Part shown: positions 1 through 64,000 of the stretch, one piece after another
Layout of the letters: every line of letters starts with the position of its first letter
Position numbering within the stretch: the stretch's first letter is position 1
The notes under the pieces: generated by a model
What the model saw: the letters and a program-made list of their open reading frames with translations, nothing else
What the model was told of the DNA's origin: nothing
Databases searched by the model: none
Position numbers and translations under genes: made by a program
Assembly (NCBI GenBank): GCA_030698495.1
Contig: JAUYKA010000008.1
Location: 78,895 to 142,894 of the forward strand
Direction of reading: 5' to 3'
Source: a bacterium
Lineage (GTDB): Bacteria > Patescibacteriota > Andersenbacteria > UBA10190
DNA length: 64,000 nucleotides

Positions 1-1155
1 AATCAGATACAGCCCCAAGGAGGGGCTTATTAATAACATGGCTATCGTTATATACAGCGGTACGGCTGGTCGGCCGGCACCGGCGGCGATGTTGGCCAGC
101 AGCATATAAAAGGATAAGCCGCCCAGACCAATCATTAAGACAGTCAAAACAGGGGCTGCCGGTATGTAGGTGGAGGAAAAAAAGATGATAATGAGTGATT
201 TACTAGTGGCGGCAGCCAAAGCAACGCTGGGTACAATTAAGGCGATTAAATAGCGGATAGTATCGCTTATAAACGAAGCGGCTTTGTCGTGAGCAGCGCC
301 GGGTTTGGTTAGTTTGGCAACACTGGGTAATAAGATAAAACCAAGCGCCTGGAGCATGGTGAAGGAAATACGGGACAAGGTAACAGCGGCGTTGTAATAG
401 CCGGCGCTGGTGTCACTATGCAGGATCGCTTTTACCATGAATAAATCCAAACTGATCAGAATTTGCAGTCCGACTAAAATTAACACATAGACACCGGCAA
501 AAGACAGAAACTTTTTTACCGGCAGAAGTTTGTTTTTGTGACCGCCGATATTGCGAGTGGAATACCAGCCGACCACTCCCGCGGCGATGCCGCCCAGCAT
601 AAACCCGGCAAATGCCCCGTATACGTAGATGAAGTAGATTAAAGTCAGGGCGCTGACAAGTTTTACTATAGCGTAAAAAATTGTCAGTAAGGCTTGACGA
701 TTAAACAGGTGCATGCCGCTGAAAAATTGGTTGAATATCGGATAAAAAGCCTGGGAGAAGATGACAAACGCCACAAACATAAAATACGGCGTCAGTGAAG
801 AATCTTGCAAAAGCCAAGCGATAACGGAGCTGGCGAAGAAAACCAGCACAGTTATAAGAATGGCGGCATACGCTTGCAGTCGGAGTCCCTGACGCAGTAT
901 CGATTGGGCATGCATTTCGTCTTGGGCGGCGTAGCGCGATATAGCAACGGGAATACCAAGTGTCAGAAATAAGCTGAATATTGTTTGAACTGACAGGACA
1001 ACGCCATAAATACCGTAAGGTCCGGGGCCGAGGACGCGGCCAATCCAAAGATGGGTAACATAGCCCAAAATCAGCACGACCGCTTGAGCCGTCACAAGAG
1101 ATAGAGCGCCGCTGATGCGCGATTGCGGCTTTGTTGTTGTTGCGGCAGTGGCCAT
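1..1155 (-). CDS. Wzx-like polysaccharide biosynthesis flippase (MOP superfamily), 5' part in window, C-terminus runs off window start
   Basis: Manual translation of minus strand from ATG at 1155 is open to position 1 (about 385 aa, MATAATTTKPQSRISGALSLVTAQAVVLILGYVTHLWIGRVLGPGPYGIYGVV...), polytopic, typical Wzx/RfbX N-terminal pattern. Not in ORF track because it has no stop in window. Confidence 0.6.
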   Translation of the reverse strand, partial: MATAATTTKPQSRISGALSLVTAQAVVLILGYVTHLWIGRVLGPGPYGIYGVVLSVQTIFSLFLTLGIPVAISRYAAQDEMHAQSILRQGLRLQAYAAILITVLVFFASSVIAWLLQDSSLTPYFMFVAFVIFSQAFYPIFNQFFSGMHLFNRQALLTIFYAIVKLVSALTLIYFIYVYGAFAGFMLGGIAAGVVGWYSTRNIGGHKNKLLPVKKFLSFAGVYVLILVGLQILISLDLFMVKAILHSDTSAGYYNAAVTLSRISFTMLQALGFILLPSVAKLTKPGAAHDKAASFISDTIRYLIALIVPSVALAAATSKSLIIIFFSSTYIPAAPVLTVLMIGLGGLSFYMLLANIAAGAGRPAVPLYITIAMLLISPSLGLYLI

Positions 1156-1167
1156 ATTTCTAAGATA

Positions 1168-3492
1168 TTAAGGCGTACGCGCCTGGCCCAGAGCTATGAG
1201 ATCGATAGCGATAGCAGCCTGGTCGGAGTTGATAATATTAAAAGTAATAAACCCCTGATTATCTATGGGAGCATCAATGGAATTGATTAGGATAGTGGTA
1301 CTATCTGTCGGCAAAGTCAATGACCGGCCGGTGGGGGTATCAATGGACAGATGAGACGAGGCTGACTGGAGCTCTACCATTAACTCAAGGTTGGTATCTG
1401 AATAGCCGGTGTTTTCTTTGTCCCAAAGCGCTTGGACGTAGTCGCCGATATTGAAACGAAGCGGTATAACGGGCGCTTTTGTGGAACGAAACGTTAAGCC
1501 GTTTGATTTCTGTGGAGCAGATAATCGGGTGGCACGCAAGCTGGCGGGTAGATGTTCGTACGTGTCTTCATCGTCCCCGATATCGTTGGCAATGGTATTG
1601 GAACGCAAGAGCCAGGTTATGTCATCAGGTTTTAGGTTTGATGTAACCGGAGGGAGATTGGGTATGACCGAGTAAAGAACAGTGTCGTGAGCGGCCATAA
1701 CCGGGGTTAGTATGGGGTTGGCGGCGAAAGCGCTGTCGGATGTACCGGTGATACCTGTCAGCCAGTTGATATTTTGTTTGGCAAGAAGAGATTGAATGAC
1801 GGGAGAGCTGCCCAGGGAAAATATTTTTTCCATATCCAATTGGTTCAGATACAGCTGGTAGCGCAAAGAAGATTGCCCGGCTTCTTGCATTTGTCTTTGC
1901 AGGTCGGCAGCAACCCGGCTATACGTTGGGTGTCCAGCTAAAAGCAGCCATGAGGCGGTCCGGCGGTTATAATCATCGGGCAGTATGGCCCCTGGGGTTG
2001 TTTGGCGATGCAGGTAATCAATCAGGCTGGAAATCGCTGGTGTCAGGGTTGAGTTGGTGCGTACCGATAAAGACGGTGTGAATGCCAGGGTCGTTTGCCA
2101 AACGGAAGCGCCAATGATTATGACCGTAGCAACCAGAGCGGTGATGGAGCGCGGCCAATCGCGACGAGAGAAGTTTGACCATAGGCAATACAGGAAAAAA
2201 GCGCCGGTTATACTGAAAAAGAAAGCGGCGTAGAAGAGTGTGCGCACCGGCGGAATGTCGATGAAGAAACGCGGGGCTTGCGAGAGGAAAAGTAATATTA
2301 TGGTACCGGCGGCAAAAGCGATTATCGACAGTTGTTGTTTGGGATGCCGAATAAGAGAAAGCATTACTACCAATCCGGCCAGTCCGGCGCCAAGCCAAAC
2401 AGCGCCCATAATATCGGGGTAATCCGTGATAGCGGGTAGAAGGTTGGCCAGATGCGGGCTAGACGAGAAAAGGTGAGGTATTTTGGACAATAAACCCAGC
2501 CGCCAGCCAACCAGTAAGACAGTGGCGATTACAGTAGAGATAATGGTCCAGAATAGGCGGCCGACACGGTGTTTGATAACGAGATTGATCAAAAGGAGAA
2601 GTGCGGTCGGCAATAAAATAAACGCGCCCAGAAAAAGTGAGAACTGATGACTGACGGCAAGCGCGGCTATTAATAGAAGCGCGAGAATAATATCGGACCA
2701 GCGCCAGCAACGCAAAAGGCGCAGGCCGACGAATAAAAGGCCAAATATAAATACTTCACCAAAAACATTTTGGAAGTGGTAGCCTGGTGTGGCAATGTAG
2801 CGCAGAAAGCGGAAATTAGTCAGCAGCAAAAAGACGGTGGCGGTGGAAACAAAAATAGCCGGCGGGCGGGGAAAAACAGTAATAGCGCACGCAGATGCCA
2901 AGAGAGCGATGGCGAGAGCGACGGCAATTGACGTAAATCCGACGGCGGCTAAGGGCTGGGGCGCAACGCGTATGATTAAAGCCGTGAACGCGTGCAATCC
3001 GGGAGTATAAAAATCAATCGGATCCCGATGTAGCTGCTTAATCGATGAGGAATAATCGGGAAGATGATGATTGATTAGTATCTGTTGCCCCCAATAAATA
3101 GCTTTCTGGCTGTCTCCGGTGGGTAAGCCGGCGTAACGGTAGATAAAAAATAATCCGTAACTGAAATACAGCGCGAGAATAGCAGTGATTAGAAAGATTT
3201 GAAGGTATTTTTTTTGAGTCGGCCAGTGGCCGGTTCGGCGCCAGATTCGAGAAGAATGCCTGAAGACCACATAGAGTAAAATCAAGAATGATAAAATAAA
3301 ATACCAGATAGGGTCGAGGCCGGCAGCGACTGCGCCGAGAGTGCCGAGCACGCCTGCAACCAGGCTCCAAAGTAAAACATAGGCAGTTTTAATAATGATC
3401 AAATCACGATGATATATATGCCAAATTATGATTCCGGGCGAGATAAAAAAGTATATCGGCCATAAGGCGGAGATTAAATAAGTGAAGTCCAT
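1168..3492 (-). CDS. large polytopic membrane protein (about 560 aa TM region + about 200 aa C-terminal extracytoplasmic domain), putative GT-C-type glycosyltransferase
   Basis: 774 aa ORF; >12 hydrophobic helices; architecture resembles ArnT/PMT-like GT-C enzymes; embedded in glycosyltransferase cluster. No diagnostic motif confirmed. Confidence 0.35.
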   Translation of the reverse strand: MDFTYLISALWPIYFFISPGIIIWHIYHRDLIIIKTAYVLLWSLVAGVLGTLGAVAAGLDPIWYFILSFLILLYVVFRHSSRIWRRTGHWPTQKKYLQIFLITAILALYFSYGLFFIYRYAGLPTGDSQKAIYWGQQILINHHLPDYSSSIKQLHRDPIDFYTPGLHAFTALIIRVAPQPLAAVGFTSIAVALAIALLASACAITVFPRPPAIFVSTATVFLLLTNFRFLRYIATPGYHFQNVFGEVFIFGLLFVGLRLLRCWRWSDIILALLLIAALAVSHQFSLFLGAFILLPTALLLLINLVIKHRVGRLFWTIISTVIATVLLVGWRLGLLSKIPHLFSSSPHLANLLPAITDYPDIMGAVWLGAGLAGLVVMLSLIRHPKQQLSIIAFAAGTIILLFLSQAPRFFIDIPPVRTLFYAAFFFSITGAFFLYCLWSNFSRRDWPRSITALVATVIIIGASVWQTTLAFTPSLSVRTNSTLTPAISSLIDYLHRQTTPGAILPDDYNRRTASWLLLAGHPTYSRVAADLQRQMQEAGQSSLRYQLYLNQLDMEKIFSLGSSPVIQSLLAKQNINWLTGITGTSDSAFAANPILTPVMAAHDTVLYSVIPNLPPVTSNLKPDDITWLLRSNTIANDIGDDEDTYEHLPASLRATRLSAPQKSNGLTFRSTKAPVIPLRFNIGDYVQALWDKENTGYSDTNLELMVELQSASSHLSIDTPTGRSLTLPTDSTTILINSIDAPIDNQGFITFNIINSDQAAIAIDLIALGQARTP

Positions 3493-3501
3493 ATACTATG
3501 C

Positions 3502-4665
3502 TTATTCGGATTTTATATATTTGAGATATCGAGAAGCTAACTTGCTCCAAGTATACATCTTGGCGTAATTTCTCATTGTGTCTATTTCCGCAGCTGATAA
3601 GGGGCGGTTAATGAGCTCGATAATTTTAGTTGCATAGGGCGCGGGGGAGGCAGAGGACGCAAAGAAACGTGAGTGCAGTGATGGTGGAATCAGGTATGCT
3701 CTGATGCCGACATTAGCCGTAACAACCGCGCGGCCGCAGGCGATAGCCAGGGCGACGCGATAACTGCTCTTAGCCCGCTGGGTTATGGAATTATCAATGG
3801 GGTCAATTATAATAGATGTTCTGTTGAGGGCATCGGATAATAAAGAGGGATTAAAACGACCCAGCCAAGTTACGCGGTTGCCTAGATTCTTGGAAGAGAA
3901 CGATTTTTTGAGAGCGGAGGTATCTTCGCCGTCACCGGCAATAATCAGATTCGTGTCGGGAAATTTTTCGCAAACAAGTTTTAAAATTTCAGGTAATTTA
4001 TCGATACGATGTCCGGTACTGACGGAAAGGCTGCCCAGGTAAGCTAATGTTTGGTGTTGGGTGGGGGGCGCGAGCGGCGGTAAGGGATTAACGCCGGTTG
4101 GCAAAAAAACCACTTTATCGGCATGTCCGGAGAATTGGCGGTAATGATCGGCTAGAAAGGGCGTCGCGGCAAATATGACACGGCTCATTTTAATGGCTAA
4201 ACGCTGGGAAGCGTGAAGAACGGCGCGTTCGAGGAATGATGATAGTTTGTTGGAGGTCAGCTCAAAATCGTCAGCATCTAGATAGACACGACAGTGTCTC
4301 ATTGACGGCCATAAACGAGCTAAATATGTGCCAAGAGTGTTGGCGGGAAGCGGCTTGCTGATGATAATAACTCCAGGATTAAGGCGGCATATGATGTAGG
4401 CAGTGCGTAAGGAGGAAGCGGCATTATTGAACAGTAATTTCCAGCCGGATAGTCTGGTTTTCCCCGTGGGCAAACGACGAAACGGGACAACGCCGGCATA
4501 ATGGATATGAATTTTATCTGATGTTTTAATTGGCGGACGAGTGTGATCGCGAAGACCAATATAATGAACTTCGTACGGATCAGTGAGATAGTCGGCTAAA
4601 GGAAGGATACGGCCAACGGCAGTTGAGCCGGTTACATCCTGAGCGGCGACAATGACAAGACGCAT
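3502..4665 (-). CDS. glycosyltransferase family 4 (GT-B fold)
   Basis: 387 aa; GT4-type C-terminal motif region (IIAGDGEDTSALKK...). Product class confident, specificity unknown. Confidence 0.6.
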   Translation of the reverse strand: MRLVIVAAQDVTGSTAVGRILPLADYLTDPYEVHYIGLRDHTRPPIKTSDKIHIHYAGVVPFRRLPTGKTRLSGWKLLFNNAASSLRTAYIICRLNPGVIIISKPLPANTLGTYLARLWPSMRHCRVYLDADDFELTSNKLSSFLERAVLHASQRLAIKMSRVIFAATPFLADHYRQFSGHADKVVFLPTGVNPLPPLAPPTQHQTLAYLGSLSVSTGHRIDKLPEILKLVCEKFPDTNLIIAGDGEDTSALKKSFSSKNLGNRVTWLGRFNPSLLSDALNRTSIIIDPIDNSITQRAKSSYRVALAIACGRAVVTANVGIRAYLIPPSLHSRFFASSASPAPYATKIIELINRPLSAAEIDTMRNYAKMYTWSKLASRYLKYIKSE

Positions 4666-4675
4666 AGTTTAAGAT

Positions 4676-5416
4676 TTAAGATTGGTTAATTTTACGTTCT
4701 TGTTTTTTAATGCGCCTAATGAGTGGCCAAATACGAAAAGCAGATTTTATTAAAGTCCAAGTAGACAACTTGCTGCCGTCCTGCGATGTCCAACGAATTG
4801 GAACATTGGCAACTGAATATTGACGGCGGACGGCACGGTAAGCAATTTCGGTATCAAAAAGCCAGCGGGGTTCTTGTAGGCGGTGAAATAGATCAACAGC
4901 CACATGGCGGCGATATCCCTTGAAACCGCACATAGTGTCAACCTTACCCAAGTGAAATAGCCGCATATATGTCCGGTAAGACCAGCCGCTAAGGCGACGC
5001 AGGGCGGAGTGACGTTGGGTCACGGCGCCGGGCAGCCAGCGGTTACCAACAGCAATATCGTGCGAGGCAAGCGCATTTATCATTTTAGGAAGTTCACCGA
5101 TAGGAGTAGCTCCGTCGGCATCCATGAAAACGATATAATTGCCGCGGGAGGCCGAAACACCGGTTTTGACAGCAGCGCCTTTGCCCAGGTTCACTTTGTG
5201 GGACAAGACACGCATGGGTATGCCAGACTTTTTTAAGCGATCGGGAATAGTTTTGGTTTGATCGGTTGAGCCATCATCAACGATAATTATTTCGCGTATT
5301 TGGTTTTGGTGTCGTTCGTAGTAGTGAATTACATCGCGCAAGAATTTATTGAGGCGTTTTTCTTCGTTATAGGCCGGGATTATAAGAGATATTTTGGGCT
5401 CTTTTAGCATGCTCAA
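4676..5416 (-). CDS. glycosyltransferase family 2 (dolichyl/polyprenyl-phosphate sugar synthase-like)
   Basis: 246 aa; IIPAYNEE ... VDDGSTDQT ... DADG motifs (GT-A fold DxD). Confidence 0.75.
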   Translation of the reverse strand: MSMLKEPKISLIIPAYNEEKRLNKFLRDVIHYYERHQNQIREIIIVDDGSTDQTKTIPDRLKKSGIPMRVLSHKVNLGKGAAVKTGVSASRGNYIVFMDADGATPIGELPKMINALASHDIAVGNRWLPGAVTQRHSALRRLSGWSYRTYMRLFHLGKVDTMCGFKGYRRHVAVDLFHRLQEPRWLFDTEIAYRAVRRQYSVANVPIRWTSQDGSKLSTWTLIKSAFRIWPLIRRIKKQERKINQS

Positions 5417-5523
5417 AGAGTAGCAAGGACGGCGAGTTCAGTAAATACAGTGTATACAGTAGATACGGCTCAGCGTTGCCTGTTCTTGCGTGTAAATAAT
5501 TTGCCTGTCATTATGAATTTATT

Positions 5524-7311
5524 ATGTGGTTGACAATAATTATTTTAGCTGCCGGATCACTGGCGGCGGCAGGTGTTTTATTTAAGCAGGAACGGGTGAT
5601 TGTTTGGTTGGCATGTGCCGGCGTTTTAGCGGAAGGCCAATGGATGTTGTTATCGTTAATTAAACGGACATTAGCGCCCGGCATTAACGAAGAGTGGTTC
5701 TTTTTGGCTGGTGCTATAGTGCTTACTCTTGTTTGGGGCGCCGGATGGCGGAAATTTAAGTTACCCGTCTTCGGAGTGAATTGGTGGATGAAGGAAGGGG
5801 TGGTATTGTTATTGATCCTTATTACCGGTGCCGGGGCATGGCTAGTATGGTCGGTTAATGGCTGGGATGACGGCCAATGGGTGACACATGGATTTTTAAA
5901 TGGGGATACGACTACTTTCACGGCTCTGGTTCAGCGTTCTTTCGATGAGCCTGGATTAGTGAGCGCCAACCCATTTGCGGCCGGAGAAAATTTGGAATAC
6001 CCGACCGTTTTGCACGGAGCGGTAGCGGATTTCTTATTAAGTATTAAGGCGGAAGGTAAACTGCTTGCTTATCTGAAATGGTTTACCTACGGGCAGATTG
6101 CATTAACAATACCTTGTTTTTTCTTGTTGTTAGATATTTTTAACCCGGAACCGGCGGAAAAGTGGCAGCGCTGGTATAGCTTAGTAAGCAGGCGGGCGGT
6201 TCTTCTGTTGCAGGGAGGAGTAGTCTTGTATGTTATGGCTTTGTCGTGGGACGGATTTGTTTATCCGCAAAGTCATTTCTTTTTAACTGGTCTATACATA
6301 CTGACAGCCTCACTTTTGTTGTCGGCGGAACGACAATCCGGTAGAGCGCAGTTTCTGATGGTTGCAACGGGTAGCGTGACGGCGTTACTGCTATTACTGT
6401 CTAACGCGGTTATGGGCACGGCCGCTGCAGGTTTGGTAATTATATTTTACTTAACGCGCGCCATGGACAAAAAAAGAAGTGTGCCAGAAAGAGCGACGTG
6501 GTTGATTGCGACATTGATTTGGCCGCTGGTATTTATAACAGCTACACCCGGTAATGGTTCTTTCGGCGTACCAGGGTTTTCTTATACGGCAGCTGGCGAC
6601 ATGATAAGATTGGCGCCAATACTGTTTTTGTTATTTGCCGTAGTTTTAGAAAGAATTTCACGCAATACATTAATGAGTAGCTGGGTAATGGGATTATCAT
6701 CGATCGCGTTAATAACATTTGTTTTCTCGACCAGAGATATTGTAGTAGCTAATTCGGCCCGTTTTTTTTACCAGGCTATTTTAGTAGTTTTTCCTTTGTT
6801 AATTTATAGCGTCATTAGGATTTGGTATTGGCTGAAACGAGAGTTGATATTTTCAACACGCTCTGTGGTAGAGACGGTAAGCGGATGGGCTGGGGTAACC
6901 GTGCTGGGGGTTTTAATATTAATGCCGGCGGCGGCAAGCATAGTCAGTGCCCACGATAATCTTCAGCGTAAAGATCAGCAAATTATCAGTAGAGGTCAGG
7001 TTCAGGCAAGTGCATGGCTAAAGAGTCATACGGCAACAGAAGTGGTGTGGCTGGCGCAGCCGAATGAGCCATGGATTATTCCGGCAATGACGGGAAGATC
7101 AATGCTGCGTACCGATTTTTGGCTGTCACCGGAGGATAGTACATTTTCTAGTGTTAAAGCGGCTTTGGCTGGTGATTCTCGCGCGCGTAAAGAGATTTTA
7201 GAAAAAGTTGACTATGTCTGGCTAAACAGGGAGGAAGCAAACAGGTGGGGAGGGACGACGGGGGAAAAGGTCTTTGATGACGGTGATGTTATTATTTACA
7301 AAACCAGGTGA
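5524..7311 (+). CDS. polytopic membrane protein with C-terminal soluble domain, putative membrane glycosyltransferase/polymerase
   Basis: 595 aa, many TM helices, divergent from GT2 gene; no recognised motif. Confidence 0.3.
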   Translation: MWLTIIILAAGSLAAAGVLFKQERVIVWLACAGVLAEGQWMLLSLIKRTLAPGINEEWFFLAGAIVLTLVWGAGWRKFKLPVFGVNWWMKEGVVLLLILITGAGAWLVWSVNGWDDGQWVTHGFLNGDTTTFTALVQRSFDEPGLVSANPFAAGENLEYPTVLHGAVADFLLSIKAEGKLLAYLKWFTYGQIALTIPCFFLLLDIFNPEPAEKWQRWYSLVSRRAVLLLQGGVVLYVMALSWDGFVYPQSHFFLTGLYILTASLLLSAERQSGRAQFLMVATGSVTALLLLLSNAVMGTAAAGLVIIFYLTRAMDKKRSVPERATWLIATLIWPLVFITATPGNGSFGVPGFSYTAAGDMIRLAPILFLLFAVVLERISRNTLMSSWVMGLSSIALITFVFSTRDIVVANSARFFYQAILVVFPLLIYSVIRIWYWLKRELIFSTRSVVETVSGWAGVTVLGVLILMPAAASIVSAHDNLQRKDQQIISRGQVQASAWLKSHTATEVVWLAQPNEPWIIPAMTGRSMLRTDFWLSPEDSTFSSVKAALAGDSRARKEILEKVDYVWLNREEANRWGGTTGEKVFDDGDVIIYKTR

Positions 7312-7916
7312 AGCACTACTGGGACGATTGGGTTGTTGAGACTGACCTTTACGGCGAATTGGACTTGAGTGAGTGTGCTTTAATCAAACAAGCACACGGG
7401 AACAAAATTATTGTTCGTCAAGATATTGATTCCGGTTCAGTGGGTGACGGCATTATAACCACCGGGGAATCGGCGGCTATTTATACGGCCGATTGCTTGC
7501 CGTTGGTATTACTGACCAAACAAATGGCCTTGATTCTTCATGTGAGCCGAAAATCTTTAGTTTGTGGTCTTCTGGAAAAAGCGGCGGAAAAAATAGATGG
7601 TTTGCCCGAGACGGATGTCGCGGCATATATAGGCCCCCATATATGTCGGCGGCATTTTGAGTTCGCCTATCTGGGAGAGGAAGCGAAGAGGTTTACACTA
7701 AAATATCCGGATAGTGTTTATCGCCAAAAGGGTAGCTGGTATTTTAGCTTAAGACGGGCTGTTGGCGGTTACCTGACCGGATTAGGTGTAAGCCGGGTTA
7801 TCGAGGATGGTAGATGTACTTACGAAGAAACCGCGTTAGCTTCTTACAGGCGTTCCGGATGCCTTAAAGGTAAGTCAGTAAAACAGAATATTACAGTGGT
7901 TAAACGACGCTTTTGA
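7308..7916 (+). CDS. pgeF: PgeF/YfiH family (DUF152) peptidoglycan editing factor / purine nucleoside phosphorylase-like
   Basis: 202 aa; ADCLPLVLL, HVSRKSL, GPHICRRHFEF and C-terminal CTYEETALASYRR match YfiH family conserved blocks; ATGA-type overlap with upstream gene. Confidence 0.75.
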   Translation: MKHYWDDWVVETDLYGELDLSECALIKQAHGNKIIVRQDIDSGSVGDGIITTGESAAIYTADCLPLVLLTKQMALILHVSRKSLVCGLLEKAAEKIDGLPETDVAAYIGPHICRRHFEFAYLGEEAKRFTLKYPDSVYRQKGSWYFSLRRAVGGYLTGLGVSRVIEDGRCTYEETALASYRRSGCLKGKSVKQNITVVKRRF

Positions 7917-8976
7917 TAACCGAGAGGTAATCGTTAATTTTTTGTTGCCAATTAAATTTTCTTAAAGTGAGCTCCCGGATTTGCGGAAATTGATTAATGG
8001 AAGAGAAGTGCCTGGTTAACACCTGAATCCACTGGCTGGCATTGCTAGATTCAATCAGTAGACCGTTTACACCGGACGTAATGGCATCGGTCATGCCTTC
8101 AAGATTAGCGGCGAACACTGGCCGTCGGCAGAGCGCGGCTTCGGCAAGAACAAGGCCGAATCCTTCAACGTTGCTTGGTATTTTAATATTCGGGGCAACA
8201 AATACATCGGCGGTGTTGTAGAGGATGGCTAATTGTTCATTACTTACTCGACCAAGCAATATTACCCGATCGGTCAGTTTTCCATTAGCCGCGGCCTGGC
8301 GGATATTATGTTCTTCTGGTCCGGTACCGGCAATGACATAAAGGTAATTATGATCTAAGCGGGAAAGGACGTTAGCGATAAACCATGCTTGGCCTTTACG
8401 TTTTATTAGGCGGCCGACAGTTAAAATAATTTTTTTATGGGTTAAATCACGACCAAGGAAGTGGGTAAGTTGGCCGCGGGTGATTTGATCGTTATAATAA
8501 CGGTCGCTTATGCCTGGATTAATAACGGTAATGTTTTTATTCACACCGATGCCTGGTAGTAACGAAGCAGTGTATGAGCTTATGGCTATATATGCCGATA
8601 AACGACAAAAAAATAGGTGAAGATAGGCCTGATAGAGAGGGTTTGGATAGGTAATATCTAGACCATGCACGGTTACGATGACGGGTTTATGATAGATTTT
8701 TTTAACTAACCAGCCGGCAAGGGAAAGTAGGGGATCTCCCAGGTGAATAACATCGGCTTGTTTGGCGGTAGTAATTGCGCGAGGCAGACAAAGCAGGGGA
8801 AAGAGCAATCCCAGAAAACGACCGCCTTGGTGACTAATGATTTTGATATTTACTTCGGAAGATCTGGATATGTGATTAATCATCTCCCAGCTCAACCTTT
8901 CCATTCCCCCCGCATGAGGAGAGAAAGATCTGGTAATGAACAATATATGTGTTTTACCGCTTCGTTTTTTGTTCAC
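7900..8976 (-). CDS. glycosyltransferase family 4
   Basis: 358 aa; GT-B pattern incl. EGFGLVLAEAALCRRPV motif. Confidence 0.7.
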   Translation of the reverse strand: MNKKRSGKTHILFITRSFSPHAGGMERLSWEMINHISRSSEVNIKIISHQGGRFLGLLFPLLCLPRAITTAKQADVIHLGDPLLSLAGWLVKKIYHKPVIVTVHGLDITYPNPLYQAYLHLFFCRLSAYIAISSYTASLLPGIGVNKNITVINPGISDRYYNDQITRGQLTHFLGRDLTHKKIILTVGRLIKRKGQAWFIANVLSRLDHNYLYVIAGTGPEEHNIRQAAANGKLTDRVILLGRVSNEQLAILYNTADVFVAPNIKIPSNVEGFGLVLAEAALCRRPVFAANLEGMTDAITSGVNGLLIESSNASQWIQVLTRHFSSINQFPQIRELTLRKFNWQQKINDYLSVIKSVV

Positions 8977-10042
8977 GGTAAGCTTCCTTTCTGGTATGGT
9001 ATAGAATCTCTTCGAAAATCATCCGGTTACGGTGCAGCATGTCGGCTAATAGGGATTGGAAGATAAGTAAAAATCCGACGATGATTAATACGCTGGAAAG
9101 TTGAACAAGGGAGCGGTACGGATAAGTTTGCCCGGTATAAATAAAATGAATAAGAAGAAACAGTCCGCCTATAACGCCAATAAGAAAAATAATGAGGCCG
9201 GGCAGGCCGAAAAAATATTGGGGACGATAATCACGAGCGGCGCGAAAAATAATAGTAGCCGCTTTCATACCGTAACGCCAAAGATTAGAGGCTACGCGAG
9301 ATTGGCCGTGTTCTCTTTCTCCTTTTATAATTAGCGGGATTTCCATCATGGCCATGTTTTTAAAGGCGAGATCGATAAAAGTTTCCTGCGTGTATGTAAA
9401 ATGCCCAAAAAGAGTGAGCCTTAGGGCGGCTTCTCGTGAATAAGCCCGAAATCCGCAAGAAACGTCAGTAAGGTTTTTCTTGGTAATAAAATTGATAATC
9501 CTGGTCATCCAGCGGTTGCCCCAGATTTTTATTAACGGCATGTCGGGAGTTGTGCCGGGATCGGCAAATCTGGTCGCGGTTACCAGAGAGGCTTCGCCGT
9601 GTTGGATGGGAGCAATGAGTTTGGGAATATCTTGAGGGTTAAATTGACCGTCGGCGTCCATATTGACAATAATATCGGCACCGTGATAAAGCGCCTCTTT
9701 AAGTCCGGTTTGAAAGGCTGCGCCAACCCCTAAATTATGAGTATGGCGAATAACAAAAGTGCCGGCTTGTTCGGATAAAACGGCTGTCTGGTCGGTTGAT
9801 CCGTCATCGATAACAACTACGTCAATGTCTGATATTCCGCTTAATTTTAGGGGTATGTCGCTGACTACTTTGGCAATTGTTTTTGCCTCGTTTAAGGCGG
9901 GAATTACAACAACCAGTTTGCAGCACTTAGTCTGGTATTCATTCATGGTTTCGTTCATCAGAACACCAGGTTTGGCGTTAAGCGATCGGGGACTTTTAGA
10001 GTCATGAGAGGTGGTTTCGGGGAGATATGGCATTGGATTCAT
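8954..10042 (-). CDS. glycosyltransferase family 2 with C-terminal TM helices (GtrB/DPM-synthase-like)
   Basis: 362 aa; VVIPALNEAKTI ... IDDGSTDQT ... DADGQ; two C-terminal TM segments; the real start may be the internal Met (MNETMNEY). Confidence 0.7.
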   Translation of the reverse strand: MNPMPYLPETTSHDSKSPRSLNAKPGVLMNETMNEYQTKCCKLVVVIPALNEAKTIAKVVSDIPLKLSGISDIDVVVIDDGSTDQTAVLSEQAGTFVIRHTHNLGVGAAFQTGLKEALYHGADIIVNMDADGQFNPQDIPKLIAPIQHGEASLVTATRFADPGTTPDMPLIKIWGNRWMTRIINFITKKNLTDVSCGFRAYSREAALRLTLFGHFTYTQETFIDLAFKNMAMMEIPLIIKGEREHGQSRVASNLWRYGMKAATIIFRAARDYRPQYFFGLPGLIIFLIGVIGGLFLLIHFIYTGQTYPYRSLVQLSSVLIIVGFLLIFQSLLADMLHRNRMIFEEILYHTRKEAYREQKTKR

Positions 10043-10134
10043 GGTAATACAAAAAACGAATTGATACTATAGCGCGGTAAGAAGACTGATATATATTTGG
10101 GCATTCTGGTGAAGTTTGTTATTATGGGGAGAGT

Positions 10135-11574
10135 ATGAAGAAAATTATATTTATTGGATTGGCGGCAGTGATAATGCTGTTGGTGGGGGAAGTGAGGACA
10201 GCCGATGCTGCCGGTCTTAGTGATCGGGTAAATGAAGCTTATAGGAAGATCTATAGCGTTAATCCAACACCAGCGGAAAACATCTATTGGTTGGGGCGTG
10301 TTGTTAAAGGAGAGAAAAAGACGTTTGAGGCTTTAGTTGGGGCCATTGCTTACCAAAGAGCGTTAGGCAATAAGCCGGGTGTGGCGGTGACACTAAAAAC
10401 GGGTGGTAAAGTGAATGGGGTAAAAGATGATAAACAGACAATGACTGTACAGACGCTGCCTCTGTTTGTAAAAATATACGGAAACGATCCAACGAACACA
10501 GAGAAAGCCTGGTGGCGGAAGCGGATTTCCTGTGGTGAGATAACCAGCATGAAGGCACTGGAAAATTCCATGCTTTATCATAAGAGCAAGGGTGCCCGAA
10601 AAGGGTCGGACACAATTTGTGGTCAAAAAGGAAGCAGTGGTTTATCAAGCAGCGGGGTCACAAGCCGACAGGTGGCCGGCGTGTCCACGCACCCGATGGG
10701 TGATCAAGTAAGGATTGGTATTTTTAATACTAACGGGTCCGCGATAAAAGTTACGGCGGATAATAAGTTTCAAATCAGAGAAGGGGCGTCAAAAATTTTG
10801 GCGACGTTGGGAAAAGAGGATGATGTACAAGTGAGTTGGTCGGGCGGCAAGTATCATGTACGCGGCTCGGGAATCGAGCTTGATACGACTAATATAATCA
10901 GGTTGGTTCCGCTGAATCAGGGGATTATGCAAATTAAAAGCTATAATGATAAGTCCACTACGATAGCGGGCAAAAATTATAATCGGTTCCGCGGCATTAT
11001 CGAAATACGCAAATGCGATGGCTGCAATGAACTGTGGGCGATAAATGAATTACGAACGGAATATTACTTGCGTGGTTTGGCGGAGACTTCGGGCGACGGG
11101 CCGGAAGAATACATTAAAGCGCTTGGTGTAGCGGCTAGGACTTACGTTTTGTATCATAAAGTAGTGACAGGGGGAAGAAACACGGCGAAGGGGTATGATA
11201 TCGGTAGAACACCGGATGATCAAATTTATCGCGGTTATGAATATGAAATTATTACGCCGCGCATGGCCAGTATATTTAATCAGGTAAAAGGTATTATCGC
11301 GACTGATGGTGAAGGTGATACGCCGGTATCAACGGTGTATTTTTCTGATTCTGATGGGCGTACGCGCAGCGCAAAGGAAGCTTGGCAAACAAGTCGCTTT
11401 CCTCACTTACAGAAATCCGTTGAAGATCCGTATCATGTCGCTTCGAGTTGTAATGGACACTGCGTGGGTATGAGCGCGCAAGGAGCGTATGGTTTCGCGG
11501 GGAAGGCCGGTTGGACTTGGCAAAAAATCTTAAATTATTATTACAGCGGAATTAAGCTGGTAAAGGCGTACTAG
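10135..11574 (+). CDS. secreted SpoIID/LytB-domain protein (peptidoglycan lytic transglycosylase/amidase enhancer family)
   Basis: 479 aa; signal peptide (MKKIIFIGLAAVIMLLVGEVRTADA); LRTEYYLRGLAETSGDGPEEYIKALGVAARTYVLYH matches SpoIID core; SD-like GGGGAGAG upstream. Confidence 0.65.
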   Translation: MKKIIFIGLAAVIMLLVGEVRTADAAGLSDRVNEAYRKIYSVNPTPAENIYWLGRVVKGEKKTFEALVGAIAYQRALGNKPGVAVTLKTGGKVNGVKDDKQTMTVQTLPLFVKIYGNDPTNTEKAWWRKRISCGEITSMKALENSMLYHKSKGARKGSDTICGQKGSSGLSSSGVTSRQVAGVSTHPMGDQVRIGIFNTNGSAIKVTADNKFQIREGASKILATLGKEDDVQVSWSGGKYHVRGSGIELDTTNIIRLVPLNQGIMQIKSYNDKSTTIAGKNYNRFRGIIEIRKCDGCNELWAINELRTEYYLRGLAETSGDGPEEYIKALGVAARTYVLYHKVVTGGRNTAKGYDIGRTPDDQIYRGYEYEIITPRMASIFNQVKGIIATDGEGDTPVSTVYFSDSDGRTRSAKEAWQTSRFPHLQKSVEDPYHVASSCNGHCVGMSAQGAYGFAGKAGWTWQKILNYYYSGIKLVKAY

Positions 11575-11687
11575 AGCAAGGTAGGCAGGGTAAGATATAA
11601 GCAAGGTAAGTATTATGGGAAATGCCGATAGTGTTTTTGTGCTTTATGTGTTAATAGCTAAGGTTACTTATCGGGTATAATAAAGCA

Positions 11688-12818
11688 ATGAAAATATTGT
11701 TAATCGCGGAAAATTGGCCGCCAAGACAGGGCGGAATCGAGAGGTACTTGAGTAATCTGGCCACCTGTTTGGGGCAAGATAATGACGTGACGGTTATCGC
11801 GCCGCATAGTGTTGGCGAGGAAAGTAGTTCGGTAAAAGTAATTACGAAAAGATTTTTTTGGCCGATAATAAAGCCGGCTTGGCTGCCGCTATGCATTGGT
11901 GTTTATCGCCTGGCAAAGAAAGAAAGATTTGATGTGGTTTTATGCGGGAAGGCTTTGTTTGAGGGGCAAATAGCTCGCTACTTAAAACGATATTTTCAGA
12001 TACCGTTTGTAGTTTTTACTTATGGCATGGAAATTAAGACTTGGCAGAGTCAGAGGCGAAACAGAAGAAAGTTGATGACCGTATTGCGGGCTGTTGATAT
12101 AGCGGCCTATATAAATAATGAAACAAAAGATGATTTATCCAGTTTAGGAGTAGCGGATAGCAAATTAATGAAATTGACACCGGCAGTTGGTGAGGAGTTT
12201 TTGAGATCCGTGCCGGAAAACAAGGTTGTCGGGGTGTTGGAAAAAACCAATGTGGCCAAGCCGTATGTTTTATCCGTAGGCCGGTTGGTGAAGCGTAAGG
12301 GATTTGATCAATTGATTGAAGCGTTCGCACAAGTTGAACAAACAAGATATGGCGACTGGAGCTTGGTTGTTGTCGGGGACGGACCGGAAAAAACTGATCT
12401 TGCAAACATGGCGGAAAAAAATCTGATCGGTAAAAGAGTAATCTTTACCGGCGCGATTGATGATATGTATCTGCGTTTGTTGTACGGCCAGGCGGGTTTT
12501 TTCGCGCTGACGCCTAAAAATTTGCCGAACGACATCGAGGGATTCGGTATTGTTTATCTGGAAGCGGCGGCTTGCGGCTTAGCTGTATTGGCAACTAAAA
12601 CCGGCGGTGTCACGGAGGCAGTAGTTGACGGCGAAACGGGAATACTGGTTGGGCGGGATAATATTAAGGCAATAACTGTGGGGCTGGAGAGATTAATGTT
12701 GGACGCGCAGAAGAGAAGTTGTTTGGGTGAAAACGGGAAACGGCGGGTCGAAAATGATTTCCGCTGGAGTCAGAGAGCGAGTCAATTAGTCGAAGAGATA
12801 CAAAAACGTCTAGGTTAA
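11688..12818 (+). CDS. glycosyltransferase family 4
   Basis: 376 aa; EGFGIVYLEAAACGLAVLATKTGG motif. Confidence 0.7.
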   Translation: MKILLIAENWPPRQGGIERYLSNLATCLGQDNDVTVIAPHSVGEESSSVKVITKRFFWPIIKPAWLPLCIGVYRLAKKERFDVVLCGKALFEGQIARYLKRYFQIPFVVFTYGMEIKTWQSQRRNRRKLMTVLRAVDIAAYINNETKDDLSSLGVADSKLMKLTPAVGEEFLRSVPENKVVGVLEKTNVAKPYVLSVGRLVKRKGFDQLIEAFAQVEQTRYGDWSLVVVGDGPEKTDLANMAEKNLIGKRVIFTGAIDDMYLRLLYGQAGFFALTPKNLPNDIEGFGIVYLEAAACGLAVLATKTGGVTEAVVDGETGILVGRDNIKAITVGLERLMLDAQKRSCLGENGKRRVENDFRWSQRASQLVEEIQKRLG

Positions 12819-12822
12819 CGAT

Positions 12823-15453
12823 ATGAATTTGGCAAAAATACAAGCACTGTCATTAGGCACCAAGGCGGTAACAACAGCACTCGGCATTATCCAAAGCGTA
12901 ATAGTGGTGCGGATATTGTCGCCGGCAGAATACGGTTTAGTTGGCTTGGTTATGTCGGTTGGCGGAGTGATAGGAGTAACGCAGCATTTGGGAATTGTGG
13001 ACGGAGCAATTAGAGAAATCGCCGTGTTAAAAAATAAGCGGGAAGCGGCAGCGGTGTTTTGGGTGTCGCACCTTGTACGTCAAGCGGTAACGATTCCTTT
13101 ATCAATCGGATTGATATTGCTGGCGGGGTTTGTAGCTGGCTCTATTTATCATCGGCCGGAAATTGCTTTGCTGATCCAGATATATGCCGCCGTATTGATA
13201 CTGCAGGGTTTACAGGACGTGATGGGCGCGACGCTGACGGGGTTAAAGCGTTTTGTATCGTTATATGTAGTGCAAATTGTAACGGCTGCGATTAATGTCG
13301 CGGTATTCGGCTATGCCACGTGGCGTTTTGGAACGGTTGGTTTTTTCTGGGCGATAGTGATAACGACAACGATAATGATTATTTTACTGACAATCATAGT
13401 CGCACGCAGCTTGAGAGGAGAGTTACGCTGGCCAGGGATAGTGCAAATAAACAAATATTCGCGACGGGTAATGCGGGTCGGAGCATATATGTATTTGGCC
13501 AGAATATTCTTTGTTATTTGGCAGCGTTTGCCGTTGCTGCTTTTAGGGGGAGTCCTGACGGCTGACAGTTTAGGATATTTGAACGTATCACTGACATTCG
13601 GGTCGAAACTGACTATTATTGCGATGGCATTATCGGAAGTTAACTTGTCGTGGATGAGTTCACTGTACGCTCAGCGGCAAAACGAATTTAGGCGCGTAGT
13701 TACGCGAAATATGCACCGCGTATTGCTACTGATGATGTTGTTAACACTGGTGTTGTTATACTTTGCTCCGGAAATTCTACAGTATGTTATCGGGGCCGAG
13801 TATTTGCCGGCACGACAAATCATATTAATCGTCACGGCCGCTTTTTTCCTGTACGCGTTGACGGATATAGGCACCAGCAGTGTCTTTGTGTCGGCGGATG
13901 AACCGCGCCTGCGGGCGATTATTTATGGGGCCATGACGACCGTAACGGCGGTGACGGTGGGATGGATTTTATGGCAGCGACCAGACGCATTTTGGGCATC
14001 GGGCGGAGTTTTAGGTGGTGCGGTGGTTGCTTATCTGATAACTGTTATCTTCACAAAAAAACATTTTGGCATCGCTTTGGTAACGGGGCAGTTGGGATTA
14101 TTGCTGGCAGCGTTGGGTTTGAGCGTGGGGTGGCTGCTGACGGAGCCGTTATTATTAGTGCGAACAGCCGTGTTTATTTTACTAACAGCATATGTAATTT
14201 ATGAAGCTAACCGCAGTAATTTGTTGCCAGGTTTTTTGAAAGTAAACAGACGCCAACAAGACGAGACCGGTGTTAAAATTATTTGTTTTGCCGGGGCGGT
14301 ATATAATCAGTTTTCCTGGACTAACCGACAGCAAATTATGACACGTTTAGCGCAGAAGTACCCGGTTTTTTACGTGGAGCCCCGGGTGTGGGTTCTGCGA
14401 TATGTCATCAGAAACTGGCGAAAACCACTGGTAATACTTGGTTTTTTCCAGCGCGTACTGGCCTATAAAAAAATTAACGATAATTTCTACGTAAAGGCAC
14501 AGTGGAATTTGATTCCGGGATCCAGAGAATTACGCTGGGTGGGACAGTTAAACTATTGGCTTAATAAGTTTTCCGTACTAGCTAAAGCCAAGTGGCTTGG
14601 TTTTAGGTCCGGTAAGCAAGTGATGTGGATATATGATACGGAAGCGGCGGAGTATGTGTCGTCTTTTAAAAAGGCACTGGTAGTCTATGATTGCGTTGAT
14701 GACCACGCGGCGCAGGCGGGGCCGGATCGTAATGAAGCGCGCGTAAAAGAGGAGGAAGCAATGATTTTAAAGAGAGCTGATTTAGTAACGGTAACCTCCC
14801 AAAAATTATTTCAAGAAAAGCGACGGTATAACGCTAATACGCACTTGGTTCTAAACGCCGGGGATACAAAACTATACGCTCAAGCAGAGCAAGACAAGAA
14901 GAAGGTTCCGAGCCTGGAAAGAATAGCGCACCCGATTATCGGTTCGGTGGGAGCACTGGACTCCTATAAATTGGATTTGAACTTGATTCGCAGCGCGGCC
15001 GAATTGCGTCCCGAGTGGCAGTTCGTTTTTGTGGGTGAGCCGATTGTCGACGGGAACAGGGCGCCGATAGTCGAGTTGGCCAAGAGACCGAATGTTCATT
15101 TGCTGGGAGGCGTTGACAGAAAAGACGTGCCGCGGTATGTCTCTTATTTTGACGTATGCGCCATTCCTTATCAGTCCAGCAGCTATAATAACGCCAGTTT
15201 TCCGCTAAAGTTCTGGGAATTTATGGCAACGGGCAAGCCGGTGGTTGTAACTGGCCTGCCGGAGTTAAAAAGATATGCCGATTTAATTGATTACGCGATA
15301 AGTGCCAATGATTTTATTGAGCTGATTGCCAAGAGTTTGGATAGCGATAATAGTCTCGGCAGGCAACGCCTGCAACTGGCGGAGAAACATTCGTGGGAGG
15401 CACGAGTTGCCGAGCTCGACATGTTGTTGCAAGATGTTGTTAGTCGCAAATAA
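12823..15453 (+). CDS. fusion protein: N-terminal Wzx-like MOP flippase (about 470 aa, >=12 TM) + C-terminal GT4-like glycosyltransferase (about 400 aa)
   Basis: Single uninterrupted 876-aa ORF; N-part EYGLVGLVMSVGGVIGVTQHLGIVDGAIREIA (Wzx signature region); C-part ...VYDCVDDH..., PLKFWEFMATGKPVV (GT-B E-x7-E-like region). Confidence 0.6.
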   Translation: MNLAKIQALSLGTKAVTTALGIIQSVIVVRILSPAEYGLVGLVMSVGGVIGVTQHLGIVDGAIREIAVLKNKREAAAVFWVSHLVRQAVTIPLSIGLILLAGFVAGSIYHRPEIALLIQIYAAVLILQGLQDVMGATLTGLKRFVSLYVVQIVTAAINVAVFGYATWRFGTVGFFWAIVITTTIMIILLTIIVARSLRGELRWPGIVQINKYSRRVMRVGAYMYLARIFFVIWQRLPLLLLGGVLTADSLGYLNVSLTFGSKLTIIAMALSEVNLSWMSSLYAQRQNEFRRVVTRNMHRVLLLMMLLTLVLLYFAPEILQYVIGAEYLPARQIILIVTAAFFLYALTDIGTSSVFVSADEPRLRAIIYGAMTTVTAVTVGWILWQRPDAFWASGGVLGGAVVAYLITVIFTKKHFGIALVTGQLGLLLAALGLSVGWLLTEPLLLVRTAVFILLTAYVIYEANRSNLLPGFLKVNRRQQDETGVKIICFAGAVYNQFSWTNRQQIMTRLAQKYPVFYVEPRVWVLRYVIRNWRKPLVILGFFQRVLAYKKINDNFYVKAQWNLIPGSRELRWVGQLNYWLNKFSVLAKAKWLGFRSGKQVMWIYDTEAAEYVSSFKKALVVYDCVDDHAAQAGPDRNEARVKEEEAMILKRADLVTVTSQKLFQEKRRYNANTHLVLNAGDTKLYAQAEQDKKKVPSLERIAHPIIGSVGALDSYKLDLNLIRSAAELRPEWQFVFVGEPIVDGNRAPIVELAKRPNVHLLGGVDRKDVPRYVSYFDVCAIPYQSSSYNNASFPLKFWEFMATGKPVVVTGLPELKRYADLIDYAISANDFIELIAKSLDSDNSLGRQRLQLAEKHSWEARVAELDMLLQDVVSRK

Positions 15454-15471
15454 CGAGTAATATTTCGTCTT

Positions 15472-15813
15472 ATGGGAATTCAAGTGGAATATAATCCCGA
15501 TCTGGCTTTGCGCGATTATAGTGAATATACGGCGGGGCGCCGCCAACGGGAAGAGTGTGTGCCGATAAAATTAGCGCGCGGCAAGAAGTATATTTTTTTA
15601 AAAAGGGGGCAGAGAAATTATTATCTGGACGGCGAACAGCCTTTACTGATTACGAAGGGGAATCAAATTCTATCAAAACCGATCGCCAGTATAGTTATTT
15701 TGGAAGCGACACACTTTAAACTGAAGGGGGAAACTTATACGAAGGGGGTTTATGCGGTTAAGCAGGTGTTCAATGACGGGAAGATTCATTTTGACGGGTT
15801 CGCGAAGGTATGA
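15472..15813 (+). CDS. hypothetical protein (113 aa)
   Basis: ORF between two GT genes, 4-nt overlap with downstream gene start (operon-like); no recognisable domain. Confidence 0.4.
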   Translation: MGIQVEYNPDLALRDYSEYTAGRRQREECVPIKLARGKKYIFLKRGQRNYYLDGEQPLLITKGNQILSKPIASIVILEATHFKLKGETYTKGVYAVKQVFNDGKIHFDGFAKV

Positions 15814-16910
15814 AGATAAGTTTTGACGTATCAGATTTGGGTACAAACAGAGCGGACGGTACGACTCGATATACCACCGAGTTGGCGCGTCGCTTACCGC
15901 TACTAGGAGGTGAGGATGGGTGGGTTTATCACGCGGCCAGCAACTTTGAATTAGGAGGCGAGTTAAGCAGGGTGACCAAGTCGGTGACGCCTTGGCCAAA
16001 GTATTGGACGCAATTGCGCTTGCCATTTGATTTGTATAAATACAAGCCAGATGTTTTGTTTATGCCTATTCAACAGCTGCCGTATGTCCGTCCAAGAAGC
16101 ATGAAGACGGTGGCGGTAATCCATGATTTGGCGGTTCATAAATATCCGGAACAGTTTACTTATAAGAACTGGGCGCTGCTGCATGTTTTTAGCGCCTATG
16201 TCGCCCGAGAGGCGGATGAGATAATCGCGGTGTCGCAAACCACGGCGGATGATATTGCTAGTTATTACGGGAGGACTAAGAATGTGCACGTAATTTATCA
16301 CGGGGTTGATTATGATAAGTTTTATGTTCCGGATGAATATGCGTTGGAGCAATCAAGAAAGTTTTTATCCGCCAACGATGCCAGTTTTAATAATCCTTAC
16401 CTGCTCTACGTGGGACAGATGCAGCCAAGAAAGAATCTAGTGCGATTAGTAGAAGCGTTTGAACAACTAGTGGAAGACTTACCTGATTATAATTTAGTAA
16501 TTGCCGGCGGGCATGGGTGGCTGCAAAAACCCATTCTGGAACGGATAAAAAACAGCCAGGTCAGGGGTAGGATAATTTTGCCTGGTGCGGTTGACGATGA
16601 GATGCTGCGAGCTTTGTATTGGAATGCACGAGTGTTTGTTTTACCGAGTTTGTATGAAGGCTTCGGTTTGCCGGTGTTGGAAGCTTTCGCCAGCGGTTGT
16701 CCGGTGGTGACAGCAAATGTTTCATCATTGCCGGAAGTGGCGGGCGATGCGGCGGTGTTGGTGGAACCGAAAGATGTGGCATCAATAGCGGCCGGCATCA
16801 GACAAGCACTGGAGAATCGGGAGGAATTAATAAGAAAAGGAATAGTACAGGCAAAAAAATTCACGTGGGACAAATGCGCGCAGGAGACGGGCACAGTTAT
16901 TACTAAATAG
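15810..16910 (+). CDS. glycosyltransferase family 4
   Basis: 366 aa; EGFGLPVLEAFASGCPVV motif. Confidence 0.75.
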   Translation: MKISFDVSDLGTNRADGTTRYTTELARRLPLLGGEDGWVYHAASNFELGGELSRVTKSVTPWPKYWTQLRLPFDLYKYKPDVLFMPIQQLPYVRPRSMKTVAVIHDLAVHKYPEQFTYKNWALLHVFSAYVAREADEIIAVSQTTADDIASYYGRTKNVHVIYHGVDYDKFYVPDEYALEQSRKFLSANDASFNNPYLLYVGQMQPRKNLVRLVEAFEQLVEDLPDYNLVIAGGHGWLQKPILERIKNSQVRGRIILPGAVDDEMLRALYWNARVFVLPSLYEGFGLPVLEAFASGCPVVTANVSSLPEVAGDAAVLVEPKDVASIAAGIRQALENREELIRKGIVQAKKFTWDKCAQETGTVITK

Positions 16911-16986
16911 TTTTTAAAAGAAGCAAACCCGTTTGGTAGCGGGTATAAAGACGGTGAGAAAGAAATTAAGTAGCGGGATAGTCAGT

Positions 16987-17124
16987 TTAATACTTTATAT
17001 CTTTGTACTTGTCTTTTTTGTAAGTGGCGATGCGTTTGATGGCCAGCACTATAACGGTAATAACAAAGAAAATTAAAACGGCCGCTTCAAGGCCGATTAG
17101 CGCCGCCACAAGAAAGCCGGCCAT
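16987..17124 (-). CDS. small single-TM peptide (about 45 aa)
   Basis: Internal Met of 77-aa ORF lies 5 nt after YbjQ stop; MAGFLVAALIGLEAAVLIFFVITVIVLAIKRIATYKKDKYKDIKY is one TM helix + Lys-rich tail. Confidence 0.3.
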   Translation of the reverse strand: MAGFLVAALIGLEAAVLIFFVITVIVLAIKRIATYKKDKYKDIKY

Positions 17125-17128
17125 GGGT

Positions 17129-17461
17129 TTATTCCAAAATAACGGCCGTGCCAAAGGCCAGAATTTCCGACACGCCTTGACTAACAGCGGATGAAGTGAA
17201 GCGAACACCGACAATAGCATTGGCGCCCATTTGGACGGCTTCGGCGGTCATACGATCAAGTGCTTGTTGGCGAGACTCGCCGATCAGTTTAGTGTATTCA
17301 CTAACTTCTCCCCCGACAACGTTTTTGGCCAGAGCAATAATATCTCGTCCTACGTTGCGGGCGCGGGCGGTGGAGCCTTTAACCAAGCCTAGAGTTTGTT
17401 TAATGTTGCGGCCGGGGACGTCGTCCGTGGTAGTTATAATCATGATTATAGTGTATCGCAA
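17129..17461 (-). CDS. YbjQ/UPF0145 (DUF74) family protein
   Basis: 110 aa; ...GANAIVGVRF... and overall glycine/hydrophobic pattern typical of YbjQ heavy-metal-binding-like domain. Confidence 0.6.
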   Translation of the reverse strand: MRYTIIMIITTTDDVPGRNIKQTLGLVKGSTARARNVGRDIIALAKNVVGGEVSEYTKLIGESRQQALDRMTAEAVQMGANAIVGVRFTSSAVSQGVSEILAFGTAVILE

Positions 17462-17570
17462 AATTGTCTTGTTGACTAGATAATTTATAAAGTTATACGC
17501 TGTTTGGGTGTTGTTTGGGGTTGTTTTTTTGACAATTTACATGTGTTCCCCAGTTCAAGAAGGAGCTGAT

Positions 17571-18479
17571 ATGGGTACAACGGGAGTGAATACAGCAGAT
17601 AACACTGTTGATCAGTTGGTTTTTGAGTCAGGTTCAGTTGGGGACGTGGCCGTCCATAACCTATTAATGGGCGGTCCGGGAGGCATACCTTTGTATCAGG
17701 GCACTCTGCCGTTGACGCTGTATCTGAAGCAGTTGGCGTCGCTATATGCGGGACAGGAAGAATTCAATACTGGCCTGGTGCCGTGTGGGATGAATGTTCG
17801 GGCAACGTATCAACGTTACGGAATGACTGTTTTTCTGGTTGAAGTTGCCCCCAGTACCAGAACGCTCAAGTGGATAAGGGATGATTCCCCTGCGCCGTAC
17901 GGTAATGAAGCAACTTACTGTGATGCTTGTATTTCTTTGCCGTACCAATATTTCTTTGTGACGATTGATAATATGACGATTGATAACTCGCCGAGGCTGA
18001 CTAGCCATAACAGTGTTTACTTTGCTAATCAGCCTATCACCAGTTTGGATGAGCCGTTGGGGGAGTGTCATTTTCACAACTGTTCCGTGAACGCCTATAG
18101 TTTGCATTGTTGGATTTGCACTCAGTGGTTATCCGGAGATATGGGGCTAGGCAAAAACCCTGCACCTATGCAGTTGGTGGCTGCGTTCATTGAGTGGTTC
18201 TACGCTTCTGGCTTCAATCGCAGCTCTGATTTTCACGAAGGAACCAGTTTCTGGAGCCGGAACAGACAGGAGCTGGGCGATAAGCGTTTGGAGAATATTG
18301 CCGCCTGGAAAAGGGCGTCATCTAGAAATCCTGGGTTTGTGCTGCGGGTGAAGTGGCGTCCTAGCTTAACGGCAAGGGAAGTACTTGAGGAGCTGACCAG
18401 AATACCGGACCGCCGCCCGTCGGGATTACTTGATTTGGTTAATATTTACCGCGCAGCGACGTCTAGGCGGGGAGGATAG
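17571..18479 (+). CDS. uncharacterised Cys/His-rich protein; possible UBC-like (E2-like) fold; ends in ...RRGG
   Basis: Start chosen at ATG preceded by AAGGAG (track ORF starts 17508). Segment YFFVTIDN...SHNSVYFAN...ECHFHNCSVNAYSLHCWICTQWLS...PMQLVAAFIEWF resembles the UBC HPN-loop/catalytic-Cys/helix arrangement; first gene of operon with E1-like gene. Confidence 0.3.
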   Translation: MGTTGVNTADNTVDQLVFESGSVGDVAVHNLLMGGPGGIPLYQGTLPLTLYLKQLASLYAGQEEFNTGLVPCGMNVRATYQRYGMTVFLVEVAPSTRTLKWIRDDSPAPYGNEATYCDACISLPYQYFFVTIDNMTIDNSPRLTSHNSVYFANQPITSLDEPLGECHFHNCSVNAYSLHCWICTQWLSGDMGLGKNPAPMQLVAAFIEWFYASGFNRSSDFHEGTSFWSRNRQELGDKRLENIAAWKRASSRNPGFVLRVKWRPSLTAREVLEELTRIPDRRPSGLLDLVNIYRAATSRRGG

Positions 18480-18540
18480 GAACGTTGTTTATTCAGGTTA
18501 GTGGTTGTGTCATCCACTATTAACAGTTGGAGGTAAGCTG

Positions 18541-19353
18541 ATGTTTCAGGAAAGAAACGACGACTGGCTACAGGGGGTGTTGCCGGCGGAAGCGCCGCTC
18601 GTTGGCGTTGGTTTGGGTGGAATTTGCGAAGGTTGGTTGCCTAACGTATTGCTGTACATGCAGGCGGGTGTTTTGCCGCTAAAACGTGTCATCCTTGTTG
18701 ATGGCAAGAAGTTTTCTGCCCATAATCATGGCCGCCAGAACTTTCGGAATGAGGCTAATAAGGCCGAGGAGAGAAAAGTGATGTGGGGCGCTATGTACCC
18801 CACTCTGCCGATATATGCGGTTGGCCAGTTTGTGGATGAGCACAACATTGCGCAGTTTATTCCCGAGGGCACAGTGGTGTTGCTGTCTCCAGACAATCAT
18901 CCGACACGAGCATTGTTCGCCAGGCATGTCAGCACGCTGAATAACGCTCTGTTGATTTGCGGCGGTAACGATGGTATTAATAAGGAAGGAGGGGAGGATG
19001 GTACCCAGGGTTGGGCAGCGATTTACTGCCGAAGGGCAGGAATGAACGTAACTGCACCACTAACGACGTATCATCCGGAAATCGCGGAAGCGTCTGAAAA
19101 AATGCCGTCAGTAATGAGCTGTATGGAATTGGCGCAAGCCGGACAGCCACAGCTGCTGGCAACAAATCTGCACGTTGGACAAATAATGGCATATCTGTTG
19201 CATCGTTATCTGACCATGCCTTTAGGGCAAGCGTTGGAAGTGGTGGAGCAGAGATGCAATATTGCCACAGGGGAAGTCGTTCGGTTTGGTATCCGCGAGC
19301 GTTTCGCGGATACGGTGTTTTGTCTGGGTCACGAGAAAGGAGAACCATCATGA
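18541..19353 (+). CDS. E1-like ThiF/MoeB-family adenylyltransferase (non-canonical, no CxxC zinc motifs, no rhodanese)
   Basis: Start at ATG after GGAGG. GVGLGGICEGWLPNVLLYMQAGVLPLKRVILVDGKKFSAHNHGRQNF matches the E1 nucleotide-binding loop and the D-x8-N-x2-RQ adenylation motif; LSPDNHPTRALFARHVSTLNNALLICGG matches the downstream E1 block. Confidence 0.6.
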   Translation: MFQERNDDWLQGVLPAEAPLVGVGLGGICEGWLPNVLLYMQAGVLPLKRVILVDGKKFSAHNHGRQNFRNEANKAEERKVMWGAMYPTLPIYAVGQFVDEHNIAQFIPEGTVVLLSPDNHPTRALFARHVSTLNNALLICGGNDGINKEGGEDGTQGWAAIYCRRAGMNVTAPLTTYHPEIAEASEKMPSVMSCMELAQAGQPQLLATNLHVGQIMAYLLHRYLTMPLGQALEVVEQRCNIATGEVVRFGIRERFADTVFCLGHEKGEPS

Positions 19354-19688
19354 CCAAGACACTGGCAAGCGGTGCGGTGCTGTTGAGAACGCGGCGCATC
19401 GAACGTGTGCGCCCGGGCGAAGACCACACACTCGTCGTGAAGCACGGCGGATCGAGTGCCTGCCTGCGCTTCAACGAGGCGGTCTCCGTTACGGACCTGG
19501 CCAGCTACTGCACGGGACAGCTCGGCTGGTCAGTGGAGGGCATGGCCTTCGTGGTTGACGGTCAGCGCTACGAAGCGAGCCAGGCAGACGGGATCAGGGT
19601 GGATGCCAGTACCAACAAGGTTGAGTTGGGACATCCGGTGGTGCCGAGCAACCTCGAGTTCGTGCGCAAGGTCGGCGCCAAGGGGTAG
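19350..19688 (+). CDS. small protein (112 aa), GC3-rich foreign codon usage, C-terminal Gly; candidate beta-grasp/ubiquitin-like partner of the E1-like protein
   Basis: ATGA overlap with E1-like gene; about 63% GC versus about 50% surroundings; pattern ...FVVDGQRY...DGIRVDASTNKVELGHPVV loosely ThiS/MoaD-like; ends ...VGAKG. Confidence 0.35.
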   Translation: MTKTLASGAVLLRTRRIERVRPGEDHTLVVKHGGSSACLRFNEAVSVTDLASYCTGQLGWSVEGMAFVVDGQRYEASQADGIRVDASTNKVELGHPVVPSNLEFVRKVGAKG

Positions 19689-19735
19689 TAAGCTCTGCCC
19701 TGCCGTTCTTTACAGGCTTGCAAGGCAAGCAAATT

Positions 19736-19770
19736 AACCGTTGGACACCCGTTCCAACGGTTTTTCTTTT
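19736..19770 (+). terminator. rho-independent terminator of the 17.5-19.7 kb operon
   Basis: AACCGTTGGA-cacccgt-TCCAACGGTT stem-loop followed by TTTTTCTTTT. Confidence 0.7.
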
Positions 19771-19780
19771 GTATAAGATT

Positions 19781-19807
19781 TTGACATTATCTGCTTACGG
19801 GTACAAT
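19781..19807 (+). promoter_or_regulatory. sigma-70-like promoter (TTGACA ... TACAAT) upstream of GT2 gene
   Basis: TTGACA at 19781-19786, TACAAT at 19802-19807 (15-nt spacer, slightly short), ATG at 19818. Confidence 0.3.
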
Positions 19808-19817
19808 ATCCTTAACT

Positions 19818-20714
19818 ATGTCTCAAGTTAATATAGTTATTGTTAATTGGAATACGGGAGGGTTACTGGCTAAGTGCTTGCGGTCTTTGGTGGATTCGGG
19901 TGATAGGGATTTAATCAATAAGATCTTTGTGGCGGATAACGCTTCGTCCGATAATTCGCTGGCGCAGGCCAAGCGGGTATCCGGTGAAATGAATAATGTG
20001 GCATGGATGGAGTTATCGGGAAATCTTGGTTTTGCCAAGGCCAATAATTTGGCTCTGGCTAAATCCGGTTTTAATAATCATGTATTGCTTTTAAATCCCG
20101 ATACGCAGGTCGCCCCCGGAGCGATCAGGGCTTTACTAAAAACTTTTGACGAGGATAAGAAAGCGGGTGTTGTAGGCGCCCGATTACTCAATACTGACGG
20201 GTCGATACAGCCGTCGGTGCGTTTACTGCCGACCGGGAAAATTCTGGCGGGATTAATGCTGAAGTTAAACCGCTTGAGACCTAAGGCAAAAATGTGGCGG
20301 GAGTATTTGGCCGAGGATTTTGACTACCGCAAACAACAAGAAGTGGAGCAGGTAATGGGTGCGGTTTTTTTAATTAATAAAGAATTACTGCGTCAAATAG
20401 GGGGGCTGGACGAGTGTTTTTGGATTTGGTTTGAAGAAGTTGATTATTGTTTTAATGCCAGAAAGAGGGGCTGGAGAATTGTTTATCGCCCGGACGCGCC
20501 AGTAGTCCATTTTGGAGGAGCAAGTTTAAATCAGCTGGTAGGAATTAAAAAAAGCTGGTTGTGGGCAATCGCTTCCATTAAATACGCGTCAAAAAATTTA
20601 AGAGGATTTTCGGCCGTGCTGCTCATCTTGTTATTACCGATCAGTTTAGTTCTGTCGATTCCGGCCGGACTGCATCATCGGCAATTGCGCGCTAATACAA
20701 AGGAGAAGATATGA
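19818..20714 (+). CDS. glycosyltransferase family 2 (rhamnosyltransferase-like)
   Basis: 298 aa; IVIVNWNTG ... ADNASSD ... and NPD motif. Confidence 0.7.
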   Translation: MSQVNIVIVNWNTGGLLAKCLRSLVDSGDRDLINKIFVADNASSDNSLAQAKRVSGEMNNVAWMELSGNLGFAKANNLALAKSGFNNHVLLLNPDTQVAPGAIRALLKTFDEDKKAGVVGARLLNTDGSIQPSVRLLPTGKILAGLMLKLNRLRPKAKMWREYLAEDFDYRKQQEVEQVMGAVFLINKELLRQIGGLDECFWIWFEEVDYCFNARKRGWRIVYRPDAPVVHFGGASLNQLVGIKKSWLWAIASIKYASKNLRGFSAVLLILLLPISLVLSIPAGLHHRQLRANTKEKI

Positions 20715-22117
20715 ATAAGTTTTATGTTTGGTTTTTGGCGGCAGCGGGGGGTGGTTTGACGACGGCAATACTAATAAGTACAAACGCCGGTTTATTGGTG
20801 TTACTGGCGATTGTCGGCGCGTGGTGGATATGGCAATATCCGGAATATTCTTTTTGGACGCTGATTGTAGCGGCACCTCTTTTACCGATGCTTAAAGCGA
20901 CGCAAACACTGGGCGAACTCACGTTGTTAAAAGACATGATTATTTTAGTGTTGTTTGTGAAACTTTTTGGCTGGCCGCTATTAACAAAGCGGCTCGAGTG
21001 GCGGCGTAATATCTTAGTGGCGCCGATTACTTTACTGATTGTGTGGGTGGCGATAAATACTTTGCGGGCGAATTCGCTGACGTTAGGAATTTTGCGAGCG
21101 CGGGAAATAGTTCTCTATGTTCTATTGTATTTTGCCGTTTTATATTTACCGGCAAGCGAAGGGTTTTTAAAAAAGACATGGCAATGGTTTATAGCCTCGG
21201 CGGTTGTGGTGGTGTTGCTGGGGGTATATCAGTGGTTTTGGGCCGGCGACAGCGCTGTATTGCGATTTGATCCGGCGCGAAGTATTTGGATTCCTCGAAT
21301 GTCGGCGACTTTGGGGCATCCCAGTGTGTTGGGAGAGTATTTGATTGTCGTGTGGACTCTGCTATTGGCTAGCGTCTTAGTCTTTGGGAAAAAATTATCT
21401 TGGTGGGGGTCGGTTATAGCTATGTTGTTTCTACTACCGTTTATTTATTTAACGTACTCGCGGTCGGTTTGGCTGGGACTGGGAACGGCAATAGCGGTTA
21501 TCGCAGTCGTGTGGTTGGTAAAATATGTTCGGCAAAAGCGGGTGATAAGAAAAGGTTATATGTTGGCGGGGCTAACGGCGGTAATAATTTTGTCGGCGGT
21601 ATTTATGCGTTTCACTAGTGCGGGCGTATTTTTACGCACAGCGATTGATCCGACATACGGCAGTAATCAAGATCGAATTATGTTGGTAGCTAATATTATT
21701 GGCGATACCACAAACGGGCAGGCTATCTGGGGTAAGGGGCTGGGAAACGTGGTGACACAGCAGTATGAGGGGGCAGATGCGACAGCGGAGGATATTGCGG
21801 AGCTGGATTCGCGTACGGTGCAATTAGCGAAAGCTAGTACGTTGGTTGATAATCAATATCTTAAGACGTTCGCCGAGCTCGGGCTGATAGGTATATTGAT
21901 ATATTTATGGATTTATTATCGGATCGCGCGGAAGTGTTGGCGGGTCATTGTTGGAGGCGGCGCGAAGTCGCAATTAGTTATAGGCTGGTGGGGGTTGGGC
22001 TTTTTGGCGGCGTTTGTGACGCAGGCTTTGTTTATAGATATATGGGACGTTTGGCCGACCAACGCCATTTTTTGGGTAGCGGCTGCTATGGTGTCGCGCG
22101 AGGTATTGACAAAATAA
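20711..22117 (+). CDS. O-antigen ligase/polymerase-like (Wzy_C domain) polytopic membrane protein
   Basis: 468 aa; >=10 TM; YLTYSRSVWLGLGTAIAV block typical of Wzy_C/O-antigen ligase family; overlaps upstream GT2 stop. Confidence 0.55.
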   Translation: MNKFYVWFLAAAGGGLTTAILISTNAGLLVLLAIVGAWWIWQYPEYSFWTLIVAAPLLPMLKATQTLGELTLLKDMIILVLFVKLFGWPLLTKRLEWRRNILVAPITLLIVWVAINTLRANSLTLGILRAREIVLYVLLYFAVLYLPASEGFLKKTWQWFIASAVVVVLLGVYQWFWAGDSAVLRFDPARSIWIPRMSATLGHPSVLGEYLIVVWTLLLASVLVFGKKLSWWGSVIAMLFLLPFIYLTYSRSVWLGLGTAIAVIAVVWLVKYVRQKRVIRKGYMLAGLTAVIILSAVFMRFTSAGVFLRTAIDPTYGSNQDRIMLVANIIGDTTNGQAIWGKGLGNVVTQQYEGADATAEDIAELDSRTVQLAKASTLVDNQYLKTFAELGLIGILIYLWIYYRIARKCWRVIVGGGAKSQLVIGWWGLGFLAAFVTQALFIDIWDVWPTNAIFWVAAAMVSREVLTK

Positions 22118-22366
22118 AATATTTGTTTAGGATAGTAATGTTCTTTCAGAAGCAAATACCGGCCGCCGCAGCTGTTGTGGACGAACAGCGGAGAGAAGCG
22201 GTGTGCGGCTGTGACGCGTAGTTCTCCGACATGGGGCCCTTTTTGGGGCAAGCGCGTCACGGCAACCTCCAGTATTTCGTTGATTGAGTTCCGTTAATTT
22301 TTGTCTGTTTTTCAATTGTGACAGCCAGCTGGCAAACGGGATTCTCAACAATACCGGAGGTTTTTT

Positions 22367-23380
22367 TTAAAATCCTCGTCTTATTTTACGCCAGTAGTCG
22401 ATTGCCCATAGTTGACGGTAGCGCCAAGATAGGGGCAGATCATGGGCGTGCAGGTAATCGATAGCGCGTCCGCCGAAGCCTTTTTTAAAAACAGTAATGC
22501 CGGCGAAGGGGTGATGGGGTTTATCGTCCGGAGCGATGCCCCAGAAGTTGTATAGTTCAGCCCCTCTTTTTTGGGCTTCCAGAATAGAGTGCCACTGCAG
22601 AAGCTGGGCGCCAGGAATTTTGCTTACTTTTATGGAAGCACCGTGGTGATAAAAAACTTTGTTGCCGCATTGAATAAAAATACCGGCAGCTATGTCTTTG
22701 CCTTGATAGGAAGCAATGACGGCGTAGGCGGATTTGGTGCCGGAGAATTGTTGAAATTCTTCGCGGATTGAGTCAATGGAAAAGGGGACAAAGCCATGGC
22801 GTACGGTGGTGACTTGGTATAGCGGGGCAAAGTGATCGATGGCTGATTGATCTGTGATTACAAAGCAGGTTACGCCCATTTTTTCAGCTTTATTGATTGC
22901 TTGGCGACTGGTTTTGCGCATATTGGCCAGTAATGTTTCCGCTGGCAAATTGATATCCAATATCCAAGTAAGTTCACTGTGAATATGAAGCGGGGCAGGT
23001 TTGAAACCAAGTTGTTTTAATGTATCCCGGTTTGTTTGACTATTAATTAATAGCGGAGCCAGACGCAGGGCTAACACGCGGTCTTGGCGAGCGCGGGATT
23101 TAAGGTAAGAAATTATTGCGGGAAGATACTTTAAAGTTTGTTCTTCGGATAAAAATGCCGGTCCGTGGGGAATCAGGTAGTGGCGGCCGCGGCGGGCATT
23201 GACGATTATAATTTGGGCGAGGCCGATTAGCTGGTTATCGTTAAAGATGCCGAGGCGAATAATGTTTTCGCCGGATTTATTTTGGACTTCGCCCCACTGC
23301 CAAGTTTGGAGGAAGGTGTTTGGTGATAGAGTCAGGAGAAAGGAAGTCCATTGATTTCGGTCGGTGATTTCTTGGATCAT
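22367..23380 (-). CDS. FemAB-family peptidyl/aminoacyl transferase (peptidoglycan interpeptide bridge formation)
   Basis: Start moved to internal Met (MIQEITDRNQWTSFLLTLSPNTFLQTWQWGEVQ...) because the upstream 27 codons translate a GC-rich palindromic repeat; FemAB N-terminal W..F..Q..W motif pattern. Confidence 0.6.
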   Translation of the reverse strand: MIQEITDRNQWTSFLLTLSPNTFLQTWQWGEVQNKSGENIIRLGIFNDNQLIGLAQIIIVNARRGRHYLIPHGPAFLSEEQTLKYLPAIISYLKSRARQDRVLALRLAPLLINSQTNRDTLKQLGFKPAPLHIHSELTWILDINLPAETLLANMRKTSRQAINKAEKMGVTCFVITDQSAIDHFAPLYQVTTVRHGFVPFSIDSIREEFQQFSGTKSAYAVIASYQGKDIAAGIFIQCGNKVFYHHGASIKVSKIPGAQLLQWHSILEAQKRGAELYNFWGIAPDDKPHHPFAGITVFKKGFGGRAIDYLHAHDLPLSWRYRQLWAIDYWRKIRRGF

Positions 23381-23404
23381 AGAGTAACTTGTTTTTGATA
23401 ATCC

Positions 23405-23515
23405 GATCTCCCGCGGGTCCTGCCGCGCTCGAGCCCCCGCCCGACGGCTTCCCCCGCCCAAGGGCGGGGTGCAGGCGCTCGGCGGGGGACCCCCCAGCGC
23501 GTCACCCGCGGTGAA
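23405..23515. repeat. GC-rich palindromic intergenic element (family member 1)
   Basis: CCCCGCCC-aag-GGCGGGG hairpin, CCCGCGGG palindrome; shares the CCCCGCC...GGCGGGG / GCCCGCC...GGCGGGC hairpin type with copies at 26.7 kb and 59.3 kb. Confidence 0.5.
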
Positions 23516-23569
23516 AGCTTTATAGATATAAGTAAATATTGTGTCACAGTTCTTATAACCGGTTAATAA

Positions 23570-24790
23570 TTATTGGTTACTATTCATAAACTCAATTATC
23601 CCTGTCACTTCATCTTCCGAGAGAGAAGAGTAGGTGGGGAGGTTGATGGTTTTTTGCGCCAGTTTTTCGGCTTGGGGGCAGGCGCCTTGTGTGTAGAAGG
23701 GGGTTCGGTTGGAGCTACGGGGAGCTACGGGCGAGTTGTACCAGTCGCCGAGAAGAATTCTATTTTGTTTGGCTTGGCGCAGAATTTGGGTTGGGTTTTG
23801 AACCACAACGGGGAAGCGCAGCCAGCTTGGTTCGCCGGTAAATTTGATGACTGGTTTTTGTTTTAATTCTCTTAAGTAACGACTGGCAACCCTTTGTCTG
23901 GTCTCGGTATAGCGGTTTAGCTGGTTAAGTTGGTTTAACAGAAGCGGTGCCAGAGCGGGTGAGAATTGCCAGTTGGTTAGTCGTGGACGACCCCCAGTTT
24001 TTTCCTTGGGTGTAACGGCCTTGCTTAGAAGACGTAATTTTTGGGCGGTAACAAGTAAAATTTTGCCGACGCTGTACGTGAAATAGAAACGCTTTATGAA
24101 GGACATAATGATCGGGTGTTTTAGTTGCTGGATGTTCCACCAAAATGGCGGTAAGGGGAGTTTGTTTTGTTGGGTACGGATTTTTTGCATGACGGTTGAA
24201 TTGCGGACAGCAACAGCGCCGCCGAAAACACAGGACAGAGTTTTGTCGCGGCCGAAGCTGAAAATGGCGGCGTCGCCGAAAGTACCAAGTGGTTGGTTAT
24301 TGTGGCTGGCACCAAGGGAGTGAGCGCAGTCTTCAATAAGAAGAATATTATGAGCGGCGGTAATTTTTTTTAGTTCGTCTATGGGGCCGGGAATACCAAA
24401 GGTATGTTGGATAATAATGGCTTTAGTGTGTGGTGTTATTTTCCGTTCGACATCAGTTGGATCAAAATTGTAGGTGTCGGGATTAATGTCGGCAAAAACT
24501 GCCTTGGCACCGACCCAGGATACAGAGGCGGGAACGGTGACGCAGGTAAACGCTTGGATAATTATTTCGTCGCCGGCAGTAAACCCAAGGGCTTGGAACA
24601 GGGCGTACATAGCGCTGCGCCCGGAGCTGGTTAGAATTACCGCCTGATTATTCAGATATTGAGAAAGTCTATTTTCGGCTTGTTTGACTATGTTGTTATC
24701 CCGCCATTGCCACGGCGAAAACAAAGTACGCCAGGCAGTACTGATGTCGTCTGGTTCTGTGTTTGGTGAGAGAGAGGTGAGGACTGGCAT
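23570..24790 (-). CDS. DegT/DnrJ/EryC1/StrS-family PLP-dependent sugar aminotransferase
   Basis: Start at internal Met (MPVLTS...); LIEDCAHSLGA, FSFGRDKTLS (Lys-PLP region) typical of DegT family. Confidence 0.75.
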   Translation of the reverse strand: MPVLTSLSPNTEPDDISTAWRTLFSPWQWRDNNIVKQAENRLSQYLNNQAVILTSSGRSAMYALFQALGFTAGDEIIIQAFTCVTVPASVSWVGAKAVFADINPDTYNFDPTDVERKITPHTKAIIIQHTFGIPGPIDELKKITAAHNILLIEDCAHSLGASHNNQPLGTFGDAAIFSFGRDKTLSCVFGGAVAVRNSTVMQKIRTQQNKLPLPPFWWNIQQLKHPIIMSFIKRFYFTYSVGKILLVTAQKLRLLSKAVTPKEKTGGRPRLTNWQFSPALAPLLLNQLNQLNRYTETRQRVASRYLRELKQKPVIKFTGEPSWLRFPVVVQNPTQILRQAKQNRILLGDWYNSPVAPRSSNRTPFYTQGACPQAEKLAQKTINLPTYSSLSEDEVTGIIEFMNSNQ

Positions 24791-24966
24791 GTTAAATAAA
24801 ATTATTTGATGGAATGCAAAATGCAAACTGTAAACTGCAAAATGACAATGCAAAATTAAAAAATACTTGAGATGTTAATTTGATCGTAAAACATTATTAA
24901 TTTTAATCTGTTATTTTGCAGTTTGCAGTTTGCATTTTGAATTATTGGGGTTATGCAGGACTACGA

Positions 24967-26568
24967 TTAGTTAATAATCCCTCGCCTCACAATCTCTGGT
25001 ACTCGTCCTTCAATAAGTATCACTGTGTCGGGTTTAATGGTTTTTTTGACCGCTGTCAAAAGCTTTTTGGGAGAGGACATAAATGTAATTGTATTTTGTG
25101 ATTTAGCAGATTGGAATCCTTGTAATAAGTGTTTTTGATATGCTTTGCCGCTGATAAATATATCGGCACCGGATTGACCCAGCGCTTCGCCAAGATGCCG
25201 GTGAACAGCTGGAGCATCTACTCCTAATTCAATCAATGGCGTCATAATAACAATTTTGCTGGTTCCAGCGAATAATTTGAGATGATTGATAGCATTTATG
25301 ACTCCCACTTCGTTGGCAGAGTAGCTATCGTCTACGATTTGAACCGATTGCGATTTAGTAACAAGCTGCATGGTGCGCTCTACAGGGGTAAGTTGGGTCA
25401 GGGCGGAAAATATTTTGTCGGCGGGAACGCCAAGGACATAGGCAGTGGCGATTGCGGCCAGTACATTAGATAGTTGTCCTTGGCTTAAAAGAGAAATTGC
25501 TATCTGGGCACCAGCTGCATCTATATGAATCTGTGCTTGTAATGATGTCGGTAGGACTTTAATTTGATCGGCATAAATTTCGGCCGATCTTTCTTGGGAG
25601 TACCAAATAATCTTTTGGTTGGTTGTCTGGGCCTTGTTGGCGATGATTCTATCGTCGGCGTTGAGAATGGCGGTGCCGTTGGCGGGTAAATTATCAATTA
25701 ATTCCCATTTAGCAGCGGCTAGTTTTTCCTTGGTGCCGAATAATCCCAGGTGCTGGTTGCCGATGGCAGTAACTACGCCTATCTTCGGCTGGAGCAGGCG
25801 GCATAAGGCAGTGATTTCGCCGGCGCGGTAAGCGCCTGTTTCGGCGATATAGGTGCGGGAGTTGTCGTCGAGTCGATGAAGCATATCTTGCGCGACGGAT
25901 AGTTCGGAGTTGCGATGGTTGGCGGTGATAGTGTGATGGATGCCGGCTTGCGTTAAAATTTGATCGAGAAAATGTTTGGTGGATGTTTTACCGTAGCTGC
26001 CGGTTATGGCGATGACATTTAAACTTTTTAGACGGCGTCGCCGGGCGGTGGCTTGACTAATGATTTGACGTTTGCGCCAGTAAGTTAGGGCGTTGGTTAT
26101 CACGACAGATAACGGAGTCAAGAAAATGATGGCGATAATATACGTGCTCCACTGGAGAGCGGGAAGGATGTCAGAGATAAAGAAGAAAAAGTAATACGCC
26201 AAAGACAGGGCGGCCAGGGTTGTTATAAGGAGGAAACTTTTTATGGTGGGTTTGGGGCGATAAATGCCGCGATAGATGATGCGACCAGCGTGGTGGGCGA
26301 CAAGAAAAGCCATTTCGCTCCAGCCGAAGAGGTCGGCGGTGATGAGTTGGCCGGTTAAGGCAAGCAGCCAGCCAATATTGGAAAAAACGACTACACCGAG
26401 TAGTAAGCCGCGGTAGTTAAGCCACCATTCCTGGCTGCGGACGAGAGAAAATAGGCGATCCCAGCGGTATTCTTTGCGCTGCCATAGTTCGGCTTGGGAG
26501 GAGATGCTTAAAACGAGGAGGGGAAAGCCGATGACGGCGGCGATGATGTTTGGGGTGAGGAATGCCAT
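24967..26568 (-). CDS. murF: MurF-like Mur ligase with N-terminal 4-TM membrane domain in place of canonical domain 1
   Basis: 533 aa; residues 1-185 hydrophobic (4 predicted TM); P-loop ITGSYGKTSTKHF at about 190; C-terminal VDDSYSANEVG (MurF DDSYNANP-type) motif. Confidence 0.6.
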   Translation of the reverse strand: MAFLTPNIIAAVIGFPLLVLSISSQAELWQRKEYRWDRLFSLVRSQEWWLNYRGLLLGVVVFSNIGWLLALTGQLITADLFGWSEMAFLVAHHAGRIIYRGIYRPKPTIKSFLLITTLAALSLAYYFFFFISDILPALQWSTYIIAIIFLTPLSVVITNALTYWRKRQIISQATARRRRLKSLNVIAITGSYGKTSTKHFLDQILTQAGIHHTITANHRNSELSVAQDMLHRLDDNSRTYIAETGAYRAGEITALCRLLQPKIGVVTAIGNQHLGLFGTKEKLAAAKWELIDNLPANGTAILNADDRIIANKAQTTNQKIIWYSQERSAEIYADQIKVLPTSLQAQIHIDAAGAQIAISLLSQGQLSNVLAAIATAYVLGVPADKIFSALTQLTPVERTMQLVTKSQSVQIVDDSYSANEVGVINAINHLKLFAGTSKIVIMTPLIELGVDAPAVHRHLGEALGQSGADIFISGKAYQKHLLQGFQSAKSQNTITFMSSPKKLLTAVKKTIKPDTVILIEGRVPEIVRRGIIN

Positions 26569-26650
26569 AAAACTATATTATAACAGATTGGGCCGCAGTG
26601 TAGGGTAAATAATTTTGGTGCTGCTTAGGTTATTTGCTAACTTGTGTTTT

Positions 26651-26850
26651 CTCCGGCGAGTGTCACTTTTCGCGGCACCTACTCCCGGCGACACCAGCCG
26701 TCGCTCACGAGCTATGGCCGGCAAGGCATAGTGCCCGCTCCAGCGGCGGTCGCTACTCGACTAAAAGCCTGTCATCCCCGCCTTTTAGGCGGGGATGACA
26801 GGCTATTAGACGGTCGCCGGGAGCAGGTACCACGAGTGACACTCGCCGCG
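26651..26850. repeat. GC-rich nested palindromic element (family member 2, most complete copy)
   Basis: Nested inverted repeats: CCGGCGAGTGTCAC (26653-26666) / GTGACACTCGCCG (26836-26848); CTCCCGGCGAC / GTCGCCGGGAG; central 16-bp perfect hairpin GCCTGTCATCCCCGCC-tttta-GGCGGGGATGACAGGC. Confidence 0.6.
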
Positions 26851-26971
26851 GGAGCGCCAGTGATGTGGCAATATTTAAAAAAACCAAATACGCTTTTAGA
26901 CTTTCCTGATTTACACTGCTTGAAAGACAGAAGAAAACAATTGTTGCTGATTTTTCGAGATATTAGTTAGC

Positions 26972-27937
26972 TTGCCAACGAGAATGAAGTACACTATTCA
27001 TACAGACATGGATTCAAGACTGACAGTACAAGTTTTAGGATGGAATAGCGCCGGGGATTTGCCGGCGACTTGTGCGGCTTTGGAAAAAATTCCGGCTGAT
27101 GAGGTGATTATCCGTTATATTGATAATGCTTCCAGTGATGATTCGGTTGAAGTAGTGCAGCGATTGTTGCCTAACGCGGAGATTGTTGAGCTGGCGGAAA
27201 ATAAGGGTTTTTCTAGCGGGAATAATGAGGGTTTTATGAGATGTACAACGGATTTGGTTTTGGTTTTGAATCCGGATGTGGTGGTTGATTGGGAGGGCAT
27301 AAAGAAAGTAATGCGAGTGTTTGAAGATAATAAGGTGGCGGCGGCACAGGGGTTGCTATTGCGAGATGAGTCAGTGATTGACTCTGCGGGGATTGTTTTG
27401 TCACTCGCCATGAATGGGGTGGATCGAGGAGCGGGTGAGGTTAATCCGGGACAGTACAATGTTCGGTCGGAAGTTAAGGCGGTTACCGGCGCTTGCGGTT
27501 TATATCGAATGAAATCTTTGCGAGATGTGACGCATAAAGATGGCGAGATTTTTGATAACGATTTTTTTGCTTACAAGGAAGATGTTGATTTGGGCTGGCG
27601 GTTAAATCACGCGGGATGGAAGGTTGTTTATGAGCCGGTGGTTACCGGTGTGCATAAAAGAAAGCTAGGGCGTCAGGGCGCTATGGGGTGGGGAAGTGAC
27701 CCGGCAGAGTTTTACCGACGCTTGAGGTCTAAGCGCACGCGATATTCCTTGCGCAATTGGGTCTGGATGATTGTGAAAAATATTACCTTAAAAGAGGGTT
27801 TAAAACACGAGATTTTTATTGATGCGCGGCTATTATTATTTTTCTGCTTGTCGTTTTTATATCCGCCGCTAGTGACTGTTTGGCTAGAGATTATTTGGGG
27901 ATTAACGAAGATGGCAAAAAAGAGAAAGGCTGGTTAG
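26972..27937 (+). CDS. glycosyltransferase family 2
   Basis: 321 aa; ...RYIDNASSDDS..., LNPD, GT-A pattern; start may be internal Met at 27008. Confidence 0.65.
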   Translation: MPTRMKYTIHTDMDSRLTVQVLGWNSAGDLPATCAALEKIPADEVIIRYIDNASSDDSVEVVQRLLPNAEIVELAENKGFSSGNNEGFMRCTTDLVLVLNPDVVVDWEGIKKVMRVFEDNKVAAAQGLLLRDESVIDSAGIVLSLAMNGVDRGAGEVNPGQYNVRSEVKAVTGACGLYRMKSLRDVTHKDGEIFDNDFFAYKEDVDLGWRLNHAGWKVVYEPVVTGVHKRKLGRQGAMGWGSDPAEFYRRLRSKRTRYSLRNWVWMIVKNITLKEGLKHEIFIDARLLLFFCLSFLYPPLVTVWLEIIWGLTKMAKKRKAG

Positions 27938-28169
27938 TATGAATTTCAATTTTGTATGGTTAAGGTTGAATTTTCAATCTTCAATTTCCAATTTTCATAT
28001 AATAGCCAATGACCAATTACTAAATACACCCTAGAATTGAATGTGATTTACATGGTTGAAAATTGTTAAATTGTAATTTATATGGAAATTGGAAATTGTG
28101 CATTGGAAATTTGTCGCTATTGCGACATATAGTTATATATCCTAGTCTATAGCGTTAAGCGAGTAATTT

Positions 28170-28979
28170 ATGTCTAAGCTATCAATTATAATCGTTAATT
28201 ATAACACCGGCGCTCTGACACATTCCTGTGTGGAGTCTTTGTTGGCAGACAAGCTACCGGCGGGGACAGAAATTATTGTGGTTGATAATGCTTCGTCGGA
28301 TGAGAGTGTATCGTTTTTACGTTCGGATTTTCCGGAAATAAGAGTAATTGTAAATCATAAAAATAAGGGTTTGGCTTACGGGGTGAATCGCGGTATCGCG
28401 GCGGCCAACGGTAAATATTATTTGTTTTTGAATCCGGACATTATCGCTCTGCCAGGCGGAGTGGGGACGTTAGTCGATTTTATGGATAGGAATCAAAAAG
28501 TTGGCGTGGCGGGAGGAAAACTATTGTCGCCAAACGGCAAGCTGCAGTACTCGACTTTCCGTTTTTACACGCCGCGGACAATATTGTCGCGGCGCACCTG
28601 GCTGGGACAGACAAAGCGGGGACAAGAGATTGAGGATACCTTCCTGATGAAAGATTTTGATCACGAGAGCGTGCGCGATGTGCAGTGGTTGATGGGGTCT
28701 TGTTTGATGGTGAGAGCCGAAGCGGTACGCGCGGTCGGCGGCATGGATGAGCGCTTCTTTTTGTATTTCGAGGATGTGGATTGGTGCCGGCGTTTTTGGG
28801 AGACAGGCTGGCGGGTAACTTACGTGCCGCAGGCTAACTTTTCTCATTTCCATCAGCAGAGTAGTCGGCAAAATTCCTTGTTTGGCATTATTATTAATTG
28901 GTCGACCAGGGAGCATATCTGGTCGGCAATTAAATATTTTTGGAAATACCGGGGAAAAGAGATACCGGGCGTTGATTAG
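28170..28979 (+). CDS. glycosyltransferase family 2
   Basis: 269 aa; SIIIVNYNTG ... VDNASSDES ... NPD motif. Confidence 0.7.
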   Translation: MSKLSIIIVNYNTGALTHSCVESLLADKLPAGTEIIVVDNASSDESVSFLRSDFPEIRVIVNHKNKGLAYGVNRGIAAANGKYYLFLNPDIIALPGGVGTLVDFMDRNQKVGVAGGKLLSPNGKLQYSTFRFYTPRTILSRRTWLGQTKRGQEIEDTFLMKDFDHESVRDVQWLMGSCLMVRAEAVRAVGGMDERFFLYFEDVDWCRRFWETGWRVTYVPQANFSHFHQQSSRQNSLFGIIINWSTREHIWSAIKYFWKYRGKEIPGVD

Positions 28980-29145
28980 ATAAGATTGGCATTGTGAAAA
29001 GTAAAATTTGGTTAGAGATGTGATGTTTTGCTCAAATTCCAAAATCCAAATAACAAATTTCAAATAAAAACCCAAATGTCCAATTACAAATTTATATAAA
29101 TTATAGAATATATAAGGTGGTTTTAAATGAGTTATAATATCGGAC

Positions 29146-29844
29146 ATGGTGAATAGTGCATTACCAACGATAAGGATTGAAAACTTCGAAGGCCCTTTTG
29201 ATTTATTATTGGAGCTGGCGCGTGTTAAAAAAATAGATTTGGCGCGGGTGTCGCTGATGAACGTAACAAATGATTTTTTGGCATATATAGACAGTAATCG
29301 CATCAGTCCGGCACTGCAGGCGGATTGGTTGGTGGTGGCGGCAACGTTATTGTTATTAAAATTGAAACAAGTTCTGCCCGATTTAACTGAAGAGGAGGAA
29401 GAAGAAATTGCCGAGCTGTCCGACAGGTTAAAAATTTATCAACTGTATAGAACCCAGGCTGAATGGCAGAGGGAACGCTGGAATAAGCATTGTTTGTTGC
29501 CAGGGCCGGAAAAATTAAAATGGCTGCAGAACATGGAGTGGCCGGATATGAGTGCGAACCAACTACAGCAAATTTATATGGCTTTGGTCGCTCGGATAAA
29601 GTTGCCGCCCGAACCGGTAAGACATTTGCGCCGACGGGGACGGACACTGAATGAATGCCTGCGCCTGCTGGGAGAAAGACTGAAGCGATTAGGTAAATTT
29701 ACTTTTACGGAAGTGGTTGACCGACAGGGTCGCGACACGGCGGCAGTATCCTTATTGGCCATACTAGAGATGGCCAGAACCGAGCAGATTGACTTGAGTC
29801 AGGACGATTTGTTTGGTGAAATTATTATTGAAGCCAGGGGATGA
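29146..29844 (+). CDS. scpA: segregation and condensation protein A
   Basis: IENFEGPFDLLLELARVKKIDLARVSL N-terminal signature of ScpA. Confidence 0.75.
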   Translation: MVNSALPTIRIENFEGPFDLLLELARVKKIDLARVSLMNVTNDFLAYIDSNRISPALQADWLVVAATLLLLKLKQVLPDLTEEEEEEIAELSDRLKIYQLYRTQAEWQRERWNKHCLLPGPEKLKWLQNMEWPDMSANQLQQIYMALVARIKLPPEPVRHLRRRGRTLNECLRLLGERLKRLGKFTFTEVVDRQGRDTAAVSLLAILEMARTEQIDLSQDDLFGEIIIEARG

Positions 29845-30368
29845 GAGAAGAAGCGCAAAAAATTGAGGCGTTGCTTTTTTTGGCGGGGGAGGCGGTAGCC
29901 AAAAGCGAATTAGCGCGGCTGATAAGCTGTCCCACAGATGAGGTTAATAAATTCTTGACGGAAATTCAAGAAGAGCTCATAAAGACGGGGCTGGCTTTGA
30001 CGTTAACCGATACACATGCGCAGTTGACTACCAACCCCGCGGTGTCTGATTGGTTAAATCAGTATTTACACGATGAAGCGCAGGATATATCGGGGGCGGC
30101 GGCGGAAACACTGGCGATTATCGCTTACCGCGGTCCGATTACGCGCGTGGATATTGACGCCATAAGAGGCGTGGACAACCGCCGCATGATTAGGCAGCTT
30201 CTGGCGCGCGGATTAGTGAGACGATCGGGCTTGGCTGGGCAGGCGCCGAAATATGTGATAACGGAAGAATTCTTGCAGAGGCTGGGCGTAACCGCCACTA
30301 ATCAACTGCCGGATTACGATCGCCTGTCCAGCGAGGAGAAAATTGAAAAATTTTTAACTAAGGAATAA
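29841..30368 (+). CDS. scpB: segregation and condensation protein B
   Basis: EALLFLAGEAVAKSELARL ... two winged-helix repeats; ATGA overlap with scpA. Confidence 0.7.
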   Translation: MREEAQKIEALLFLAGEAVAKSELARLISCPTDEVNKFLTEIQEELIKTGLALTLTDTHAQLTTNPAVSDWLNQYLHDEAQDISGAAAETLAIIAYRGPITRVDIDAIRGVDNRRMIRQLLARGLVRRSGLAGQAPKYVITEEFLQRLGVTATNQLPDYDRLSSEEKIEKFLTKE

Positions 30369-30370
30369 AA

Positions 30371-31270
30371 GTGATGGGTATTTTTGAAGCGGCGTGGCTG
30401 GGTCTGGCGTGCTTGATGGTACAGGCGCCAGTAGCGGCGTGTCTGTCAGTAGACGCTCCGGCGGGACCAGCGACGGAGCAAATTAAAACCGGGGGACCGG
30501 AATTCACGGGCGAGGCGGTAGATGTGGTGTTGTCCGCGCAAGCGGCGTTGGTTTGGGATCTGACTTCCGGTGATATTTTATATCAAAAGAACGCTAATAC
30601 GCGTCGGCCGATTGCCAGTTTAAGTAAATTACTTTCGGCGCTTACTATTAGACGCAGTTTGTCTTTGGACGATGAAGTTGAAATAAGTCGGTCGGTTTTG
30701 GTGGCGCAGAGAATGGGGGCTAATATATCAGTGCCGGTGGGTGAGCACGTCAGGGTAGATGATTTGCTAGCCGCGAGTATGATTGCGTCAGCCAATGATA
30801 CTATAGTAGCCTTGGCGGACGCGGTTGCCGGTTCGGAAGACGATTTTGTCCAACAGGCCAACGTGTTGGCACCGCAGTTGGGGGCCAATAATACCAGGCT
30901 GGCGAATGCGACGGGTTTGACTGGCGGAGAACAATATTCAACCGCATTTGATGTGAGACGTCTTTTAACGTTGGCTTATAATGATCCTGTGTTGGGAGGA
31001 TATTTGGCTCGCGCCGGGGGGACACTAACAACAAGAGAAGGAACTCATCGGTCGTATGAATCGACCAATAAATTACTAAAGACGTATGTGCCTATTTTAG
31101 CGGCTAAAACCGGTTATACAGTTGAAGCGGGAGAAAACTTGGCCATTATTACTCAAGGAGGTTCCGACCAAAAAATAGGGGCGGTGATACTGGGAAGTGA
31201 GGATAGATTTCAAGACATGAAAGTCCTGGTAGAATGGATTTGGCGGAATTATTCTTGGGAGAAGTTATAG
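30371..31270 (+). CDS. serine-type D-Ala-D-Ala carboxypeptidase (PBP5/6-like, S11)
   Basis: Signal peptide; SLSKL (SxxK), SAN(D) and KTG motifs all present in order. Confidence 0.75.
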   Translation: MMGIFEAAWLGLACLMVQAPVAACLSVDAPAGPATEQIKTGGPEFTGEAVDVVLSAQAALVWDLTSGDILYQKNANTRRPIASLSKLLSALTIRRSLSLDDEVEISRSVLVAQRMGANISVPVGEHVRVDDLLAASMIASANDTIVALADAVAGSEDDFVQQANVLAPQLGANNTRLANATGLTGGEQYSTAFDVRRLLTLAYNDPVLGGYLARAGGTLTTREGTHRSYESTNKLLKTYVPILAAKTGYTVEAGENLAIITQGGSDQKIGAVILGSEDRFQDMKVLVEWIWRNYSWEKL

Positions 31271-31451
31271 CTTAATGACAAAGTTCAAATGTCAAATGAC
31301 AAATTAAATCCAAAAATTTAAACGTCAAAAGATTCGTTTTTTGATATTTGTAATTTGACATTTGGATTTTGAAATTATTTGTATTTAGCTTATGGATGGC
31401 TTGAATGGCATAGTAGGAGCTGGAGTATAATTATTCGGGTATTATATAATT

Positions 31452-32534
31452 ATGTTTCAAATTAGTTTTGCGGAACCGGAGCTGGTGATTAACGTAACGC
31501 GCGTGGTAGTTATAGCCACCTTGACTTTTATTGCCGCTTTCGCGTTAACCCCCCTGTTGACACATTTCTTATATAAATACCGGTTTGGTAAAAGTATCAG
31601 GCAATCCGCGGCCACGCCCATTTATTCAAAAATGCACGCGGCGAAGGCTGGCACGCCCGTTGGCGGCGGCATAATTATTTGGGGAACGGTACTGCTATTG
31701 GCTTTGCTATTCTGGCTACTGGATGCGCTGGGGATGCCCCACGCGGGCGCTCTTAATTTTTTAACAAGGCCGCAAACTCTGTTACCGATGGGGGCGTTGG
31801 TAGCATCGGCTTTAGTGGGGCTTATTGATGACTACTTAAACGTAAGGAAGATCGGTCGTGTCGCGGGCGGCGGTTTAAATATGAGTCAGCGATTATTGCT
31901 GTATACCATTGTGGCGTCGTTTGGAGCTTATTGGTTTTTCTTCAAACTTGATTGGAGCTTAATTCACGTGCCAGCGGTGGGCGATTTTGAAATCGGCTGG
32001 TGGTATGTGCCTTTGTTTATGCTGGTGATAGTGGCAACGGCTTTTTCCGTTAATGAATCTGATGGATTGGACGGGCTGGCCGGTGGTATATTAATGTTTT
32101 CTTTCGGAGCGTATACCGCGTTGGCATTTGCGATTGGGCGGATTGAACTGGCTATGTTCTGTGCGGCGATAGTGGGAGCTTTGCTGGCTTTTTTGTGGTT
32201 TAATGTGTATCCGGCTCGATTTTTTATGGGCGACACGGGAGCGATGAGTTTGGGAACCACGCTGGGAATAATAGCGATGCTGACCAACTCGGCGCTGGTT
32301 CTGCCGATTATAGCTTTTCCCCTGGTGTTGGAATCGGTTTCGGTAATTATTCAAGTGACGGCGAGAAAAGTATTTAAACGGAAGGTATTTTTATCGGCGC
32401 CGATTCATCATCATTTTGAAGCCAAGGGTTGGCCGGAAACCAAGGTAACTATGCGTTTTTGGATTGTAGCGGCAGTATCGGCCGGAGTTGGCCTGGTAAT
32501 CGCGCTTTTGGGGCAAGGGGTGGTAGGGAAATAG
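31452..32534 (+). CDS. mraY: phospho-N-acetylmuramoyl-pentapeptide transferase
   Basis: 360 aa polytopic; typical MraY blocks (NAVNLTDGLDGLA-like SVNESDGLDGLAGG, HHHFE). Confidence 0.85.
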   Translation: MFQISFAEPELVINVTRVVVIATLTFIAAFALTPLLTHFLYKYRFGKSIRQSAATPIYSKMHAAKAGTPVGGGIIIWGTVLLLALLFWLLDALGMPHAGALNFLTRPQTLLPMGALVASALVGLIDDYLNVRKIGRVAGGGLNMSQRLLLYTIVASFGAYWFFFKLDWSLIHVPAVGDFEIGWWYVPLFMLVIVATAFSVNESDGLDGLAGGILMFSFGAYTALAFAIGRIELAMFCAAIVGALLAFLWFNVYPARFFMGDTGAMSLGTTLGIIAMLTNSALVLPIIAFPLVLESVSVIIQVTARKVFKRKVFLSAPIHHHFEAKGWPETKVTMRFWIVAAVSAGVGLVIALLGQGVVGK

Positions 32535-32611
32535 ATGGTTTCGCAAGTTGAATCGATAAGTCAATCCGTTTTGACTTTTTGATATATTAAAACCTGGGAA
32601 AAGCTATATAA

Positions 32612-34024
32612 ATGCACCACAATGGAACAATGGAGCTGAAAAATAAGAGAATAACCGTGATGGGTATAGGCAGCCATGGCGGGGGCGTAGGAAATATCAA
32701 GTGGTTGCACCAGCAAGGAGCGATTTTGACTGTAACAGATTTACGTTTAGAGGGAGAGCTGCGAGAGTCACTGGAAGAAATCGGCCTGTTGCCTGATATC
32801 AACTGGGTTTTAGGAGAGCATCGGGAAGATGACTTTACGAACGCGGATATGGTTTTGCGAAACCCGGCTGTGCCGAAGAATTCTCCGTATCTTGAGATCG
32901 CGCGCAAGTCTCATGTGCCGGTAGAGATGGACAGTAGTTTGTTTTTGAAGTTGTCACCGACCGATAATATATTCGGTGTGACCGGCTCTAAGGGTAAATC
33001 AACAACTGTTCATGTTCTGGCTAGTCTAATGAGCTTAAAGTATGCCAAGGTGGCGGCGATAGGTATTGAGGGTTCGTCGCCTTTGGCGGCGCTAACGGGA
33101 TTAACAGCGCGAGATCTAGTAGTGTTTGAATTGTCGAGTTGGAGACTGGAAGGATTAGCCGAGTGGGAATTGAGCCCGGCAACGGCGATTGTAACGTCGC
33201 TATATCGGGATCACTTAAACACATACGACTCTTTTGACGAGTACGTTGAGACAAAAAAAGCTATTGTACGCCACCAGACAATAGACGATTTGGCAATGTT
33301 GAATTTTGATGATGGCCTGATCCGACGTTGGCCGGCAGATATTCCCAGCCGAATAGCCTGGTACAGCTTGGGGATGAATATCCCTGGCGATGGCATCGGG
33401 ATTCATCGCGGGATGGTAACTATTTTTCAAAATCGAGGTAATATTCCTTTGTTTCCAGTTGAAGCGATACCTTTTTCTAGTGATCATGAGATTCGTAATG
33501 CCTTGCCGGCAATTTATTTCTCTTTTTGCAGCGGGGTCAGAGTCAGTTCGATCCGACTACGGCTAGAAAACATTAAAACTTTGGCCCACCGCATGGAAAC
33601 AGTTAGGGTTATTAATAATGTTACTTATATTAACGATTCAGCGGCGACTATTCCGGACGCGACTATAGCCGCTATAAAGTCGTTGAGTGAGCGTCATCTT
33701 GTTTTGATTTTAGGAGGAAGCGACAAGCGGTTGAATTTTGATAATTTATGCGAGGTAATAAGGGAAGCCAGAATTAGAGGACTAGTTTTTTTACCCGGCA
33801 GTGCGACGGATAGGATGTTAAAGGAAGTTGCGTCGGCTTGGCGCCATCCGCCGGAAATTCACGAGGCTGGCAGTATGGCAGAGGCGGTGAAGACAGCCGT
33901 TAAAATAGTCAAGTCGGATGACGTAGTGTTGATGTCGCCGGCGGCGGCCAGTTTTGGTTTGTTTAAGAATGAATTTGACCGCGGACGGCAGTTTAAAGAA
34001 GCGGTGATGGAATTGTTGGCATAG
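32612..34024 (+). CDS. murD: UDP-N-acetylmuramoylalanine--D-glutamate ligase
   Basis: GVTGSKGKSTT P-loop, Mur ligase three-domain layout, position between mraY and ftsW. Confidence 0.8.
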   Translation: MHHNGTMELKNKRITVMGIGSHGGGVGNIKWLHQQGAILTVTDLRLEGELRESLEEIGLLPDINWVLGEHREDDFTNADMVLRNPAVPKNSPYLEIARKSHVPVEMDSSLFLKLSPTDNIFGVTGSKGKSTTVHVLASLMSLKYAKVAAIGIEGSSPLAALTGLTARDLVVFELSSWRLEGLAEWELSPATAIVTSLYRDHLNTYDSFDEYVETKKAIVRHQTIDDLAMLNFDDGLIRRWPADIPSRIAWYSLGMNIPGDGIGIHRGMVTIFQNRGNIPLFPVEAIPFSSDHEIRNALPAIYFSFCSGVRVSSIRLRLENIKTLAHRMETVRVINNVTYINDSAATIPDATIAAIKSLSERHLVLILGGSDKRLNFDNLCEVIREARIRGLVFLPGSATDRMLKEVASAWRHPPEIHEAGSMAEAVKTAVKIVKSDDVVLMSPAAASFGLFKNEFDRGRQFKEAVMELLA

Positions 34025-34229
34025 ATTGAGCTGTGGTTGTAAAGAATATTAACTCTTGATGATTTTTTTGTGTTTATATGAATAGAATAATTTTCAATTA
34101 TTAATTTCCAATTTTCAAACCTTTACGCCACCTGCTAAGAGTTACGCTGTTGTACGTAACATTTGGAAATTGGGTAATTGGGATTTAAATGGAAATTGGA
34201 AATTGATTAATTTGGTATAGAATGTCTTT

Positions 34230-35342
34230 ATGTCTCAAGACGCACCGCCACGCCGAGGAGTTGATCCAATTCTACTTTTATGTATTGTCGGGCTGACTTT
34301 ATTCGGCTTGATGATGGTGATGTCGGCGTCGTCAGTGCTGGGAGAAAAACTGTATGGGGATGCTTATTATTATTTTAAGCATCAGATAACATTCGGCGGG
34401 CTATTCGGTTTGGTGGCTTTTTTAATCGGTATCTTTGTGCCTTATCAACAGTGGCGCTGGGTGGCCTTGCCTGGTATGCTGGTGGCGCTGGCGTTGTTGG
34501 TGCTGGTCTTTTTCCCAGCGTTTAGCGTTTCTTCCGGCGGAGCATCGCGCTGGATTGCTCTTGGTCCCATTACCGTTCAGCCAACGGAAATTACCAAATT
34601 AGCTTTTATTTTATATCTGGCGGCATTACTGGAAACTAAAGGAGCCGATCTGCATAATTGGCGCAAAGGGATAGTGCCGTTTTTGGTAATAATGACGGTG
34701 GTAGCAATATTAATAGTTCTGCAGCCTGATATTGGTACCTTGTTCAGTATTATTATCGTGGCCGGAGCGATGATTTTCGCAGCTGGTATAAAGATGAGTC
34801 ATTTAATAGCATTGTTCGGATTGGGCGTGACGGTTTTTTTGGTATTGGTTAATACCGCCAGCTATCGTTTAAACAGAATCATCGTCTATTTGCATCCGGA
34901 GCTGGATCCCCAAGGGGTGGGGTATCAAATTAATCAGGCACTGATGGCTGTCAGTACCGGCGGGTGGTGGGGGCTGGGACTGGGGCGCAGTCGGCAGAAA
35001 TATCAATATTTGCCGGAGCCGGCCGGTGATTCAATATTTGCCGTTGCGGCGGAAGAGCTGGGACTGGTTAGAACGTCTTTGTTGTTGTTGGTGTTCGCTA
35101 TTATCGGCTATCGTGGTTTTTCGGCTGCGAGACGGGCGCCTGATATGTTCGGCAGACTGGTGGCAATTGGTATTACAACATGGATTATCAGTCAGGCTTT
35201 TATTAATATCGGATCAATTATGGCGGTAACGCCGTTGACGGGCATCCCTTTGCCATTTATCAGCTACGGCGGATCGGCGTTGGTAATGCTGCTGCTGGCA
35301 GCGGGGATATTGCTTAATATATCGCGATACGCGCAGGAATAA
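34230..35342 (+). CDS. ftsW: SEDS-family peptidoglycan glycosyltransferase FtsW/RodA
   Basis: 370 aa polytopic; FtsW/RodA conserved blocks; dcw synteny. Confidence 0.8.
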   Translation: MSQDAPPRRGVDPILLLCIVGLTLFGLMMVMSASSVLGEKLYGDAYYYFKHQITFGGLFGLVAFLIGIFVPYQQWRWVALPGMLVALALLVLVFFPAFSVSSGGASRWIALGPITVQPTEITKLAFILYLAALLETKGADLHNWRKGIVPFLVIMTVVAILIVLQPDIGTLFSIIIVAGAMIFAAGIKMSHLIALFGLGVTVFLVLVNTASYRLNRIIVYLHPELDPQGVGYQINQALMAVSTGGWWGLGLGRSRQKYQYLPEPAGDSIFAVAAEELGLVRTSLLLLVFAIIGYRGFSAARRAPDMFGRLVAIGITTWIISQAFINIGSIMAVTPLTGIPLPFISYGGSALVMLLLAAGILLNISRYAQE

Positions 35343-35356
35343 GGTAATATTCAAAC

Positions 35357-36529
35357 ATGAGAATAGTGCTTACAGGCGGGGGGACGGGCGGTCATATTAT
35401 TCCTTTTGAGCCGATTATTGAGGCGCTGCGGACGGAATTTTTGGAGCAGAGAAAAACGTGGCCAAAACACTTGGAGCCGCAAGTGTTATCGTTGACTTTT
35501 TTGGGGGTGGCAGATGCAGAAATAAGAGAGTTTTTTGCCAGTTATGACGTGCCGGTGAAAAATATTCCATCAGGAAAACTACGCCGGTATGCTTCGGTGT
35601 TGACGCTGTTTGACATTCTGGCGCGCTTGCCCGCAGGAATAGTTATGGCATTGTTGGCGGTCTGGCACATTATGCCGGATGCGGTTATAAGCAAGGGCGG
35701 TTTTGGCAGTGTGCCGGTTGTGCTGGCAGCTTGGTTTTTCCGTATTCCAATTCTACTGCACGAATCGGATAGCGTGCCGGGTTTGGCAAATCGGTTTTTA
35801 GCCAGTATATGCACCGTGGTGGCGGTGGGGTTCGAAGAGACAAAAAAATCGATGCCTCGCTTTAAAAATAAAATATTAGTAACAGGAACACCGGTGCGGG
35901 CAAGTTTTGGTTTGACTAATAAAGAGGCGGCGAAGCGTTCTTTTGGGCTGGCCGCGAATGAGCTGGTGGTTTTGGTGATGGGGGGAAGCCAGGGGGCACA
36001 ACAAATTAACGAGGTGCTACTGAAAGAGCTGCCGAAACTGGTTACGGAAGCGGGAATTATTCATGTTACCGGAGCCGATAACTTTGATACGGTAACGGCG
36101 GTGGCGCGTGATTTGTTGGCGGCTTCAAGCGGCGCGGCTAATTACAAAGCGTATCCTTATTTACGGGAAAAAATAAGTGAGGCCTTTGCGGCGTCGGATG
36201 TGATTGTAAGCAGGGCGGGAGCGACAACTATGGCAGAAATTGCGCGGGTACGAGCGCCAAGTCTACTGATTCCTTTGGCCTCGGCGGCAGGAAATCATCA
36301 ACGGAAAAACGCGCAGATATTCGAGCGGGCAGGAGCGGCGAGGGTGCTAGAGGCATCTAACTTAACGGCTAATTTGTTTGCTCACAGTTTGCGAGAGTTA
36401 ATGTATGATAAGCAGGTAAGACAAGTATTGATTACTAATTTGGCGGCATTTGACCGCCCGGATGCGGCGATGATGATAGGGAACACGATATTTAAGATGG
36501 CGAGTGGTTATGCGATTGATCAAAGGTGA
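35357..36529 (+). CDS. murG: UDP-GlcNAc:lipid I GlcNAc transferase MurG
   Basis: MRIVLTGGGTGGHIIP N-terminal G-loop; GT28 layout; dcw synteny. Confidence 0.8.
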   Translation: MRIVLTGGGTGGHIIPFEPIIEALRTEFLEQRKTWPKHLEPQVLSLTFLGVADAEIREFFASYDVPVKNIPSGKLRRYASVLTLFDILARLPAGIVMALLAVWHIMPDAVISKGGFGSVPVVLAAWFFRIPILLHESDSVPGLANRFLASICTVVAVGFEETKKSMPRFKNKILVTGTPVRASFGLTNKEAAKRSFGLAANELVVLVMGGSQGAQQINEVLLKELPKLVTEAGIIHVTGADNFDTVTAVARDLLAASSGAANYKAYPYLREKISEAFAASDVIVSRAGATTMAEIARVRAPSLLIPLASAAGNHQRKNAQIFERAGAARVLEASNLTANLFAHSLRELMYDKQVRQVLITNLAAFDRPDAAMMIGNTIFKMASGYAIDQR

Positions 36530-36577
36530 ATCGCATAATTATTCAGTCATTTTTTTAAATTTACTGGGCTTGGTTCC

Positions 36578-37888
36578 ATGAATGATAATGAGGAAATAAT
36601 CGACTGGCTGAAAAATTCGAAAACGGTGGTGATGCTGGGTATTGGCGGCGTGGGTATGAGGGCGCTGGCGGCGTGGCTTAAGGCGAATGGCAAGACGGTT
36701 ATCGGCGCTGATGTTGATTGGAACTTTATTAAAGACGATCAGCGGGTGGAAGCGTATAAGTTGTGGCCGGAGGACGAAATAGCAAGGCACTGGCAGAAAG
36801 CGGAACTGGTGATTTGTTCAGATGCCATACCGCAACAACATCCACTGCGAGCGGTAGCAGTCAAAGAAGAAAAGACGGTGCTGTCTTACGCGCAGGCGCT
36901 GGGAGCGATTAGTCGGCAATATTTCACGATTGCCATAGCGGGAACGCATGGCAAGTCATCAACAACGGCGCTGTTAGCGAATATTTTTATTGATGCCGGA
37001 TTAGACCCAACCGTAATAGTCGGAGCGAGCGTGCCGGGTTGGCCGCAAGGAAATGCCCGAATAGGTCAGGGGAAATATCTGATTGCGGAAGCAGATGAGT
37101 ATATGAATCATTTTTTGGAGCTGGCGCCAAGAATGATAGTGCTGACATCGATTGATTTTGATCATCCGGACTGGTTTAATTCGGTAGATGATGTGGCGGA
37201 CAGTATGAGAAAATTTACTGGCCTATTGCCAGGGGGCGGCAAGTTGATTATTGGCGGTGACGTATGGGATAAGTATGGTGATAAGCTGGGAAAGAGAGAG
37301 TTGGCGACGGTAGTTTCTTGGCCACAGGCACATCTTGATTTGCAATTAACAGGTGAGCACATGCAGCGTAATGCTTGGCTGGCGATTACCGCAGCGAAGG
37401 AATTCACCGTAGCGGAAGATAAGGCGCGGCGAGCGGTGGAAAAGTTTGCCGGATTGGGCCGGCGACTGGAAACTATCGGGTACTGGCAAGGAATGGAAAT
37501 AATAAGTGATTACGGACACCATCCGCGGGAGCTGGAGGCAACTTGGCAAGGATTTAACGAAGCTCATAGCTATAAAAAAGTCTTGGTTGTTTTCGAACCG
37601 CATACGGCTGAAAGACTGACATCTTTTTTTAATGATTTTGTGCGTGTGCTGGCCGATATGTCCGCCGGAGTTTTGATTACACCGGTTTATCAGGCAAGAG
37701 AAACAAGCGGGCAAGGCAAAACCAGCCGAGATTTATATGAGAAGTTGCGAGGGGTAAAAAAAGATGTGCGGCTGTTGAAAGACTGGGAGAAGCTGCCGGA
37801 TACACTAAAGCAGTTGGCTGGTGATTACGATATATTATTGGCTTTCACGGCAGGCAAACTGGATCAGAAATTGAGAAAGTTGAAATAG
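36578..37888 (+). CDS. murC: UDP-N-acetylmuramate--L-alanine ligase
   Basis: AIAGTHGKSSTT P-loop; follows murG. Confidence 0.8.
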   Translation: MNDNEEIIDWLKNSKTVVMLGIGGVGMRALAAWLKANGKTVIGADVDWNFIKDDQRVEAYKLWPEDEIARHWQKAELVICSDAIPQQHPLRAVAVKEEKTVLSYAQALGAISRQYFTIAIAGTHGKSSTTALLANIFIDAGLDPTVIVGASVPGWPQGNARIGQGKYLIAEADEYMNHFLELAPRMIVLTSIDFDHPDWFNSVDDVADSMRKFTGLLPGGGKLIIGGDVWDKYGDKLGKRELATVVSWPQAHLDLQLTGEHMQRNAWLAITAAKEFTVAEDKARRAVEKFAGLGRRLETIGYWQGMEIISDYGHHPRELEATWQGFNEAHSYKKVLVVFEPHTAERLTSFFNDFVRVLADMSAGVLITPVYQARETSGQGKTSRDLYEKLRGVKKDVRLLKDWEKLPDTLKQLAGDYDILLAFTAGKLDQKLRKLK

Positions 37889-38031
37889 GGTGATTATCTG
37901 GTTGTTTTCTGCCACCCGAAAACGCCGTAGGCTGGTTTCATTTTGTCTGATTTTATTAACATTTTTTACTACTGAACCCTGGACAGATTCGGTGTAAGGG
38001 AATAAATTGGTTTGTTGGCAAGTCATCATAG

Positions 38032-38060
38032 TTGACTTTTAGTCAATGATTTGTTATACT
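38032..38060 (+). promoter_or_regulatory. sigma-70-like promoter TTGACT-17-TATACT
   Basis: TTGACT 38032-38037, 17-nt spacer, TATACT 38055-38060, about 65 nt upstream of ATG 38128. Confidence 0.4.
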
Positions 38061-38127
38061 ATTAAAAGCCTTTACAAATAGCCTACTTATGTTATACATG
38101 TAGGTTACTAATAAACACCACCGTAAT

Positions 38128-39168
38128 ATGAATGAAACAATAAAGTTTAACGAAATAACCGCTTCTTTACTGGGAGTGCTGGACGCACGCTCTCAAGACA
38201 TATTAACGCGTCGTTATGGTTTGAACAGCGAGGAGAAAGAGACGCTGGAAAGCATTGGCCGCGAGTATGGCATTACCAGAGAAAGAGTGCGCCAACTGCA
38301 AACGCAGGCGAAAAAAGTGGTTATAGAGATGAAGGAAGCATATATGCCGGTTAGTGCTGTTTTTAATGAAGTATTCTCGCGCCACGGGGGTATTATGGTG
38401 GAATATTATGCCGTGAGTGTTCTTCGAGATTCAGCGCCTAGTGAAAAGCCCCGGTCAAATGTAGTATCGTTTTATTTGGACTTACTGCCTAATTTCGAGT
38501 ATGTCAGCCGTGATGCTGATTTTGTGCCTCATTGGCGGCATAATGCGTTGGTTAATGAGCGAGGAAGAGAAGCTGTGGCATGCGTTAAAGACATACTGCA
38601 AAAAGAGAAACATCCTATTGGCGAAGATGAATTGGTGCGAAAAGTCAGACAGGAAGGGTTATGGGAGGAAAGTGTCTTACCCCAAGATCATTTAATGGCG
38701 CAGTTATCGGCCAGCAAGCTTATTCGTAAAACTCCGTTTGGCGAGTGGGGTCTGGAAGATTGGCCGGAGACAAGTCCGCGCGGTGTCGGTGATAAGGCAT
38801 ACGCGGTATTGAGACGTCACGGAGAGCCGGAGCATTTTACCAGAATTTCAGAGATGATAAACGAAGCTAATTTTGATCACAAGCGCGCGAATGCCCAGAC
38901 GGTTCATAATGAATTGATTAAGGATGATCGCTTTGTCCTGGTCGGGCGCGGGTTATATGGTTTGAAAGAGTGGGGGTATGTTCCCGGTACCGTAGCCGAC
39001 GTGATCGAATCCTTACTTAAAGAAGCGGGAAAACCGTTGTCACGGGAAGAAGTTATTGACCGCGTACTGGCTCAACGACAGGTAAAAAAGAACACTATTG
39101 TGTTGGGTTTGCAAAACAGTGACAGATTTGTCCGAACCGACGACAGCCGATATACAGCGAAAGGATAG
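38128..39168 (+). CDS. DNA-binding protein: N-terminal sigma-70 region-4-like HTH + two HARE-HTH-like winged-helix domains
   Basis: LDARSQDILTRRYGLNSEEKETLESIGREYGITRERVRQLQ (sigma r4); two repeats of the pattern A..VL...G.P.HF..I...I.........TV...L..D.RFV..GRGLYGLKEW (residues about 215-270 and about 290-340). Confidence 0.5.
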   Translation: MNETIKFNEITASLLGVLDARSQDILTRRYGLNSEEKETLESIGREYGITRERVRQLQTQAKKVVIEMKEAYMPVSAVFNEVFSRHGGIMVEYYAVSVLRDSAPSEKPRSNVVSFYLDLLPNFEYVSRDADFVPHWRHNALVNERGREAVACVKDILQKEKHPIGEDELVRKVRQEGLWEESVLPQDHLMAQLSASKLIRKTPFGEWGLEDWPETSPRGVGDKAYAVLRRHGEPEHFTRISEMINEANFDHKRANAQTVHNELIKDDRFVLVGRGLYGLKEWGYVPGTVADVIESLLKEAGKPLSREEVIDRVLAQRQVKKNTIVLGLQNSDRFVRTDDSRYTAKG

Positions 39169-39224
39169 ACATTAGTAAATAGCAAGAGACGACCAACAGA
39201 CTGCAGACTAACGGCTGCAGTCTG

Positions 39225-40517
39225 TTGTATAATACCGACATGATATTCCTTTGGACCGCATTGGCACAATTGGGCGGTGTTATTGTCGCCTGGGGATGGC
39301 TGCTATTTTTGTTTTTGGCTTTATGGGTAGCCTGGGAGACTTATTTGTTTATCAAGCACGTTGATTATACTAATGCAATTAAGTGGACCTTTCTGGAAAT
39401 AACGGTGCCGGAGGATACACCGCAGACACCGAAGGCGATGGAGAATGCTTTTGATGTGTGGGGCGGTATTCATAAAGATCCGGATTTGATTGAAAAATAT
39501 TTTGAGGGATATTTTCTGGCTTGGTATTCCTGCGAGATTCAGTGCAAGCGAGATCAAGTACGTTATATTCTGGTGGTACCGACAGTGCACGCCAAATTTT
39601 TTGAAGGAGTAGTTTACGGACAATACTCGGCGGCACATGTTACGGAAGTAGAAGATTACACGCAGGAATATTCTTTTCGCGATTTGGAAAAAAAATATGA
39701 TTTATATGGCACGGAGATTGTGCTGGTTAAAGACGATTACTATCCGATTCGAACTTACCGCGAATACGAAGACACTTTTGCGGAAGATGATAAGTACGTT
39801 GATCCGCATCAGGCCCTAATTGAGGCGTACACGAATATTGGTGAAGGAGAGCAGTTTTGGGTACAAGTGCTGGTTAAGCCGGTGGCGGGGGATGACATAC
39901 AGAAGTGGGCGGATAAGGGGCAGGATAAAATTGCGGAAATTTCCGGGCAAAAGAAAGAAGTGCCGGAAGGAATTTGGGCGCAATTAAGTGGTTTACTGAC
40001 TAAGCTGCCGGGAGAGATCCTGGGGGCGTTCGTTAACGGTCCGACAACCCCGGAGGATAAGAAGAAAGAAGCGCTGGAACTGCGTTTTCATAATCCGGCG
40101 CAAGACGCGGAAATGAAGGGGATACTGCTAAAGGTATCGCATTCGGCATATAAGACTAAGCTCCGGTTGATTTACATTGCGCCAGTGGGAAAGCTGGATA
40201 AACCCAGTATTTCTAAAGCAATCGGCGTGTTTAAACAGTTTAATACTTTTCATCTTAATTCTTTAAAGCCGGATCCGGCGACGAAAACTAACGGGCCGAA
40301 TTATGTGCTGAAACAATCGCGCCGACACTTCCGTAAAAAATCGGTGCTGCTGAACTATCAATGGCGAGATTTTTGGGGAGATGAGAGCGGACAAATGTTG
40401 GTGGCGGAAGAGTTGGCGACGTTGTATCATTTGCCGGTTAAGTACCTAAAGTCGCCGGTCGTACGTCATTCTCCTTCCGGCTTAGGCAGCCCGCCGGATA
40501 ATTTACCTTACGTCTAA
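39225..40517 (+). CDS. membrane protein (2 N-terminal TM helices + large soluble domain), partner of downstream TraD/VirD4-like ATPase
   Basis: 430 aa; MIFLWTALAQLGGVIVAWGWLLFLFLALWVAW TM hairpin; 10-nt gap to ATPase gene. Confidence 0.4.
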   Translation: MYNTDMIFLWTALAQLGGVIVAWGWLLFLFLALWVAWETYLFIKHVDYTNAIKWTFLEITVPEDTPQTPKAMENAFDVWGGIHKDPDLIEKYFEGYFLAWYSCEIQCKRDQVRYILVVPTVHAKFFEGVVYGQYSAAHVTEVEDYTQEYSFRDLEKKYDLYGTEIVLVKDDYYPIRTYREYEDTFAEDDKYVDPHQALIEAYTNIGEGEQFWVQVLVKPVAGDDIQKWADKGQDKIAEISGQKKEVPEGIWAQLSGLLTKLPGEILGAFVNGPTTPEDKKKEALELRFHNPAQDAEMKGILLKVSHSAYKTKLRLIYIAPVGKLDKPSISKAIGVFKQFNTFHLNSLKPDPATKTNGPNYVLKQSRRHFRKKSVLLNYQWRDFWGDESGQMLVAEELATLYHLPVKYLKSPVVRHSPSGLGSPPDNLPYV

Positions 40518-40527
40518 CGGTTCTTTT

Positions 40528-42267
40528 ATGCCCGAAGACAGTGAAAATGAAATAAACATTTTAGGCCAGACTAATTTTCGCGGTCAGCACCGGCAGTTTG
40601 GCATTTATCCCGATGATAGGCGCCGACATGTTTACGTGGTTGGGAAAACGGGAGTGGGCAAGTCCACCCTGTTGGAAAACATGATTGCGCAGGACATTAT
40701 TCATAACAAGGGGGTTTGTCTGGTTGATCCGCACGGGGATACGGTGGAACGTCTGCTTAACGCGGTGCCGCCGAGCCGGATTAACGACGTGGTGTATTTT
40801 GATCCGTCCGATGTGGATTGGCCGGTGGCATTTAATGTACTGGAGGCAGTAGATCCGGCTTATAAATATCTGGTGGCGTCGGGGCTAGTCAGCTCGTTGA
40901 AGAAAATGTGGGCGGATTCCTGGGGGCCGCGGCTGGAGTATATTTTGCGCAATACGATTTTAGCGTTACTGGATTATCCTTCCAGCACAATTTTGGGTAT
41001 TCTGCGCATGCTTTCCGATAAGACTTACCGCAAAAAAGTGGTTGATAAAATTTCCGATCCGGTAGTGAAGAGTTTTTGGACAAATGAATTCGCCAATTAT
41101 AACGAGCGCTTCCGCACGGAAGCTATTTCGCCTATTCAGAACAAAGTGGGTCAGTTGTTAAGCTCGGCGATTATCAGAAATATCGTGGCGCAACCCAAGA
41201 GCACTATTGATATGAAGGATATCATGGACAATGGCAAGATTTTACTGGTCAATATGTCAAAAGGAAAAATCGGTGAGGATAATTCCGGTTTGCTGGGAGC
41301 AATGATTATTAATCGGATTCAGCTGGCGGCCATGGACAGAGCCAGCATCCCCGAAGAAGAAAGGCGAGACTTTTACCTGTACGTGGATGAGTTCCAAAAC
41401 TTTGCCACGGAGTCTTTCGCGGATATTTTATCGGAAGCCAGAAAATACCGGCTGAATTTGACGGTGGCGCATCAATATATCGCGCAGATGGAAGAAGAAG
41501 TGACTGATGCCGTTTTCGGCAACGTCGGGACGATTGTCGCCTTTCGTGTAGGCGCGGCCGATGCTGAGTATTTAGAACAAGAATTCGCGCCAGTGTTTAC
41601 CCAAACCGATTTGGTTAACCTGGATAAATATAACGCTTATTTAAAATTAATGATAAACGGCATTAGCAGTAAGCCTTTTAGTATGCAGGCACTGCCGCCG
41701 GTGATGGAAAACTTCGGCAAAGGAGAAGTGGTAAGAATGGTGTCGCGCGAGCGTTTTGGCCATAAAAGGGAGATCGTGGAGGATAAGATCAGGCGCTGGA
41801 GCGGTATAGTACTGGGTGAGGCCGGAGAAGAACAAAGTGCACCGCAATATTCACCGCGATCATACAGCGGCGGCGAAAGAAGACCGGGACGCGGCCGACA
41901 AACGTCGACAGAAAGGCATGAGGCTAGGCAAGCGCCAGCGCAAATTAACAAGGAACAGTTGGCAGATGTGGTGCTGCCTATTTCGGCTAAACCAATTACG
42001 GATTTGGCGGCGGTGTTATCGCAGGGGCCGAACACAAGCAGTTCGACGCGAAGAGGCAGCGCGCGCGGTTTTGAAGTGATATGTCGCCGATGCGGCAAGA
42101 AGACCGAGGTGCCTTTTGATCCTGATCCGGCCAAGCCGGTTTATTGTAAGGAATGTTTCCAAATCGTAAGGCAAGAAAAAGCGGGGGAACGAGAGCGGAA
42201 AGTAAATACGGTTGACGCCAGGGTATCTAAACGATTTAGCGGTCCGCAACCGCCGGCATTGCCATGA
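40528..42267 (+). CDS. TraD/TraG/VirD4-like (type IV coupling-protein-like) P-loop ATPase with disordered basic linker and C-terminal CxxC...CxxC zinc ribbon
   Basis: VVGKTGVGKSTLLENMIAQDI ... LVDPHGD (Walker A + TrwB-like block); FYLYVDEFQNFAT (Walker B); RKYRLNLTVAHQYIAQM (TraG-D_C-like); C-term CRRCGKKTEVPFDPDPAKPVYCKEC. Confidence 0.55.
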   Translation: MPEDSENEINILGQTNFRGQHRQFGIYPDDRRRHVYVVGKTGVGKSTLLENMIAQDIIHNKGVCLVDPHGDTVERLLNAVPPSRINDVVYFDPSDVDWPVAFNVLEAVDPAYKYLVASGLVSSLKKMWADSWGPRLEYILRNTILALLDYPSSTILGILRMLSDKTYRKKVVDKISDPVVKSFWTNEFANYNERFRTEAISPIQNKVGQLLSSAIIRNIVAQPKSTIDMKDIMDNGKILLVNMSKGKIGEDNSGLLGAMIINRIQLAAMDRASIPEEERRDFYLYVDEFQNFATESFADILSEARKYRLNLTVAHQYIAQMEEEVTDAVFGNVGTIVAFRVGAADAEYLEQEFAPVFTQTDLVNLDKYNAYLKLMINGISSKPFSMQALPPVMENFGKGEVVRMVSRERFGHKREIVEDKIRRWSGIVLGEAGEEQSAPQYSPRSYSGGERRPGRGRQTSTERHEARQAPAQINKEQLADVVLPISAKPITDLAAVLSQGPNTSSSTRRGSARGFEVICRRCGKKTEVPFDPDPAKPVYCKECFQIVRQEKAGERERKVNTVDARVSKRFSGPQPPALP

Positions 42268-42338
42268 TTTTGGTATTGTGTATGTAGTATACTGTATTTG
42301 GTTTTTGGCAATACGCACGTTGTGTTATAATTATTTGA

Positions 42339-43025
42339 ATGAGGACAAGTAATCCTAACGAAAAATTGGTAGTTGATAAGCCGTTTGATTTTGCGGAGGA
42401 CGCTAATTGGCGAATTTTTCGTATAATGGCGGAGTTCATCGAGGGGTTTGAGTTCTTGGCGCCGTTACGCAAGGAAGTGACTTTTTTTGGATCAGCAAGG
42501 CTCAAAGAAGATTCGTATTGGTACAAACAAGCGCAACGGCTTGGTTATTTATTGGGTAAGAATGGTTTTACGGTAGTTACCGGTGGGGGGCCGGGGATAA
42601 TGGAAGCGGGTAACCGGGGCGCTTACGAAGCGGACGGACAGTCTATTGGGCTAGATATTGAACTGCCGACAGAACAAAGGCGCAATCCTTACATACGCAA
42701 AGGAATAGGTTTCCATTATTTCTTTACCAGAAAAGTAATGCTGTCGGCTTCAGCGCAAGCTTATGTGTTTTTTCCGGGAGGATTCGGTACGTTGGATGAG
42801 TTTTTCGAAATGGTGACGCTGCAGCAGACAAAGAAGATGGAGAACGTGCCAATTGTTTGCGTGGGACATGATTTTTGGGAGGGGTTAGATGACTGGGTGA
42901 AGAAAAATTTGGTTGAGAAATATAAAACGATTAATAGTGATGACAGCTCAATATATACGGTGGTAGATTCGGCAGAAGAAGCATTTGCTATTATCAAAGA
43001 CACAAAGGAGCGGAAGTATTTCTGA
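42339..43025 (+). CDS. LOG-family (TIGR00730) Rossmann-fold nucleotide-binding protein / cytokinin riboside 5'-monophosphate phosphoribohydrolase-like
   Basis: VTGGGPGIMEAGNRGA and PGGFGTLDE motifs. Confidence 0.8.
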   Translation: MRTSNPNEKLVVDKPFDFAEDANWRIFRIMAEFIEGFEFLAPLRKEVTFFGSARLKEDSYWYKQAQRLGYLLGKNGFTVVTGGGPGIMEAGNRGAYEADGQSIGLDIELPTEQRRNPYIRKGIGFHYFFTRKVMLSASAQAYVFFPGGFGTLDEFFEMVTLQQTKKMENVPIVCVGHDFWEGLDDWVKKNLVEKYKTINSDDSSIYTVVDSAEEAFAIIKDTKERKYF

Positions 43026-43121
43026 TCAGCGAGATAAGATATATAAGCCAGATAAGTCAATAAGCTGATAAGTTCTTATCTTGCTGATTTAGCTTATCTT
43101 GCTTATCTTACTGATATACAT

Positions 43122-44993
43122 ATGAGTGCAAGAATATCTAGCAACGACCTACGAACAAAATATCTGGATTTTTTTGCTAGTAAAGGGCATAAGGTAATTG
43201 CCTCGGCGCCGCTAGTGCCGGAAAATGATCCGACGACTTTGTTCACCGGTTCGGGTATGCAGCCGATGGTGCCGTATTTATTGGGACAAAGACACCCTTT
43301 GGGTAATCGGATAGTTGACGTGCAAAAATGTTTTCGGGCGGTTGATATCGATGAAATTGGCGATAATCGCCATACTTCTTTTTTCGAAATGTTAGGCAAT
43401 TGGTCTCTGGGTGATTATTTCAAAAAAGAACAAATTCCTTGGGTGCTGGAATTTTTAACGGAGGTATTGGGTTTAAATGCCAATCAGTTATACGTCACAG
43501 TTTTTCGCGGACGAGAAGATTTGAATATTCCCCGGGATGAGGTCAGTGCCGATATTTGGCGCGATGTTTTTCAGAAGAAGAGAATAGACGCTAAGGTGGT
43601 AGATTGGCCGGAAAAAGACGGGTTGCAAGGAGGGCGTATATTTTATTATGACGAAACAAAGAATTGGTGGAGCCGGTCGGGCGCACCAGCTGATATGCCG
43701 GTTAATGAGCTGGGCGGACCGGATAGCGAAATTTTTTGGGATTTTGGCGAAAATTTAGGTTTGCACGAAAAGTCGCCGTGGAAAGATAAGCCGTGTCATG
43801 TTAATTGTGATTGCGGTCGGTTTTTGGAGATTGGCAACAGTGTGTTTATGGAGTTTATTAAAACGGATAAAGGGTTCGCCGGCTTACCGCAAAAGAATAT
43901 AGATTTTGGCGGCGGTCTGGAAAGAGTGGCGGCGGCGTTAAATGATAATCCTGATATTTTTAAAATTGATTTGTTTGCCGATATCATTGCCTATGTTCAG
44001 GAGAAGAGTGGAGAAATATACGGACAAGATATTGAGTTGACAAATGCTTTTCGGGTAATTGCCGATCATGCGCGCGCAGTGACATTTTTAATTGCCGACG
44101 GGGCGGTGCCGGCTAATAAAGATCAGGGTTATTTTACACGCCGCTTGATCAGGCGAGCGGTTAGGTTTGGTTATACCCTTGGTTTGGAGGATCGTTTTCT
44201 GGCTGATATTGCCCGGATTATTAGCCGACAATACGAGAACGTATATCCGGCCATAGAGAAAAATATTGATGTTATTGCCGCCGAGATTACAAACGAAGAA
44301 AATAAATTTCGCAAAACATTAAAGTCAGGGCTGGAAAAGATCGAACAGTATTTGCAAAATACGGATAATATTAACGGGAAGCAGGCGTTTGAAATGTATG
44401 CCACTTTCGGGTTTCCGATAGAGATGTTGGTGGAAGAAGCGGTGGAGCGAGGATGCCAGGTTGATATTGACGGGTTTAAAAAAGAACTGAACAAACACAG
44501 GGATTTATCACGGACGGCCAGCGCGGGTAAATTCAAGGGCGGCTTGGCTGATCATGGCGAGATGACAGTAAAATATCATACGGCAACACATTTATTGCAC
44601 CAATCTTTGCGAACGGTACTCGGAGATCAGGTTGAGCAAAGAGGAAGCAATATCACGGCCGAGCGTTTGCGTTTTGATTTTTCTTATCCTAATAAGTTGA
44701 ACAACGATCAGTTGGCCGGGGTAGAGACTTTGGTAAACGAGAAAATTCAAGACGATTTGCCCGTTCAAAAAGAGGAGGTGACGGTAGCGGAAGCAAAAGA
44801 AGCGGGGGCGATCGGGTTGTTCGCGGCTAAATACGGAGAGAAGGTGAGTGTTTATTCAATCGGAGATTTTTCCCGGGAAATTTGTGGGGGACCGCACGTA
44901 GAGCGCACGGGGATGTTGGGACGTTTTAAGGTTATAAAGGAAGAGTCTGCCGGGGCGGGGGTACGACGGATAAAGGCAGTGCTAAAAAACTAA
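43122..44993 (+). CDS. alaS: alanine--tRNA ligase, short form (catalytic + editing domains, no C-Ala domain)
   Basis: N-terminus DLRTKYLDFFASKGHKVIASAPLVPENDPTTLFTGSGMQ; editing HTATHLLHQSLR and CGGPHVERTGMLG motifs; ends right after editing domain at 623 aa. Confidence 0.85.
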   Translation: MSARISSNDLRTKYLDFFASKGHKVIASAPLVPENDPTTLFTGSGMQPMVPYLLGQRHPLGNRIVDVQKCFRAVDIDEIGDNRHTSFFEMLGNWSLGDYFKKEQIPWVLEFLTEVLGLNANQLYVTVFRGREDLNIPRDEVSADIWRDVFQKKRIDAKVVDWPEKDGLQGGRIFYYDETKNWWSRSGAPADMPVNELGGPDSEIFWDFGENLGLHEKSPWKDKPCHVNCDCGRFLEIGNSVFMEFIKTDKGFAGLPQKNIDFGGGLERVAAALNDNPDIFKIDLFADIIAYVQEKSGEIYGQDIELTNAFRVIADHARAVTFLIADGAVPANKDQGYFTRRLIRRAVRFGYTLGLEDRFLADIARIISRQYENVYPAIEKNIDVIAAEITNEENKFRKTLKSGLEKIEQYLQNTDNINGKQAFEMYATFGFPIEMLVEEAVERGCQVDIDGFKKELNKHRDLSRTASAGKFKGGLADHGEMTVKYHTATHLLHQSLRTVLGDQVEQRGSNITAERLRFDFSYPNKLNNDQLAGVETLVNEKIQDDLPVQKEEVTVAEAKEAGAIGLFAAKYGEKVSVYSIGDFSREICGGPHVERTGMLGRFKVIKEESAGAGVRRIKAVLKN

Positions 44994-45129
44994 AAACGTA
45001 AAGCGTAAAACTCAAAACAACAACGAAAAAGTAAAAATATTCAGTGGCCGATATATGGAGTTTTTAGTGGTTATTTTAGTTTGAAGTTTTTCGTTTTAAG
45101 TTTAAGTGATTTGTCTATATACTTAGGTT

Positions 45130-46479
45130 ATGCGAGATATACGACCACAGGGGCCGCGACGGCGGCCAAACAGAATGATACCGCCCCCAGCGGGCGAAGC
45201 TATGTTTGCGGTGCCAAAGGCTAAATTGCCGGGCGCGAGAGTACCGATCGCCAATGTGCAGGTGCCCAAGCCGTCTATTAGTCGTCCGTCGATACCGGGC
45301 GGCGGCGGACCGGGCCAACTGCGCTCCAGTGGAAAGATAAGGTTGGGCCAGAGAGAGAAAACGGTGGTGGCCGTAATTGTCGGTTTGGCTATTATAGCCA
45401 GCTTGATTGGTGTTATTATTTTTTTGCCAACAGCCAGAATAGAGCTGTCGCTAAAAACGGCGCCGCTTTTAGTTGACGAGAAGATGATAATTAAGGCGCA
45501 GGCTGATAGTCAGTCTAACGAGGTTCCCGGAACGGCTTTTTTTAGAGAAGTAACGGTTGACGGTTCGAGCCCGGTGCAAAGTACGGAAGTAATAGGAAGT
45601 AAAGCGGCCGGGGAAGTATATTTAGTAAACAGAAGTTTCGACGAACAGAAGATTAAGGAGAACAGCAGGCTGGTAACCAAGGACGATCAATTATTTTACA
45701 TGAAGCAGGCAGTGACTATTCCGGCCGCTACCAGCGGCGGTCTGGCGCGCGTGCCGGTAACAGTAGAGGCGGCAGAGGCCGGGGAGGCGGGCAATATCGA
45801 AGCGCAGCGGTTGGATTTCGCGGCTCTGCCGGAGGCGGCACAAGCGCTGGTTTATGCCGAGGCAGATAAGCCGCTGGATGGCGGGAGAGGTGACGAGGTT
45901 AAAGTTATTAAAGATGCCGACCTGGAAGCGGCTAAGAAAACCGCGGGACAGCAAGCACGGGATCAGGTGGAGCAGGAAATCCGCGATCAACTACCCAAAG
46001 GATGGACAATAATGGAAGAAAGCTGGACAGTGGATCTGGAATCTTTTGATACGGAAGCAAAAACCGATAGCCGACAGGAGACCGTGTCATATCAGGCAAG
46101 AGCGGCGGTACATGTGTTTGGTTATGAAGGGGCCAAGTTAGAGAATAAATTAAAGGATGCCTTGACAGCACGCTTGGATGAACAATATATGCTGTTCCCG
46201 GGGCCAATTTCTTACACGAAAAGCGTAGAGAACATTGACTGGGAAGTTGGTGAGGCTGATATATCAGCACGCGTGACGCACACTACCGTCCCCAAAATAT
46301 CACTGGATGTTTTGCGGGAAAAGCTAGCCGGCCGATCAAAAAGTGAAACGAAACAATACCTAGAGGGATTAACGGGGGTGCAGTCGGCGCAGATTGATTT
46401 GTGGCCGTTTTGGGTGAATGTCGTGCCGAGAATAGCCAATCGAATCAATATCGATTTACAGCCAGATAGGCAACCGTAG
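45130..46479 (+). CDS. hypothetical bitopic membrane protein with Pro/Arg/Gly-rich N-terminal tail and large extracytoplasmic domain
   Basis: 449 aa; single TM (VVAVIVGLAIIASLIGVIIFL) after basic/Pro-rich segment; no recognised domain. Confidence 0.4.
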   Translation: MRDIRPQGPRRRPNRMIPPPAGEAMFAVPKAKLPGARVPIANVQVPKPSISRPSIPGGGGPGQLRSSGKIRLGQREKTVVAVIVGLAIIASLIGVIIFLPTARIELSLKTAPLLVDEKMIIKAQADSQSNEVPGTAFFREVTVDGSSPVQSTEVIGSKAAGEVYLVNRSFDEQKIKENSRLVTKDDQLFYMKQAVTIPAATSGGLARVPVTVEAAEAGEAGNIEAQRLDFAALPEAAQALVYAEADKPLDGGRGDEVKVIKDADLEAAKKTAGQQARDQVEQEIRDQLPKGWTIMEESWTVDLESFDTEAKTDSRQETVSYQARAAVHVFGYEGAKLENKLKDALTARLDEQYMLFPGPISYTKSVENIDWEVGEADISARVTHTTVPKISLDVLREKLAGRSKSETKQYLEGLTGVQSAQIDLWPFWVNVVPRIANRINIDLQPDRQP

Positions 46480-46490
46480 GGCGAAATTAA

Positions 46491-46551
46491 CTCCCGTGCC
46501 CAGCCGTCGCTAAAGCTATGGCCGGCACGGCGCGCACTAAGGCTGTTGGCC
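46491..46551. repeat. GC-rich palindromic element (family member 3, short copy)
   Basis: CTCCCGTGCCCAGCCGTCGCTAAAGCTATGGCCGGCACGG aligns to 26682-26726 (CTCCCGGCGACACCAGCCGTCGCTCACGAGCTATGGCCGGCAAGG). Confidence 0.55.
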
Positions 46552-46738
46552 TAAAAATTTGGGCAATTCGCATTCTTAAAAGAGGAGGTGAAACGAGGGA
46601 GGGATTGACAGGAAACGGGGGGTATATTATACATAAATAAGCGTGCATGGCTAGATCTCGGGAATGCAGATGCTCGGTTTTTTTAGGTATATCCCGTTCT
46701 ATCGCGCAGGCGCGCGGTTTATTTTTTATCTAGTATTT

Positions 46739-46957
46739 TTGTCAAAACAAGATTACGTGGAGATAGAGGGGGAAGTGTTGGAGAATCTTCCTAATACCCA
46801 GTTTAGGGTTAAGTTGGATTCGGGACAGGAAATAATTGCCCATTTAAGCGGGAAAATGCGGGTGCATCGGATTAGAGTTTTGCCCGGAGATAGGGTAAAA
46901 GTGGCGATGTCTCCTTATGATTTAAGCAAAGGCCGCATTGTTCTAAGAATGGAATAA
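46739..46957 (+). CDS. infA: translation initiation factor IF-1
   Basis: [69 protein letters not shown] is near-identical in pattern to bacterial IF-1; proposed TTG start at 46739 (the track ORF from 46664 adds 25 non-homologous residues). Confidence 0.8.
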
Positions 46958-46972
46958 TCTAATAAAACAGTA

Positions 46973-47086
46973 ATGAAGGTAAGAGCATCCGTTAAAAAAA
47001 TATGTGCTAAGTGCAAAGTTATTCGCCGTAAGGGGCGGGTGAGGGTTATTTGTGAAAACCCAAAACATAAACAGCGGCAAGGATAG
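46973..47086 (+). CDS. rpmJ: 50S ribosomal protein L36
   Basis: [37 protein letters not shown] (37 aa) - classic L36; below ORF-track length cutoff. Confidence 0.85.
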
Positions 47087-47133
47087 AAGATCAATTTTCA
47101 ATTATCAATTTCCAATTTCCAAACATTAAGAAT

Positions 47134-47526
47134 ATGCCAATACGTATCAGCGGAATAAATTTACCAGATCAAAAGAGAGTGGTGATAGGCTTGACCAGTG
47201 TTTATGGTATTGGACGGCCTTTAAGCGCCAGGATTTTAAAGTTGTTGGGAATTGACGAGAATACAAAAACTAAGGAGTTAACAGCTGGCGAAGAACAAAA
47301 ATTGCGTGAGTATATTGAGCGCAATGTAAAGGTGGAAGGCGAATTAAGGCGCGAAGTGAGTATGAATATCCGTCGTTTAAAGGATGTGGGCAGCTACCGA
47401 GGCAGCCGACATATCAAAAAATTACCGGTGCACGGGCAACGCACAAAAAGTAATTCACGTACTGTCCGAGGGAATGTGCGGCGTACAGCGGGCAGCGGAC
47501 GAAAATCAGCTAGCGAGAAAACATAA
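47134..47526 (+). CDS. rpsM: 30S ribosomal protein S13
   Basis: RISGINLPDQKRVVIGLTSVYGIGRPLSARILKLLGID - S13 N-terminus. Confidence 0.9.
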   Translation: MPIRISGINLPDQKRVVIGLTSVYGIGRPLSARILKLLGIDENTKTKELTAGEEQKLREYIERNVKVEGELRREVSMNIRRLKDVGSYRGSRHIKKLPVHGQRTKSNSRTVRGNVRRTAGSGRKSASEKT

Positions 47527-47529
47527 TCT

Positions 47530-47925
47530 ATGACAGCGGAAAAAACAACAACGAAGAAAAAAAGTAAAAAAATTCGCAAGGTGCGCGAAGGGAGAGTTTA
47601 TATTCGCTCAACTTATAACAATACCCAAATAAGCGTTACGGACGCGGCGGGGAATGTATTGGTTTGGAGCAGTGCCGGCCGAGCCGGTTTTAACGGCGCT
47701 AGAAAATCAACTCCTTACGCGGCACAGAGAGTTATCGCTGATGCGATGGAGCGTTTAAAGCCGTTTGGTATGGAAGAAGCAAGGATTTACGTCAAGGGGA
47801 TTGGCAGTGCACGCGAGTCGGCAGTAAGGGCACTGGCGGCAGCGGGTTTATCGATTACATCAATTCGCGACATGACGCCGATTCCGCACAATGGCGTGCG
47901 GGCACCGAAGCGGCGGCGAGTCTAA
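47530..47925 (+). CDS. rpsK: 30S ribosomal protein S11
   Basis: GRVYIRSTYNNTQISVTDAAGNVLVWSSAGRAGFNGARKSTPYAAQ - S11. Confidence 0.9.
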   Translation: MTAEKTTTKKKSKKIRKVREGRVYIRSTYNNTQISVTDAAGNVLVWSSAGRAGFNGARKSTPYAAQRVIADAMERLKPFGMEEARIYVKGIGSARESAVRALAAAGLSITSIRDMTPIPHNGVRAPKRRRV

Positions 47926-47974
47926 CGCAGCCGGATAAGTTCAATAAGGAAGATAAGTTCATAAGTTTTAAGAT

Positions 47975-48529
47975 ATGGTGGAGACAACTACAACTCAAGC
48001 TAAACAGGGATCCCGTGGTGGCATGCGCCCGCCACAGAGACGGCGGCCGCATAGCCGATATGGGCAGCAAATGGAAGAGAAGCAGAATCTAAAGAAGATT
48101 TACGGCATCAGGGAACAACAGTTGAAAAAATATTTTGTGACGGCTCACCAATCAACGGTTGAAACCGGCCCTGGCTTAATTGAAATTTTGGAAAAGCGTC
48201 TGGATAACGCGGTATATCGTGCGGGATGGTCTCCAACCAGGGCTGCGGCCAGACAGTTAGTCAGTCATCGGCTAGTGACGGTTAACGGCCGTCCGGTTGA
48301 TGTGCCTTCTTTACAGGTTAAGGTTGGGGACGTAATCAGCATTAAAGAAAGCAAGAGAAAAAAAGCAATTTTTACAAATTTTACGAAAAGCCTGCAGAAC
48401 GTGGCCGCGCCAAGCTGGATTTTATTGGACCCGGAAAACTTTTCTTTTAAAGTAACCGGATTGCCGGGGGCGGATGAAGCGGGGCTGGGGGTGGACATAA
48501 GAGCAATCGTCGAGTATTTCGCCCGTTAA
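47975..48529 (+). CDS. rpsD: 30S ribosomal protein S4
   Basis: S4 N-terminal basic region + S4 RNA-binding domain (LDNAVYRAGWSPTRAAARQLVSHRLVTVNGRPVDVPS). Confidence 0.85.
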   Translation: MVETTTTQAKQGSRGGMRPPQRRRPHSRYGQQMEEKQNLKKIYGIREQQLKKYFVTAHQSTVETGPGLIEILEKRLDNAVYRAGWSPTRAAARQLVSHRLVTVNGRPVDVPSLQVKVGDVISIKESKRKKAIFTNFTKSLQNVAAPSWILLDPENFSFKVTGLPGADEAGLGVDIRAIVEYFAR

Positions 48530-48569
48530 TCCCGCCTAAATATAAAATTTATTTATTAATAACCTTGCC

Positions 48570-49535
48570 ATGGAACCAATTTACTTACCAGAAAACGTAG
48601 ACATCAGCGACGAATCTGATAACAGCGCGATATTTTCAATTTATCCTTATTACCCGGGATACGGTCCGACGGTGGGCAACGCTTTGCGCCGGGTATTACT
48701 TTCTTCATTGCCGGGTGCTGCGATAACTCACATGAAAATCGATGGGGTTGATCATGAGTTTTCAGCTCTGCCTGGAGTGAAAGAAGATTTGGTGAGCTTG
48801 ATGTTAAACCTGAAAAAGGTAAGGGTAGCGTCGGTGAGTGATCAACCGGTAGAGATTGTGCTGGAAGCTAAAGGCGAGGGCAAAGTTAAGGCAGGAGATT
48901 TCAAAACACCTCCGGAGGTAAGCATCGGCAATCCTGATCTGGTAATCGCGAATTTGACAGACAGCAAGGCTGAATTCACTTTACGTTGTACTGTGCAACA
49001 AGGGCGCGGGTATATACCGACGGAAACAAGAGAACGCGAGCAGCGGCCGATCGGTACAATTGCTTTGGACGCTATATATACGCCCGTGGAAAGAGTAAGT
49101 TATAAGATAGAAAATATCCGTGTAGGACAGGCGACGGATTACCACAAGTTAGCGTTAACTATTAAGACAGACGGTACAATAACGCCCCGGGAAGCTTTAC
49201 AGCAGGCGGCGTCAATTTTAACCGACCACTTCAAAGAATTGACAGGAGACTTTAGCGCTAATCTTACCGCGGACAGGCCGGAGGAAATACCAGAGGTTTC
49301 GGTAGAGCCGGAGCCGACAGAGCCGGAGAACACATTAAGCTTACTCCAGTTGCCTTCGCGTGTGCATAATGCACTGGAAAGAGTGGGAATTACTACCGTA
49401 GAACAAGTGGTGGAGCTTAGTGATGAACAAATTCAGGATATTCCCGGCTTAGGACAAAAAGCGGTGGAAGATATTAAGAAAAACAGAGCTAAATATATGA
49501 CTGAACACTTAAATCAATCAGCCGATGAAGCATAA
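48570..49535 (+). CDS. rpoA: DNA-directed RNA polymerase subunit alpha
   Basis: GYGPTVGNALRRVLLSSLPGAAIT; C-terminal domain LLQLPSRVHNALERVGITTVEQVV. Confidence 0.9.
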   Translation: MEPIYLPENVDISDESDNSAIFSIYPYYPGYGPTVGNALRRVLLSSLPGAAITHMKIDGVDHEFSALPGVKEDLVSLMLNLKKVRVASVSDQPVEIVLEAKGEGKVKAGDFKTPPEVSIGNPDLVIANLTDSKAEFTLRCTVQQGRGYIPTETREREQRPIGTIALDAIYTPVERVSYKIENIRVGQATDYHKLALTIKTDGTITPREALQQAASILTDHFKELTGDFSANLTADRPEEIPEVSVEPEPTEPENTLSLLQLPSRVHNALERVGITTVEQVVELSDEQIQDIPGLGQKAVEDIKKNRAKYMTEHLNQSADEA

Positions 49536-49881
49536 GAAGGCCAACCGAATATTGGGCCGGACAGCGCAACAAAGAAAGGCGCTACTCTCGAACATGACTA
49601 GTTCGTTGTTAGAACGCGGTCATATTGTCACGACCCGGGCGCGAGCCAAACAGTTACAGCGATTCTTTGATCCGCTGGTCACTCGCGCGAAACAGGAGAT
49701 GACATTGTCTAATCGCCGTTATTTGTTGTCAAAGCTGATGAAGGCCGGTGACATAAATAAATTAATTGAAGCGGCAGAGGCTAATAAAAGCAGGCCCGGC
49801 GGTTATTTGCGGTTGACAAAGCTGCCGACCAAGCGACAAGATCAGGCTACGACCGTTAAGGTGGAAATTATTACCAAGTAA
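49525..49881 (+). CDS. rplQ: 50S ribosomal protein L17
   Basis: LGRTAQQRKALLSNMTSSLLERGHIVTTRARAKQL - L17; follows rpoA. Confidence 0.85.
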   Translation: MKHKKANRILGRTAQQRKALLSNMTSSLLERGHIVTTRARAKQLQRFFDPLVTRAKQEMTLSNRRYLLSKLMKAGDINKLIEAAEANKSRPGGYLRLTKLPTKRQDQATTVKVEIITK

Positions 49882-49889
49882 GAATTTTT

Positions 49890-50321
49890 ATGTCAAAAGA
49901 AAGAGATAAAATACACAGGGAAGAACAGGTGGGCGAATGGCATTGGCTGGATGCCCAGGGAAAAATACTGGGCAGATTAGCGGGTGAAGCGGCGGTCTTA
50001 CTGGGTGGTAAGCATAGAACGGACTGGGCTGCCAATAAAGTGGCGCCGGTTTACGTAGTGGTAACAAACACAGATCGGGTGGTGGTAACGGGTAATAAGG
50101 AGAAAGATAAGATTTATTATCGACATACGGGTTACCCGGGCGGTTTGCGAGAGCGTTCGCTGGCAGTCCAAAGGCAGAGAGATTCGCGTAAAATCGTATT
50201 AGCGGCCGTAAGCGGAATGCTGCCGAAAAACAACTTACGTAAATTGCGCTTACAGCATTTAAAGCTATATAAAGGCAGCGAGCATCCGCATGAGGCGCAA
50301 ATTAAATCTAATTCTAAATAA
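49890..50321 (+). CDS. rplM: 50S ribosomal protein L13
   Basis: EWHWLDAQGKILGRLAGEAAVLLGGKHR... L13 pattern. Confidence 0.85.
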   Translation: MSKERDKIHREEQVGEWHWLDAQGKILGRLAGEAAVLLGGKHRTDWAANKVAPVYVVVTNTDRVVVTGNKEKDKIYYRHTGYPGGLRERSLAVQRQRDSRKIVLAAVSGMLPKNNLRKLRLQHLKLYKGSEHPHEAQIKSNSK

Positions 50322-50327
50322 AAGACT

Positions 50328-50735
50328 ATGGTAGAAGATCAAGCAGAGAAGAAAGGTACGTACGGACTTGGCCGTCGAAAAACGGCAATCGCACAGGTGA
50401 TGTTGACCGATGACGTGACAGTAAGGATTGTTAATAATAAGCCGGTGGATGACTACTTTCCAACCATCGCGATGAAGAAACAGGTATTGTCGGCACTGGA
50501 GACCACGTCAAAGGCGGAAAAATCAGGATTCAAAGCGAAGATCAGGGGTGGAGGTAAGCAGGCGCAGGCGGTAGCTTTGAATTTAGCGATTGCCCGGGCG
50601 ATTGTGAAAGATGACGAGTCTTTGCGCAAACAGTTGAAAGATACGGGCAGTTTAACTCGCGATCCGCGGGTTAAGGAAAGAAAGAAGTTTGGTTTGAAAA
50701 GAGCGCGCCGAGCACCGCAGTTCTCCAAGCGATAA
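50328..50735 (+). CDS. rpsI: 30S ribosomal protein S9
   Basis: GLGRRKTAIAQV ... C-terminal GLKRARRAPQFSKR. Confidence 0.9.
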   Translation: MVEDQAEKKGTYGLGRRKTAIAQVMLTDDVTVRIVNNKPVDDYFPTIAMKKQVLSALETTSKAEKSGFKAKIRGGGKQAQAVALNLAIARAIVKDDESLRKQLKDTGSLTRDPRVKERKKFGLKRARRAPQFSKR

Positions 50736-50860
50736 GTGTCAGAAAATTTCTAATTTCTAATAACTAATTACTAATAAAATTTTAAATGTTTAACGCCAAA
50801 TTTTAAGCATTGGGCATTTTATTAGACATTAGTAATTAGGATTTAGTAATTACAGCCAAT

Positions 50861-52195
50861 CTATTGTTGTATTACTAAATCTGATTGATACAATCCGGTT
50901 TTGTTAGTAGTTTTCTTAAGGTAATAGATCATTTCTCCGTCAGTGCCGACAGCGGTTTGGGCGTTGCCGTTATTGGTGGTGGTAATTTGCTCGGAGATCG
51001 GGTGGTCACGCACATCGATTTCACTGATGATGATTTCGTCGTCTATTTGATAAATAAGGTGGCGACTGCCGGCAAACCATTGAATAGCGGTGATAGGGCG
51101 AGACAGTCTGGTAATAAATTGCAGGATCTGTTTTGGTAGGAAGCTGATTTCGTCAGTGGTGCTAAAAACATTTATGGTGTATGGATCGGTGGCAATAAAG
51201 AGAATGGCGCCGTCCGGAGACCAGCCGGCATAAGCGCTGGATGAACTGATTAATACCGGCTGATTAGATTCATTAAGATACCACACGCCGGTGTCTTTGG
51301 TTGTATAGGCAATGTTGCCTGATGGAGTAATAAGCAGTTTGACTATTTTCTTGTCGGGAGAAGGGATATTAATATTTTGCGGGCCTCCGGATAAGTTGAA
51401 GACATTGATGATATTATCCTCGCTAACGGTGTATATGTACTTATTGCTGGTAGCGAATATGTTTACTTGTTTAGCAATTATTTGCAAGGCGCCGGTAGAA
51501 GCGTTATAGGCTTTTAGACTGCCTGCGACATCAGTGAATAACAAGCGATTTGGCACAACCGGATCCCAGATGGCATCGGCGGCGCCGTTGAGGGTACTTA
51601 ATAATATAGGCGAAGAAGCGCCAAAATTATTAACCAACCAGTAGTTATTCTTGTTATGGAGAAGCAGCGAAGCGCTGTTGGGAGACCACAGGACGGTTTG
51701 GGGTATGGTTGTTAGCGCTTGGCTATCCACGATAGGGTGACTATCTTGATCGATAACGGAAAGATGAAGATTGCTTGATATATAGGCAATAAGTTTGCGG
51801 TTGGGAGACAGCGAAAAAAGAACCGCGTCTTGAGCCAAGGGATGGCTGTCTATATTGGCCGGGAATAAAACGATGTCGGACAAGTCGGCGGCCATACCCG
51901 GTTTTATGGCAATATTTTTACTCCAGGAGCGATATTCCCGCAGAGCTAGCGAAATATTAACATTGCCGGCAATCAGGTTGGGGAGAGTTTTAGGTGTCTT
52001 ACCGGCTGGTTTGTCATTAATATATATAGAGGCACGGCTTGGCTTGCTTTTAACTAGAGCGACCCCGATAGGCAGGGGGTCAATATTTTTTAAAGTGGCG
52101 CGATAACCGATAGCGTAAAGAACCACTAGAGGGGTTAGAGCGATGAAAATTACCAAGGTTATGAAAAGTAGGGCGCGCCGGTATATTTTTTGCAT
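50861..52195 (-). CDS. N-terminally membrane-anchored beta-propeller-like (TolB/PD40-like repeat) protein
   Basis: 444 aa; N-terminal TM (ALLFITLVIFIALTPLVVLYAIGY); repeated short beta-strand-rich segments with Asp/Gly turns; no catalytic motif seen. Confidence 0.4.
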   Translation of the reverse strand: MQKIYRRALLFITLVIFIALTPLVVLYAIGYRATLKNIDPLPIGVALVKSKPSRASIYINDKPAGKTPKTLPNLIAGNVNISLALREYRSWSKNIAIKPGMAADLSDIVLFPANIDSHPLAQDAVLFSLSPNRKLIAYISSNLHLSVIDQDSHPIVDSQALTTIPQTVLWSPNSASLLLHNKNNYWLVNNFGASSPILLSTLNGAADAIWDPVVPNRLLFTDVAGSLKAYNASTGALQIIAKQVNIFATSNKYIYTVSEDNIINVFNLSGGPQNINIPSPDKKIVKLLITPSGNIAYTTKDTGVWYLNESNQPVLISSSSAYAGWSPDGAILFIATDPYTINVFSTTDEISFLPKQILQFITRLSRPITAIQWFAGSRHLIYQIDDEIIISEIDVRDHPISEQITTTNNGNAQTAVGTDGEMIYYLKKTTNKTGLYQSDLVIQQ

Positions 52196-52245
52196 AGGGG
52201 GACTATGCCTTATTGTAGCATTTTTGTAAATGAGAGGGATGCGAT

Positions 52246-52357
52246 CGAGGATGGCTGCCTATTTGGTTTTGACGCCAAATTTCTCATGCTTATTTTTACG
52301 TTAAGGTATTCCGCCGGCACGGCAATGGCGTCAAAACCAAATAGGCAGCCATCCTCG
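52246..52357. repeat. 31-bp perfect inverted repeat flanking a 50-nt spacer (GC-rich palindromic element family member 4)
   Basis: CGAGGATGGCTGCCTATTTGGTTTTGACGCC (52246-52276) is the exact reverse complement of 52327-52357; spacer contains GCCGGCACGGC also present in copy 3. Confidence 0.7.
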
Positions 52358-52443
52358 GACTATGTTAATTTTACCCTTTGCATTTACGAAAATCTGGGGT
52401 GAAGAGAACGGGGGTGACTTGATTTTGGGGGTTGGTTGACGGT

Positions 52444-53706
52444 ATGCTTAAATTCATGTCGCAATTTGTCATCCAAGGCGGGCGGAAGCTATCCGGGGTT
52501 ATTCCAGTTTACGGGTCAAAGAACGCGGCGCTGCCTTTGCTGGCGGCCAGTCTTTTAACGGAAGAGGAAGTGATTTTGCATAATATTCCGGAGATATTGG
52601 ATGTTAAGAAGATGTTGGAAATTATGCAGGCGATGGGAGTGAGTGTGATTAGTGAAGGAAACGAGTGCCGGATAAAAGCGGAGAAGATTAACGAGAAGCA
52701 GGTACCGCGGGATAGGGTGGGACACCTGCGCGGTTCCGTATTGTTACTGGGTGCTTTATTGGTCCGATGTAAGCGGGTGGATCTGCCGATGCCGGGAGGA
52801 GACGTTATCGGTGCGCGACCGATTGAAGCACATTTGGATGGCCTGGCGCAGTTGGGTGCTAAAATAGACGTCAACGACAGCGGCGTGAGCGTGGACGGAT
52901 CGGACATGAAAGCCGGCGAAGTGGTGCTAAAAGAGTTTTCCGTTACGGCGACGGAAAATATTTTGTTGGCCGCGTCGCGTTTGCCGGGAAAAACAACTAT
53001 TTATATTGCGGCGGCCGAACCGCACGTGGCGGCGTTGGCGGAGCTGCTGAATCAGATGGGGGTGAAAGTTTCAGGAGCTGGAACGCATACTATTATCGTC
53101 GAGGGTAAAGAAGAATTAAGCGGAGCAGAGTTTACAAATATTCAGGATATGTTGGAAGCCGGTTCGTTTATTTTATTGGCGGCGGCGACGGGTTCAGCTG
53201 TTACCGTGCAAAACGTGCCGCTGTTTGATTTGCGCCTTTTTTTAAAGAAGCTGGCGGATATTGGGGTGGATTTTCAGATTGACGATCATAACGTAATGAT
53301 TAAGCCGTCTCGCTTGAAAGCTTTTAAGATACAGACTCTGCCGTATCCGGGCATGCCTACCGACCTACAGGCAATGTTCGCGGTAGTGGCAACGCAGGCA
53401 CATGGAGCCAGTTTGATTCACGACCCTATGTACGAAGGGCGGTTTAAATATATTGATGAGCTGATTAAAATGGGGGCCAACGCCACGATGTGTGATCCGC
53501 ATCGCGTTATAATCGAAGGGCCGACGCGATTGCGCGGACGCCATATAAAAAGTCTGGATATTCGTTCCGGCGTTACTTTGATTTTGGCCGGTCTGGCGGC
53601 GGATGGCGAAACAGTGATCGACGGTGCGGAAATTATTGACCGAGGATACGTAAATTTAGAAGAAAGGTTAAAGGATATCGGCGCGGATATTATTAGACGA
53701 GGATAA
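52444..53706 (+). CDS. murA: UDP-N-acetylglucosamine 1-carboxyvinyltransferase
   Basis: MLKFMSQFVIQGGRKLSGVIPVYGSKNAALPLLAASLLT matches MurA N-terminus; EPT-family length; ATG at 52444 preferred over upstream TTG. Confidence 0.85.
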   Translation: MLKFMSQFVIQGGRKLSGVIPVYGSKNAALPLLAASLLTEEEVILHNIPEILDVKKMLEIMQAMGVSVISEGNECRIKAEKINEKQVPRDRVGHLRGSVLLLGALLVRCKRVDLPMPGGDVIGARPIEAHLDGLAQLGAKIDVNDSGVSVDGSDMKAGEVVLKEFSVTATENILLAASRLPGKTTIYIAAAEPHVAALAELLNQMGVKVSGAGTHTIIVEGKEELSGAEFTNIQDMLEAGSFILLAAATGSAVTVQNVPLFDLRLFLKKLADIGVDFQIDDHNVMIKPSRLKAFKIQTLPYPGMPTDLQAMFAVVATQAHGASLIHDPMYEGRFKYIDELIKMGANATMCDPHRVIIEGPTRLRGRHIKSLDIRSGVTLILAGLAADGETVIDGAEIIDRGYVNLEERLKDIGADIIRRG

Positions 53707-53710
53707 CTAT

Positions 53711-54721
53711 ATGAGAGTGACTAGAAGAATAGCAATTGATTTAGGTACCACTAATACTTTAATGTATGTGCCTAAACAGGGGATTGTATTAAACGAACCG
53801 TCAGTAGTGGCGGTTTCAACGGACGAAAAAGCGGTGCTGGCGGTGGGTAATGAGGCTAAGGATATGATCGGACGCACGCCGGAATCAATTGTAGCGCATC
53901 GACCACTGCGCGACGGCGTGATTGCCGATTATCGGGTAACACAGGCGATGCTGCGTTATTTGATTCAGAAAACAGGTGCGTCGATTCGTTTCTTGCGGCC
54001 AGAGGTATTAATTTCCGTGCCGGCCGGTATTACCAGTACGGAGCGGCGAGCGGTGGTTGACGCTACTTTGTCGGCCGGAGCCAGATCGGTTTTCTTAATT
54101 AAAGAACCTATCGCCGCGGCGATAGGGGCGGGCATACCAATTGGGGAGAGCGCAGGACATATGATAGTGGATATCGGCGGCGGGACAACGGAAGCAGCCG
54201 TGATTTCTTTGGGTGGTATTGTCACCGCTCATTCCGCCAGAGTAGGAGGTAATCGATTTGATGAAGCGATTACCGATCATATCAGAAAACGCTACGGGGT
54301 AGTAATTGGCGAGCAAACGGCGGAAAAAGTTAAGATCAGTATCGGGTCGGCCATACAGCAGGAAGCACAGGAACGGTTAACTATTCGTGGTCGCGATATG
54401 GCTTCTGGCTTGCCTAAGGAAACAGTTATTTCTTCCCAGGAAGTAACCGAGGCCCTTAGGGAATCGCTGGATGAAGTGTTGCTGGTGATTAAGCACGTGC
54501 TGCAAAATACGCCGCCGGAGTTAGCGGCGGATGTTATTGATACCGGGATCGTAATTAGTGGTGGAGGAGCGTTAATGAAGAATATCGACCAGCTGATTTC
54601 CCGGGCGATTCAAGTGCCTACGTATATAGCGGACGATCCGCTGGTGTGCGTGGTGAAAGGAGCAGGCGCGGCACTGGAAAATTTGGAGCGGTATAAAAGG
54701 AGTGTTTTGTTGAGTAGGTAG
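53711..54721 (+). CDS. mreB: rod shape-determining protein MreB
   Basis: IAIDLGTTNTLMYV ... VDIGGGTTE ... actin-fold phosphate motifs. Confidence 0.9.
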   Translation: MRVTRRIAIDLGTTNTLMYVPKQGIVLNEPSVVAVSTDEKAVLAVGNEAKDMIGRTPESIVAHRPLRDGVIADYRVTQAMLRYLIQKTGASIRFLRPEVLISVPAGITSTERRAVVDATLSAGARSVFLIKEPIAAAIGAGIPIGESAGHMIVDIGGGTTEAAVISLGGIVTAHSARVGGNRFDEAITDHIRKRYGVVIGEQTAEKVKISIGSAIQQEAQERLTIRGRDMASGLPKETVISSQEVTEALRESLDEVLLVIKHVLQNTPPELAADVIDTGIVISGGGALMKNIDQLISRAIQVPTYIADDPLVCVVKGAGAALENLERYKRSVLLSR

Positions 54722-54923
54722 ACAAATATATACGTTTTTTGAGATTTAAAGGTAAAACGTAAAACGAAAAAGGCAAAACAACATCATAAAAACTAAAAAC
54801 ATAACGACAAAAATTCGTTGTTATTTTTTGCTTTTTCTTGTTGTTGTAAGTTTTACGTTTTAAGTTTTACGTTTTTGATTATTCTACTTGCTACGTGCTG
54901 CTAGTGTCAGTTATCATGCCTAG

Positions 54924-56063
54924 ATGTCTGAAATTGAGCAGCTGAAAGTGGCTTTAGTGCATGACGAGCTTACCCGCCGGGGCGGGGCGGAGATTGTACT
55001 CGAAGAGTTAGCGATGATTTTTCCGCAGGCTGATATTTATGCGCTATACGCCGGGCGGCCGATGATGAGTATTAATGGCCGCAAGAGGAGCGTGCATACT
55101 TCTTTTCTGCAGCACTGGCCGTTGTGGTGGCGCCGTCATCCTAAAAGAGTATTACCGCTTTTGCCGTACGCGGCCGAGCAATTGGATTTATCCGGATACG
55201 ATGTTGTTATAAGTTCGGCCAGCGGGTTTGTTAAAGGAATTATTACCAGGGCGGATATTCCACATGTATGCTACTGCCACACGCCGACAAGATATTTATG
55301 GGAAGACGCGGGAGCCGCCACAAGGCGGGCGCCGGTTTGGCAGAGATGGCCGGGCAGGATACTGCAACATTATTTACGTCTGGCCGATTTTGCCGCGGCC
55401 CAGCGGGTGGATTATTTTATCGCCAATTCCCGCTGGACTAAGCAGAGGATAAATACTTATTATCGGCGCGAGGCCAAGGTAATTTATCCGCCGATAGATA
55501 CGTCATTTTTCACGCCGGCATACGAGAGTGTATCCGGGCGCCGGAAAAAATATTTCTTATGCGTCGGCCGACTGACACCGAGTAAGAATTTTGATCAGGC
55601 AATTGCCGTTGGTGAGAAATTACGCTTGCCCCTGGTTATTGCCGGAAGCGGTTACGACGAGAGGCGTTTACGAAAATTGGCGGGACCATACACAACTTTT
55701 GCCGGACGGGTTGATAGAGAAGAGTTACGCGACTTATATCGTAACGCGCGGGCATTATTACAGCCAGGCGCGGAAGATTTTGGTATGGCGGCGGCCGAGG
55801 CAGCCGCTTGCGGTACACCGGTTGTTGCCTATGGTGTGGGCGGTATTAGGGAAATTGCCGGAAAGCAAACGGCACAATTGTATGCGCAACCAACGGTGGA
55901 AGCACTGGCCGAAGCGATACGTAAATTTATCGTGCGAGAAAATAAATTTCGGCCGGAGCTTTGTCAGCAGGAGGTTCTAAAGTTTGGCTACAGCCGTTTC
56001 AAGCAAGAAGTAACGCATTTTGTAAAAAATGTTATTGCTAATGGTGTTGGCAAGACGGTATAA
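54924..56063 (+). CDS. glycosyltransferase family 4
   Basis: 379 aa; EDFGMAAAEAAACGTPVVAYGVGG motif. Confidence 0.7.
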   Translation: MSEIEQLKVALVHDELTRRGGAEIVLEELAMIFPQADIYALYAGRPMMSINGRKRSVHTSFLQHWPLWWRRHPKRVLPLLPYAAEQLDLSGYDVVISSASGFVKGIITRADIPHVCYCHTPTRYLWEDAGAATRRAPVWQRWPGRILQHYLRLADFAAAQRVDYFIANSRWTKQRINTYYRREAKVIYPPIDTSFFTPAYESVSGRRKKYFLCVGRLTPSKNFDQAIAVGEKLRLPLVIAGSGYDERRLRKLAGPYTTFAGRVDREELRDLYRNARALLQPGAEDFGMAAAEAAACGTPVVAYGVGGIREIAGKQTAQLYAQPTVEALAEAIRKFIVRENKFRPELCQQEVLKFGYSRFKQEVTHFVKNVIANGVGKTV

Positions 56064-56071
56064 TATAAATA

Positions 56072-56407
56072 GTGAAATATTCTCTGCAAGCGGAAAATTT
56101 AACAGTGACAGAAGCGGACAGGCTGTTATTAGAGAAAAAGATTGGCCGTCTTAAGAAACTGCTGCAGCCACCTTATATGGCGGATATTAGGTTTTGGCAT
56201 GACACTCACCATATCAAGGGTGAGGTTGTTAACTGTGTGATGAACGTTAAAGAAGGGAAGAGAGTATTTCATAGCGAGCGCGTCGGCGACAGTATGCAGA
56301 AGGCATTGGACGAATGTTTGCAGGCGATTAAGAGCGAGATTGCAAAAAATCACGGGAAGGGCAAGAGGCGTCGGTTTTGGTGGAGTAAGTTGGCGAAAGA
56401 AACGTAA
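56072..56407 (+). CDS. hpf: ribosome hibernation promoting factor / RaiA (S30AE family)
   Basis: 111 aa; MKYSLQAENLTVTEADRLLLEKKIGRLKKLL ... HSERVGDSMQKALDECLQAIKSEIAK matches HPF beta-alpha-beta-beta-beta-alpha pattern. Confidence 0.65.
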   Translation: MKYSLQAENLTVTEADRLLLEKKIGRLKKLLQPPYMADIRFWHDTHHIKGEVVNCVMNVKEGKRVFHSERVGDSMQKALDECLQAIKSEIAKNHGKGKRRRFWWSKLAKET

Positions 56408-56570
56408 AACTGAAAGCGAAAAACTTAAAATAACAACTTAAAACTCAAAACAGTTGTCAAGCTGGCGGTGGGAATTTTTTGTTTTATACTGTTGTTTTTC
56501 GTTTTGCGCTTTACGCTTTAAGTTTTCTGTGCTTTTGACAAGCGCCTATTTAGAAGTAAGGTGTAGTATA

Positions 56571-59207
56571 ATGGCTTGGTTAAATTTTATTAATCAACGA
56601 AGCCGCCATGAAAAGGCGGTGGATAAATATAAGCCGGTAGTAGAGAGGATAAACGCTTTGGAGCCGGAATTACAATCTCTGTCGGACAGTGAGTTGAAAG
56701 CGCGCGCGCAAAAATATAAGGGTAAGGATGTTGAAGCAATAAAAAAGGATAAGGATCAGGTTTTTGCTATTGTGCGCGAGGCGGCCAAGCGAAGTTTAAA
56801 AATGCGGCATTTCGACGTGCAGTTGATGGGCGGATTGGCGTTACTCGATCAGGCGATAGCGGAGATGAAAACGGGAGAAGGAAAAACTTTGGTGGCAACC
56901 CTGCCCTTGAGCCTGCACGCCTTAACGGGCAAGGGGGCACATCTGGTGACGGTAAATGATTATTTGAGCAAGCGCGATGCCGAGTGGATGCGGCCGGTTT
57001 ACGAGTTTCTGGGATTAACCGTGGGAGTAATCAGTCCGGGACAGCTGCCGGCGGAAAAACGAGAGGCTTACGCGGCGGATATTACTTACGGTACCAACAA
57101 TGAGTTCGGGTTTGATTATTTACGCGATAATATGGCGGTGCAGGCGGAAAATATGGTGCAAAGGCCGCTCTGGTACGGAATTGTGGATGAGGTGGACAGT
57201 ATTTTGATTGATGAGGCGAGAACACCGCTGATTATTTCGGCGCCGGACATGGAGTCGACGAGAATGTACCAGCAATTCGCTTCTTTAGTCCCGCAGCTAA
57301 AGGAAAATGAAGACTATAATATTGACGAGAAGAGACGGGCGGCGACCTTAACAGATGAGGGCGTGACAAAAGTTGAAGGGTTGTTGGGAGTTGATAATAT
57401 TTACGCGGAGAACGGCATCAGGCAGGTACATCATCTGGAGCAGGCCTTGCGGGCACAGACTTTGTATCACCGCGACAAAGATTATGTGGTGCGCGAGGGG
57501 CAAGTAATAATTGTGGACGAGTTTACCGGACGATTGATGGAGGGCCGGCGCTATTCGGAAGGACTTCATCAGGCCATAGAAGCCAAGGAAAAAGTGAAGG
57601 TGAAGCAGGAGAGCCGGACACTGGCGACAATCACTTTCCAGAATTTTTTCCGTCTTTATCCGTATTTGGCGGGCATGACCGGGACGGCAGTAACATCGGC
57701 CGAGGAGTTTGAAAAAGTTTACAACTTGGATGTGCTGGTGGCGCCGACAAATAAACCGCTGGTGAGAAAAGATTTACCCGACAGAATTTATGTTAACGAA
57801 CAAGCGAAGTTCATGGCTGTTATGAACGAGATAAAACAGCGCAATCAGAAGGGACAGCCAGTGCTGGTGGGCACTATTGCTATTGAAAAGTCGGAATATT
57901 TATCAGCGCTGCTACAGCGGGAGGGAATCAGGCACGAGGTTTTAAATGCCAAACATCATCAGCGCGAAGCAGAAATTATCGCCCAGGCAGGGCAAAAAGG
58001 CGCGGTGACAATTTCTACAAATATGGCCGGACGCGGGACGGATATTAAATTGGGCGAGGGTGTGGTTGATTTAGGCGGGTTATTGGTCATAGGCACGGAG
58101 CGGCATGAAGCACGCCGTATTGACAATCAGTTGCGCGGGCGATCGGGACGGCAAGGCGATCCGGGCGAGACACGGTTTTTTGTCAGTCTGGAAGACGATG
58201 TGATGAGAGTTTTCGGCGGGGACAGGTTAAAGAAAATTATGCAGACGCTGAAGCTGCCGCCGGAAGAAGCAATTGAGAGCCGGATGGTCAATCGGGCACT
58301 GGAAGGAGCGCAGGAGCGGGTGGAAGGTTATTACTTTGATATGCGCAAACAGGTTTTGTCTTACGACGATGTGCTTAACCGCCAGCGCAACGCCATTTAT
58401 ACTTTGCGGCGAGGAGTGATGCTGGAGGGAAAATGGAAAGAAGCAAATAAAGAGGCGGAAGGATTGGCGGAGCATATCGAGTCTTTGCTGGACGAGCAGG
58501 CGCGCCAGCTGGTTTTGATTCACACGGGCGAGGGCGGGCCAGACAGCTGGGATATAGAGGAGATTGCCGAGGCAATGCATTCGCTGACAGGGATTGATAT
58601 CGCGGCGGCGCGGTTGGATTACGAAAAGATTCTAGCGGAACAAAAAATGGGTCCGGAGGAGGCGCGCGAGGCGTTGGTTGATAGGGCGGCGGAACAGCTG
58701 CGGCAAAGGCTTTCGGCGCGAAAGGAAGAATTGGGTAGCGCCACGCTGGAGCAATTGGAGCGGGCAGCAACGATTCGTTCGATTGATATTCACTGGATGG
58801 ATCATTTGGATACAATGGATTACTTGCGTACAGGGATAGGCTTGCGCGGGTACGGCCAGCGCGATCCGCTGGTGGAATACCAGAAGGAAAGCTTTCAGTT
58901 GTTTCGGAATTTGCTGGCGACAATTAAATCCTCAATAGTGGAAGTGGTGTTTAAGGCAGAAGCGGTGAAGCAGGAGGCGGAGCATGGCGTGGCGCGGCAT
59001 GACGAGACTTCGGTTTTGTCAGCGGCGCAATCATCGCCTACGCCAAGCGCCGGCGGTCAGCTGGCAGCAGCCGCGCAGGCAGCCGGTTCGCAGACACTAA
59101 AGAATCCATATAAGGGAGTGGGGAGAAACGACCCATGTCCGTGCGGAGCGACTAAACCGGATGGCACCCCCAAGAAGTTTAAACAATGCCACGGTAGGAA
59201 TACATAG
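56571..59207 (+). CDS. secA: preprotein translocase ATPase SecA (with C-terminal zinc-binding tail)
   Basis: Start at internal ATG 56571 (MAWLNFIN... aligns with SecA N-terminus); MRHFDVQLMGG, AEMKTGEGKTL (Walker A); C-terminal CPCGATKPDGTPKKFKQCHG. Confidence 0.9.
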   Translation: MAWLNFINQRSRHEKAVDKYKPVVERINALEPELQSLSDSELKARAQKYKGKDVEAIKKDKDQVFAIVREAAKRSLKMRHFDVQLMGGLALLDQAIAEMKTGEGKTLVATLPLSLHALTGKGAHLVTVNDYLSKRDAEWMRPVYEFLGLTVGVISPGQLPAEKREAYAADITYGTNNEFGFDYLRDNMAVQAENMVQRPLWYGIVDEVDSILIDEARTPLIISAPDMESTRMYQQFASLVPQLKENEDYNIDEKRRAATLTDEGVTKVEGLLGVDNIYAENGIRQVHHLEQALRAQTLYHRDKDYVVREGQVIIVDEFTGRLMEGRRYSEGLHQAIEAKEKVKVKQESRTLATITFQNFFRLYPYLAGMTGTAVTSAEEFEKVYNLDVLVAPTNKPLVRKDLPDRIYVNEQAKFMAVMNEIKQRNQKGQPVLVGTIAIEKSEYLSALLQREGIRHEVLNAKHHQREAEIIAQAGQKGAVTISTNMAGRGTDIKLGEGVVDLGGLLVIGTERHEARRIDNQLRGRSGRQGDPGETRFFVSLEDDVMRVFGGDRLKKIMQTLKLPPEEAIESRMVNRALEGAQERVEGYYFDMRKQVLSYDDVLNRQRNAIYTLRRGVMLEGKWKEANKEAEGLAEHIESLLDEQARQLVLIHTGEGGPDSWDIEEIAEAMHSLTGIDIAAARLDYEKILAEQKMGPEEAREALVDRAAEQLRQRLSARKEELGSATLEQLERAATIRSIDIHWMDHLDTMDYLRTGIGLRGYGQRDPLVEYQKESFQLFRNLLATIKSSIVEVVFKAEAVKQEAEHGVARHDETSVLSAAQSSPTPSAGGQLAAAAQAAGSQTLKNPYKGVGRNDPCPCGATKPDGTPKKFKQCHGRNT

Positions 59208-59264
59208 GGCTTAACTTATACATAGCTTACTGAATTAATCTCCGCCGGGTGAACCCTACTTAGC

Positions 59265-59408
59265 CTTACCACTCCTTCCTTCTGGCGGCACACTTGCCCG
59301 CCCCAGCGGCGGGCTGCGCTCGACTTATGGCCTTGCCACTTTGCCCATAAGGCAAAGACCAGGCTGGCAAGGCCATGAGACGGCCGCCAGAAGGAAGGAG
59401 TGGTAAGG
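59265..59408. repeat. 26-bp perfect inverted repeat enclosing 93 nt with nested palindromes (GC-rich palindromic element family member 5)
   Basis: CCTTACCACTCCTTCCTTCTGGCGGC (59265-59289... checked base by base) is the reverse complement of GCCGCCAGAAGGAAGGAGTGGTAAGG (59383-59408); interior GCCCGCCCCAGCGGCGGGCTGCGCTCGAC is homologous (24/29) to 26746-26774. Confidence 0.7.
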
Positions 59409-59539
59409 CTAGGCGCCTGCGGGCGCCACCCGCCGCGATTGTTGGCATAATATGGGTATAATTTATGTAATTAATTAGCGCGGAGCGACCAGGTGATATA
59501 ATGTAAACGTCATGATTTCTTAAATTTTTGCCTATTTTT

Positions 59540-59593
59540 AATATAAATAAAAAAGACCAGTTACCTATACGCCTTTCGACTTGGTAACTGGTT
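59540..59593 (-). terminator. orphan minus-strand rho-independent terminator
   Basis: 10-bp stem ACCAGTTACC / GGTAACTGGT (59556-59565 / 59583-59592) with 17-nt loop; on minus strand followed by TCTTTTTTATTTAT; no minus-strand CDS upstream of it. Confidence 0.55.
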
Positions 59594-59866
59594 GGGCTCA
59601 AGGTCAAGCTTCTGCGGGCGATTATTCGTCCGGAGAAGTGGTTACTTAAGCCCGGGAGCGTCTGGAAGGCCTGATCTCCCCACCGAGCTGGCCTTTGTGT
59701 GTTAGCACACAACCTCCAGGCTGGGACTTTCCCATCACTCGGCCTGTGTGAATATTTATAGATAAAATACAATTAGTCAAGTATATTGCCTAATAAACAT
59801 GGTGGTTAGTTGGGTGTTATACTTTAGCTACTGGGTTCTAATTTTTTTGACCGATTTTAAAAAGAT

Positions 59867-60280
59867 ATGCGTATAGGAATTATTGGCAGCATGAATTTTA
59901 GCGAGAAGATGATTGAAGTGGCCCGCGATTTAGAAAAACTTGGGCACGAGGTAGTGCTGTCAAATTTTGTTAATGATTTTCCCGGAAAGAGCGATGGGGA
60001 GAAAGAAGACATAAAGCTGCAACAAAAGTTTGAGGAAAATGCGATGCGGCGGGATTGGGAGAAAATGAAGGGCACTGATGCGTTGCTGGTAATTAATTTT
60101 GAGAGACACGGAATAGCCAACTACATTGGCGGCAATACTCTTTTTGAGTTGGCAGCAGGATATTTTGGTAGCAAGAAGATTTTTTTTTACAATCCAATTC
60201 CGGATATTAAGTTTTATAAGACGGAGCTGGAGGCGATAGAGCCTGTTGTTATAAATGGTGATTTGAGTAAGATAGTGTAA
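59867..60280 (+). CDS. nucleoside 2-deoxyribosyltransferase-like small Rossmann protein (tentative)
   Basis: 137 aa; MRIGIIGSM ... ALLVINFERHG...YIGGNTLFELAAGYFGSKKIFF resembles PF05014-type pattern; low certainty. Confidence 0.35.
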   Translation: MRIGIIGSMNFSEKMIEVARDLEKLGHEVVLSNFVNDFPGKSDGEKEDIKLQQKFEENAMRRDWEKMKGTDALLVINFERHGIANYIGGNTLFELAAGYFGSKKIFFYNPIPDIKFYKTELEAIEPVVINGDLSKIV

Positions 60281-60291
60281 AAGCATGACGT

Positions 60292-60750
60292 ATGAAGTCT
60301 AATAAAGCTAAATACGCGCCGAGGGATGTTTGGGAACAGATTTTGGAGTGGGCGGTTATTCCGACTTTTGATTTGGTGATTGAGTACGGCGAAAAAGGAA
60401 TTGTTATGGTTAAGAGAAAAATTGCGCCTTATAAAAATCAGTGGGCGCTGCCGGGTTTGCGTATGATGAAGGGTGAGGAAATAAACGATACTTTGGTCAG
60501 AATTGCCAGCCAGGAAGTCGGGTTAAAAATTAATCCAAGGAAAAGGATGTTTTTAGGTCAATATGTAGGAAAGTTTAAAACGGAAAAGCAGAGGCAAGAT
60601 TTGTCTACGGGGTATATGGTTAGAATAGAGGAAAGTCAGCAGATAAAAATCAACTCGGAACATTTTTCGGCTTATAAAATAGTTAAGTCAGCCCCGTCTC
60701 CAATGGGAGCGATGTATAAGTTTTATATAAAAGAGAGTAAGCCTAAATGA
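60292..60750 (+). CDS. NUDIX-family hydrolase (degenerate Nudix box)
   Basis: WALPGLRMMKGEEINDTLVRIASQEVGLKI approximates G-x5-E-x7-REUxEExGU. Confidence 0.5.
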   Translation: MKSNKAKYAPRDVWEQILEWAVIPTFDLVIEYGEKGIVMVKRKIAPYKNQWALPGLRMMKGEEINDTLVRIASQEVGLKINPRKRMFLGQYVGKFKTEKQRQDLSTGYMVRIEESQQIKINSEHFSAYKIVKSAPSPMGAMYKFYIKESKPK

Positions 60751-60956
60751 TTAAGCTGGGAAAATACAGACACTATAAAGGCAAGGAGTATGAGGTGATT
60801 GGGGTGGCTAAGCACAGTGAGACGTTGGAGGAGTTGGTAGTTTATCGGGCGCTTTATGGGGAGCACCAGATATGGGCACGACCGGTTGTGATGTTTTTGG
60901 AGGAAGTTGAGGTTTATGGTAAGAAGGTTCCTAGGTTTGAGTTTGTTGGTGAATAG
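60747..60956 (+). CDS. DUF1653-family small protein
   Basis: YRHYKGKEYEVIGVAKHSETLEELVVYRALYGEHQIWARPVVMFLEEV...RF matches DUF1653 consensus; ATGA overlap with upstream gene. Confidence 0.65.
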   Translation: MIKLGKYRHYKGKEYEVIGVAKHSETLEELVVYRALYGEHQIWARPVVMFLEEVEVYGKKVPRFEFVGE

Positions 60957-60970
60957 TTTTATATACATAT

Positions 60971-61234
60971 ATGGATAGTCTGGAACAAAGAATACGAGTA
61001 GTGGAAGAAAGAAACCAAAGGGTTGAAGCGGATAAGGCGTGGGAGACTAGCTGGGTGCGCCGGGGATTGTTGATCATATTCACCTACTTGGCGATAGGAG
61101 TGTATATGTGGGCAATTAACATAGCCAGACCATGGCTTAATGCTATTGTGCCGGCAGTGGCATTTATGATTTCGACTCTAACGATGCCGTTTTTCAAGAA
61201 GCTATGGTTAATGGCTAGAGATAGAAAAATGTGA
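60971..61234 (+). CDS. small two-TM membrane protein, hypothetical
   Basis: 87 aa; two hydrophobic helices after a charged N-terminal helix. Confidence 0.35.
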   Translation: MDSLEQRIRVVEERNQRVEADKAWETSWVRRGLLIIFTYLAIGVYMWAINIARPWLNAIVPAVAFMISTLTMPFFKKLWLMARDRKM

Positions 61235-61293
61235 GCGGAAGGGAATTTTTTGCTTTTTACGGGTAGGCCGTTATAGTAGAATAATTATAAGGT

Positions 61294-62649
61294 ATGACAC
61301 GAAATAAGAGAAACATTTTGTTTATCGGTTTTCTGGCGGTTTTGACCGGTTTGGCTGTGTGGATTGACATACCTAGTCATCCGAATTTGCGCATCGGCAG
61401 TTTTTATCGTGATTTGGATATTAAGCTAGGACTGGATTTGCTGGGTGGGACTCATTTGGTCTATCGCGCTGATGTGAAGGGGGTAGCGGATAGCGACGTG
61501 GCAGACGCGATGGCAGGGGTGCGGGATGTGATTGAGCATAGGGTAAACGCTTTTGGGGTGGCGGAGCCGGTGGTGCAAACAAACAAGGTGGGTAATGAAG
61601 AGAGGGTGATTGTGGAGTTAGCCGGAGTACATGATCCACAGGAGGCAATAAAACAGATTGGCGAGACGCCGCAATTGGACTTTCGACGGGAGGTAGCGCC
61701 CGACGAGGCGGCGCAACAATATAATATTGATAGCCAAGATGCGGAGAACGCCGGCCCTATTTTTGAGCGCACGCAGCTAACGGGGAAAAATTTAAAGCGG
61801 GCAACGGTGTCTTTTGGGTCGGTGAACGGGACACCGGAGGTCAATCTGGAGTTTGACGGCGAGGGCGCAGACTTATTCGCGCAATTAACCAAGGATAATT
61901 TGCAGAAAAGAATAGCGATTTATCTGGATGGATCGCCAATCAGCGCGCCGGTAGTGCAGTCGGAAATTACTAACGGTAAAGCGGTGATATCCGGCGGTTT
62001 TACTATAGATGAAGCGAAGCAGTTGGCGCAGGGTCTTAACGCCGGCGCCTTGCCGGTGCCGATTGAGTTAATCGGTCAGCAAATAATCGGGCCGACATTG
62101 GGGCAGCGATCTATTGAGCAAAGCGTGGTCGCCGGAGTGTTAGGCTTTATGGCAGTGGTGGTTTGGATGCTTGTTTTTTACCGTCTGCCTGGCCTGGTGG
62201 CTTCGCTAGCTTTGATTGTTTACATGTCCATATTTATGGCGATTATCAAGTTGACGGGAGTGACATTGACTCTGGCCGGAGTGGCCGGGTTTATTCTGTC
62301 TATCGGCATGGCAGTTGATGCCAATGTGCTGATATATGAGCGTTTCCGGGAAAACTTGCGCCAGGGCAAGAATATTATTTACGCAGTTGACAACGGTTTT
62401 GCCGAAGCGTGGAATTCAATCAGGGCGTCGAATATTTCCAGCCTTATTACGGCTCTGATTTTATATGTGTTCGGCACGTCAATCATCAGAGGGTTCGCGG
62501 TGACGTTTAGTATCGGAATTGTATTGTCCATGTTTACGGCTATCACGGTGACCAGTCCGATGCTGGAGACGATATTGCGCGTGAAGTACTTTTGGAAGCC
62601 CTTTTGGTTATCGGCTAAGTCACCGGGTATTAGCGGACCTAAGATATGA
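61294..62649 (+). CDS. secD: protein translocase subunit SecD
   Basis: LGLDLLGGTHLVY ... periplasmic domain ... C-terminal 6-TM SecD pattern. Confidence 0.85.
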   Translation: MTRNKRNILFIGFLAVLTGLAVWIDIPSHPNLRIGSFYRDLDIKLGLDLLGGTHLVYRADVKGVADSDVADAMAGVRDVIEHRVNAFGVAEPVVQTNKVGNEERVIVELAGVHDPQEAIKQIGETPQLDFRREVAPDEAAQQYNIDSQDAENAGPIFERTQLTGKNLKRATVSFGSVNGTPEVNLEFDGEGADLFAQLTKDNLQKRIAIYLDGSPISAPVVQSEITNGKAVISGGFTIDEAKQLAQGLNAGALPVPIELIGQQIIGPTLGQRSIEQSVVAGVLGFMAVVVWMLVFYRLPGLVASLALIVYMSIFMAIIKLTGVTLTLAGVAGFILSIGMAVDANVLIYERFRENLRQGKNIIYAVDNGFAEAWNSIRASNISSLITALILYVFGTSIIRGFAVTFSIGIVLSMFTAITVTSPMLETILRVKYFWKPFWLSAKSPGISGPKI

Positions 62650-63515
62650 TTACTAAACCTAAATTATGGTTGATGGTTGGTATAGCGACAATCGCGGCCA
62701 GTATTTTAGTCATTGTTATTCTAAGGCTTGATTGGGGGATTGATTTTACGGGAGGGTCTTTATTGGAAGTAACGGCGACAGCGGAAAACTTACCGGCAAT
62801 TCGGACGGAGCTGACCAGCTTGCTTCATGGCGAAGTGAATGTGCAGTCGACACAAAGCGGGTCGGTCATTGTCAGAACGAAAGTTTTAGATAACCAACAG
62901 CATGTAGATATTATCAATGCCCTGCAGGAGAAACAACTGATTGGCGAGGAGTTACGCTTTGAGTCTATCGGTCCGACAATGGGTTCGGAATTACGCCGCA
63001 AGGCCGGGTGGGCGATTGGGTTGGCTGTAATAGCCATGATTGCTTATTTGGCTTATGAATTCCGTCAAGCGGCTGGATTGATAAGTTCATGGAAGTTCGG
63101 AGTGGCGGCGGTGTATGCGCTGGTGCATGATTTACTAGCGGTAACAGCTCTGTTTGCTATTTTAGGACATTGGCTTGGGGTGACGGTGGATGTGTTGTTC
63201 GTGACCGCCATGCTGGCAATATTGGGTTATTCGGTAAACGACACGATTATTTTATTTAATCGCCTGAAGAGCGAGTGGTTGGCAACTAGAAGCGCGGGGT
63301 TAGTGACTGTTATGGATGGCGCGGCTAAAGCGACATTGATGCGTTCTTTAAATACGTCGCTGACAACACTACTGGTGCTGGTGACTTTACTGTTCTTTGG
63401 TGGTGAGACTATTCGTTGGTTTATTGTGGCGCTGGCGGCGGGTACGATTGTAGGGACTTACTCATCGATTTTTGTGGCATCGCCGATTTTGTATTTTTTA
63501 GCGAAGGCCAGATAG
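62646..63515 (+). CDS. secF: protein translocase subunit SecF
   Basis: IDFTGGSLLEV ... GPTMGSELRRKA ... ATGA overlap with secD. Confidence 0.85.
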   Translation: MITKPKLWLMVGIATIAASILVIVILRLDWGIDFTGGSLLEVTATAENLPAIRTELTSLLHGEVNVQSTQSGSVIVRTKVLDNQQHVDIINALQEKQLIGEELRFESIGPTMGSELRRKAGWAIGLAVIAMIAYLAYEFRQAAGLISSWKFGVAAVYALVHDLLAVTALFAILGHWLGVTVDVLFVTAMLAILGYSVNDTIILFNRLKSEWLATRSAGLVTVMDGAAKATLMRSLNTSLTTLLVLVTLLFFGGETIRWFIVALAAGTIVGTYSSIFVASPILYFLAKAR

Positions 63516-63522
63516 AAATATA

Positions 63523-64000
63523 TGGCGCAGCAAAAGGAGCAAACAAATAAGCCTTGGCTTATGGCGTCGAGGTGGCTTCTGGCAGAGGGGCAGCAGCCGC
63601 CTCTAGTGGCGGTCGGATCCAGCCGAGAGGTGTTGGATCAATTAGTTGAGGAGCTGGTCTTGCTTAATGCCTGCTCGGCTGTCACGGAGAGTTATGCTGG
63701 CGGTTTGGCGTGCCGTCAATGCGCGGACTGCGGGCGCGCACTGCGGGGGAATAGTGTTGATGTATTGCGTCTGGAAACAACTAAAAAATCAATCGGGATC
63801 GCGACGGTTCGAGAAGTGTTGCGCCAGGCAAGACAAAAATCATGGGCGAAGAGACGAATGATCGTTGTGCCTAGGGCACATCGCTTGACGGCACCGGCGG
63901 CTAATTCTTTACTTAAATTACTGGAAGAGCCGGCGGAGCAGACAAGAATTATTTTAACCACCAGATGGCCGCGGCGATTACTGTCGACTATTAAGTCACG
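63523..64000 (+). CDS. holB: DNA polymerase III delta-prime subunit (clamp loader), 5' part, runs off window end
   Basis: ANSLLKLLEEPAEQTRIILTT resembles the delta-prime ANALLKTLEEPP box; CxxC-containing N-terminal segment (CRQCADCGRAL). Confidence 0.5.

What the first reader, a model, noticed from the sequence alone, without database searches (positions are those of the whole stretch)
17571..19776. Self-contained operon: Cys/His-rich possible E2-like protein + non-canonical E1-like adenylyltransferase + small Gly-terminated protein
Three co-directional genes have their own promoter region, RBS-like GGAG/GGAGG sites, an ATGA overlap and a clean intrinsic terminator. They sit between the glycan loci. 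The middle protein has the E1/ThiF nucleotide-binding loop and the D-x8-N-x2-RQ adenylation motif, but no CxxC zinc site and no rhodanese domain. It is therefore unlikely to be a housekeeping ThiF/MoeB. The first protein contains an HFHN-x7-LHCWICTQW...P-x-QLVAAFIEWF stretch. This resembles the UBC-fold HPN loop, catalytic Cys and following helix, and the protein ends in RRGG. The third protein is 112 aa, ThiS/MoaD-like in its distal pattern, and ends in Gly. E1-like/E2-like/Ubl gene triads are the hallmark of bacterial ubiquitin-like conjugation modules. Known examples are CBASS Cap2-type and Bil/Bub-type antiphage systems. This trio lacks a JAB peptidase and the proteins are not obviously members of the known families. 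If the fold assignments hold, this would be an undescribed minimal Ubl-conjugation (possibly defence) system in a reduced-genome bacterium.
Basis: partly seen in the sequence, partly recalled or inferred. Interest (0 to 1): 0.8.

Follow-up and report, generated by a model that had tools for sequence, protein, structure and literature searches.

The report
Ubiquitin-like tagging cassette missing its peptidase
A candidate-phylum (Andersenbacteria) bacterium carries a three-gene set that most likely attaches a small ubiquitin-like protein to other proteins, but its proposed "E2" belongs to a large undescribed protein family that does not look like any known E2, and this copy has lost the peptidase gene that every sampled close relative keeps.

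Summary
The three co-directional genes are real: A (17571-18479), C (18541-19353) and D (19350-19688), with RBSs, an ATGA overlap and a terminator.

- **C** is a minimal ThiF/MoeB-type E1 with every adenylation residue and an invariant Cys194.
- **D** is a probable beta-grasp Ubl. Its profile hits only SUMO/Smt3, weakly, and it ends in a conserved Gly.

A belongs to a large uncurated family: 1035 clusters at E<=1e-3. Asn170 is invariant and Cys183 is 99% conserved. About a quarter of members carry an N-terminal Ubl fused to A.

All 10 close relatives with context have a fourth gene, a JAB peptidase, between A and C. The window alone lacks it. This is therefore a JAB-deleted copy of a four-gene family found in Patescibacteria, not a minimal JAB-less system.

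Distant relatives place Ubl-A-JAB-E1 (the Bil gene order) inside a conserved ~10-gene cluster with an AAA+ ATPase.

Best reading: a Ubl-conjugation cassette with A as a non-canonical Cys carrier/ligase. The biological role is unknown. It is a new variant of a known kind.

The parts
17462..17570 (+). Upstream intergenic region with an RBS-like AAGGAG at 17560-17565; the promoter is presumed, not identified
   Evidence: Sequence read. No convincing sigma-70 site was found here. The region is divergent from the ybjQ-like gene on the minus strand.
17571..18479 (+). Gene A, 302 aa. It belongs to a large uncurated family that occupies the 'E2 position'. Asn170 (18078-18080) is invariant and Cys183 (18117-18119, in WICTQ) is 99% conserved. 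The Patescibacteria subfamily adds Cys166, Cys171 and Cys180. This copy ends in RRGG, which is not conserved.
   Evidence: Model. No fold or profile match to E2 or to anything else. No Pfam, NCBIfam or PADLOC match.
18480..18540 (+). 61-bp A-C spacer with GGAGG at 18529-18533. In every close relative with context, a ~230-280 aa JAB peptidase gene lies at this position.
   Evidence: tblastn of eight JAB proteins against the window gave nothing. The only HxHx7Sx2[DE] motif in the window lies in a Mur-ligase-like ORF.
18541..19353 (+). Gene C, 270 aa. A single-domain E1-like (ThiF/MoeB-type) adenylyltransferase. Invariant residues: G24xG26G27 (18610-18621), D54, R65, K74 and Cys194 (19120-19122); D118 is conserved in at least 90% of sequences. 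No CxxC and no rhodanese domain.
   Evidence: Pfam ThiF E=2.9e-4, 20.5 bits, below the gathering score of 28.1. Weak NCBIfam MoeB/ThiF hits. The family profile hits ThiF 1zud at E=1.2e-5, then Uba4, TcdA, SAE2 and MoeB. Invariant columns.
19350..19688 (+). Gene D, 112 aa. A probable beta-grasp ubiquitin-like protein ending in ...VGAKG, with Gly112 at 19683-19685. ATGA overlap with C; RBS AAGGAG at 19337-19342. GC3 is 0.81.
19736..19770 (+). Intrinsic terminator: 10-bp stem, 7-nt loop, then TTTTCTTTT
   Evidence: sequence.

Best explanation
The locus is a peptidase-less copy of a four-gene ubiquitin-like protein conjugation cassette (A - JAB - E1 - Ubl) found sporadically in Patescibacteria.

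**Proposed mechanism**
1. The E1-like protein C binds ATP and adenylates the exposed C-terminal Gly112 of the small protein D. (Inferred from intact adenylation residues and the conserved terminal Gly.)
2. The activated D is taken over as a thioester by the invariant Cys194 of C, which probably sits in the crossover loop. (Inferred.)
3. D is passed to the near-invariant Cys183 of protein A, with the invariant Asn170 assisting. (Inferred.)
4. A acts as a combined carrier and ligase and attaches D to target proteins. Functionally it is an E2 analogue, but it is not detectably a UBC-fold protein.

In relatives the JAB peptidase trims Ubl precursors and Ubl-A fusions and presumably removes conjugates. 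D here already ends in Gly, so the window's system can still conjugate but cannot reverse the tag through its own JAB.

The biological role is not established. It could be defence, stress response or protein turnover.
For: **C is an E1**
- It falls in the E1 superfamily and keeps all adenylation residues and an invariant Cys.

**D is a Ubl**
- One orthologue carries a single extra residue after the Gly (SKGL). L008's Ubl has a 17-residue tail after GEKG. Both imply peptidase maturation at that Gly.

**The genes belong together**
- A, JAB, C and D are strictly syntenic in 10 loci whose flanks differ.
- The JAB proteins have HSHx7Sx2D, and two reach the Pfam Prok-JAB gathering score.

**A sits where an E2 would**
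- About 26% (39 of 150) of full-length A-family members carry an N-terminal beta-grasp-like domain ending in GEKG, fused directly to A. This parallels the Ubl-E2 fusion BubAB, which its JAB cleaves (PMC11601596).
- In distant relatives the order is Ubl-A-JAB-E1, the same as BilA-B-C-D (PMC10557695).
- In 150 members Asn170 is 100% and Cys183 is 99% conserved. No His is conserved, which argues against a Cys-His peptidase.

**The window copy looks intact**
- All three window ORFs are full length and keep every family-invariant residue.
Against: - No biochemical evidence exists for any member of this family.
- A shows no significant structural or profile similarity to E2 or to any other solved protein. 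Its carrier role rests only on gene context and on one conserved Cys in a low-confidence loop (pLDDT below 50 at residues 170-188).
- Archaeal SAMP and Thermus TtuB systems conjugate without any E2, so A need not be a carrier.
- Loss of the JAB gene and the anomalous composition of D may mean the window's copy is remodelled or decaying.
- No link to known defence genes, phages or plasmids was found.
Confidence: 0.55

Rival explanations
1. E2-independent tagging, as in archaeal SAMP/UbaA or Thermus TtuB/TtuC. C alone activates and conjugates D. A is not a carrier but the main substrate, a target adaptor or an effector whose activity is switched by D attachment.
For: - A has no detectable E2 fold or E2 profile similarity.
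- E1 + Ubl + JAMM systems without an E2 are established (PMC4443979, PMC4895103).
- A is large (about 280 aa) and has extra N- and C-terminal domains.
- A few A proteins, including the window's, end in GG.
Against: - A single Cys (99%) and a single Asn (100%) are the most conserved residues across 150 divergent members. That is what one expects of a catalytic site rather than a substrate.
- Recurrent Ubl-A fusions and the Bil-like gene order place A where E2s sit in characterised systems.
- The GG end occurs in only about 4% of members.
Confidence: 0.2
2. A sulfur-carrier pathway of the ThiS/MoaD/CysO/QbsE type. C adenylates D, D becomes a thiocarboxylate, and Cys183 of A relays persulfide sulfur or uses the thiocarboxylate to make a thiolated metabolite or RNA. 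In relatives the JAB only matures or recycles the carrier.
For: - The closest sequence relatives of C are ThiF, MoeB, Uba4 and TcdA.
- JAB peptidases do accompany some sulfur carriers, namely CysO/Mec and QbsE/QbsD (established knowledge; Iyer et al. 2006, PMC1779556).
- A has one essential-looking Cys and no E2 fold.
Against: - No cysteine desulfurase, rhodanese, ThiG/ThiH, MoaE, CysM or other biosynthetic gene appears in any of the roughly 14 loci examined.
- C lacks the rhodanese domain and the CxxC site.
- The D profile matches SUMO and not ThiS or MoaD.
- Distant relatives associate with an AAA+ ATPase carrying a proteasomal-ATPase OB domain, which suggests a protein-directed function.
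Confidence: 0.1
3. In this genome the cassette is a non-functional or decaying remnant. Deletion of the JAB gene disabled the system, and the three remaining ORFs persist only transiently.
For: - The window is the only one of 11 loci without the JAB gene.
- Gene D is an 8-sd GC3 outlier, which suggests recent remodelling.
Against: - All three ORFs are intact, keep every invariant residue, retain RBSs, the ATGA overlap and the terminator.
- D ends in a free Gly, so it needs no maturation.
- A near-identical D (99%) occurs in an independent assembly.
Confidence: 0.1

Closest known systems
Bil (BilABCD, Type I/II) antiphage Ubl-conjugation operons (PMC10557695; Hor et al. 2024, as cited there)
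   Same: - The same four roles: a Ubl with a conserved Gly, a Cys protein in the E2 position, a JAB peptidase and an E1.
- Distant relatives of the window's cassette have the identical gene order Ubl-A-JAB-E1.
- There is no E3 gene, and the E2-position protein is presumed to choose the targets.
   Different: - BilD is a multidomain E1 (inactive adenylation domain + active adenylation domain + Cys domain). C is a single 250-270 aa ThiF-like domain.
- BilB is a recognisable UBC-fold E2. A is not.
- There were no PADLOC hits.
- The window's gene order is A-C-D and the JAB is missing.
Bub (6E/DUF6527) operons, Type I (PMC11601596)
   Same: - A Ubl fused N-terminally to the E2-position protein and released by a JAB at a conserved Gly. 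About a quarter of A-family members have such a fusion.
- A compact E1.
- A sporadic distribution.
   Different: - Bub E1 and E2 lack catalytic Cys and work through Tyr and Ser oxyesters. Here Cys194 (C) and Cys183 (A) are invariant or nearly so.
- Bub has the DUF6527 serine protease BubE and a JAB-E1 fusion. None was seen in these loci, and none of the three cassette proteins or seven flanking proteins scanned against Pfam matched DUF6527.
- BubB is a UBC-like domain of about 130 aa. A is about 280 aa with no UBC match.
ThiF/ThiS and MoeB/MoaD sulfur-carrier pairs
   Same: - These are the closest sequence relatives of C.
- A single-domain E1 sits next to a small protein ending in Gly.
   Different: - C has no CxxC zinc site and no rhodanese domain.
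- No thiamine or molybdopterin genes lie nearby.
- The partner genes are always A and a JAB.
- C scores far below the equivalog cut-offs: 18-19 bits against 152-376.
Iyer-Burroughs-Aravind operon type 6d / PRTRC-like cassettes (PMC1779556)
   Same: A separate JAB with an N-terminal extra domain, a separate E1, a small Ubl with a C-terminal Gly, and a separate Cys-containing protein.
   Different: - Type 6d has an additional alpha-helical protein, and its E2-like protein gives profile hits to E2s and has a conserved downstream His. A has neither.
- No NCBIfam or Pfam Prok-E2 model matches any of 51 A-family members.
- The three window proteins match no NCBIfam model other than weak MoeB/ThiF hits for C.
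Archaeal SAMP/UbaA/HvJAMM1 and Thermus TtuB/TtuC
   Same: A minimal E1 + Ubl (+ JAMM) set that conjugates proteins in prokaryotes.
   Different: Those systems have no fourth conserved Cys protein, and their Ubls double as sulfur carriers. Here A is strictly co-inherited with the other genes.

Membership tests
E1 / ThiF-MoeB adenylyltransferase superfamily (gene C) | Rossmann-type nucleotide loop GxGxxG plus the conserved Asp, Arg, Lys and Asp-Asn adenylation residues | tested here: met
   G24xG26G27, D54, R65 and K74 are invariant and D118/N119 are conserved in at least 90% of 19 homologues. They align to the ThiF motifs in the profile alignment.
E1 / ThiF-MoeB adenylyltransferase superfamily (gene C) | Significant match to the family model (Pfam PF00899 gathering score) | tested here: inconclusive
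   The window protein scores 20.5 bits against a cut-off of 28.1 (E=2.9e-4). The family profile hits ThiF 1zud at E=1.2e-5. The distant orthologue L008_C scores 48.7 bits.
Housekeeping ThiF/MoeB (sulfur-carrier E1) | CxxC zinc site and/or rhodanese domain; neighbouring thiamine or molybdopterin genes; equivalog-level score | tested here: not met
   C has no CxxC and no rhodanese domain. It scores 18-19 bits against cut-offs of 152-376. No such neighbours appear in any locus.
UBC / E2 superfamily (gene A) | UBC fold: N-terminal helix, four-strand meander, active-site loop, C-terminal helices | tested here: not met
UBC / E2 superfamily (gene A) | Sequence-profile similarity to E2 families, including the Pfam Prok-E2 families | tested here: not met
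Profile-vs-PDB found nothing. 51 family members scanned against Pfam gave no E2 family.
UBC / E2 superfamily (gene A) | Conserved catalytic Cys preceded by an HPN-type Asn | tested here: inconclusive
   Cys183 is 99% and Asn170 is 100% conserved in 150 members. The His and Pro of HPN are absent, and the Asn-Cys spacing is 13-16 rather than 8.
Ubiquitin-like beta-grasp modifiers (gene D) | Beta-grasp fold | tested here: inconclusive
Ubiquitin-like beta-grasp modifiers (gene D) | Conserved C-terminal Gly, exposed or followed by a short removable tail | tested here: met
   K111 and G112 are invariant in 10 orthologues. L011_D has one extra residue after the Gly. L008's Ubl has a 17-residue tail after GEKG.
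Bil (BilABCD) | Multidomain E1 (IAD-AAD-CYS), UBC-fold E2 with Cys plus an adjacent His, JAB, Ubl (PMC10557695, PMC11601596) | tested here: not met
   C is a single domain of 270 aa. A is not UBC-like and has no conserved His. The JAB is absent from the window. There were no PADLOC hits.
Bub (6E/DUF6527) | DUF6527 serine protease; E1 and E2 without a catalytic Cys; JAB-E1 or E2-E1 fusions (PMC11601596) | tested here: not met
   No Pfam DUF6527 hit among the three cassette proteins, the seven flanking proteins or the relatives' proteins that were scanned. Cys is invariant or near-invariant in both C and A. The genes are separate.
Type II CBASS (Cap2/Cap3) | CD-NTase plus an E2-E1 fusion (Cap2) plus a JAB (Cap3) plus an effector | tested here: not met
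   No PADLOC hit. The flanks are glycan genes. The E1 is not fused to anything.
PRTRC / operon type 6d | Matches to the PRTRC protein models or Prok-E2; an extra alpha-helical protein; a conserved downstream His in the E2 | tested here: not met
   NCBIfam gave only weak MoeB/ThiF matches for C and nothing for A or D. Scans of 51 A-family members found no PRTRC or Prok-E2 model. No His is conserved. The JAB family itself was scanned against Pfam only.
Antiphage defence system (generic) | Demonstrated protection, or enrichment in defence islands | not testable with these tools
   The only indirect signs are a sporadic distribution and variable flanks. No known defence genes lie next to it. No copies were found in the phage or plasmid collections.

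The most novel reading that the evidence does not exclude
Protein A founds a new, non-UBC class of ubiquitin-like-protein carrier/ligase enzymes, an 'E2 analogue' that arose independently. The class would be widespread in uncultured bacteria (at least 1000 sequence clusters). In its full form it works with two E1s, two Ubls, JAB peptidases and a proteasomal-type AAA+ unfoldase, making a bacterial Ubl-dependent protein unfolding/degradation or defence pathway distinct from pupylation, Bil, Bub and CBASS. The Patescibacteria cassette would be its minimal core.
Probability: 0.22. Interest if true: 0.85.

Novelty: new variant of a known kind. Interest (0 to 1): 0.6.

Why it matters
- **A possible new E2 analogue.** Bacterial E1/E2/JAB/Ubl operons are the prokaryotic roots of ubiquitination, and several are antiphage systems. 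Here the E2 position is filled by a large uncurated protein family with one near-invariant Cys and no detectable UBC fold. If that Cys carries the Ubl, ubiquitin-like transfer chemistry has been invented on a second scaffold.
- **Reach into Patescibacteria.** It would extend Ubl conjugation to ultra-small episymbiotic bacteria, whose regulatory and defence repertoires are poorly known.
- **A natural experiment.** The JAB-less copy in the window shows what happens to such a system without deconjugation.
- **A hint at function.** Relatives associate with AAA+ unfoldase-like genes and with PrkA operons, which points to a link with protein turnover or stress that could be tested.

Tried and rejected
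**Family and sequence searches**
- Pfam, NCBIfam, PADLOC and PHROGs scans of the three proteins gave only weak ThiF/MoeB hits for C.
- Single-sequence PDB searches gave nothing meaningful.

**Structure of A**
- The afdb50 library was unavailable.

**Structure of D**

**Looking for the JAB in the window**
- tblastn of eight JAB proteins was negative.
- A motif scan found one HxHx7Sx2[DE] in a Mur-ligase-like ORF, rejected as coincidence.

**Other rejected ideas**
- An apparent JAB loss in L010 was a gene-calling artefact. The JAB ORF is intact at L010:1602-2429.
- Gene A as a JAB (HFH-x7-S-x2-C resembles HxHx7Sx2D): the His residues are not conserved in homologues, and the true JAB is a separate gene.
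- Gene A as a Cys-His peptidase: no conserved His.
- The hairpin at 19289-19313 as a conserved attenuator before D: it is not conserved in relatives and the fold energy is unremarkable (z -0.56).

**Distribution searches**
- The search for related loci with broad A alignments failed because no stretch was conserved enough.
- The narrower alignment found only one locus among GTDB representative genomes (a Saccharibacteria MAG, identical to L007), none in viral contigs and two in metagenome contigs.
- tblastn of a distant A member against plasmids and phages found nothing.

**Literature**
- Searches found no description of this family or of Ubl systems in Patescibacteria.
- The PDB entries 9egb-d that match C could not be traced to a paper.
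Full report
**1. What is in the sequence**

The region holds three co-directional ORFs.
- A: 17571-18479, 302 aa.
- C: 18541-19353, 270 aa.
- D: 19350-19688, 112 aa.

Signals:
- RBS-like sites precede each gene: AAGGAG at 17560-17565, GGAGG at 18529-18533 and AAGGAG at 19337-19342.
- C and D overlap by ATGA.
- A 10-bp stem at 19736-19762 followed by TTTTCTTTT closes the unit.
- No convincing sigma-70 promoter was found in the 109-bp gap upstream of A. The promoter remains an assumption.

The only correction is that the E1 motif is D-x7-N-x2-RQ, not x8.

Proteins 100% identical to A and C are deposited as hypothetical proteins of a Candidatus Andersenbacteria MAG. That organism belongs to the Patescibacteria/Parcubacteria group. 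The deposited start of C (237 aa) cuts off the nucleotide-binding loop, and homologues support the ATG at 18541.

The flanks are glycan genes:
- a flippase-GT1 fusion;
- a GT4;
- a YbjQ-like gene on the opposite strand;
- a GT2;
- a Wzy_C protein;
- a FemAB-family gene on the opposite strand.

**2. Gene C is a minimal E1**

- Pfam ThiF and NCBIfam MoeB/ThiF models match weakly, below their cut-offs.
- A profile of 19 homologues hits ThiF (1zud) at E=1.2e-5. It also hits Uba4, TcdA, SAE2 and MoeB over the Rossmann half.
- G24xG26G27, D54, R65 and K74 are invariant, D118-N119 is conserved in at least 90% of sequences, and all align to the ThiF adenylation residues. Cys194 is also invariant.
- Cys194 lies 76 residues after D118, the region where ThiF and MoeB have their crossover-loop Cys. 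That mapping is an inference.
- C has no CxxC and no rhodanese domain.

**3. Gene D is probably a beta-grasp modifier**

- Single-sequence searches found nothing.
- A profile of six orthologues, and then of ten, hits only yeast SUMO (Smt3) in the whole PDB, at E=1.1e-3 and 4e-3.
- hhalign against Smt3 gives 87.6% probability over beta1-beta4.
It still showed beta-beta-alpha-beta-beta order.
- K111 and G112 are invariant and terminal in 9 of 10 orthologues.
- One orthologue (L011) has a single extra Leu after the Gly.

Each line is weak on its own, but they all point the same way.

**4. Gene A is not detectably an E2**

A model built from 18 homologues has pLDDT 73 and pTM 0.73. The beta-rich core (residues 71-165) and the C-terminal helices are confident. 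The loop at 170-188 is not.

Negative results:
- Foldseek against PDB: nothing below E 0.1.
- Family profiles against PDB: nothing.
- hhalign against four canonical E2s: probability below 2%.
- Pfam, NCBIfam and PADLOC scans of 51 family members: no family.

The test has moderate power, because the active-site loop is poorly modelled.

A is nevertheless an important family:
- An exhaustive HMM search found 1035 cluster representatives at E<=1e-3, and 185 at E<=1e-30.
- In 150 full-length members, Asn170 and Pro124 are 100% conserved and Cys183 (WIC[TV]Q) is 99% conserved. No His is conserved.
- The Patescibacteria subfamily adds Cys166, Cys171 and Cys180, giving C-x4-C-x8-C-x2-C. This could be a metal or redox site.
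- The RRGG end is not conserved. GG ends occur in 6 of 149 other members.

**5. Context in relatives**

Ten independent close relatives have the order A - B - C - D:
- L001/2/3, L004, L005, L006, L007 (= L014), L010, L011/12, L013, L015 and L016.
- L007 is an uncultured Saccharibacteria MAG.

B is a 225-282 aa protein with a C-terminal JAB/MPN+ motif (HSHx7Sx2D). Two B proteins exceed the Pfam Prok-JAB gathering score.

The window has only a 61-bp spacer where B should be. No B homologue was found anywhere in the 64 kb. The window therefore carries a lineage-specific JAB deletion, not a JAB-less system type.

Flanking genes differ among loci, which indicates a self-contained and probably mobile cassette. 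No copy was found in viral contigs, phage genomes or plasmids.

More distant A-family members (L008, L009, L017, L018) sit in a conserved ~10-gene cluster. The gene order is:
1. an E1;
2. two unknown genes;
3. a small Ubl ending in Gly;
4. one unknown gene;
5. an AAA ATPase with a weak proteasomal-ATPase OB match;
6. Ubl;
7. A;
8. JAB;
9. a second E1.

The last four genes follow the BilABCD order.

In 39 of 150 members, a ~70-aa ThiS/ubiquitin-like domain ending in GEKG is fused directly to the N-terminus of A. This is like the Ubl-E2 fusion BubAB, which its JAB cleaves after a conserved Gly (PMC11601596).

**6. Mechanism**

What the data show:
- an intact adenylation site in C;
- a conserved terminal Gly in D;
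- strict co-inheritance of A, JAB, C and D;
- one near-invariant Cys and one invariant Asn in A;
- Ubl-A fusions.

What is inferred:
1. C adenylates D-Gly112 and forms a thioester at Cys194.
2. D moves to A-Cys183.
3. A ligates D to targets, acting as E2 and E3 in one, as proposed for BilB.
4. In relatives, the JAB matures precursors and reverses conjugation.

D here already ends in Gly, so the JAB-less copy could still conjugate, but irreversibly.

Rivals:
- A SAMP-like, E2-independent system with A as substrate or adaptor.
- A sulfur-carrier pathway. The absence of any sulfur or biosynthetic partner gene in about 14 loci, and the SUMO-like profile of D, argue against it.
- Decay of this particular copy.

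**7. Comparison with known systems**

It works most like Bil and Bub operons, but it meets the membership criteria of none.
- The E1 is single-domain, unlike BilD.
- Catalytic-type Cys residues are conserved, unlike Bub.
- There is no DUF6527, no CD-NTase and no PRTRC model match.
- The E2-position protein matches no E2 family.

Iyer et al. (PMC1779556) listed operon types 6a-6e, and this cassette fits none of them. My literature searches found no description of it. The library is incomplete, so prior description cannot be excluded.

**8. Verdict**

The E1 and Ubl assignments, the conjugation-type context and the 'not a known family' claim all hold.
- The UBC fold is not supported.
- 'Minimal JAB-less system' is a misreading of a deletion derivative.
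- A defence role is untested.
- Novelty: a new variant of a known kind, with a real chance that A is a new class of Ubl carrier.
- Interest: 0.6.

**Unexplained**

Gene D has GC3 of 0.81. The 56 other ORFs in the window average 0.49 with sd 0.04 and a maximum of 0.57.
- The anomaly is confined exactly to the ORF.
- D is also GC3-richer than its neighbours in 6 of 7 related loci.

Noticed in passing
window 19350-19688: Gene D is an extreme compositional outlier: GC 0.64 and GC3 0.81. The 56 other ORFs of the window have mean GC3 0.49, sd 0.04 and maximum 0.57. The anomaly starts and stops at the ORF boundaries, and the ATGA overlap with C is preserved. D is also GC3-richer than A, B and C in 6 of 7 related loci. 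Candidate explanations are gene replacement or a family-wide constraint; neither is established.
   Followed up: partly
L008:1-8473, L009:1-9019, L017:1268-9794, L018:3-7464: Distant A-family members lie in a conserved ~10-gene cluster. The order is ThiF-like E1, two unknown genes, a small Ubl ending in Gly (weak YukD hit), a ~340-380 aa unknown, an AAA ATPase with a weak proteasomal-ATPase OB match, then Ubl-A-JAB-E1. All ten families are syntenic across four divergent loci.
   Followed up: partly
L001:7475-12335, L006:6249-10147, L010:3688-8130, L011:1514-3001: A PrkA / DUF444 (YeaH) / SpoVR operon lies directly downstream of the A-JAB-E1-Ubl cassette, on the same strand, in four loci whose upstream flanks differ. 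It is absent from the window. This could be shared ancestry or a functional link.
   Followed up: partly
window 18541-18639: The deposited annotation of gene C (237 aa, locus tag U1C49_03055) starts at Met34 and omits the GxGG nucleotide-binding loop. Homologues show that the true start is the ATG at 18541.
   Followed up: yes
window 18066-18119 (A residues 166-183): The Patescibacteria subfamily of A has a Cys cluster, C166-x4-C171-x8-C180-x2-C183, around the family-wide Cys183. In the wider family only Cys183 is conserved. The cluster may be a subfamily-specific metal or redox site.
   Followed up: partly
window 18468-18476; L004:5269-5274: Protein A ends in RRGG in the window and in QKGG in L004. 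Six of 149 other family members also end in GG. This is more than chance would give, but it is not a conserved feature.
   Followed up: partly
L011:906-1256: The D orthologue here ends in SKGL, one residue beyond the conserved Gly. This implies C-terminal trimming, presumably by the JAB, in that lineage.
   Followed up: no
L010:1602-2429: An intact JAB gene was missed by the gene caller because a 358-aa ORF call for the E1 ran over it. The apparent second JAB-less locus is an annotation artefact.
   Followed up: yes
window 19289-19313: A perfect 10-11 bp hairpin followed by a T-rich stretch lies inside the 3' end of gene C, 37 nt before the start of D. It is not conserved in relatives and is not energetically exceptional (z -0.56).
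   Followed up: yes
window 12823-15453: An 876-aa ORF fuses a polysaccharide flippase (Polysacc_synt_3/Polysacc_synt) to a C-terminal GT1-family glycosyltransferase domain.
   Followed up: no

Follow-up and report, generated by a model that had tools for sequence, protein, structure and literature searches.

A GC3-rich ubiquitin-like gene at the end of an E1-like operon in a CPR bacterium: replacement of one ORF or a force acting in place?

The operon considered here raises a simple question: was its last gene, which encodes a small ubiquitin-like protein (Ubl), obtained recently from another genome, or were its third codon positions driven to G and C in the place where it now stands? The operon lies in the window, i.e., the stretch of 64,000 nucleotides of an Andersenbacteria genome that was analysed as a whole, and consists, in order, of a gene designated A, the gene of a ThiF/E1-like enzyme, and the Ubl gene. 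The original prediction saw in the last of these a compositionally foreign gene, either recently transferred or under an unusual constraint. The elements needed for the argument are the following, all on the plus strand.

17571 to 18479, +: gene A, 302 aa, first in the operon, with an alternative GTG start at 17508
18541 to 19353, +: gene of the E1/ThiF-like adenylyltransferase, 270 aa; the ORF listing starts at the TTG at 18505
19289 to 19313, +: strong hairpin in the 3' end of the E1 gene, followed by GGTGTTTTGT; 37 nt 5' of the Ubl start; a terminator-like match
19337 to 19342, +: ribosome-binding site of the Ubl gene, AAGGAG, 7 nt 5' of the ATG, read from the sequence
19350 to 19688, +: Ubl gene, 112 aa, last in the operon, assigned from its composition, family alignment, and fold model
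19736 to 19772, +: the operon's intrinsic terminator, with a stem of 10 bp and then TTTTTCTTTT; taken as a whole, not rich in GC

The operon and the proteins that it encodes

The pair of E1 and Ubl genes is kept in 15 loci, with the Ubl gene at the same position in the operon, and the hosts are CPR bacteria (Saccharibacteria and Andersenbacteria) together with unassigned metagenome contigs. The search for loci, which used the E1-family alignment, yielded two genome loci and six metagenome loci. Most of the homologous operons also contain a gene (B) for a JAMM/JAB peptidase, with a Prok-JAB match in seven of eight and the motif E...HSH...S..D. The window operon lacks this gene, only 61 nt separating A from the E1 gene, and so does locus L016. 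The genes adjoining the operon encode glycosyltransferases and YbjQ.

The Ubl gene starts with the ATG at 19350, within an ATGA overlap (19350-19353) in which the E1 ORF stops at the TGA of 19351-19353, and ends with a last Gly codon at 19683-19685 and a TAG at 19686-19688, so that the C-terminus of the product reads ...VGAKG. It is barely credible that the whole observation is an artefact, whether of a chimeric metagenome assembly or of an ORF that is no real gene. The source is a metagenome-assembled genome, and the Ubl protein is on record from Logan assemblies only, whereas A and E1 have NCBI names too. Against this, an independent assembly of the same strain (L001) contains the same 8.4 kb, with 99.96% identity over 8,358 bp that span the Ubl gene and both of its flanks, which led us to reject a chimera. 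The identical Ubl protein is encoded as well by L002, a contig of a second run (this is a protein match, and the nucleotide alignment is that with L001 only). The strong ribosome-binding site and the ATGA coupling, the conservation of the Ubl family, which keeps its place within the operon across 15 loci, and the confident beta-grasp model described below likewise speak for a real gene.

The Ubl family is small, with 28 relatives among 1.84 billion representatives. Its conserved features are the segment HTLVVKQGG, W60, D70-G71, an EF pair, and the C-terminal Gly. The protein gives no match in Pfam, NCBIfam, PADLOC, PHROGs, or the PDB sequences, even at E values up to 1 or 10. An AlphaFold2 model built from a 24-sequence alignment (pLDDT 79.9) has a beta-beta-alpha-beta-beta core, and nearly all of the top 50 matches from a Foldseek search of the PDB are beta-grasp proteins, mostly ubiquitin-like, with a few superantigen toxins. 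The best match is ThiS (3cwi, E=6.6e-3, probability 1.00, target-normalised TM 0.65), and SUMO, ubiquitin, elongin B, and ISG15 are found as well. Since no match falls under E=1e-3, the support from the fold is moderate, and it is with moderate confidence that we describe the product of 19350-19688 as a predicted beta-grasp ubiquitin-like protein. The end of the protein is not a di-glycine: before the final Gly the family has Lys, His, Arg, or Leu ([K/H/R/L]-G in 22 of 24 members, nearly always K or H), and the last residues of the window protein are AKG. In P0045, the member from locus L020, five additional residues follow the conserved KG, an extension which suggests that the C-terminus of this protein may be processed.

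The E1-like protein carries the motifs GLGGIxEG, LVDGKxF...NxxRQ, and LSPDNHxTR together with an invariant Cys (codon 19120-19122), and across 28 E1 sequences GLGGIxEG, NxxRQ, and SPDNHxTR vary little or not at all. By analogy with MoeB and ThiF, we take these to be the Rossmann GxGxxG, NxxRQ, and DN...R elements of the nucleotide/Mg site. The match of the protein to Pfam ThiF (PF00899) has an E value of 2.9e-4 and a score of 20.5 bits, below the gathering cut-off of 28.1; a precomputed PF00899 match exists for many of its homologues, NCBIfam gives MoeB and ThiF at ~1e-3, and a profile of 28 homologues finds ThiF (1zud) at 3e-6 in addition to Uba4, MoeB, and SAE2. Homologues number 42 in 5.8 billion proteins. 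The beta-grasp model, the conserved terminal Gly, and the E1/ThiF motifs encoded just upstream bear out the earlier proposal that the gene encodes the Ubl partner of the E1-like enzyme.

Protein A has 18 homologues among the same 5.8 billion proteins; it is orthologous to the gene A products of seven loci and 49% identical to that of the first gene of L003. Its invariant residues include N-C-S...C-W-I-C, with conserved Cys and His. Searches of Pfam, NCBIfam, PADLOC, and PHROGs returned no meaningful match, only sub-threshold noise at E values of 0.06-0.23; its profile matched no PDB sequence, and the structure model, built with database homologues (pLDDT 74.7), had no meaningful fold match in the PDB (TM 0.1-0.15). 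We considered the C-terminal GG of protein A in the window, L014, and L015 as the mark of a second E1 substrate, and rejected it because the GG is not conserved in the family.

From the pairing of E1 and Ubl genes in 15 loci, we infer a biochemistry in which the E1-like enzyme would adenylate the terminal Gly112 of Ubl. The Ubl would then be handed over, possibly with the invariant E1 Cys as an intermediate, to some partner or target in which protein A may be involved, and in the homologous operons the JAMM peptidase would trim or remove it.

The extent and nature of the compositional shift

The GC content of the Ubl gene is 0.637 (0.637, 0.469, and 0.805 at codon positions 1, 2, and 3), and that of the 61 other ORFs in the window is 0.476±0.032, with a GC3 of 0.493±0.040. 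The sole other ORF near 0.60 is an alternative-frame ORF within the Ubl gene itself. In 339-nt sliding windows over the 64 kb (mean 0.470, sd 0.045), the GC content peaks at 0.643 at position 19362, and in 60-codon windows over real genes (n=15,677) the top GC3 is 0.83 inside the Ubl gene and 0.70 elsewhere. When codons were sampled from host usage with the amino acids of Ubl held fixed, the expected GC3 was 0.506±0.046; the observed value, 0.802, lies at z=6.4, and none of 20,000 simulations reached it. By contrast, gene A (GC3 0.525, z=0.5) and the E1 gene (0.539, z=0.9) are host-like. The description of a GC3-rich gene unlike the rest of the window therefore stands.

It is very improbable that the gene is GC-rich solely through the Gly, Ala, Arg, and Val content of its protein. 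The GC1 (~0.60-0.72) and GC2 (0.42-0.51) of Ubl genes are high in every host, regardless of host GC, positions 1 and 2 hold about one third of the GC excess of the window's Ubl gene, and two other GC-rich coding patches in the window (45702-45890 and 58954-59099; GC1 0.77-0.79, GC3 0.62-0.66) are of precisely this kind. However, third positions hold about two thirds of the excess of the Ubl gene over the average window gene, and the GC3 excess persists with amino acids fixed; the main effect is therefore synonymous, and the simulation excludes the protein as the complete explanation.

GC3 rises in a single step, from 0.53 and 0.40 in the final complete 15-codon blocks of the E1 gene to between 0.73 and 1.00 in the blocks of the Ubl gene, so that the 5' limit lies no more than about 15 codons from the ATGA junction, at which the original prediction had placed the jump. 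The 3' limit is the stop codon. In this respect the prediction, which had the high GC continue through the terminator, has to be corrected: past the Ubl stop, the GC content falls to 0.50 (19689-19740) and then to 0.38 across the terminator (19741-19780). The terminator hairpin (19736-19762) has a folding energy of -16.8 kcal/mol (z=-5.3; 0/200 shuffles as good). The hairpin in the E1 gene (19289-19313) reaches -17.3 kcal/mol (z=-2.56; 5/200 shuffles as good) and has no counterpart at the corresponding place in L003, L018, L020, or L021; it may be an attenuator, a processing site, or a product of chance. Same-strand ORFs overlap the Ubl gene from 19254 (an in-frame upstream extension), at 19262 to 19558, and at 19456 to 19737. 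Across the alignment of the Ubl family no alternative frame is consistently open, so we rejected a conserved overlapping gene, and these ORFs are reasonably called by-products, as had been supposed.

Two further properties of the synonymous sites should be mentioned. At 2-fold pyrimidine-ending sites, 20 of 24 codons of the Ubl gene end in C (0.83), and the fraction in all plus-strand host genes is 0.18-0.49. Seven genes at 47134-50735, which we presume, without a tool-based assignment, to be ribosomal-protein genes and rpoA, have C-ending fractions of only 0.31-0.49 and a GC3 of 0.42-0.56; host-type translational selection therefore cannot give 0.83, and we rejected it as the cause. At 4-fold sites, G/(G+C) is 0.52 in the Ubl gene vs. 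0.71 in the host (p=0.007) and 0.68 in the E1 gene; against the operon partners alone, the difference has p=0.06. The Ubl genes of L020, L022, and L009 are likewise shifted toward C at these sites, and this shared lean weakens the case for foreignness from strand skew.

The related loci show how much of the anomaly is peculiar to the window. In the 14 other loci, the GC3 of the Ubl gene exceeds that of the E1 gene by a mean of 0.085 (sd 0.049); the window stands at +0.267 (z=3.7). By our own estimate, sampling noise by itself would produce an sd of roughly this size (0.049). The Ubl value is the higher in 12 to 13 of the 14 (t-test p=2e-5, not corrected for shared ancestry), and the excess survives an amino-acid control against the operon partners in seven loci (z=1.0 to 2.9). 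In other words, the bias has two layers: a family-wide Ubl offset of about 0.085 GC3 and a window-specific excess of about 0.18. Comparison with related loci thus gives a divided answer, the bias being shared in direction and the window lying far beyond it in size.

Replacement or a force acting in place

The window-specific excess would be explained most simply by recent horizontal acquisition. In the form that we tentatively favour, giving it a little less than an even chance, the Ubl ORF was recently replaced by a copy from an operon of the same subclade in a GC-rich genome. The donor would be the orthologous Ubl ORF of a closely related operon, with a GC3 of about 0.8 in a host whose GC3 is about 0.7, and the replaced ORF would be younger in this genome than its neighbours, being still off the host codon usage to which A and E1 have drifted. 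Several observations count for such a replacement. The synonymous composition of the Ubl gene is 6.4 sd off the host, whereas A (+0.5) and E1 (+0.9) are not. In GC3 the gene (0.805) is on a par with the Ubl genes of GC-rich hosts (L015 0.805, L013 0.805, L017 0.786). Its C-ending fraction outside the host range, its distance from the family offset, and the low Ubl GC3 of L022 (given below) count on this side too. The operon family moves between genomes, as seen in its extreme sparseness and in locus L021, where genes B and E1 lie 4 sd below their host in GC3; L013, whose operon seemed richer in GC than the contig around it, was dropped as evidence because its contig is compositionally patchy. 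The Ubl mRNA of the window has no structure beyond its composition (minimum free energy vs. synonymous shuffles, z=-0.04) and an Rfam search of the region found no family, so that a specific RNA structure was rejected; this, together with the lack of a conserved overlapping frame, also counts on the side of replacement. On the other side, no donor was found: apart from the same strain, the nearest Ubl has an amino-acid identity of 54%, and blastn of plasmids, tblastn of phages, and a scan of viral contigs with the Ubl gene gave zero matches. The nearest loci for both Ubl and E1 are L003, L020, L021, L018, and L022, the nearest relatives of A come from the same loci, and the identities of Ubl and E1 are correlated (r=0.73 over 105 pairs), with the window Ubl not over-divergent (mean residual +4.7 points). 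With histories this congruent, only a so far unsampled operon of the same subclade could have served as donor. Since the anomaly does not extend beyond the ORF and nothing downstream is clearly foreign, the exchange would have to be a near-exact cassette swap. The 64-kb window has neither mobility nor tRNA genes, the gene is not flanked by repeats, and no repeats or duplicated copies were found in the window; this absence of insertion marks counts against replacement. It is also unlikely a priori that such a rare system would be met twice, and the family-wide GC3 excess means that a force other than transfer acts on the Ubl gene. Of the original claim, the foreign composition is upheld at the synonymous sites; for a recent transfer, neither a donor nor incongruence nor insertion marks were found.

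The main alternative is that such a force by itself produced the composition of the window gene. Here the Ubl gene would have been co-inherited with A and E1 and its third positions driven to G/C within the lineage, either by selection on mRNA or translation, where a stabler or better-translated 3' segment would yield more Ubl than enzyme, or by GC-biased gene conversion. We consider this possible but on balance unlikely. The shared offset, which holds with the amino-acid control, agrees with it, as do the lean to C at the 4-fold sites of several loci, the coincidence of the anomaly with the limits of the ORF, the congruent histories of Ubl, E1, and A, and the hairpins on either side of the Ubl segment; the Ubl mRNAs of L018 (z=-4.3), L021 (-3.95), and L014 (-2.5) also fold far more stably than their synonymous shuffles. 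Yet the window is 3.7 sd past the family offset and its own Ubl mRNA has no such extra stability, while in hosts of similar GC the Ubl GC3 is merely 0.53 to 0.66 (L022, L016, and L014), the 0.530 of L022 being that of a member of the same subclade in a host of equal GC (0.493). In the host, the genes presumed to encode ribosomal proteins prefer C-ending codons only slightly (0.31-0.49), nowhere near the 0.83 of the Ubl gene. Selection for G/C under the host mutation bias predicts a G:C ratio of about 0.7 to 0.3 at 4-fold sites, against the observed 0.52, and the t-test behind the offset treats loci that share ancestry as independent.

A bolder version of the same idea, which we judge distinctly doubtful, is that the operon encodes an undescribed bacterial Ubl conjugation system, in which the non-UBC protein A would be an E2 stand-in or a target, and that selection across the whole family for codons ending in G or C, and in C above all, would set the ratio of Ubl to enzyme at the mRNA level. 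The window would then be the extreme of a family trend and not a case of transfer.

Relation to known systems and significance

In its basic plan, the operon resembles the pairs of ThiS, MoaD, or ubiquitin with ThiF, MoeB, or E1: a small beta-grasp protein with a free C-terminal Gly is encoded next to a single-domain ThiF-like enzyme, which keeps the GxGxxG, NxxRQ, and DN...R motifs and a conserved Cys. Unlike ThiS, MoaD, and ubiquitin, the window Ubl has no sequence-family match, is about 110 aa long with an N-terminal extension, and belongs to a family that ends in Lys-Gly or His-Gly and not in Gly-Gly; unlike the ThiS and MoaD systems, the operon has no genes for thiamine, molybdopterin, or sulfur transfer, its partners being the JAMM peptidase and a 300-aa protein.

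The Bil (bacterial ISG15-like) operons, row 6d of Iyer et al. 2006, combine Ubl, E2, JAB, and E1, with a multidomain E1 made up of an inactive and an active adenylation domain and a Cys domain (IAD-AAD-CYS), and operon classes of this type are described as mobile or sparsely distributed (PMC1779556 and PMC11601596 for the operons and their distribution, PMC11601596 for the E1). The homologous operons described here share the four-gene logic (Ubl, JAB/JAMM, E1-like, and a fourth protein) and the sparse spread. They differ in their E1, which has 245-270 aa and a single adenylation domain, and in their fourth protein, A, whose sequence and model give no UBC/E2 match, although A may still be a very divergent E2; in addition, no PADLOC model matches any of the proteins, and the window copy is without a JAB gene. 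With the Bub (6E/DUF6527) systems they have in common a bacterial Ubl and E1-like pathway in which the JAB peptidase is variably present. On the contrary, they have no DUF6527 serine protease and no Ubl-E2, JAB-E1, or E2-E1 fusions, all genes being separate, and their E1 has an invariant Cys, whereas Bub E1 proteins are without a catalytic Cys.

As a genomic event, the case is like the xenologous or orthologous replacement of a single gene within an operon in that one ORF is off the host codon usage while its coupled neighbours are host-like; it is unlike the usual case in having no donor, incongruence, or scars, and in that a milder bias in the same direction exists in other genomes. If replacement is the true explanation, the operon would provide a clean case of the exchange of a single ORF within a translationally coupled operon, and the Ubl would be a “cassette” open to exchange without its enzymes. 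If a constraint is the true explanation, a small modifier gene would carry a conserved signal at synonymous sites in hosts of 47-62% GC, which would point to control of stoichiometry at the mRNA level. Either way, this is a very rare family of Ubl/E1/JAMM operons, with 42 E1 homologues and none in curated libraries, and its occurrence in CPR bacteria with reduced genomes widens the diversity of bacterial ubiquitin-like systems known from Bil, Bub, and type II CBASS.

Synonymous composition of the Ubl gene

The operon ends in a small gene for a ubiquitin-like (Ubl) protein, and its features are as follows:

17571-18479 (+): gene A, the first operon gene, with 18 homologues and an invariant N-C-S...C-W-I-C
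18541-19353 (+): E1 gene, encoding a divergent ThiF/E1-like enzyme
19350-19353 (+): start/stop overlap ATGA, in which the Ubl ATG shares bases with the TGA of the upstream ORF
19350-19688 (+): Ubl gene, 112 codons (start ATG, 19350; stop TAG, 19686-19688); a ribosome-binding site, AAGGAG, is read from the sequence 7 nt before the ATG
19736-19772 (+): strong intrinsic terminator 3' of the Ubl gene (-16.8 kcal/mol, z=-5.3)

The compositional anomaly originally noticed in this gene is real: its GC content is 0.637 (GC1/GC2/GC3, 0.637/0.469/0.805), compared with a GC of 0.476±0.032 and a GC3 (GC at third codon positions) of 0.493±0.040 in the 61 remaining ORFs of the window, among which the one value close to 0.60 comes from an alternative frame within the Ubl gene itself. 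Among all 339-nt windows across the 64 kb, GC peaks at position 19362, and over 60-codon stretches the Ubl gene reaches a GC3 of 0.83, against at most 0.70 in all other window genes. With the amino acids fixed and host codon usage applied, the expected GC3 is 0.506±0.046 and the observed value 0.802 (z=6.4), a level matched in 0 of 20,000 codon-sampling simulations; genes A and E1 are host-like in the same test (z=0.5 and 0.9). In 15-codon blocks, GC3 passes from 0.53 and 0.40 at the 3' end of E1 to 0.73 to 1.00 along the whole Ubl gene. The richness does not continue through the terminator, as had been stated: GC is 0.50 over the 52 nt past the stop codon and then 0.38 across the terminator. 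An assembly artefact was ruled out as the source of the GC-rich segment, because an independent assembly (L001) has the window sequence at 99.96% identity over 8.4 kb; the exact Ubl protein is also encoded on a second-run contig (L002).

Other compositional features were observed in the window. Two GC-rich coding patches, 45702-45890 and 58954-59099, encode Ala/Gly/Glu-rich segments and, unlike the Ubl gene, are protein-driven, since their GC1 is 0.77-0.79 and their GC3 only 0.62-0.66. Asymmetry at 4-fold degenerate sites is very strong, with G 0.41 and C 0.17 in genes of the + strand, which carries most window genes, and C 0.41 and G 0.15 in those of the - strand. At 23395-23520 (-), about 120 nt of intergenic sequence between a DegT-like and a FemAB-like gene, with up to 78% GC, form one long hairpin (201-nt fold, -88 kcal/mol, z=-4.08), which gives no hit in Rfam and occurs only once within the window; the FemAB-like gene probably starts at an ATG near 23380.

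The operon, its relatives and the Ubl protein

Homologous loci have the gene order A, B, E1, Ubl, where B is a JAMM/JAB peptidase (motif E...HSH...S..D; Prok-JAB in seven of eight members). Three-gene operons without B occur in the window and in locus L016; L022 does have an intact B at about 1600-2400, in a different frame, that gene calling overlooked. Window E1 scores below threshold against Pfam ThiF, and a profile of 28 E1 homologues finds ThiF at 3e-6, together with Uba4, MoeB and SUMO E1 subunit 2. The motifs GLGGIxEG, NxxRQ and SPDNHxTR and one Cys are (nearly) invariant in this family. The system is very rare (42 E1 homologues among 5.8 billion proteins), and all named hosts are CPR, with the window's proteins assigned to Candidatus Andersenbacteria and two loci found in Saccharibacteria MAGs. 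Because the architecture matches no described Bil, Bub or CBASS layout, nor any curated model, the operon is filed as a variant bacterial Ubl/E1/JAMM system unlike those described.

Protein A matches nothing in the family libraries, and its model (pLDDT 74.7) has no PDB fold match. Its C-terminus is ubiquitin-like in the window (RRGG, 18465-18476), L014 (QKGG) and L015 (WKGG); the GG ending is not kept in most homologues. PrkA, DUF444 and SpoVR genes lie directly 3' of Ubl in L003 (6249-11048) and L022 (3688-8130), which points either to related hosts or to linkage of the genes.

The predicted identity of the last gene as the Ubl partner has been strengthened by its modelled fold and its conserved terminal Gly. 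The protein has no match in Pfam, NCBIfam, PADLOC, PHROGs or PDB sequences, and a word-indexed search returned the same-strain copy only; 28 relatives, mostly 100-130 aa long, emerged when phmmer was run exhaustively against 1.84 billion representatives. Their alignment conserves HTLVVKQGG, an invariant Trp, Asp-Gly and an EF motif, and in 22 of 24 sequences the terminal residue is Gly, with Lys, His, Arg or Leu in the position before it. With this alignment as input, AlphaFold2 gives a model (pLDDT 79.9) whose PDB matches are almost all beta-grasp and mostly ubiquitin-like; the best is ThiS (3cwi, E=6.6e-3, target-normalised TM 0.65), followed by SUMO, ubiquitin, elongin B and ISG15, with modest E-values that are mutually consistent. 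The Ubl of L020 (P0045, 1312-1716) extends five residues, LSVAG, beyond the conserved KG, a tail suggestive of a precursor that the JAMM peptidase would trim. Five long proteins (P0062, P0065 and P0069-P0071; 730-2355 aa) have between 3 and 10 stretches in tandem that resemble parts of Ubl, and may be poly-Ubl-like or have an unrelated shared repeat. The Ubl protein is recorded from Logan assemblies only, whereas A and E1 are U1C49_03060 and U1C49_03055 of a Candidatus Andersenbacteria MAG at NCBI; the Ubl gene was probably missed in the GenBank annotation, which gives E1 as 237 aa where homologues support 270 aa.

Origin of the GC-rich composition

Across all hosts, Ubl GC1 stays within about 0.60-0.72 and GC2 within about 0.42-0.51, and this part of the richness is therefore protein-driven. 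GC3 also tends to be raised: in 14 other loci Ubl exceeds E1 by a mean of 0.085 (range 0.00 to +0.156; sd 0.049, by our estimate about sampling noise alone; t-test p=2e-5, uncorrected for shared ancestry). Because this excess persists with amino acids controlled (z=1.0 to 2.9 against operon partners, seven loci), and a lean toward C at 4-fold sites recurs in several Ubl genes of other loci, a family-wide force on Ubl GC3 exists. The same bias, raised originally as a sign of ancient, protein-driven composition, is thus found in related loci in a milder form; the window's offset, +0.267, lies far beyond it, 3.7 sd above that of the family. In L022, of the same subclade and with a similar host GC (0.493), Ubl and E1 have GC3 values of 0.530 and 0.524.

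The most economical account, which we hold tentatively and rate slightly short of probable, has two layers: on top of the mild family-wide excess, an orthologous Ubl ORF, derived from a closely related operon of a GC-rich genome, would recently have replaced the resident one. Counted for a separate, recent origin are the size of the anomaly; the C-ending codons at 2-fold sites (0.83, against 0.18-0.49 across every + strand host gene, including 47134-50735, which we take to be ribosomal-protein genes); the 4-fold G/(G+C) of 0.52 against 0.71 in the host (p=0.007), a host skew that A and E1 have; and a GC3 that matches the 0.786-0.805 of Ubl genes from GC-rich hosts. Against operon partners alone the skew difference has p=0.06, and other loci display the same shift. 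Also counted in favour is the L021 operon (10001-12790), which as a whole has less GC than its host (GC3 of B and E1 0.59-0.60, expected 0.70-0.71, z about -4). It suggests a recent operon transfer and is evidence that such operons move between genomes; its mismatch runs in the opposite direction to the window's. Of the recent horizontal acquisition originally proposed, the host-unlike synonymous composition stands, and several observations speak against the acquisition. No donor was found by word-indexed search, by phmmer of the 1.84 billion representatives, or among plasmids, phages and viral contigs. The closest Ubl relatives (L003, 54%; L021, L018, L022 and L020, 51-53%) are also the closest loci for E1 and A, and Ubl identities track those of E1 (r=0.73), with the window no outlier. 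The anomaly ends at the ORF boundaries, which counts against transfer, and tRNA genes, flanking repeats and mobility genes, sought as insertion marks in the window, were absent.

A serious rival, which we nevertheless consider rather unlikely, is that the third positions were altered in situ by selection or biased gene conversion. Ubl mRNAs far more stable than their synonymous-codon shuffles occur in L018 (599-946, z=-4.3), L021 (12446-12790, z=-3.95) and L014 (8775-9128, z=-2.5), but that of the window gives no support for a specific structure (z=-0.04). Within the E1 coding region, 37 nt ahead of the Ubl start, lies a hairpin of 10-11 bp (19289-19313, +) followed by GGTGTTTTGT (-17.3 kcal/mol, z=-2.56), with none at the corresponding place in L003, L018, L020 or L021; the hairpin may act as an attenuator or processing site setting the E1-to-Ubl ratio, or may have arisen by chance.

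Proposed biochemistry

By analogy with ThiF/ThiS and MoeB/MoaD and with the E1/Ubl pairs found in Bil and Bub systems (PMC11601596, PMC1779556), the terminal Gly of Ubl would be adenylated by E1, and Ubl may then be passed as a thioester to the invariant E1 Cys. Protein A may serve as acceptor, E2-like carrier or target, and B, in operons that have it, would shorten extended Ubl precursors or undo conjugation.

Follow-up and report, generated by a model that had tools for sequence, protein, structure and literature searches.

GC-rich nested-palindromic elements in the intergenic spacers of a Candidatus Andersenbacteria lineage form a small, partly homologous family

Results

The stretch of DNA analysed here (the window, 64 kb) comes from Candidatus Andersenbacteria, within the candidate phyla radiation (CPR/Patescibacteria), and holds five structured intergenic segments, labelled c1 to c5, whose neighbours are femAB, degT, Mur ligase, GT2, infA, PEGA, murA and secA. 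On the + strand, c1 (23407-23513; 107 nt, 81% GC) is one long hairpin between degT (-) and femAB (-); c2 (26650-26864), the fullest copy, lies between divergent genes for a Mur ligase (-) and a GT2 (+); c3 (46490-46535), upstream of infA, is a stand-alone PX-type hairpin (CCGTGCC-CCAGCCGTCGCTAAAGCTATGGCCGG-CACGG) that starts 11 nt past the stop codon of a 434-aa gene; and c5 (59239-59437), a full-length homologue of c2 without PX, begins 32 nt past the stop codon of secA. The remaining segment, c4 (52246-52357), has no strand and consists of a perfect 32-bp inverted repeat around a 48-nt AT-rich spacer, between the divergent PEGA (-) and murA (+) genes. Placement relative to genes is inconsistent, with two divergent spacers (c2 and c4) and three gene 3′ ends (c1, c3 and c5), and sizes range from 46 to 215 nt, only PX and c3 being REP-sized. 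The original prediction described all five as GC-rich segments distinct from other spacers, which holds for c1 (GC 0.81) and for c2, c3 and c5 (0.65 each) against 0.23-0.42 elsewhere, but not for c4, at just 0.48 overall. As it also stated for several copies, spurious ORFs or N-terminal extensions lie over c1, c2 and c5. Proteins searched with a chimeric six-frame translation of these three elements, for copies miscalled as ORFs, gave no match at E ≤ 1, and phmmer with the c2 ORF against 1.84 billion representatives returned one match, an unrelated protein of internal repeats.

We scored pairwise similarity against dinucleotide shuffles. The pairs c2/c3 (score 49; null 15.6 ± 2.2) and c2/c5 (score 36; null 17.9 ± 2.6) were each exceeded by 0 of 300 shuffles, in + orientation only, and the blocks claimed to be shared within these pairs thus go beyond GC-rich chance. 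Similarities of c1 to c5, c1 to c2 and c3 to c4 were marginal (p about 0.01-0.02, uncorrected for 20 tests). In a MAFFT alignment, c2 and c5 are homologous and collinear over about 200 nt with a mean column identity of 72%, and c3 is homologous to positions 26681-26728 of c2, the preceding ACTCCCG included. With c2 and c5, c1 has in common only the terminal stem P1 (TCTCCCGCGGGT ... CACCCGCGGTG) and a short block, CTGC(C)GCGCTCGA, which c1 and c5 share; the terminal motifs occur at c1, c2 and c5 only, on the + strand every time. A CCCCGCC-loop-GGCGGGG hairpin had been ascribed to all three of these copies; it is literally present in c1 (as an apical hairpin at 23451-23469) and in c2, while the equivalent position of c5 reads CTTTGCC/GGCAAAG. 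The match of c1 to R1, a covariance model built from c2 and c5, is weak (11.5 bits, E = 0.1), and c1 is probably a short family member.

By the same shuffle tests, c4 has no significant similarity to c1-c3 or c5. The block GCCGGCACGGC that had been taken to link c3 and c4 is a bare 11-mer with a BLAST E of about 1 and, because this is chance level, c4 falls outside the family: it is a separate, lineage-specific palindrome. The covariance-model scan proposed at the outset was run on the 64-kb window and on relatives' DNA; neither R1 nor R2 (built from PX) found a further copy, whether here or in DNA of other organisms (about 110-120 kb). With no extra copy from either model and with c4 unrelated, there are therefore three to four related copies where at least five had been counted. 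The family as such is real: its members, c2, c5, c3 and probably c1, are dispersed, structured, GC-rich intergenic elements that are partly homologous, but it is smaller than claimed.

The nested inverted repeats that had been described are real, with arms of 26 nt (92%) and 23 nt (87%) in c2, 29 nt (100%) in c5 and 32 nt (100%) in c4. Folding z-scores are -10 to -14 for c2, c4 and c5, -3.6/-4.5 for c1 and about -2 for c3, and folding energies on the - strand are as good as on the + strand or better. The conserved terminal stem P1 (5′ TCTCCSSCGRGT ... CACYCGCSGYG 3′) closes the long hairpin: in c2, CTCC-GGCGAGTGTCAC pairs with GTGACACTCGCC-GCG-GGAG (26651-26666 / 26836-26854), and in c1 and c5 (59240-59251 / 59427-59437 in the latter) 8-10 of 11 positions are complementary. 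To this, c2 and c5 add a long variable stem, P2 (26670-26692 / 26813-26835 in c2; a perfect 29 bp, 59261-59289 / 59383-59411, in c5), a small hairpin, PA, whose CCAGC loop is invariant (26729-26755; 59296-59314), a conserved junction CUCG-A-CU ... AG-A-CGG whose A.A mismatch is kept in both, and a long, variable hairpin, PB (P3+PB, 26758-26812 and 59321-59382). The REP-sized hairpin PX occupies 26694-26721 in c2 and stands alone as c3; c2 ends in a conserved tail, CGCCAGTGAT (26855-26864), and c5 has an extra hairpin, PC (59412-59427). Downstream of c5, across a 40-nt AT-rich stretch, lies GCGCGGAGCGACCAGGTGAT (59478-59497, + strand), similar to the c2 tail CGCGGGAGCGCCAGTGAT (p about 0.04) and tentatively a displaced 3′ tail of c5.

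Compensatory change, suggested earlier as a check on the fold, is evident between c2 and c5. Their common fold has 53 base pairs, every one intact in both copies, and 14 of these changed on both sides, as against 0-2 in a control with the pairing partners slid. The unpaired loop, the junction and the tail are the best-conserved parts, and the stems co-vary. Those stems are near-perfect (186 Watson-Crick positions, with 5 G.T and 5 A.C when read on the + strand); as the last two counts are equal there is no strand asymmetry, and neither strand is favoured.

Over about 40 kb, independent assemblies of the same organism match the window exactly save for three changes, all of them in c2 or c5. Between GCC direct repeats, c2 has a deletion of 49 nt (26770-26818); at GG microhomology, c5 has one of 107 nt (59286-59392); and A→T at 26805 in c2 converts an A.A mismatch of the PB hairpin into an A-T pair. 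Polymorphism is concentrated inside c2 and c5, and the elements mutate unusually fast. As the hairpins are very stable, both deletion alleles could be artefacts of the libraries or of assembly. Logan contigs end at c1, c4 and c5. Exactly the same sequences of c3, c4 and full-length c2 were recovered in separate assemblies of two or three samples, c4 being identical in assembly L027.

The nearest relatives have about 70% SecA identity to the window organism. Two relatives, L002 and L004, retain the gene order infA...S9-PEGA-murA-mreB-GT4-HPF-secA and contain no c-like sequence; their syntenic spacers measure 4-90 nt, compared with 125-350 nt in the window, where c4, c5 and AT-rich palindromes lie. 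Because the relatives' spacers are short where those of the window are long and filled with palindromes, the elements are lineage-specific insertions. The c5 region is variable, with a 137-aa ORF, NUDIX, DUF1653 and an 87-aa ORF between secA and secD, unlike L002. The conserved RNA adjoining c5 was considered as a minimal RNase P RNA on account of a GGGAAAGUCCC motif, and this was dropped because the motif is a variable hairpin, in whose place L002 has a different sequence. Metagenome relatives of the c2-adjoining Mur ligase, mostly on short contigs, reach at most 46% identity, bar one 40-residue fragment at 58%, and no c-like element was present at those of their loci that were scanned. Other dispersed palindromic repeats comprise two AT-rich families with three copies each.

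Directly scanned against Pfam were 45 window ORFs, including every element-adjoining gene and leaving out several small ORFs; about 15 more genes (mostly the ribosomal-protein genes and the GT genes at 3.5-5.4 kb) carried precomputed Pfam labels from contig look-ups. Among the 45 there is no transposase, integrase or Y1/HUH domain and no RAYT (Y1_Tnp) gene. An association with IS200/IS605-type (TnpB/IscB) genes, raised in the original prediction, was not found in this window scan, and neither an IS nor a gene for a reverse transcriptase, TnpB/IscB or IS110 recombinase, as expected beside a retron, an IS605 omega-RNA or an IS110 bridge RNA, is present in the window. Target-site duplications, likewise suggested, are absent: no direct repeat borders c1, c2, c3 or c5, and flank comparison gave only marginal, non-adjacent matches (TAACTTGT upstream of c1 and c2, p = 0.04; the c2 tail downstream of c5, p = 0.04). 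The element ends read TCTCC... and ...GCG/GTG, with no conserved GT(A/G)G head of the REP type and, by inspection, no attC core sites (RYYYAAC / GTTRRRY). An exact-pattern scan with GCCCGCNCCAGCGGCGGNNNNNNCTCGAC of GTDB genomes, a set without the window's own genome, gave only four chance matches (in Mycolicibacterium and an alphaproteobacterium), and there was no match in three viral-contig pattern scans, in a blastn search of plasmids with c2 or in one of phages with c5. In the literature on CPR, Patescibacteria or Andersenbacteria together with REP, MITE or palindromic repeats, we found no description of such elements.

Rfam 15 gave no match in the whole window at gathering thresholds. At E ≤ 10 (22.3-60 kb, and c2 alone), the c elements matched generic long-hairpin models of plant miRNA precursors, with an rnk_pseudo leader match of 14-16 bits, far below threshold, inside the PB hairpin of c2; elsewhere in 22.3-60 kb the only matches were TMV_UPD-PK1 and SpF43_sRNA, also far below threshold. 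The window has no tRNA or tmRNA gene, and scans found no promoter- or terminator-like signal at the elements. An intrinsic (Rho-independent) terminator lies 3′ of a gene and has a U-tract immediately behind its GC-rich hairpin; no element has such a U-tract and, unlike terminators, c2 and c4 sit 5′ of both neighbouring genes.

Discussion

In our preferred reading, to which we give a probability of roughly 0.45, the family is palindromic repeat DNA of the REP/BIME or MITE kind, kept paired and at the same time destabilised by the formation of DNA hairpins. It starts from the homology, the common fold, the absence from the relatives' syntenic sites and the concentration of polymorphism in the elements. 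On this account c1, c2, c3 and c5, which look like selfish or neutral repeat DNA, would be a mosaic, non-coding family of GC-rich nested palindromes that entered spacers in this Andersenbacteria lineage. Hairpins would form in single-stranded DNA at replication, and intra-strand templated repair (quasi-palindrome correction) would maintain the complementarity of the arms, thereby yielding 'compensatory' changes, as we propose, without selection on an RNA; the same hairpins may cause the slippage deletions. An enzyme acting in trans, which would recognise the conserved hairpin and junction as HUH/Y1 transposases (REP/RAYT or IS200/IS605) do, might spread the copies; this would fit their single orientation and the lack of target-site duplications. 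Copies just 3′ of a gene (c1, c3 and c5) may incidentally stabilise or end its transcript. Against repeat DNA stand the small number of copies seen in the window, three to four, and their divergence, since recently mobile elements are usually near-identical, together with the lack of a target-site duplication and, in the 45 ORFs scanned, of a transposase domain, and the conservation of the A.A mismatch, loops, junction and tail while the stems co-vary.

REP/BIME elements (REPINs) owe their mobility to RAYT, an IS200/IS605-related Y1/HUH transposase; a REP is an imperfect palindrome of 20-40 nt with a 5′ GT(A/G)G, present in tens to hundreds of copies per genome, and the RAYT gene is usually REP-flanked. 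The elements here resemble them in being imperfect, GC-rich palindromes outside genes, often directly 3′ of one, in combining hairpin modules as mosaics (PX stands by itself in c3 and is nested in c2), in lacking target-site duplications and in their hairpin-dependent biology. They differ in having no GT(A/G)G head and no RAYT gene in the window, in that a full copy folds into several helices over 200 nt where a REP is a hairpin of 20-40 nt or a simple doublet, and in numbering just three or four divergent copies in 64 kb. MITEs are recognised by terminal inverted repeats, a target-site duplication, several copies that are nearly identical, and an autonomous relative, an IS bearing the same ends. 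Like the bacterial MITEs Correia/NEMIS of Neisseria and the Rickettsia palindromic elements (RPE), the family falls in the 100-250 bp size range, is bounded by conserved terminal inverted repeats (P1) and varies more in between, and is non-coding, dispersed, lineage-specific and foldable as long hairpins; unlike them, it has no target-site duplication, its copies are far from near-identical (72% for c2/c5), its interior hairpins co-vary and do not decay, and no partner IS with matching ends was seen. The original REP/BIME- or MITE-like interpretation is the best supported one, although the family lacks the head motif, the RAYT gene, the duplications and the uniform copies of the known systems. 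GC clusters of yeast mitochondrial DNA and double-hairpin elements of fungal mitochondria are also short GC-rich palindromic modules in the AT-rich spacers of a compact genome, likewise forming families with shared blocks and rearrangement hotspots, but these belong to a different domain of life, are unrelated in sequence, and are smaller than the present elements, which have a conserved closing stem.

The retained loops and junctions raise a different possibility, for conserved loops and junctions with co-varying stems are also the classic signature of a functional RNA. Here c2 and c5 would be paralogous genes, or cis-acting mRNA parts, and would specify a structured RNA that is new and about 210 nt long, with a P1-P2 closing stem, a multi-helix junction, the CCAGC loop and the CUCGACU/AGACGG junction, c3 and c1 being reduced relatives and the stems co-varying because the fold is under selection. 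The 53 common pairs, 14 of them compensatory and none broken, speak for this, as do the conserved unpaired parts, the common orientation of all copies and the position of GC-rich islands amid AT-rich spacers. Rfam 15 RNAs likewise have conserved multi-helix folds with compensatory changes, but no family there matches beyond the generic hairpin models even at E ≤ 10. The family matches no described RNA family, and the RNA alternative draws no support from strand asymmetry (G.U is rare, and as frequent as A.C), from adjoining promoters or terminators, or from conservation at the relatives' syntenic loci. Perfect stems of 26-29 bp exceed what an RNA fold needs, and another sample of the same organism carries core-destroying deletions in both c2 and c5. 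We consider an RNA, the main rival, rather unlikely. We would be similarly hesitant about the broader idea that c2 and c5, with their closing stem, CCAGC loop and A.A junction, are a new structure-specific element, either such a Patescibacteria RNA of ~210 nt or a folded single-stranded DNA substrate of a hairpin-recognising transposase or recombinase. A parallel exists in recombination sites of single-stranded DNA that are recognised by structure, among them integron attC sites, which have R″/R′ core sites RYYYAAC ... GTTRRRY and go with a cassette array and an integron integrase: structure, including unpaired or mismatched bases, is more conserved than stem sequence, and recognition would be of a folded single strand. 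Unlike attC, the elements have no core sites at their ends, no integrase nearby and no cassette array.

A foreign origin is improbable. The elements would then be decayed foreign GC-rich DNA, for instance end or attachment-site sequence from a phage, a plasmid or an integrative element, not self-propagating, similar through a common donor and palindromic as the original recombination sites. A GC content far above that of host spacers, the extra genes beside c5 and an ORF with 65% GC and no Pfam match at 19351-19688 are in keeping with this; phage, plasmid and viral collections gave no match, however, no integrase or mobile-element gene adjoins any copy, and four separate small insertions, each bounded precisely by its hairpin, fit poorly with the decay of larger islands. 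It is less probable still that there is no family at all, the hairpins having arisen independently at each site, for instance as terminators or by local palindrome growth, with chance GC-rich blocks, or being assembly artefacts. This does describe c4, and the weak score of c1 and the Logan contig breaks would suit it, but the shuffle tests already refute an independent origin of c2, c3 and c5, c2 and c5 are collinear throughout, several elements recur base for base in independent assemblies, and none is followed by a U-tract.

Mobility of the GC-rich family would point to a mobilising enzyme not yet recognised in CPR bacteria; as substrates of a hairpin-recognising enzyme, the elements would be the first REP/RAYT-like system described there, and as an RNA, a new fold. 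CPR/Patescibacteria are seen as having streamlined genomes in which spacers are very short and mobile elements few, whereas the spacers of this lineage are 2-30 times as long as those of its relatives and are filled with several GC-rich and AT-rich palindromic families. On a practical level, the elements interrupt short-read assemblies and yield spurious ORFs and false N-terminal extensions. As the sole polymorphic sites in about 40 kb, they therefore lend themselves as natural markers for mutation driven by hairpins, through quasi-palindrome correction and slippage deletion, in an organism that has not been cultivated.

Palindromic spacer elements share a modular anatomy

Strong inverted repeats occupy all five intergenic sites named by the original prediction, c1 (23407–23513), c2 (26650–26864), c3 (46490–46535), c4 (52246–52357) and c5 (59239–59437); the arms are perfect in c5 (29 nt) and c4 (32 nt), and c2 has one set of 26 nt at 92% and another of 23 nt at 87%. 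Folding z-scores against shuffles were about −10 to −14 for c2, c4 and c5, −3.6/−4.5 for c1 and about −2 for c3. As predicted, c1, c2, c3 and c5 stand out by composition (65–81% GC against 23–42% in other spacers), whereas c4, also described as GC-rich, has 48% GC. The expected spurious translation was borne out by ORF listings: c1, c2 and c5 give rise to a femAB falsely extended at its N terminus and to spurious ORFs of 108 and 168 aa. The adjoining genes are ordinary housekeeping genes in a bacterial window (47% GC) that includes glycosyltransferase and cell-wall (dcw) genes and the block infA-rpmJ-rpsM-rpsK-rpsD-rpoA-rplQ-rplM-rpsI-PEGA-murA-mreB-GT4-HPF-secA-secD/F, with no tRNA gene in its 64 kb. 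GC skew is positive (0.07–0.42) in every 1-kb bin, regardless of gene strand. SecA matches a Candidatus Andersenbacteria MAG protein (CPR/Patescibacteria) at 100% and its next-best hit at only ~70% identity, so a close relative is absent from the searched collections.

Local alignment served to assess the shared blocks; the null came from shuffling the elements themselves with dinucleotides preserved, a control for their GC-rich composition. The similarity of c2 to c3 (score 49; null 15.6 ± 2.2) and to c5 (score 36; null 17.9 ± 2.6) was reached by 0 of 300 shuffles in either case, and c1–c5, c1–c2 and c3–c4 scored 22–25 (null about 14–18; P about 0.01–0.02, with 20 tests made). All significant similarities are in the + orientation, whatever strand the neighbouring genes use. 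The proposed sharing thus holds for c2 with c3 and c5 but fails for GCCGGCACGGC, the word common to c3 and c4; because this sole link is a bare 11-mer with a BLAST E value of about 1, we treat c4, once counted as a family copy, as unrelated.

The alignment of c2 with c5 is collinear from end to end, and RNAalifold gave one common structure of 53 pairs, all formed in both copies, 14 of them changed on both sides. The search for compensatory change was therefore positive: true partners gave 100% paired cells and 14 double changes, whereas partners slid by 1–3 columns gave 32–52% and 0–2. Outermost is a conserved terminal stem, P1 (5′ TCTCCSSCGRGT ... CACYCGCSGYG 3′), inside which lies the long P2 stem; its sequence varies, with 29 perfect pairs in c5 against 23 pairs, including three A·C positions, in c2. 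Further in come the hairpin PX, which c2 has and c5 lacks; PA, a small hairpin with an invariant CCAGC loop; a conserved junction (CU-CG-A-CU ... AG-A-CG-G) whose A·A mismatch is retained in both copies; and PB, a long hairpin that keeps its pairing although c2 and c5 differ in its sequence. A conserved, unpaired tail, GGAGCGCCAGTGAT, completes c2, and a marginally similar sequence lies 40 nt past c5. From ACTCCCG across the entire PX hairpin, c3 matches c2 at 86% column identity, and is a stand-alone, REP-sized module. Element c1 is a single long hairpin that shares P1 (10 of 12 positions agree with c5 at the 5′ end), the CTGC(C)GCGCTCGA block and an apical hairpin of CCCCGCC type; it scored only 11.5 bits (E = 0.1) against the c2/c5 covariance model.

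The elements are lineage-specific and differ between assemblies

Gene order from infA to secD is the same in the window and in two Andersenbacteria-like genomes with 69–70% SecA identity (L002 and L004). Taking window lengths from called-gene coordinates, the HPF–secA spacer measures 10 nt in L002, 4 nt in L004 and 163 nt in the window; mreB–GT4 32, 4 and 202 nt; and PEGA/murA 87, 67 and 260 nt. S9 and PEGA overlap in L002, are separated by a CsrA gene in L004 and lie 125 nt apart in the window, and the distance from the secA stop codon to a conserved hairpin is 7 nt in L002 and 350 nt in the window. What fills the longer spacers of the window is c4, c5 and AT-rich palindromes. Nothing like c1–c5 was detected in either relative by BLAST or by covariance models of c2/c5 and of PX, so the elements are lineage-specific insertions. 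The secA–secD interval is a variable spot in this otherwise conserved synteny: the window has a 137-aa ORF and an 87-aa ORF (neither with a Pfam match), a NUDIX hydrolase and a DUF1653 protein at 59867–61234, secD directly follows secA in L002, and L004 carries a NUDIX–AdoHcyase gene insert on the opposite strand.

Contig look-ups yielded less than 1.5 kb of new sequence, but they did retrieve this organism as assembled independently from two sequencing runs and in two NCBI assemblies. Across about 40 kb, these assemblies match the window at 100% apart from three differences, every one of them within c2 or c5. The Logan contig of SRR26726065 lacks 26770–26818 (49 nt) of c2, between GCC direct repeats, so that PB is lost along with the first part of the 3′ arm of P2. 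NCBI contig GCA_034372665.1 lacks 59286–59392 (107 nt), at a GG microhomology, removing the whole c5 core; the SRR26726065 contig breaks off precisely at 59285, the outcome to be expected were two alleles present at this site. In the SRR13727534 contig, A→T at 26805 turns an A·A mismatch of PB into an A–T pair. Elements c3 and c4 and the AT-rich palindromes were unchanged. Hairpins formed by DNA in replication classically yield both hairpin-associated deletions flanked by short direct repeats and the 'correction' of quasi-palindromes towards perfection. Alternatively, the three differences could be artefacts of the library or the assembly where hairpins are very stable. A fourth assembly, GCA_034376345.1, carries 5 SNPs relative to the leftmost 7.8 kb of the window (1–7776); at least two strains have been sampled. 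Logan contigs end at or inside palindromes (loci L001, L023, L025, L026, L028 and L029): two samples stop at 52275 in the 32-nt arm of c4, one at 59285 in c5, and two contigs end inside c1 (23442–23480). Palindromic elements fragment short-read assemblies of this genome.

Repeat DNA is the best-supported reading

We favour, at just under even odds (about 0.45), a mosaic family of palindromic repeat DNA behaving like REP/BIME elements or MITEs. It is best supported by elements that are non-coding, extragenic, lineage-specific, hypermutable and apparently dispensable, by modularity (PX alone as c3 and nested in c2), by conserved ends around variable interiors and by membership among several palindromic families of this genome. 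Conserved loops and junctions with co-varying stems also give c2 and c5 the look of functional RNA, and they may be transcribed, but the main rival, a pair of paralogous structured RNAs, is fairly unlikely, given very long perfect stems, absence from relatives and deletions that, in another sample, destroy the core of either copy. RNA made from one strand should show more G·U pairs than A·C positions on that strand; the listed helices, read on the + strand, comprise 186 Watson–Crick positions, 5 G·T and 5 A·C, and folding energy is equal on both strands or better on the − strand. The strand signal is absent and wobble pairs are rare. Nor did scanning find promoter- or terminator-like sites flanking c1–c5: c2 and c4 lie in divergent spacers and so cannot be terminators, and c1, c3 and c5, just 3′ of genes, were rejected as such for want of U-tracts. 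Rfam gave no match at gathering thresholds and, at E ≤ 10 over the elements, only plant miRNA precursor models, which respond to any long hairpin, and a weak rnk_pseudo leader match inside PB of c2. That the elements are remnants of foreign GC-rich DNA seems distinctly improbable. Chance or assembly artefact is very improbable overall; it is right about c4 as a would-be family copy, but for c2, c3 and c5 it is refuted.

For the repeat DNA that we favour, intra-strand templated repair can explain perfect stems and 'compensatory' changes without RNA selection, and the 26805 SNP, if real, would be a direct example. Copies may have spread through a trans-acting enzyme recognizing a folded single strand, as in REP/RAYT or IS200/IS605 systems; this is suggested by the lack of target-site duplications at the elements, the conserved hairpin, junction and mismatch, and the one orientation of the copies, on a stretch whose GC skew points to a single replichore. 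No hairpin-recognizing enzyme is visible within the window. Direct Pfam scanning of 45 window ORFs, including every gene adjoining an element and leaving out several small ORFs, found no reverse transcriptase, IS110, Y1/HUH, DDE transposase or integrase domain, nor TnpB/IscB, the IS200/IS605-type genes that the original prediction proposed to look for elsewhere in the genome; about 15 further genes (mostly ribosomal-protein genes, and glycosyltransferase genes at 3.5–5.4 kb) carry only precomputed Pfam labels from the look-ups. The predicted REP/BIME or MITE likeness therefore extends to behaviour but not to formal definitions: c1, c2, c3 and c5 lack the GTAG head of REPs and no RAYT gene was seen in the window, and, unlike MITEs, the copies have no target-site duplication and are not near-identical. 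ORF-based searches found no other copies, a metagenome scan returned distant relatives only, and our literature search found no description of REP-, MITE- or palindrome-type repeats in CPR bacteria.

AT-rich palindromes and other features of the window

Most of the larger spacers contain AT-rich palindromes that are long, begin with an A-rich arm and continue with a T-rich one (30–60 nt), are built of short 6–7-nt motifs and mostly lie at gene 3′ ends: 24813–24943, 27943–28111, 31273–31377, 34084–34206, 43024–43115, 44985–45118, 47088–47127, 50751–50852, 54745–54882 and 56398–56535. At least two sets of three make up repeat families: 44985/54745/56398, with 75% column identity, and 27943/34084/47088, which reaches 88% over 40 nt. 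Those at 50751, 54745 and 56398 lie in spacers that are much shorter in L002 and L004 and so look lineage-specific too. Perhaps these palindromes serve as terminators. This lineage has gathered several families of intergenic palindromic repeats.

Adjoining c5 is a candidate non-coding RNA of ~200 nt (59545–59750, − strand; L002 12598–12790), with a promoter-like TTGACT-18-AATATT at 59780–59751 and a terminator hairpin, CAGTTACC...GGTAACTG, plus T-run at 59558–59590. Over 49 nt, its hairpin region is conserved at 96% identity in the relative with only 69% SecA identity, and both sequences adopt a common fold that partly co-varies (35 pairs, 5 compensatory). A C-rich hairpin loop (CCUUCC/CCUCCC) could pair with an upstream GGAGG. 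It has no Rfam match, and an RNase P-like GGGAAAGUCCC motif turned out to be a non-conserved hairpin.

Amid the housekeeping genes, 38128–42267 groups a sigma-70 region 4 + HARE-HTH protein, a 430-aa ORF without a Pfam match and a TraG/TrwB-like coupling ATPase carrying a zinc finger. Two further ORFs without Pfam matches lie in a stretch of raised GC (18505–19688; 0.51–0.53 per kb); of this, 19351–19688 (~65% GC), followed by a canonical terminator at 19737–19765, may be a foreign gene. Finally, infA is called with an N-terminal extension (95–97 aa against 72–73 aa in relatives); the region concerned (46600–46740) contains a well-matching promoter-like TTGACA-17-TATACA at about 46605–46634 and a GC-rich terminator-like hairpin with T-run at 46701–46728, suggesting that infA is shorter than called and preceded by a leader or attenuator.
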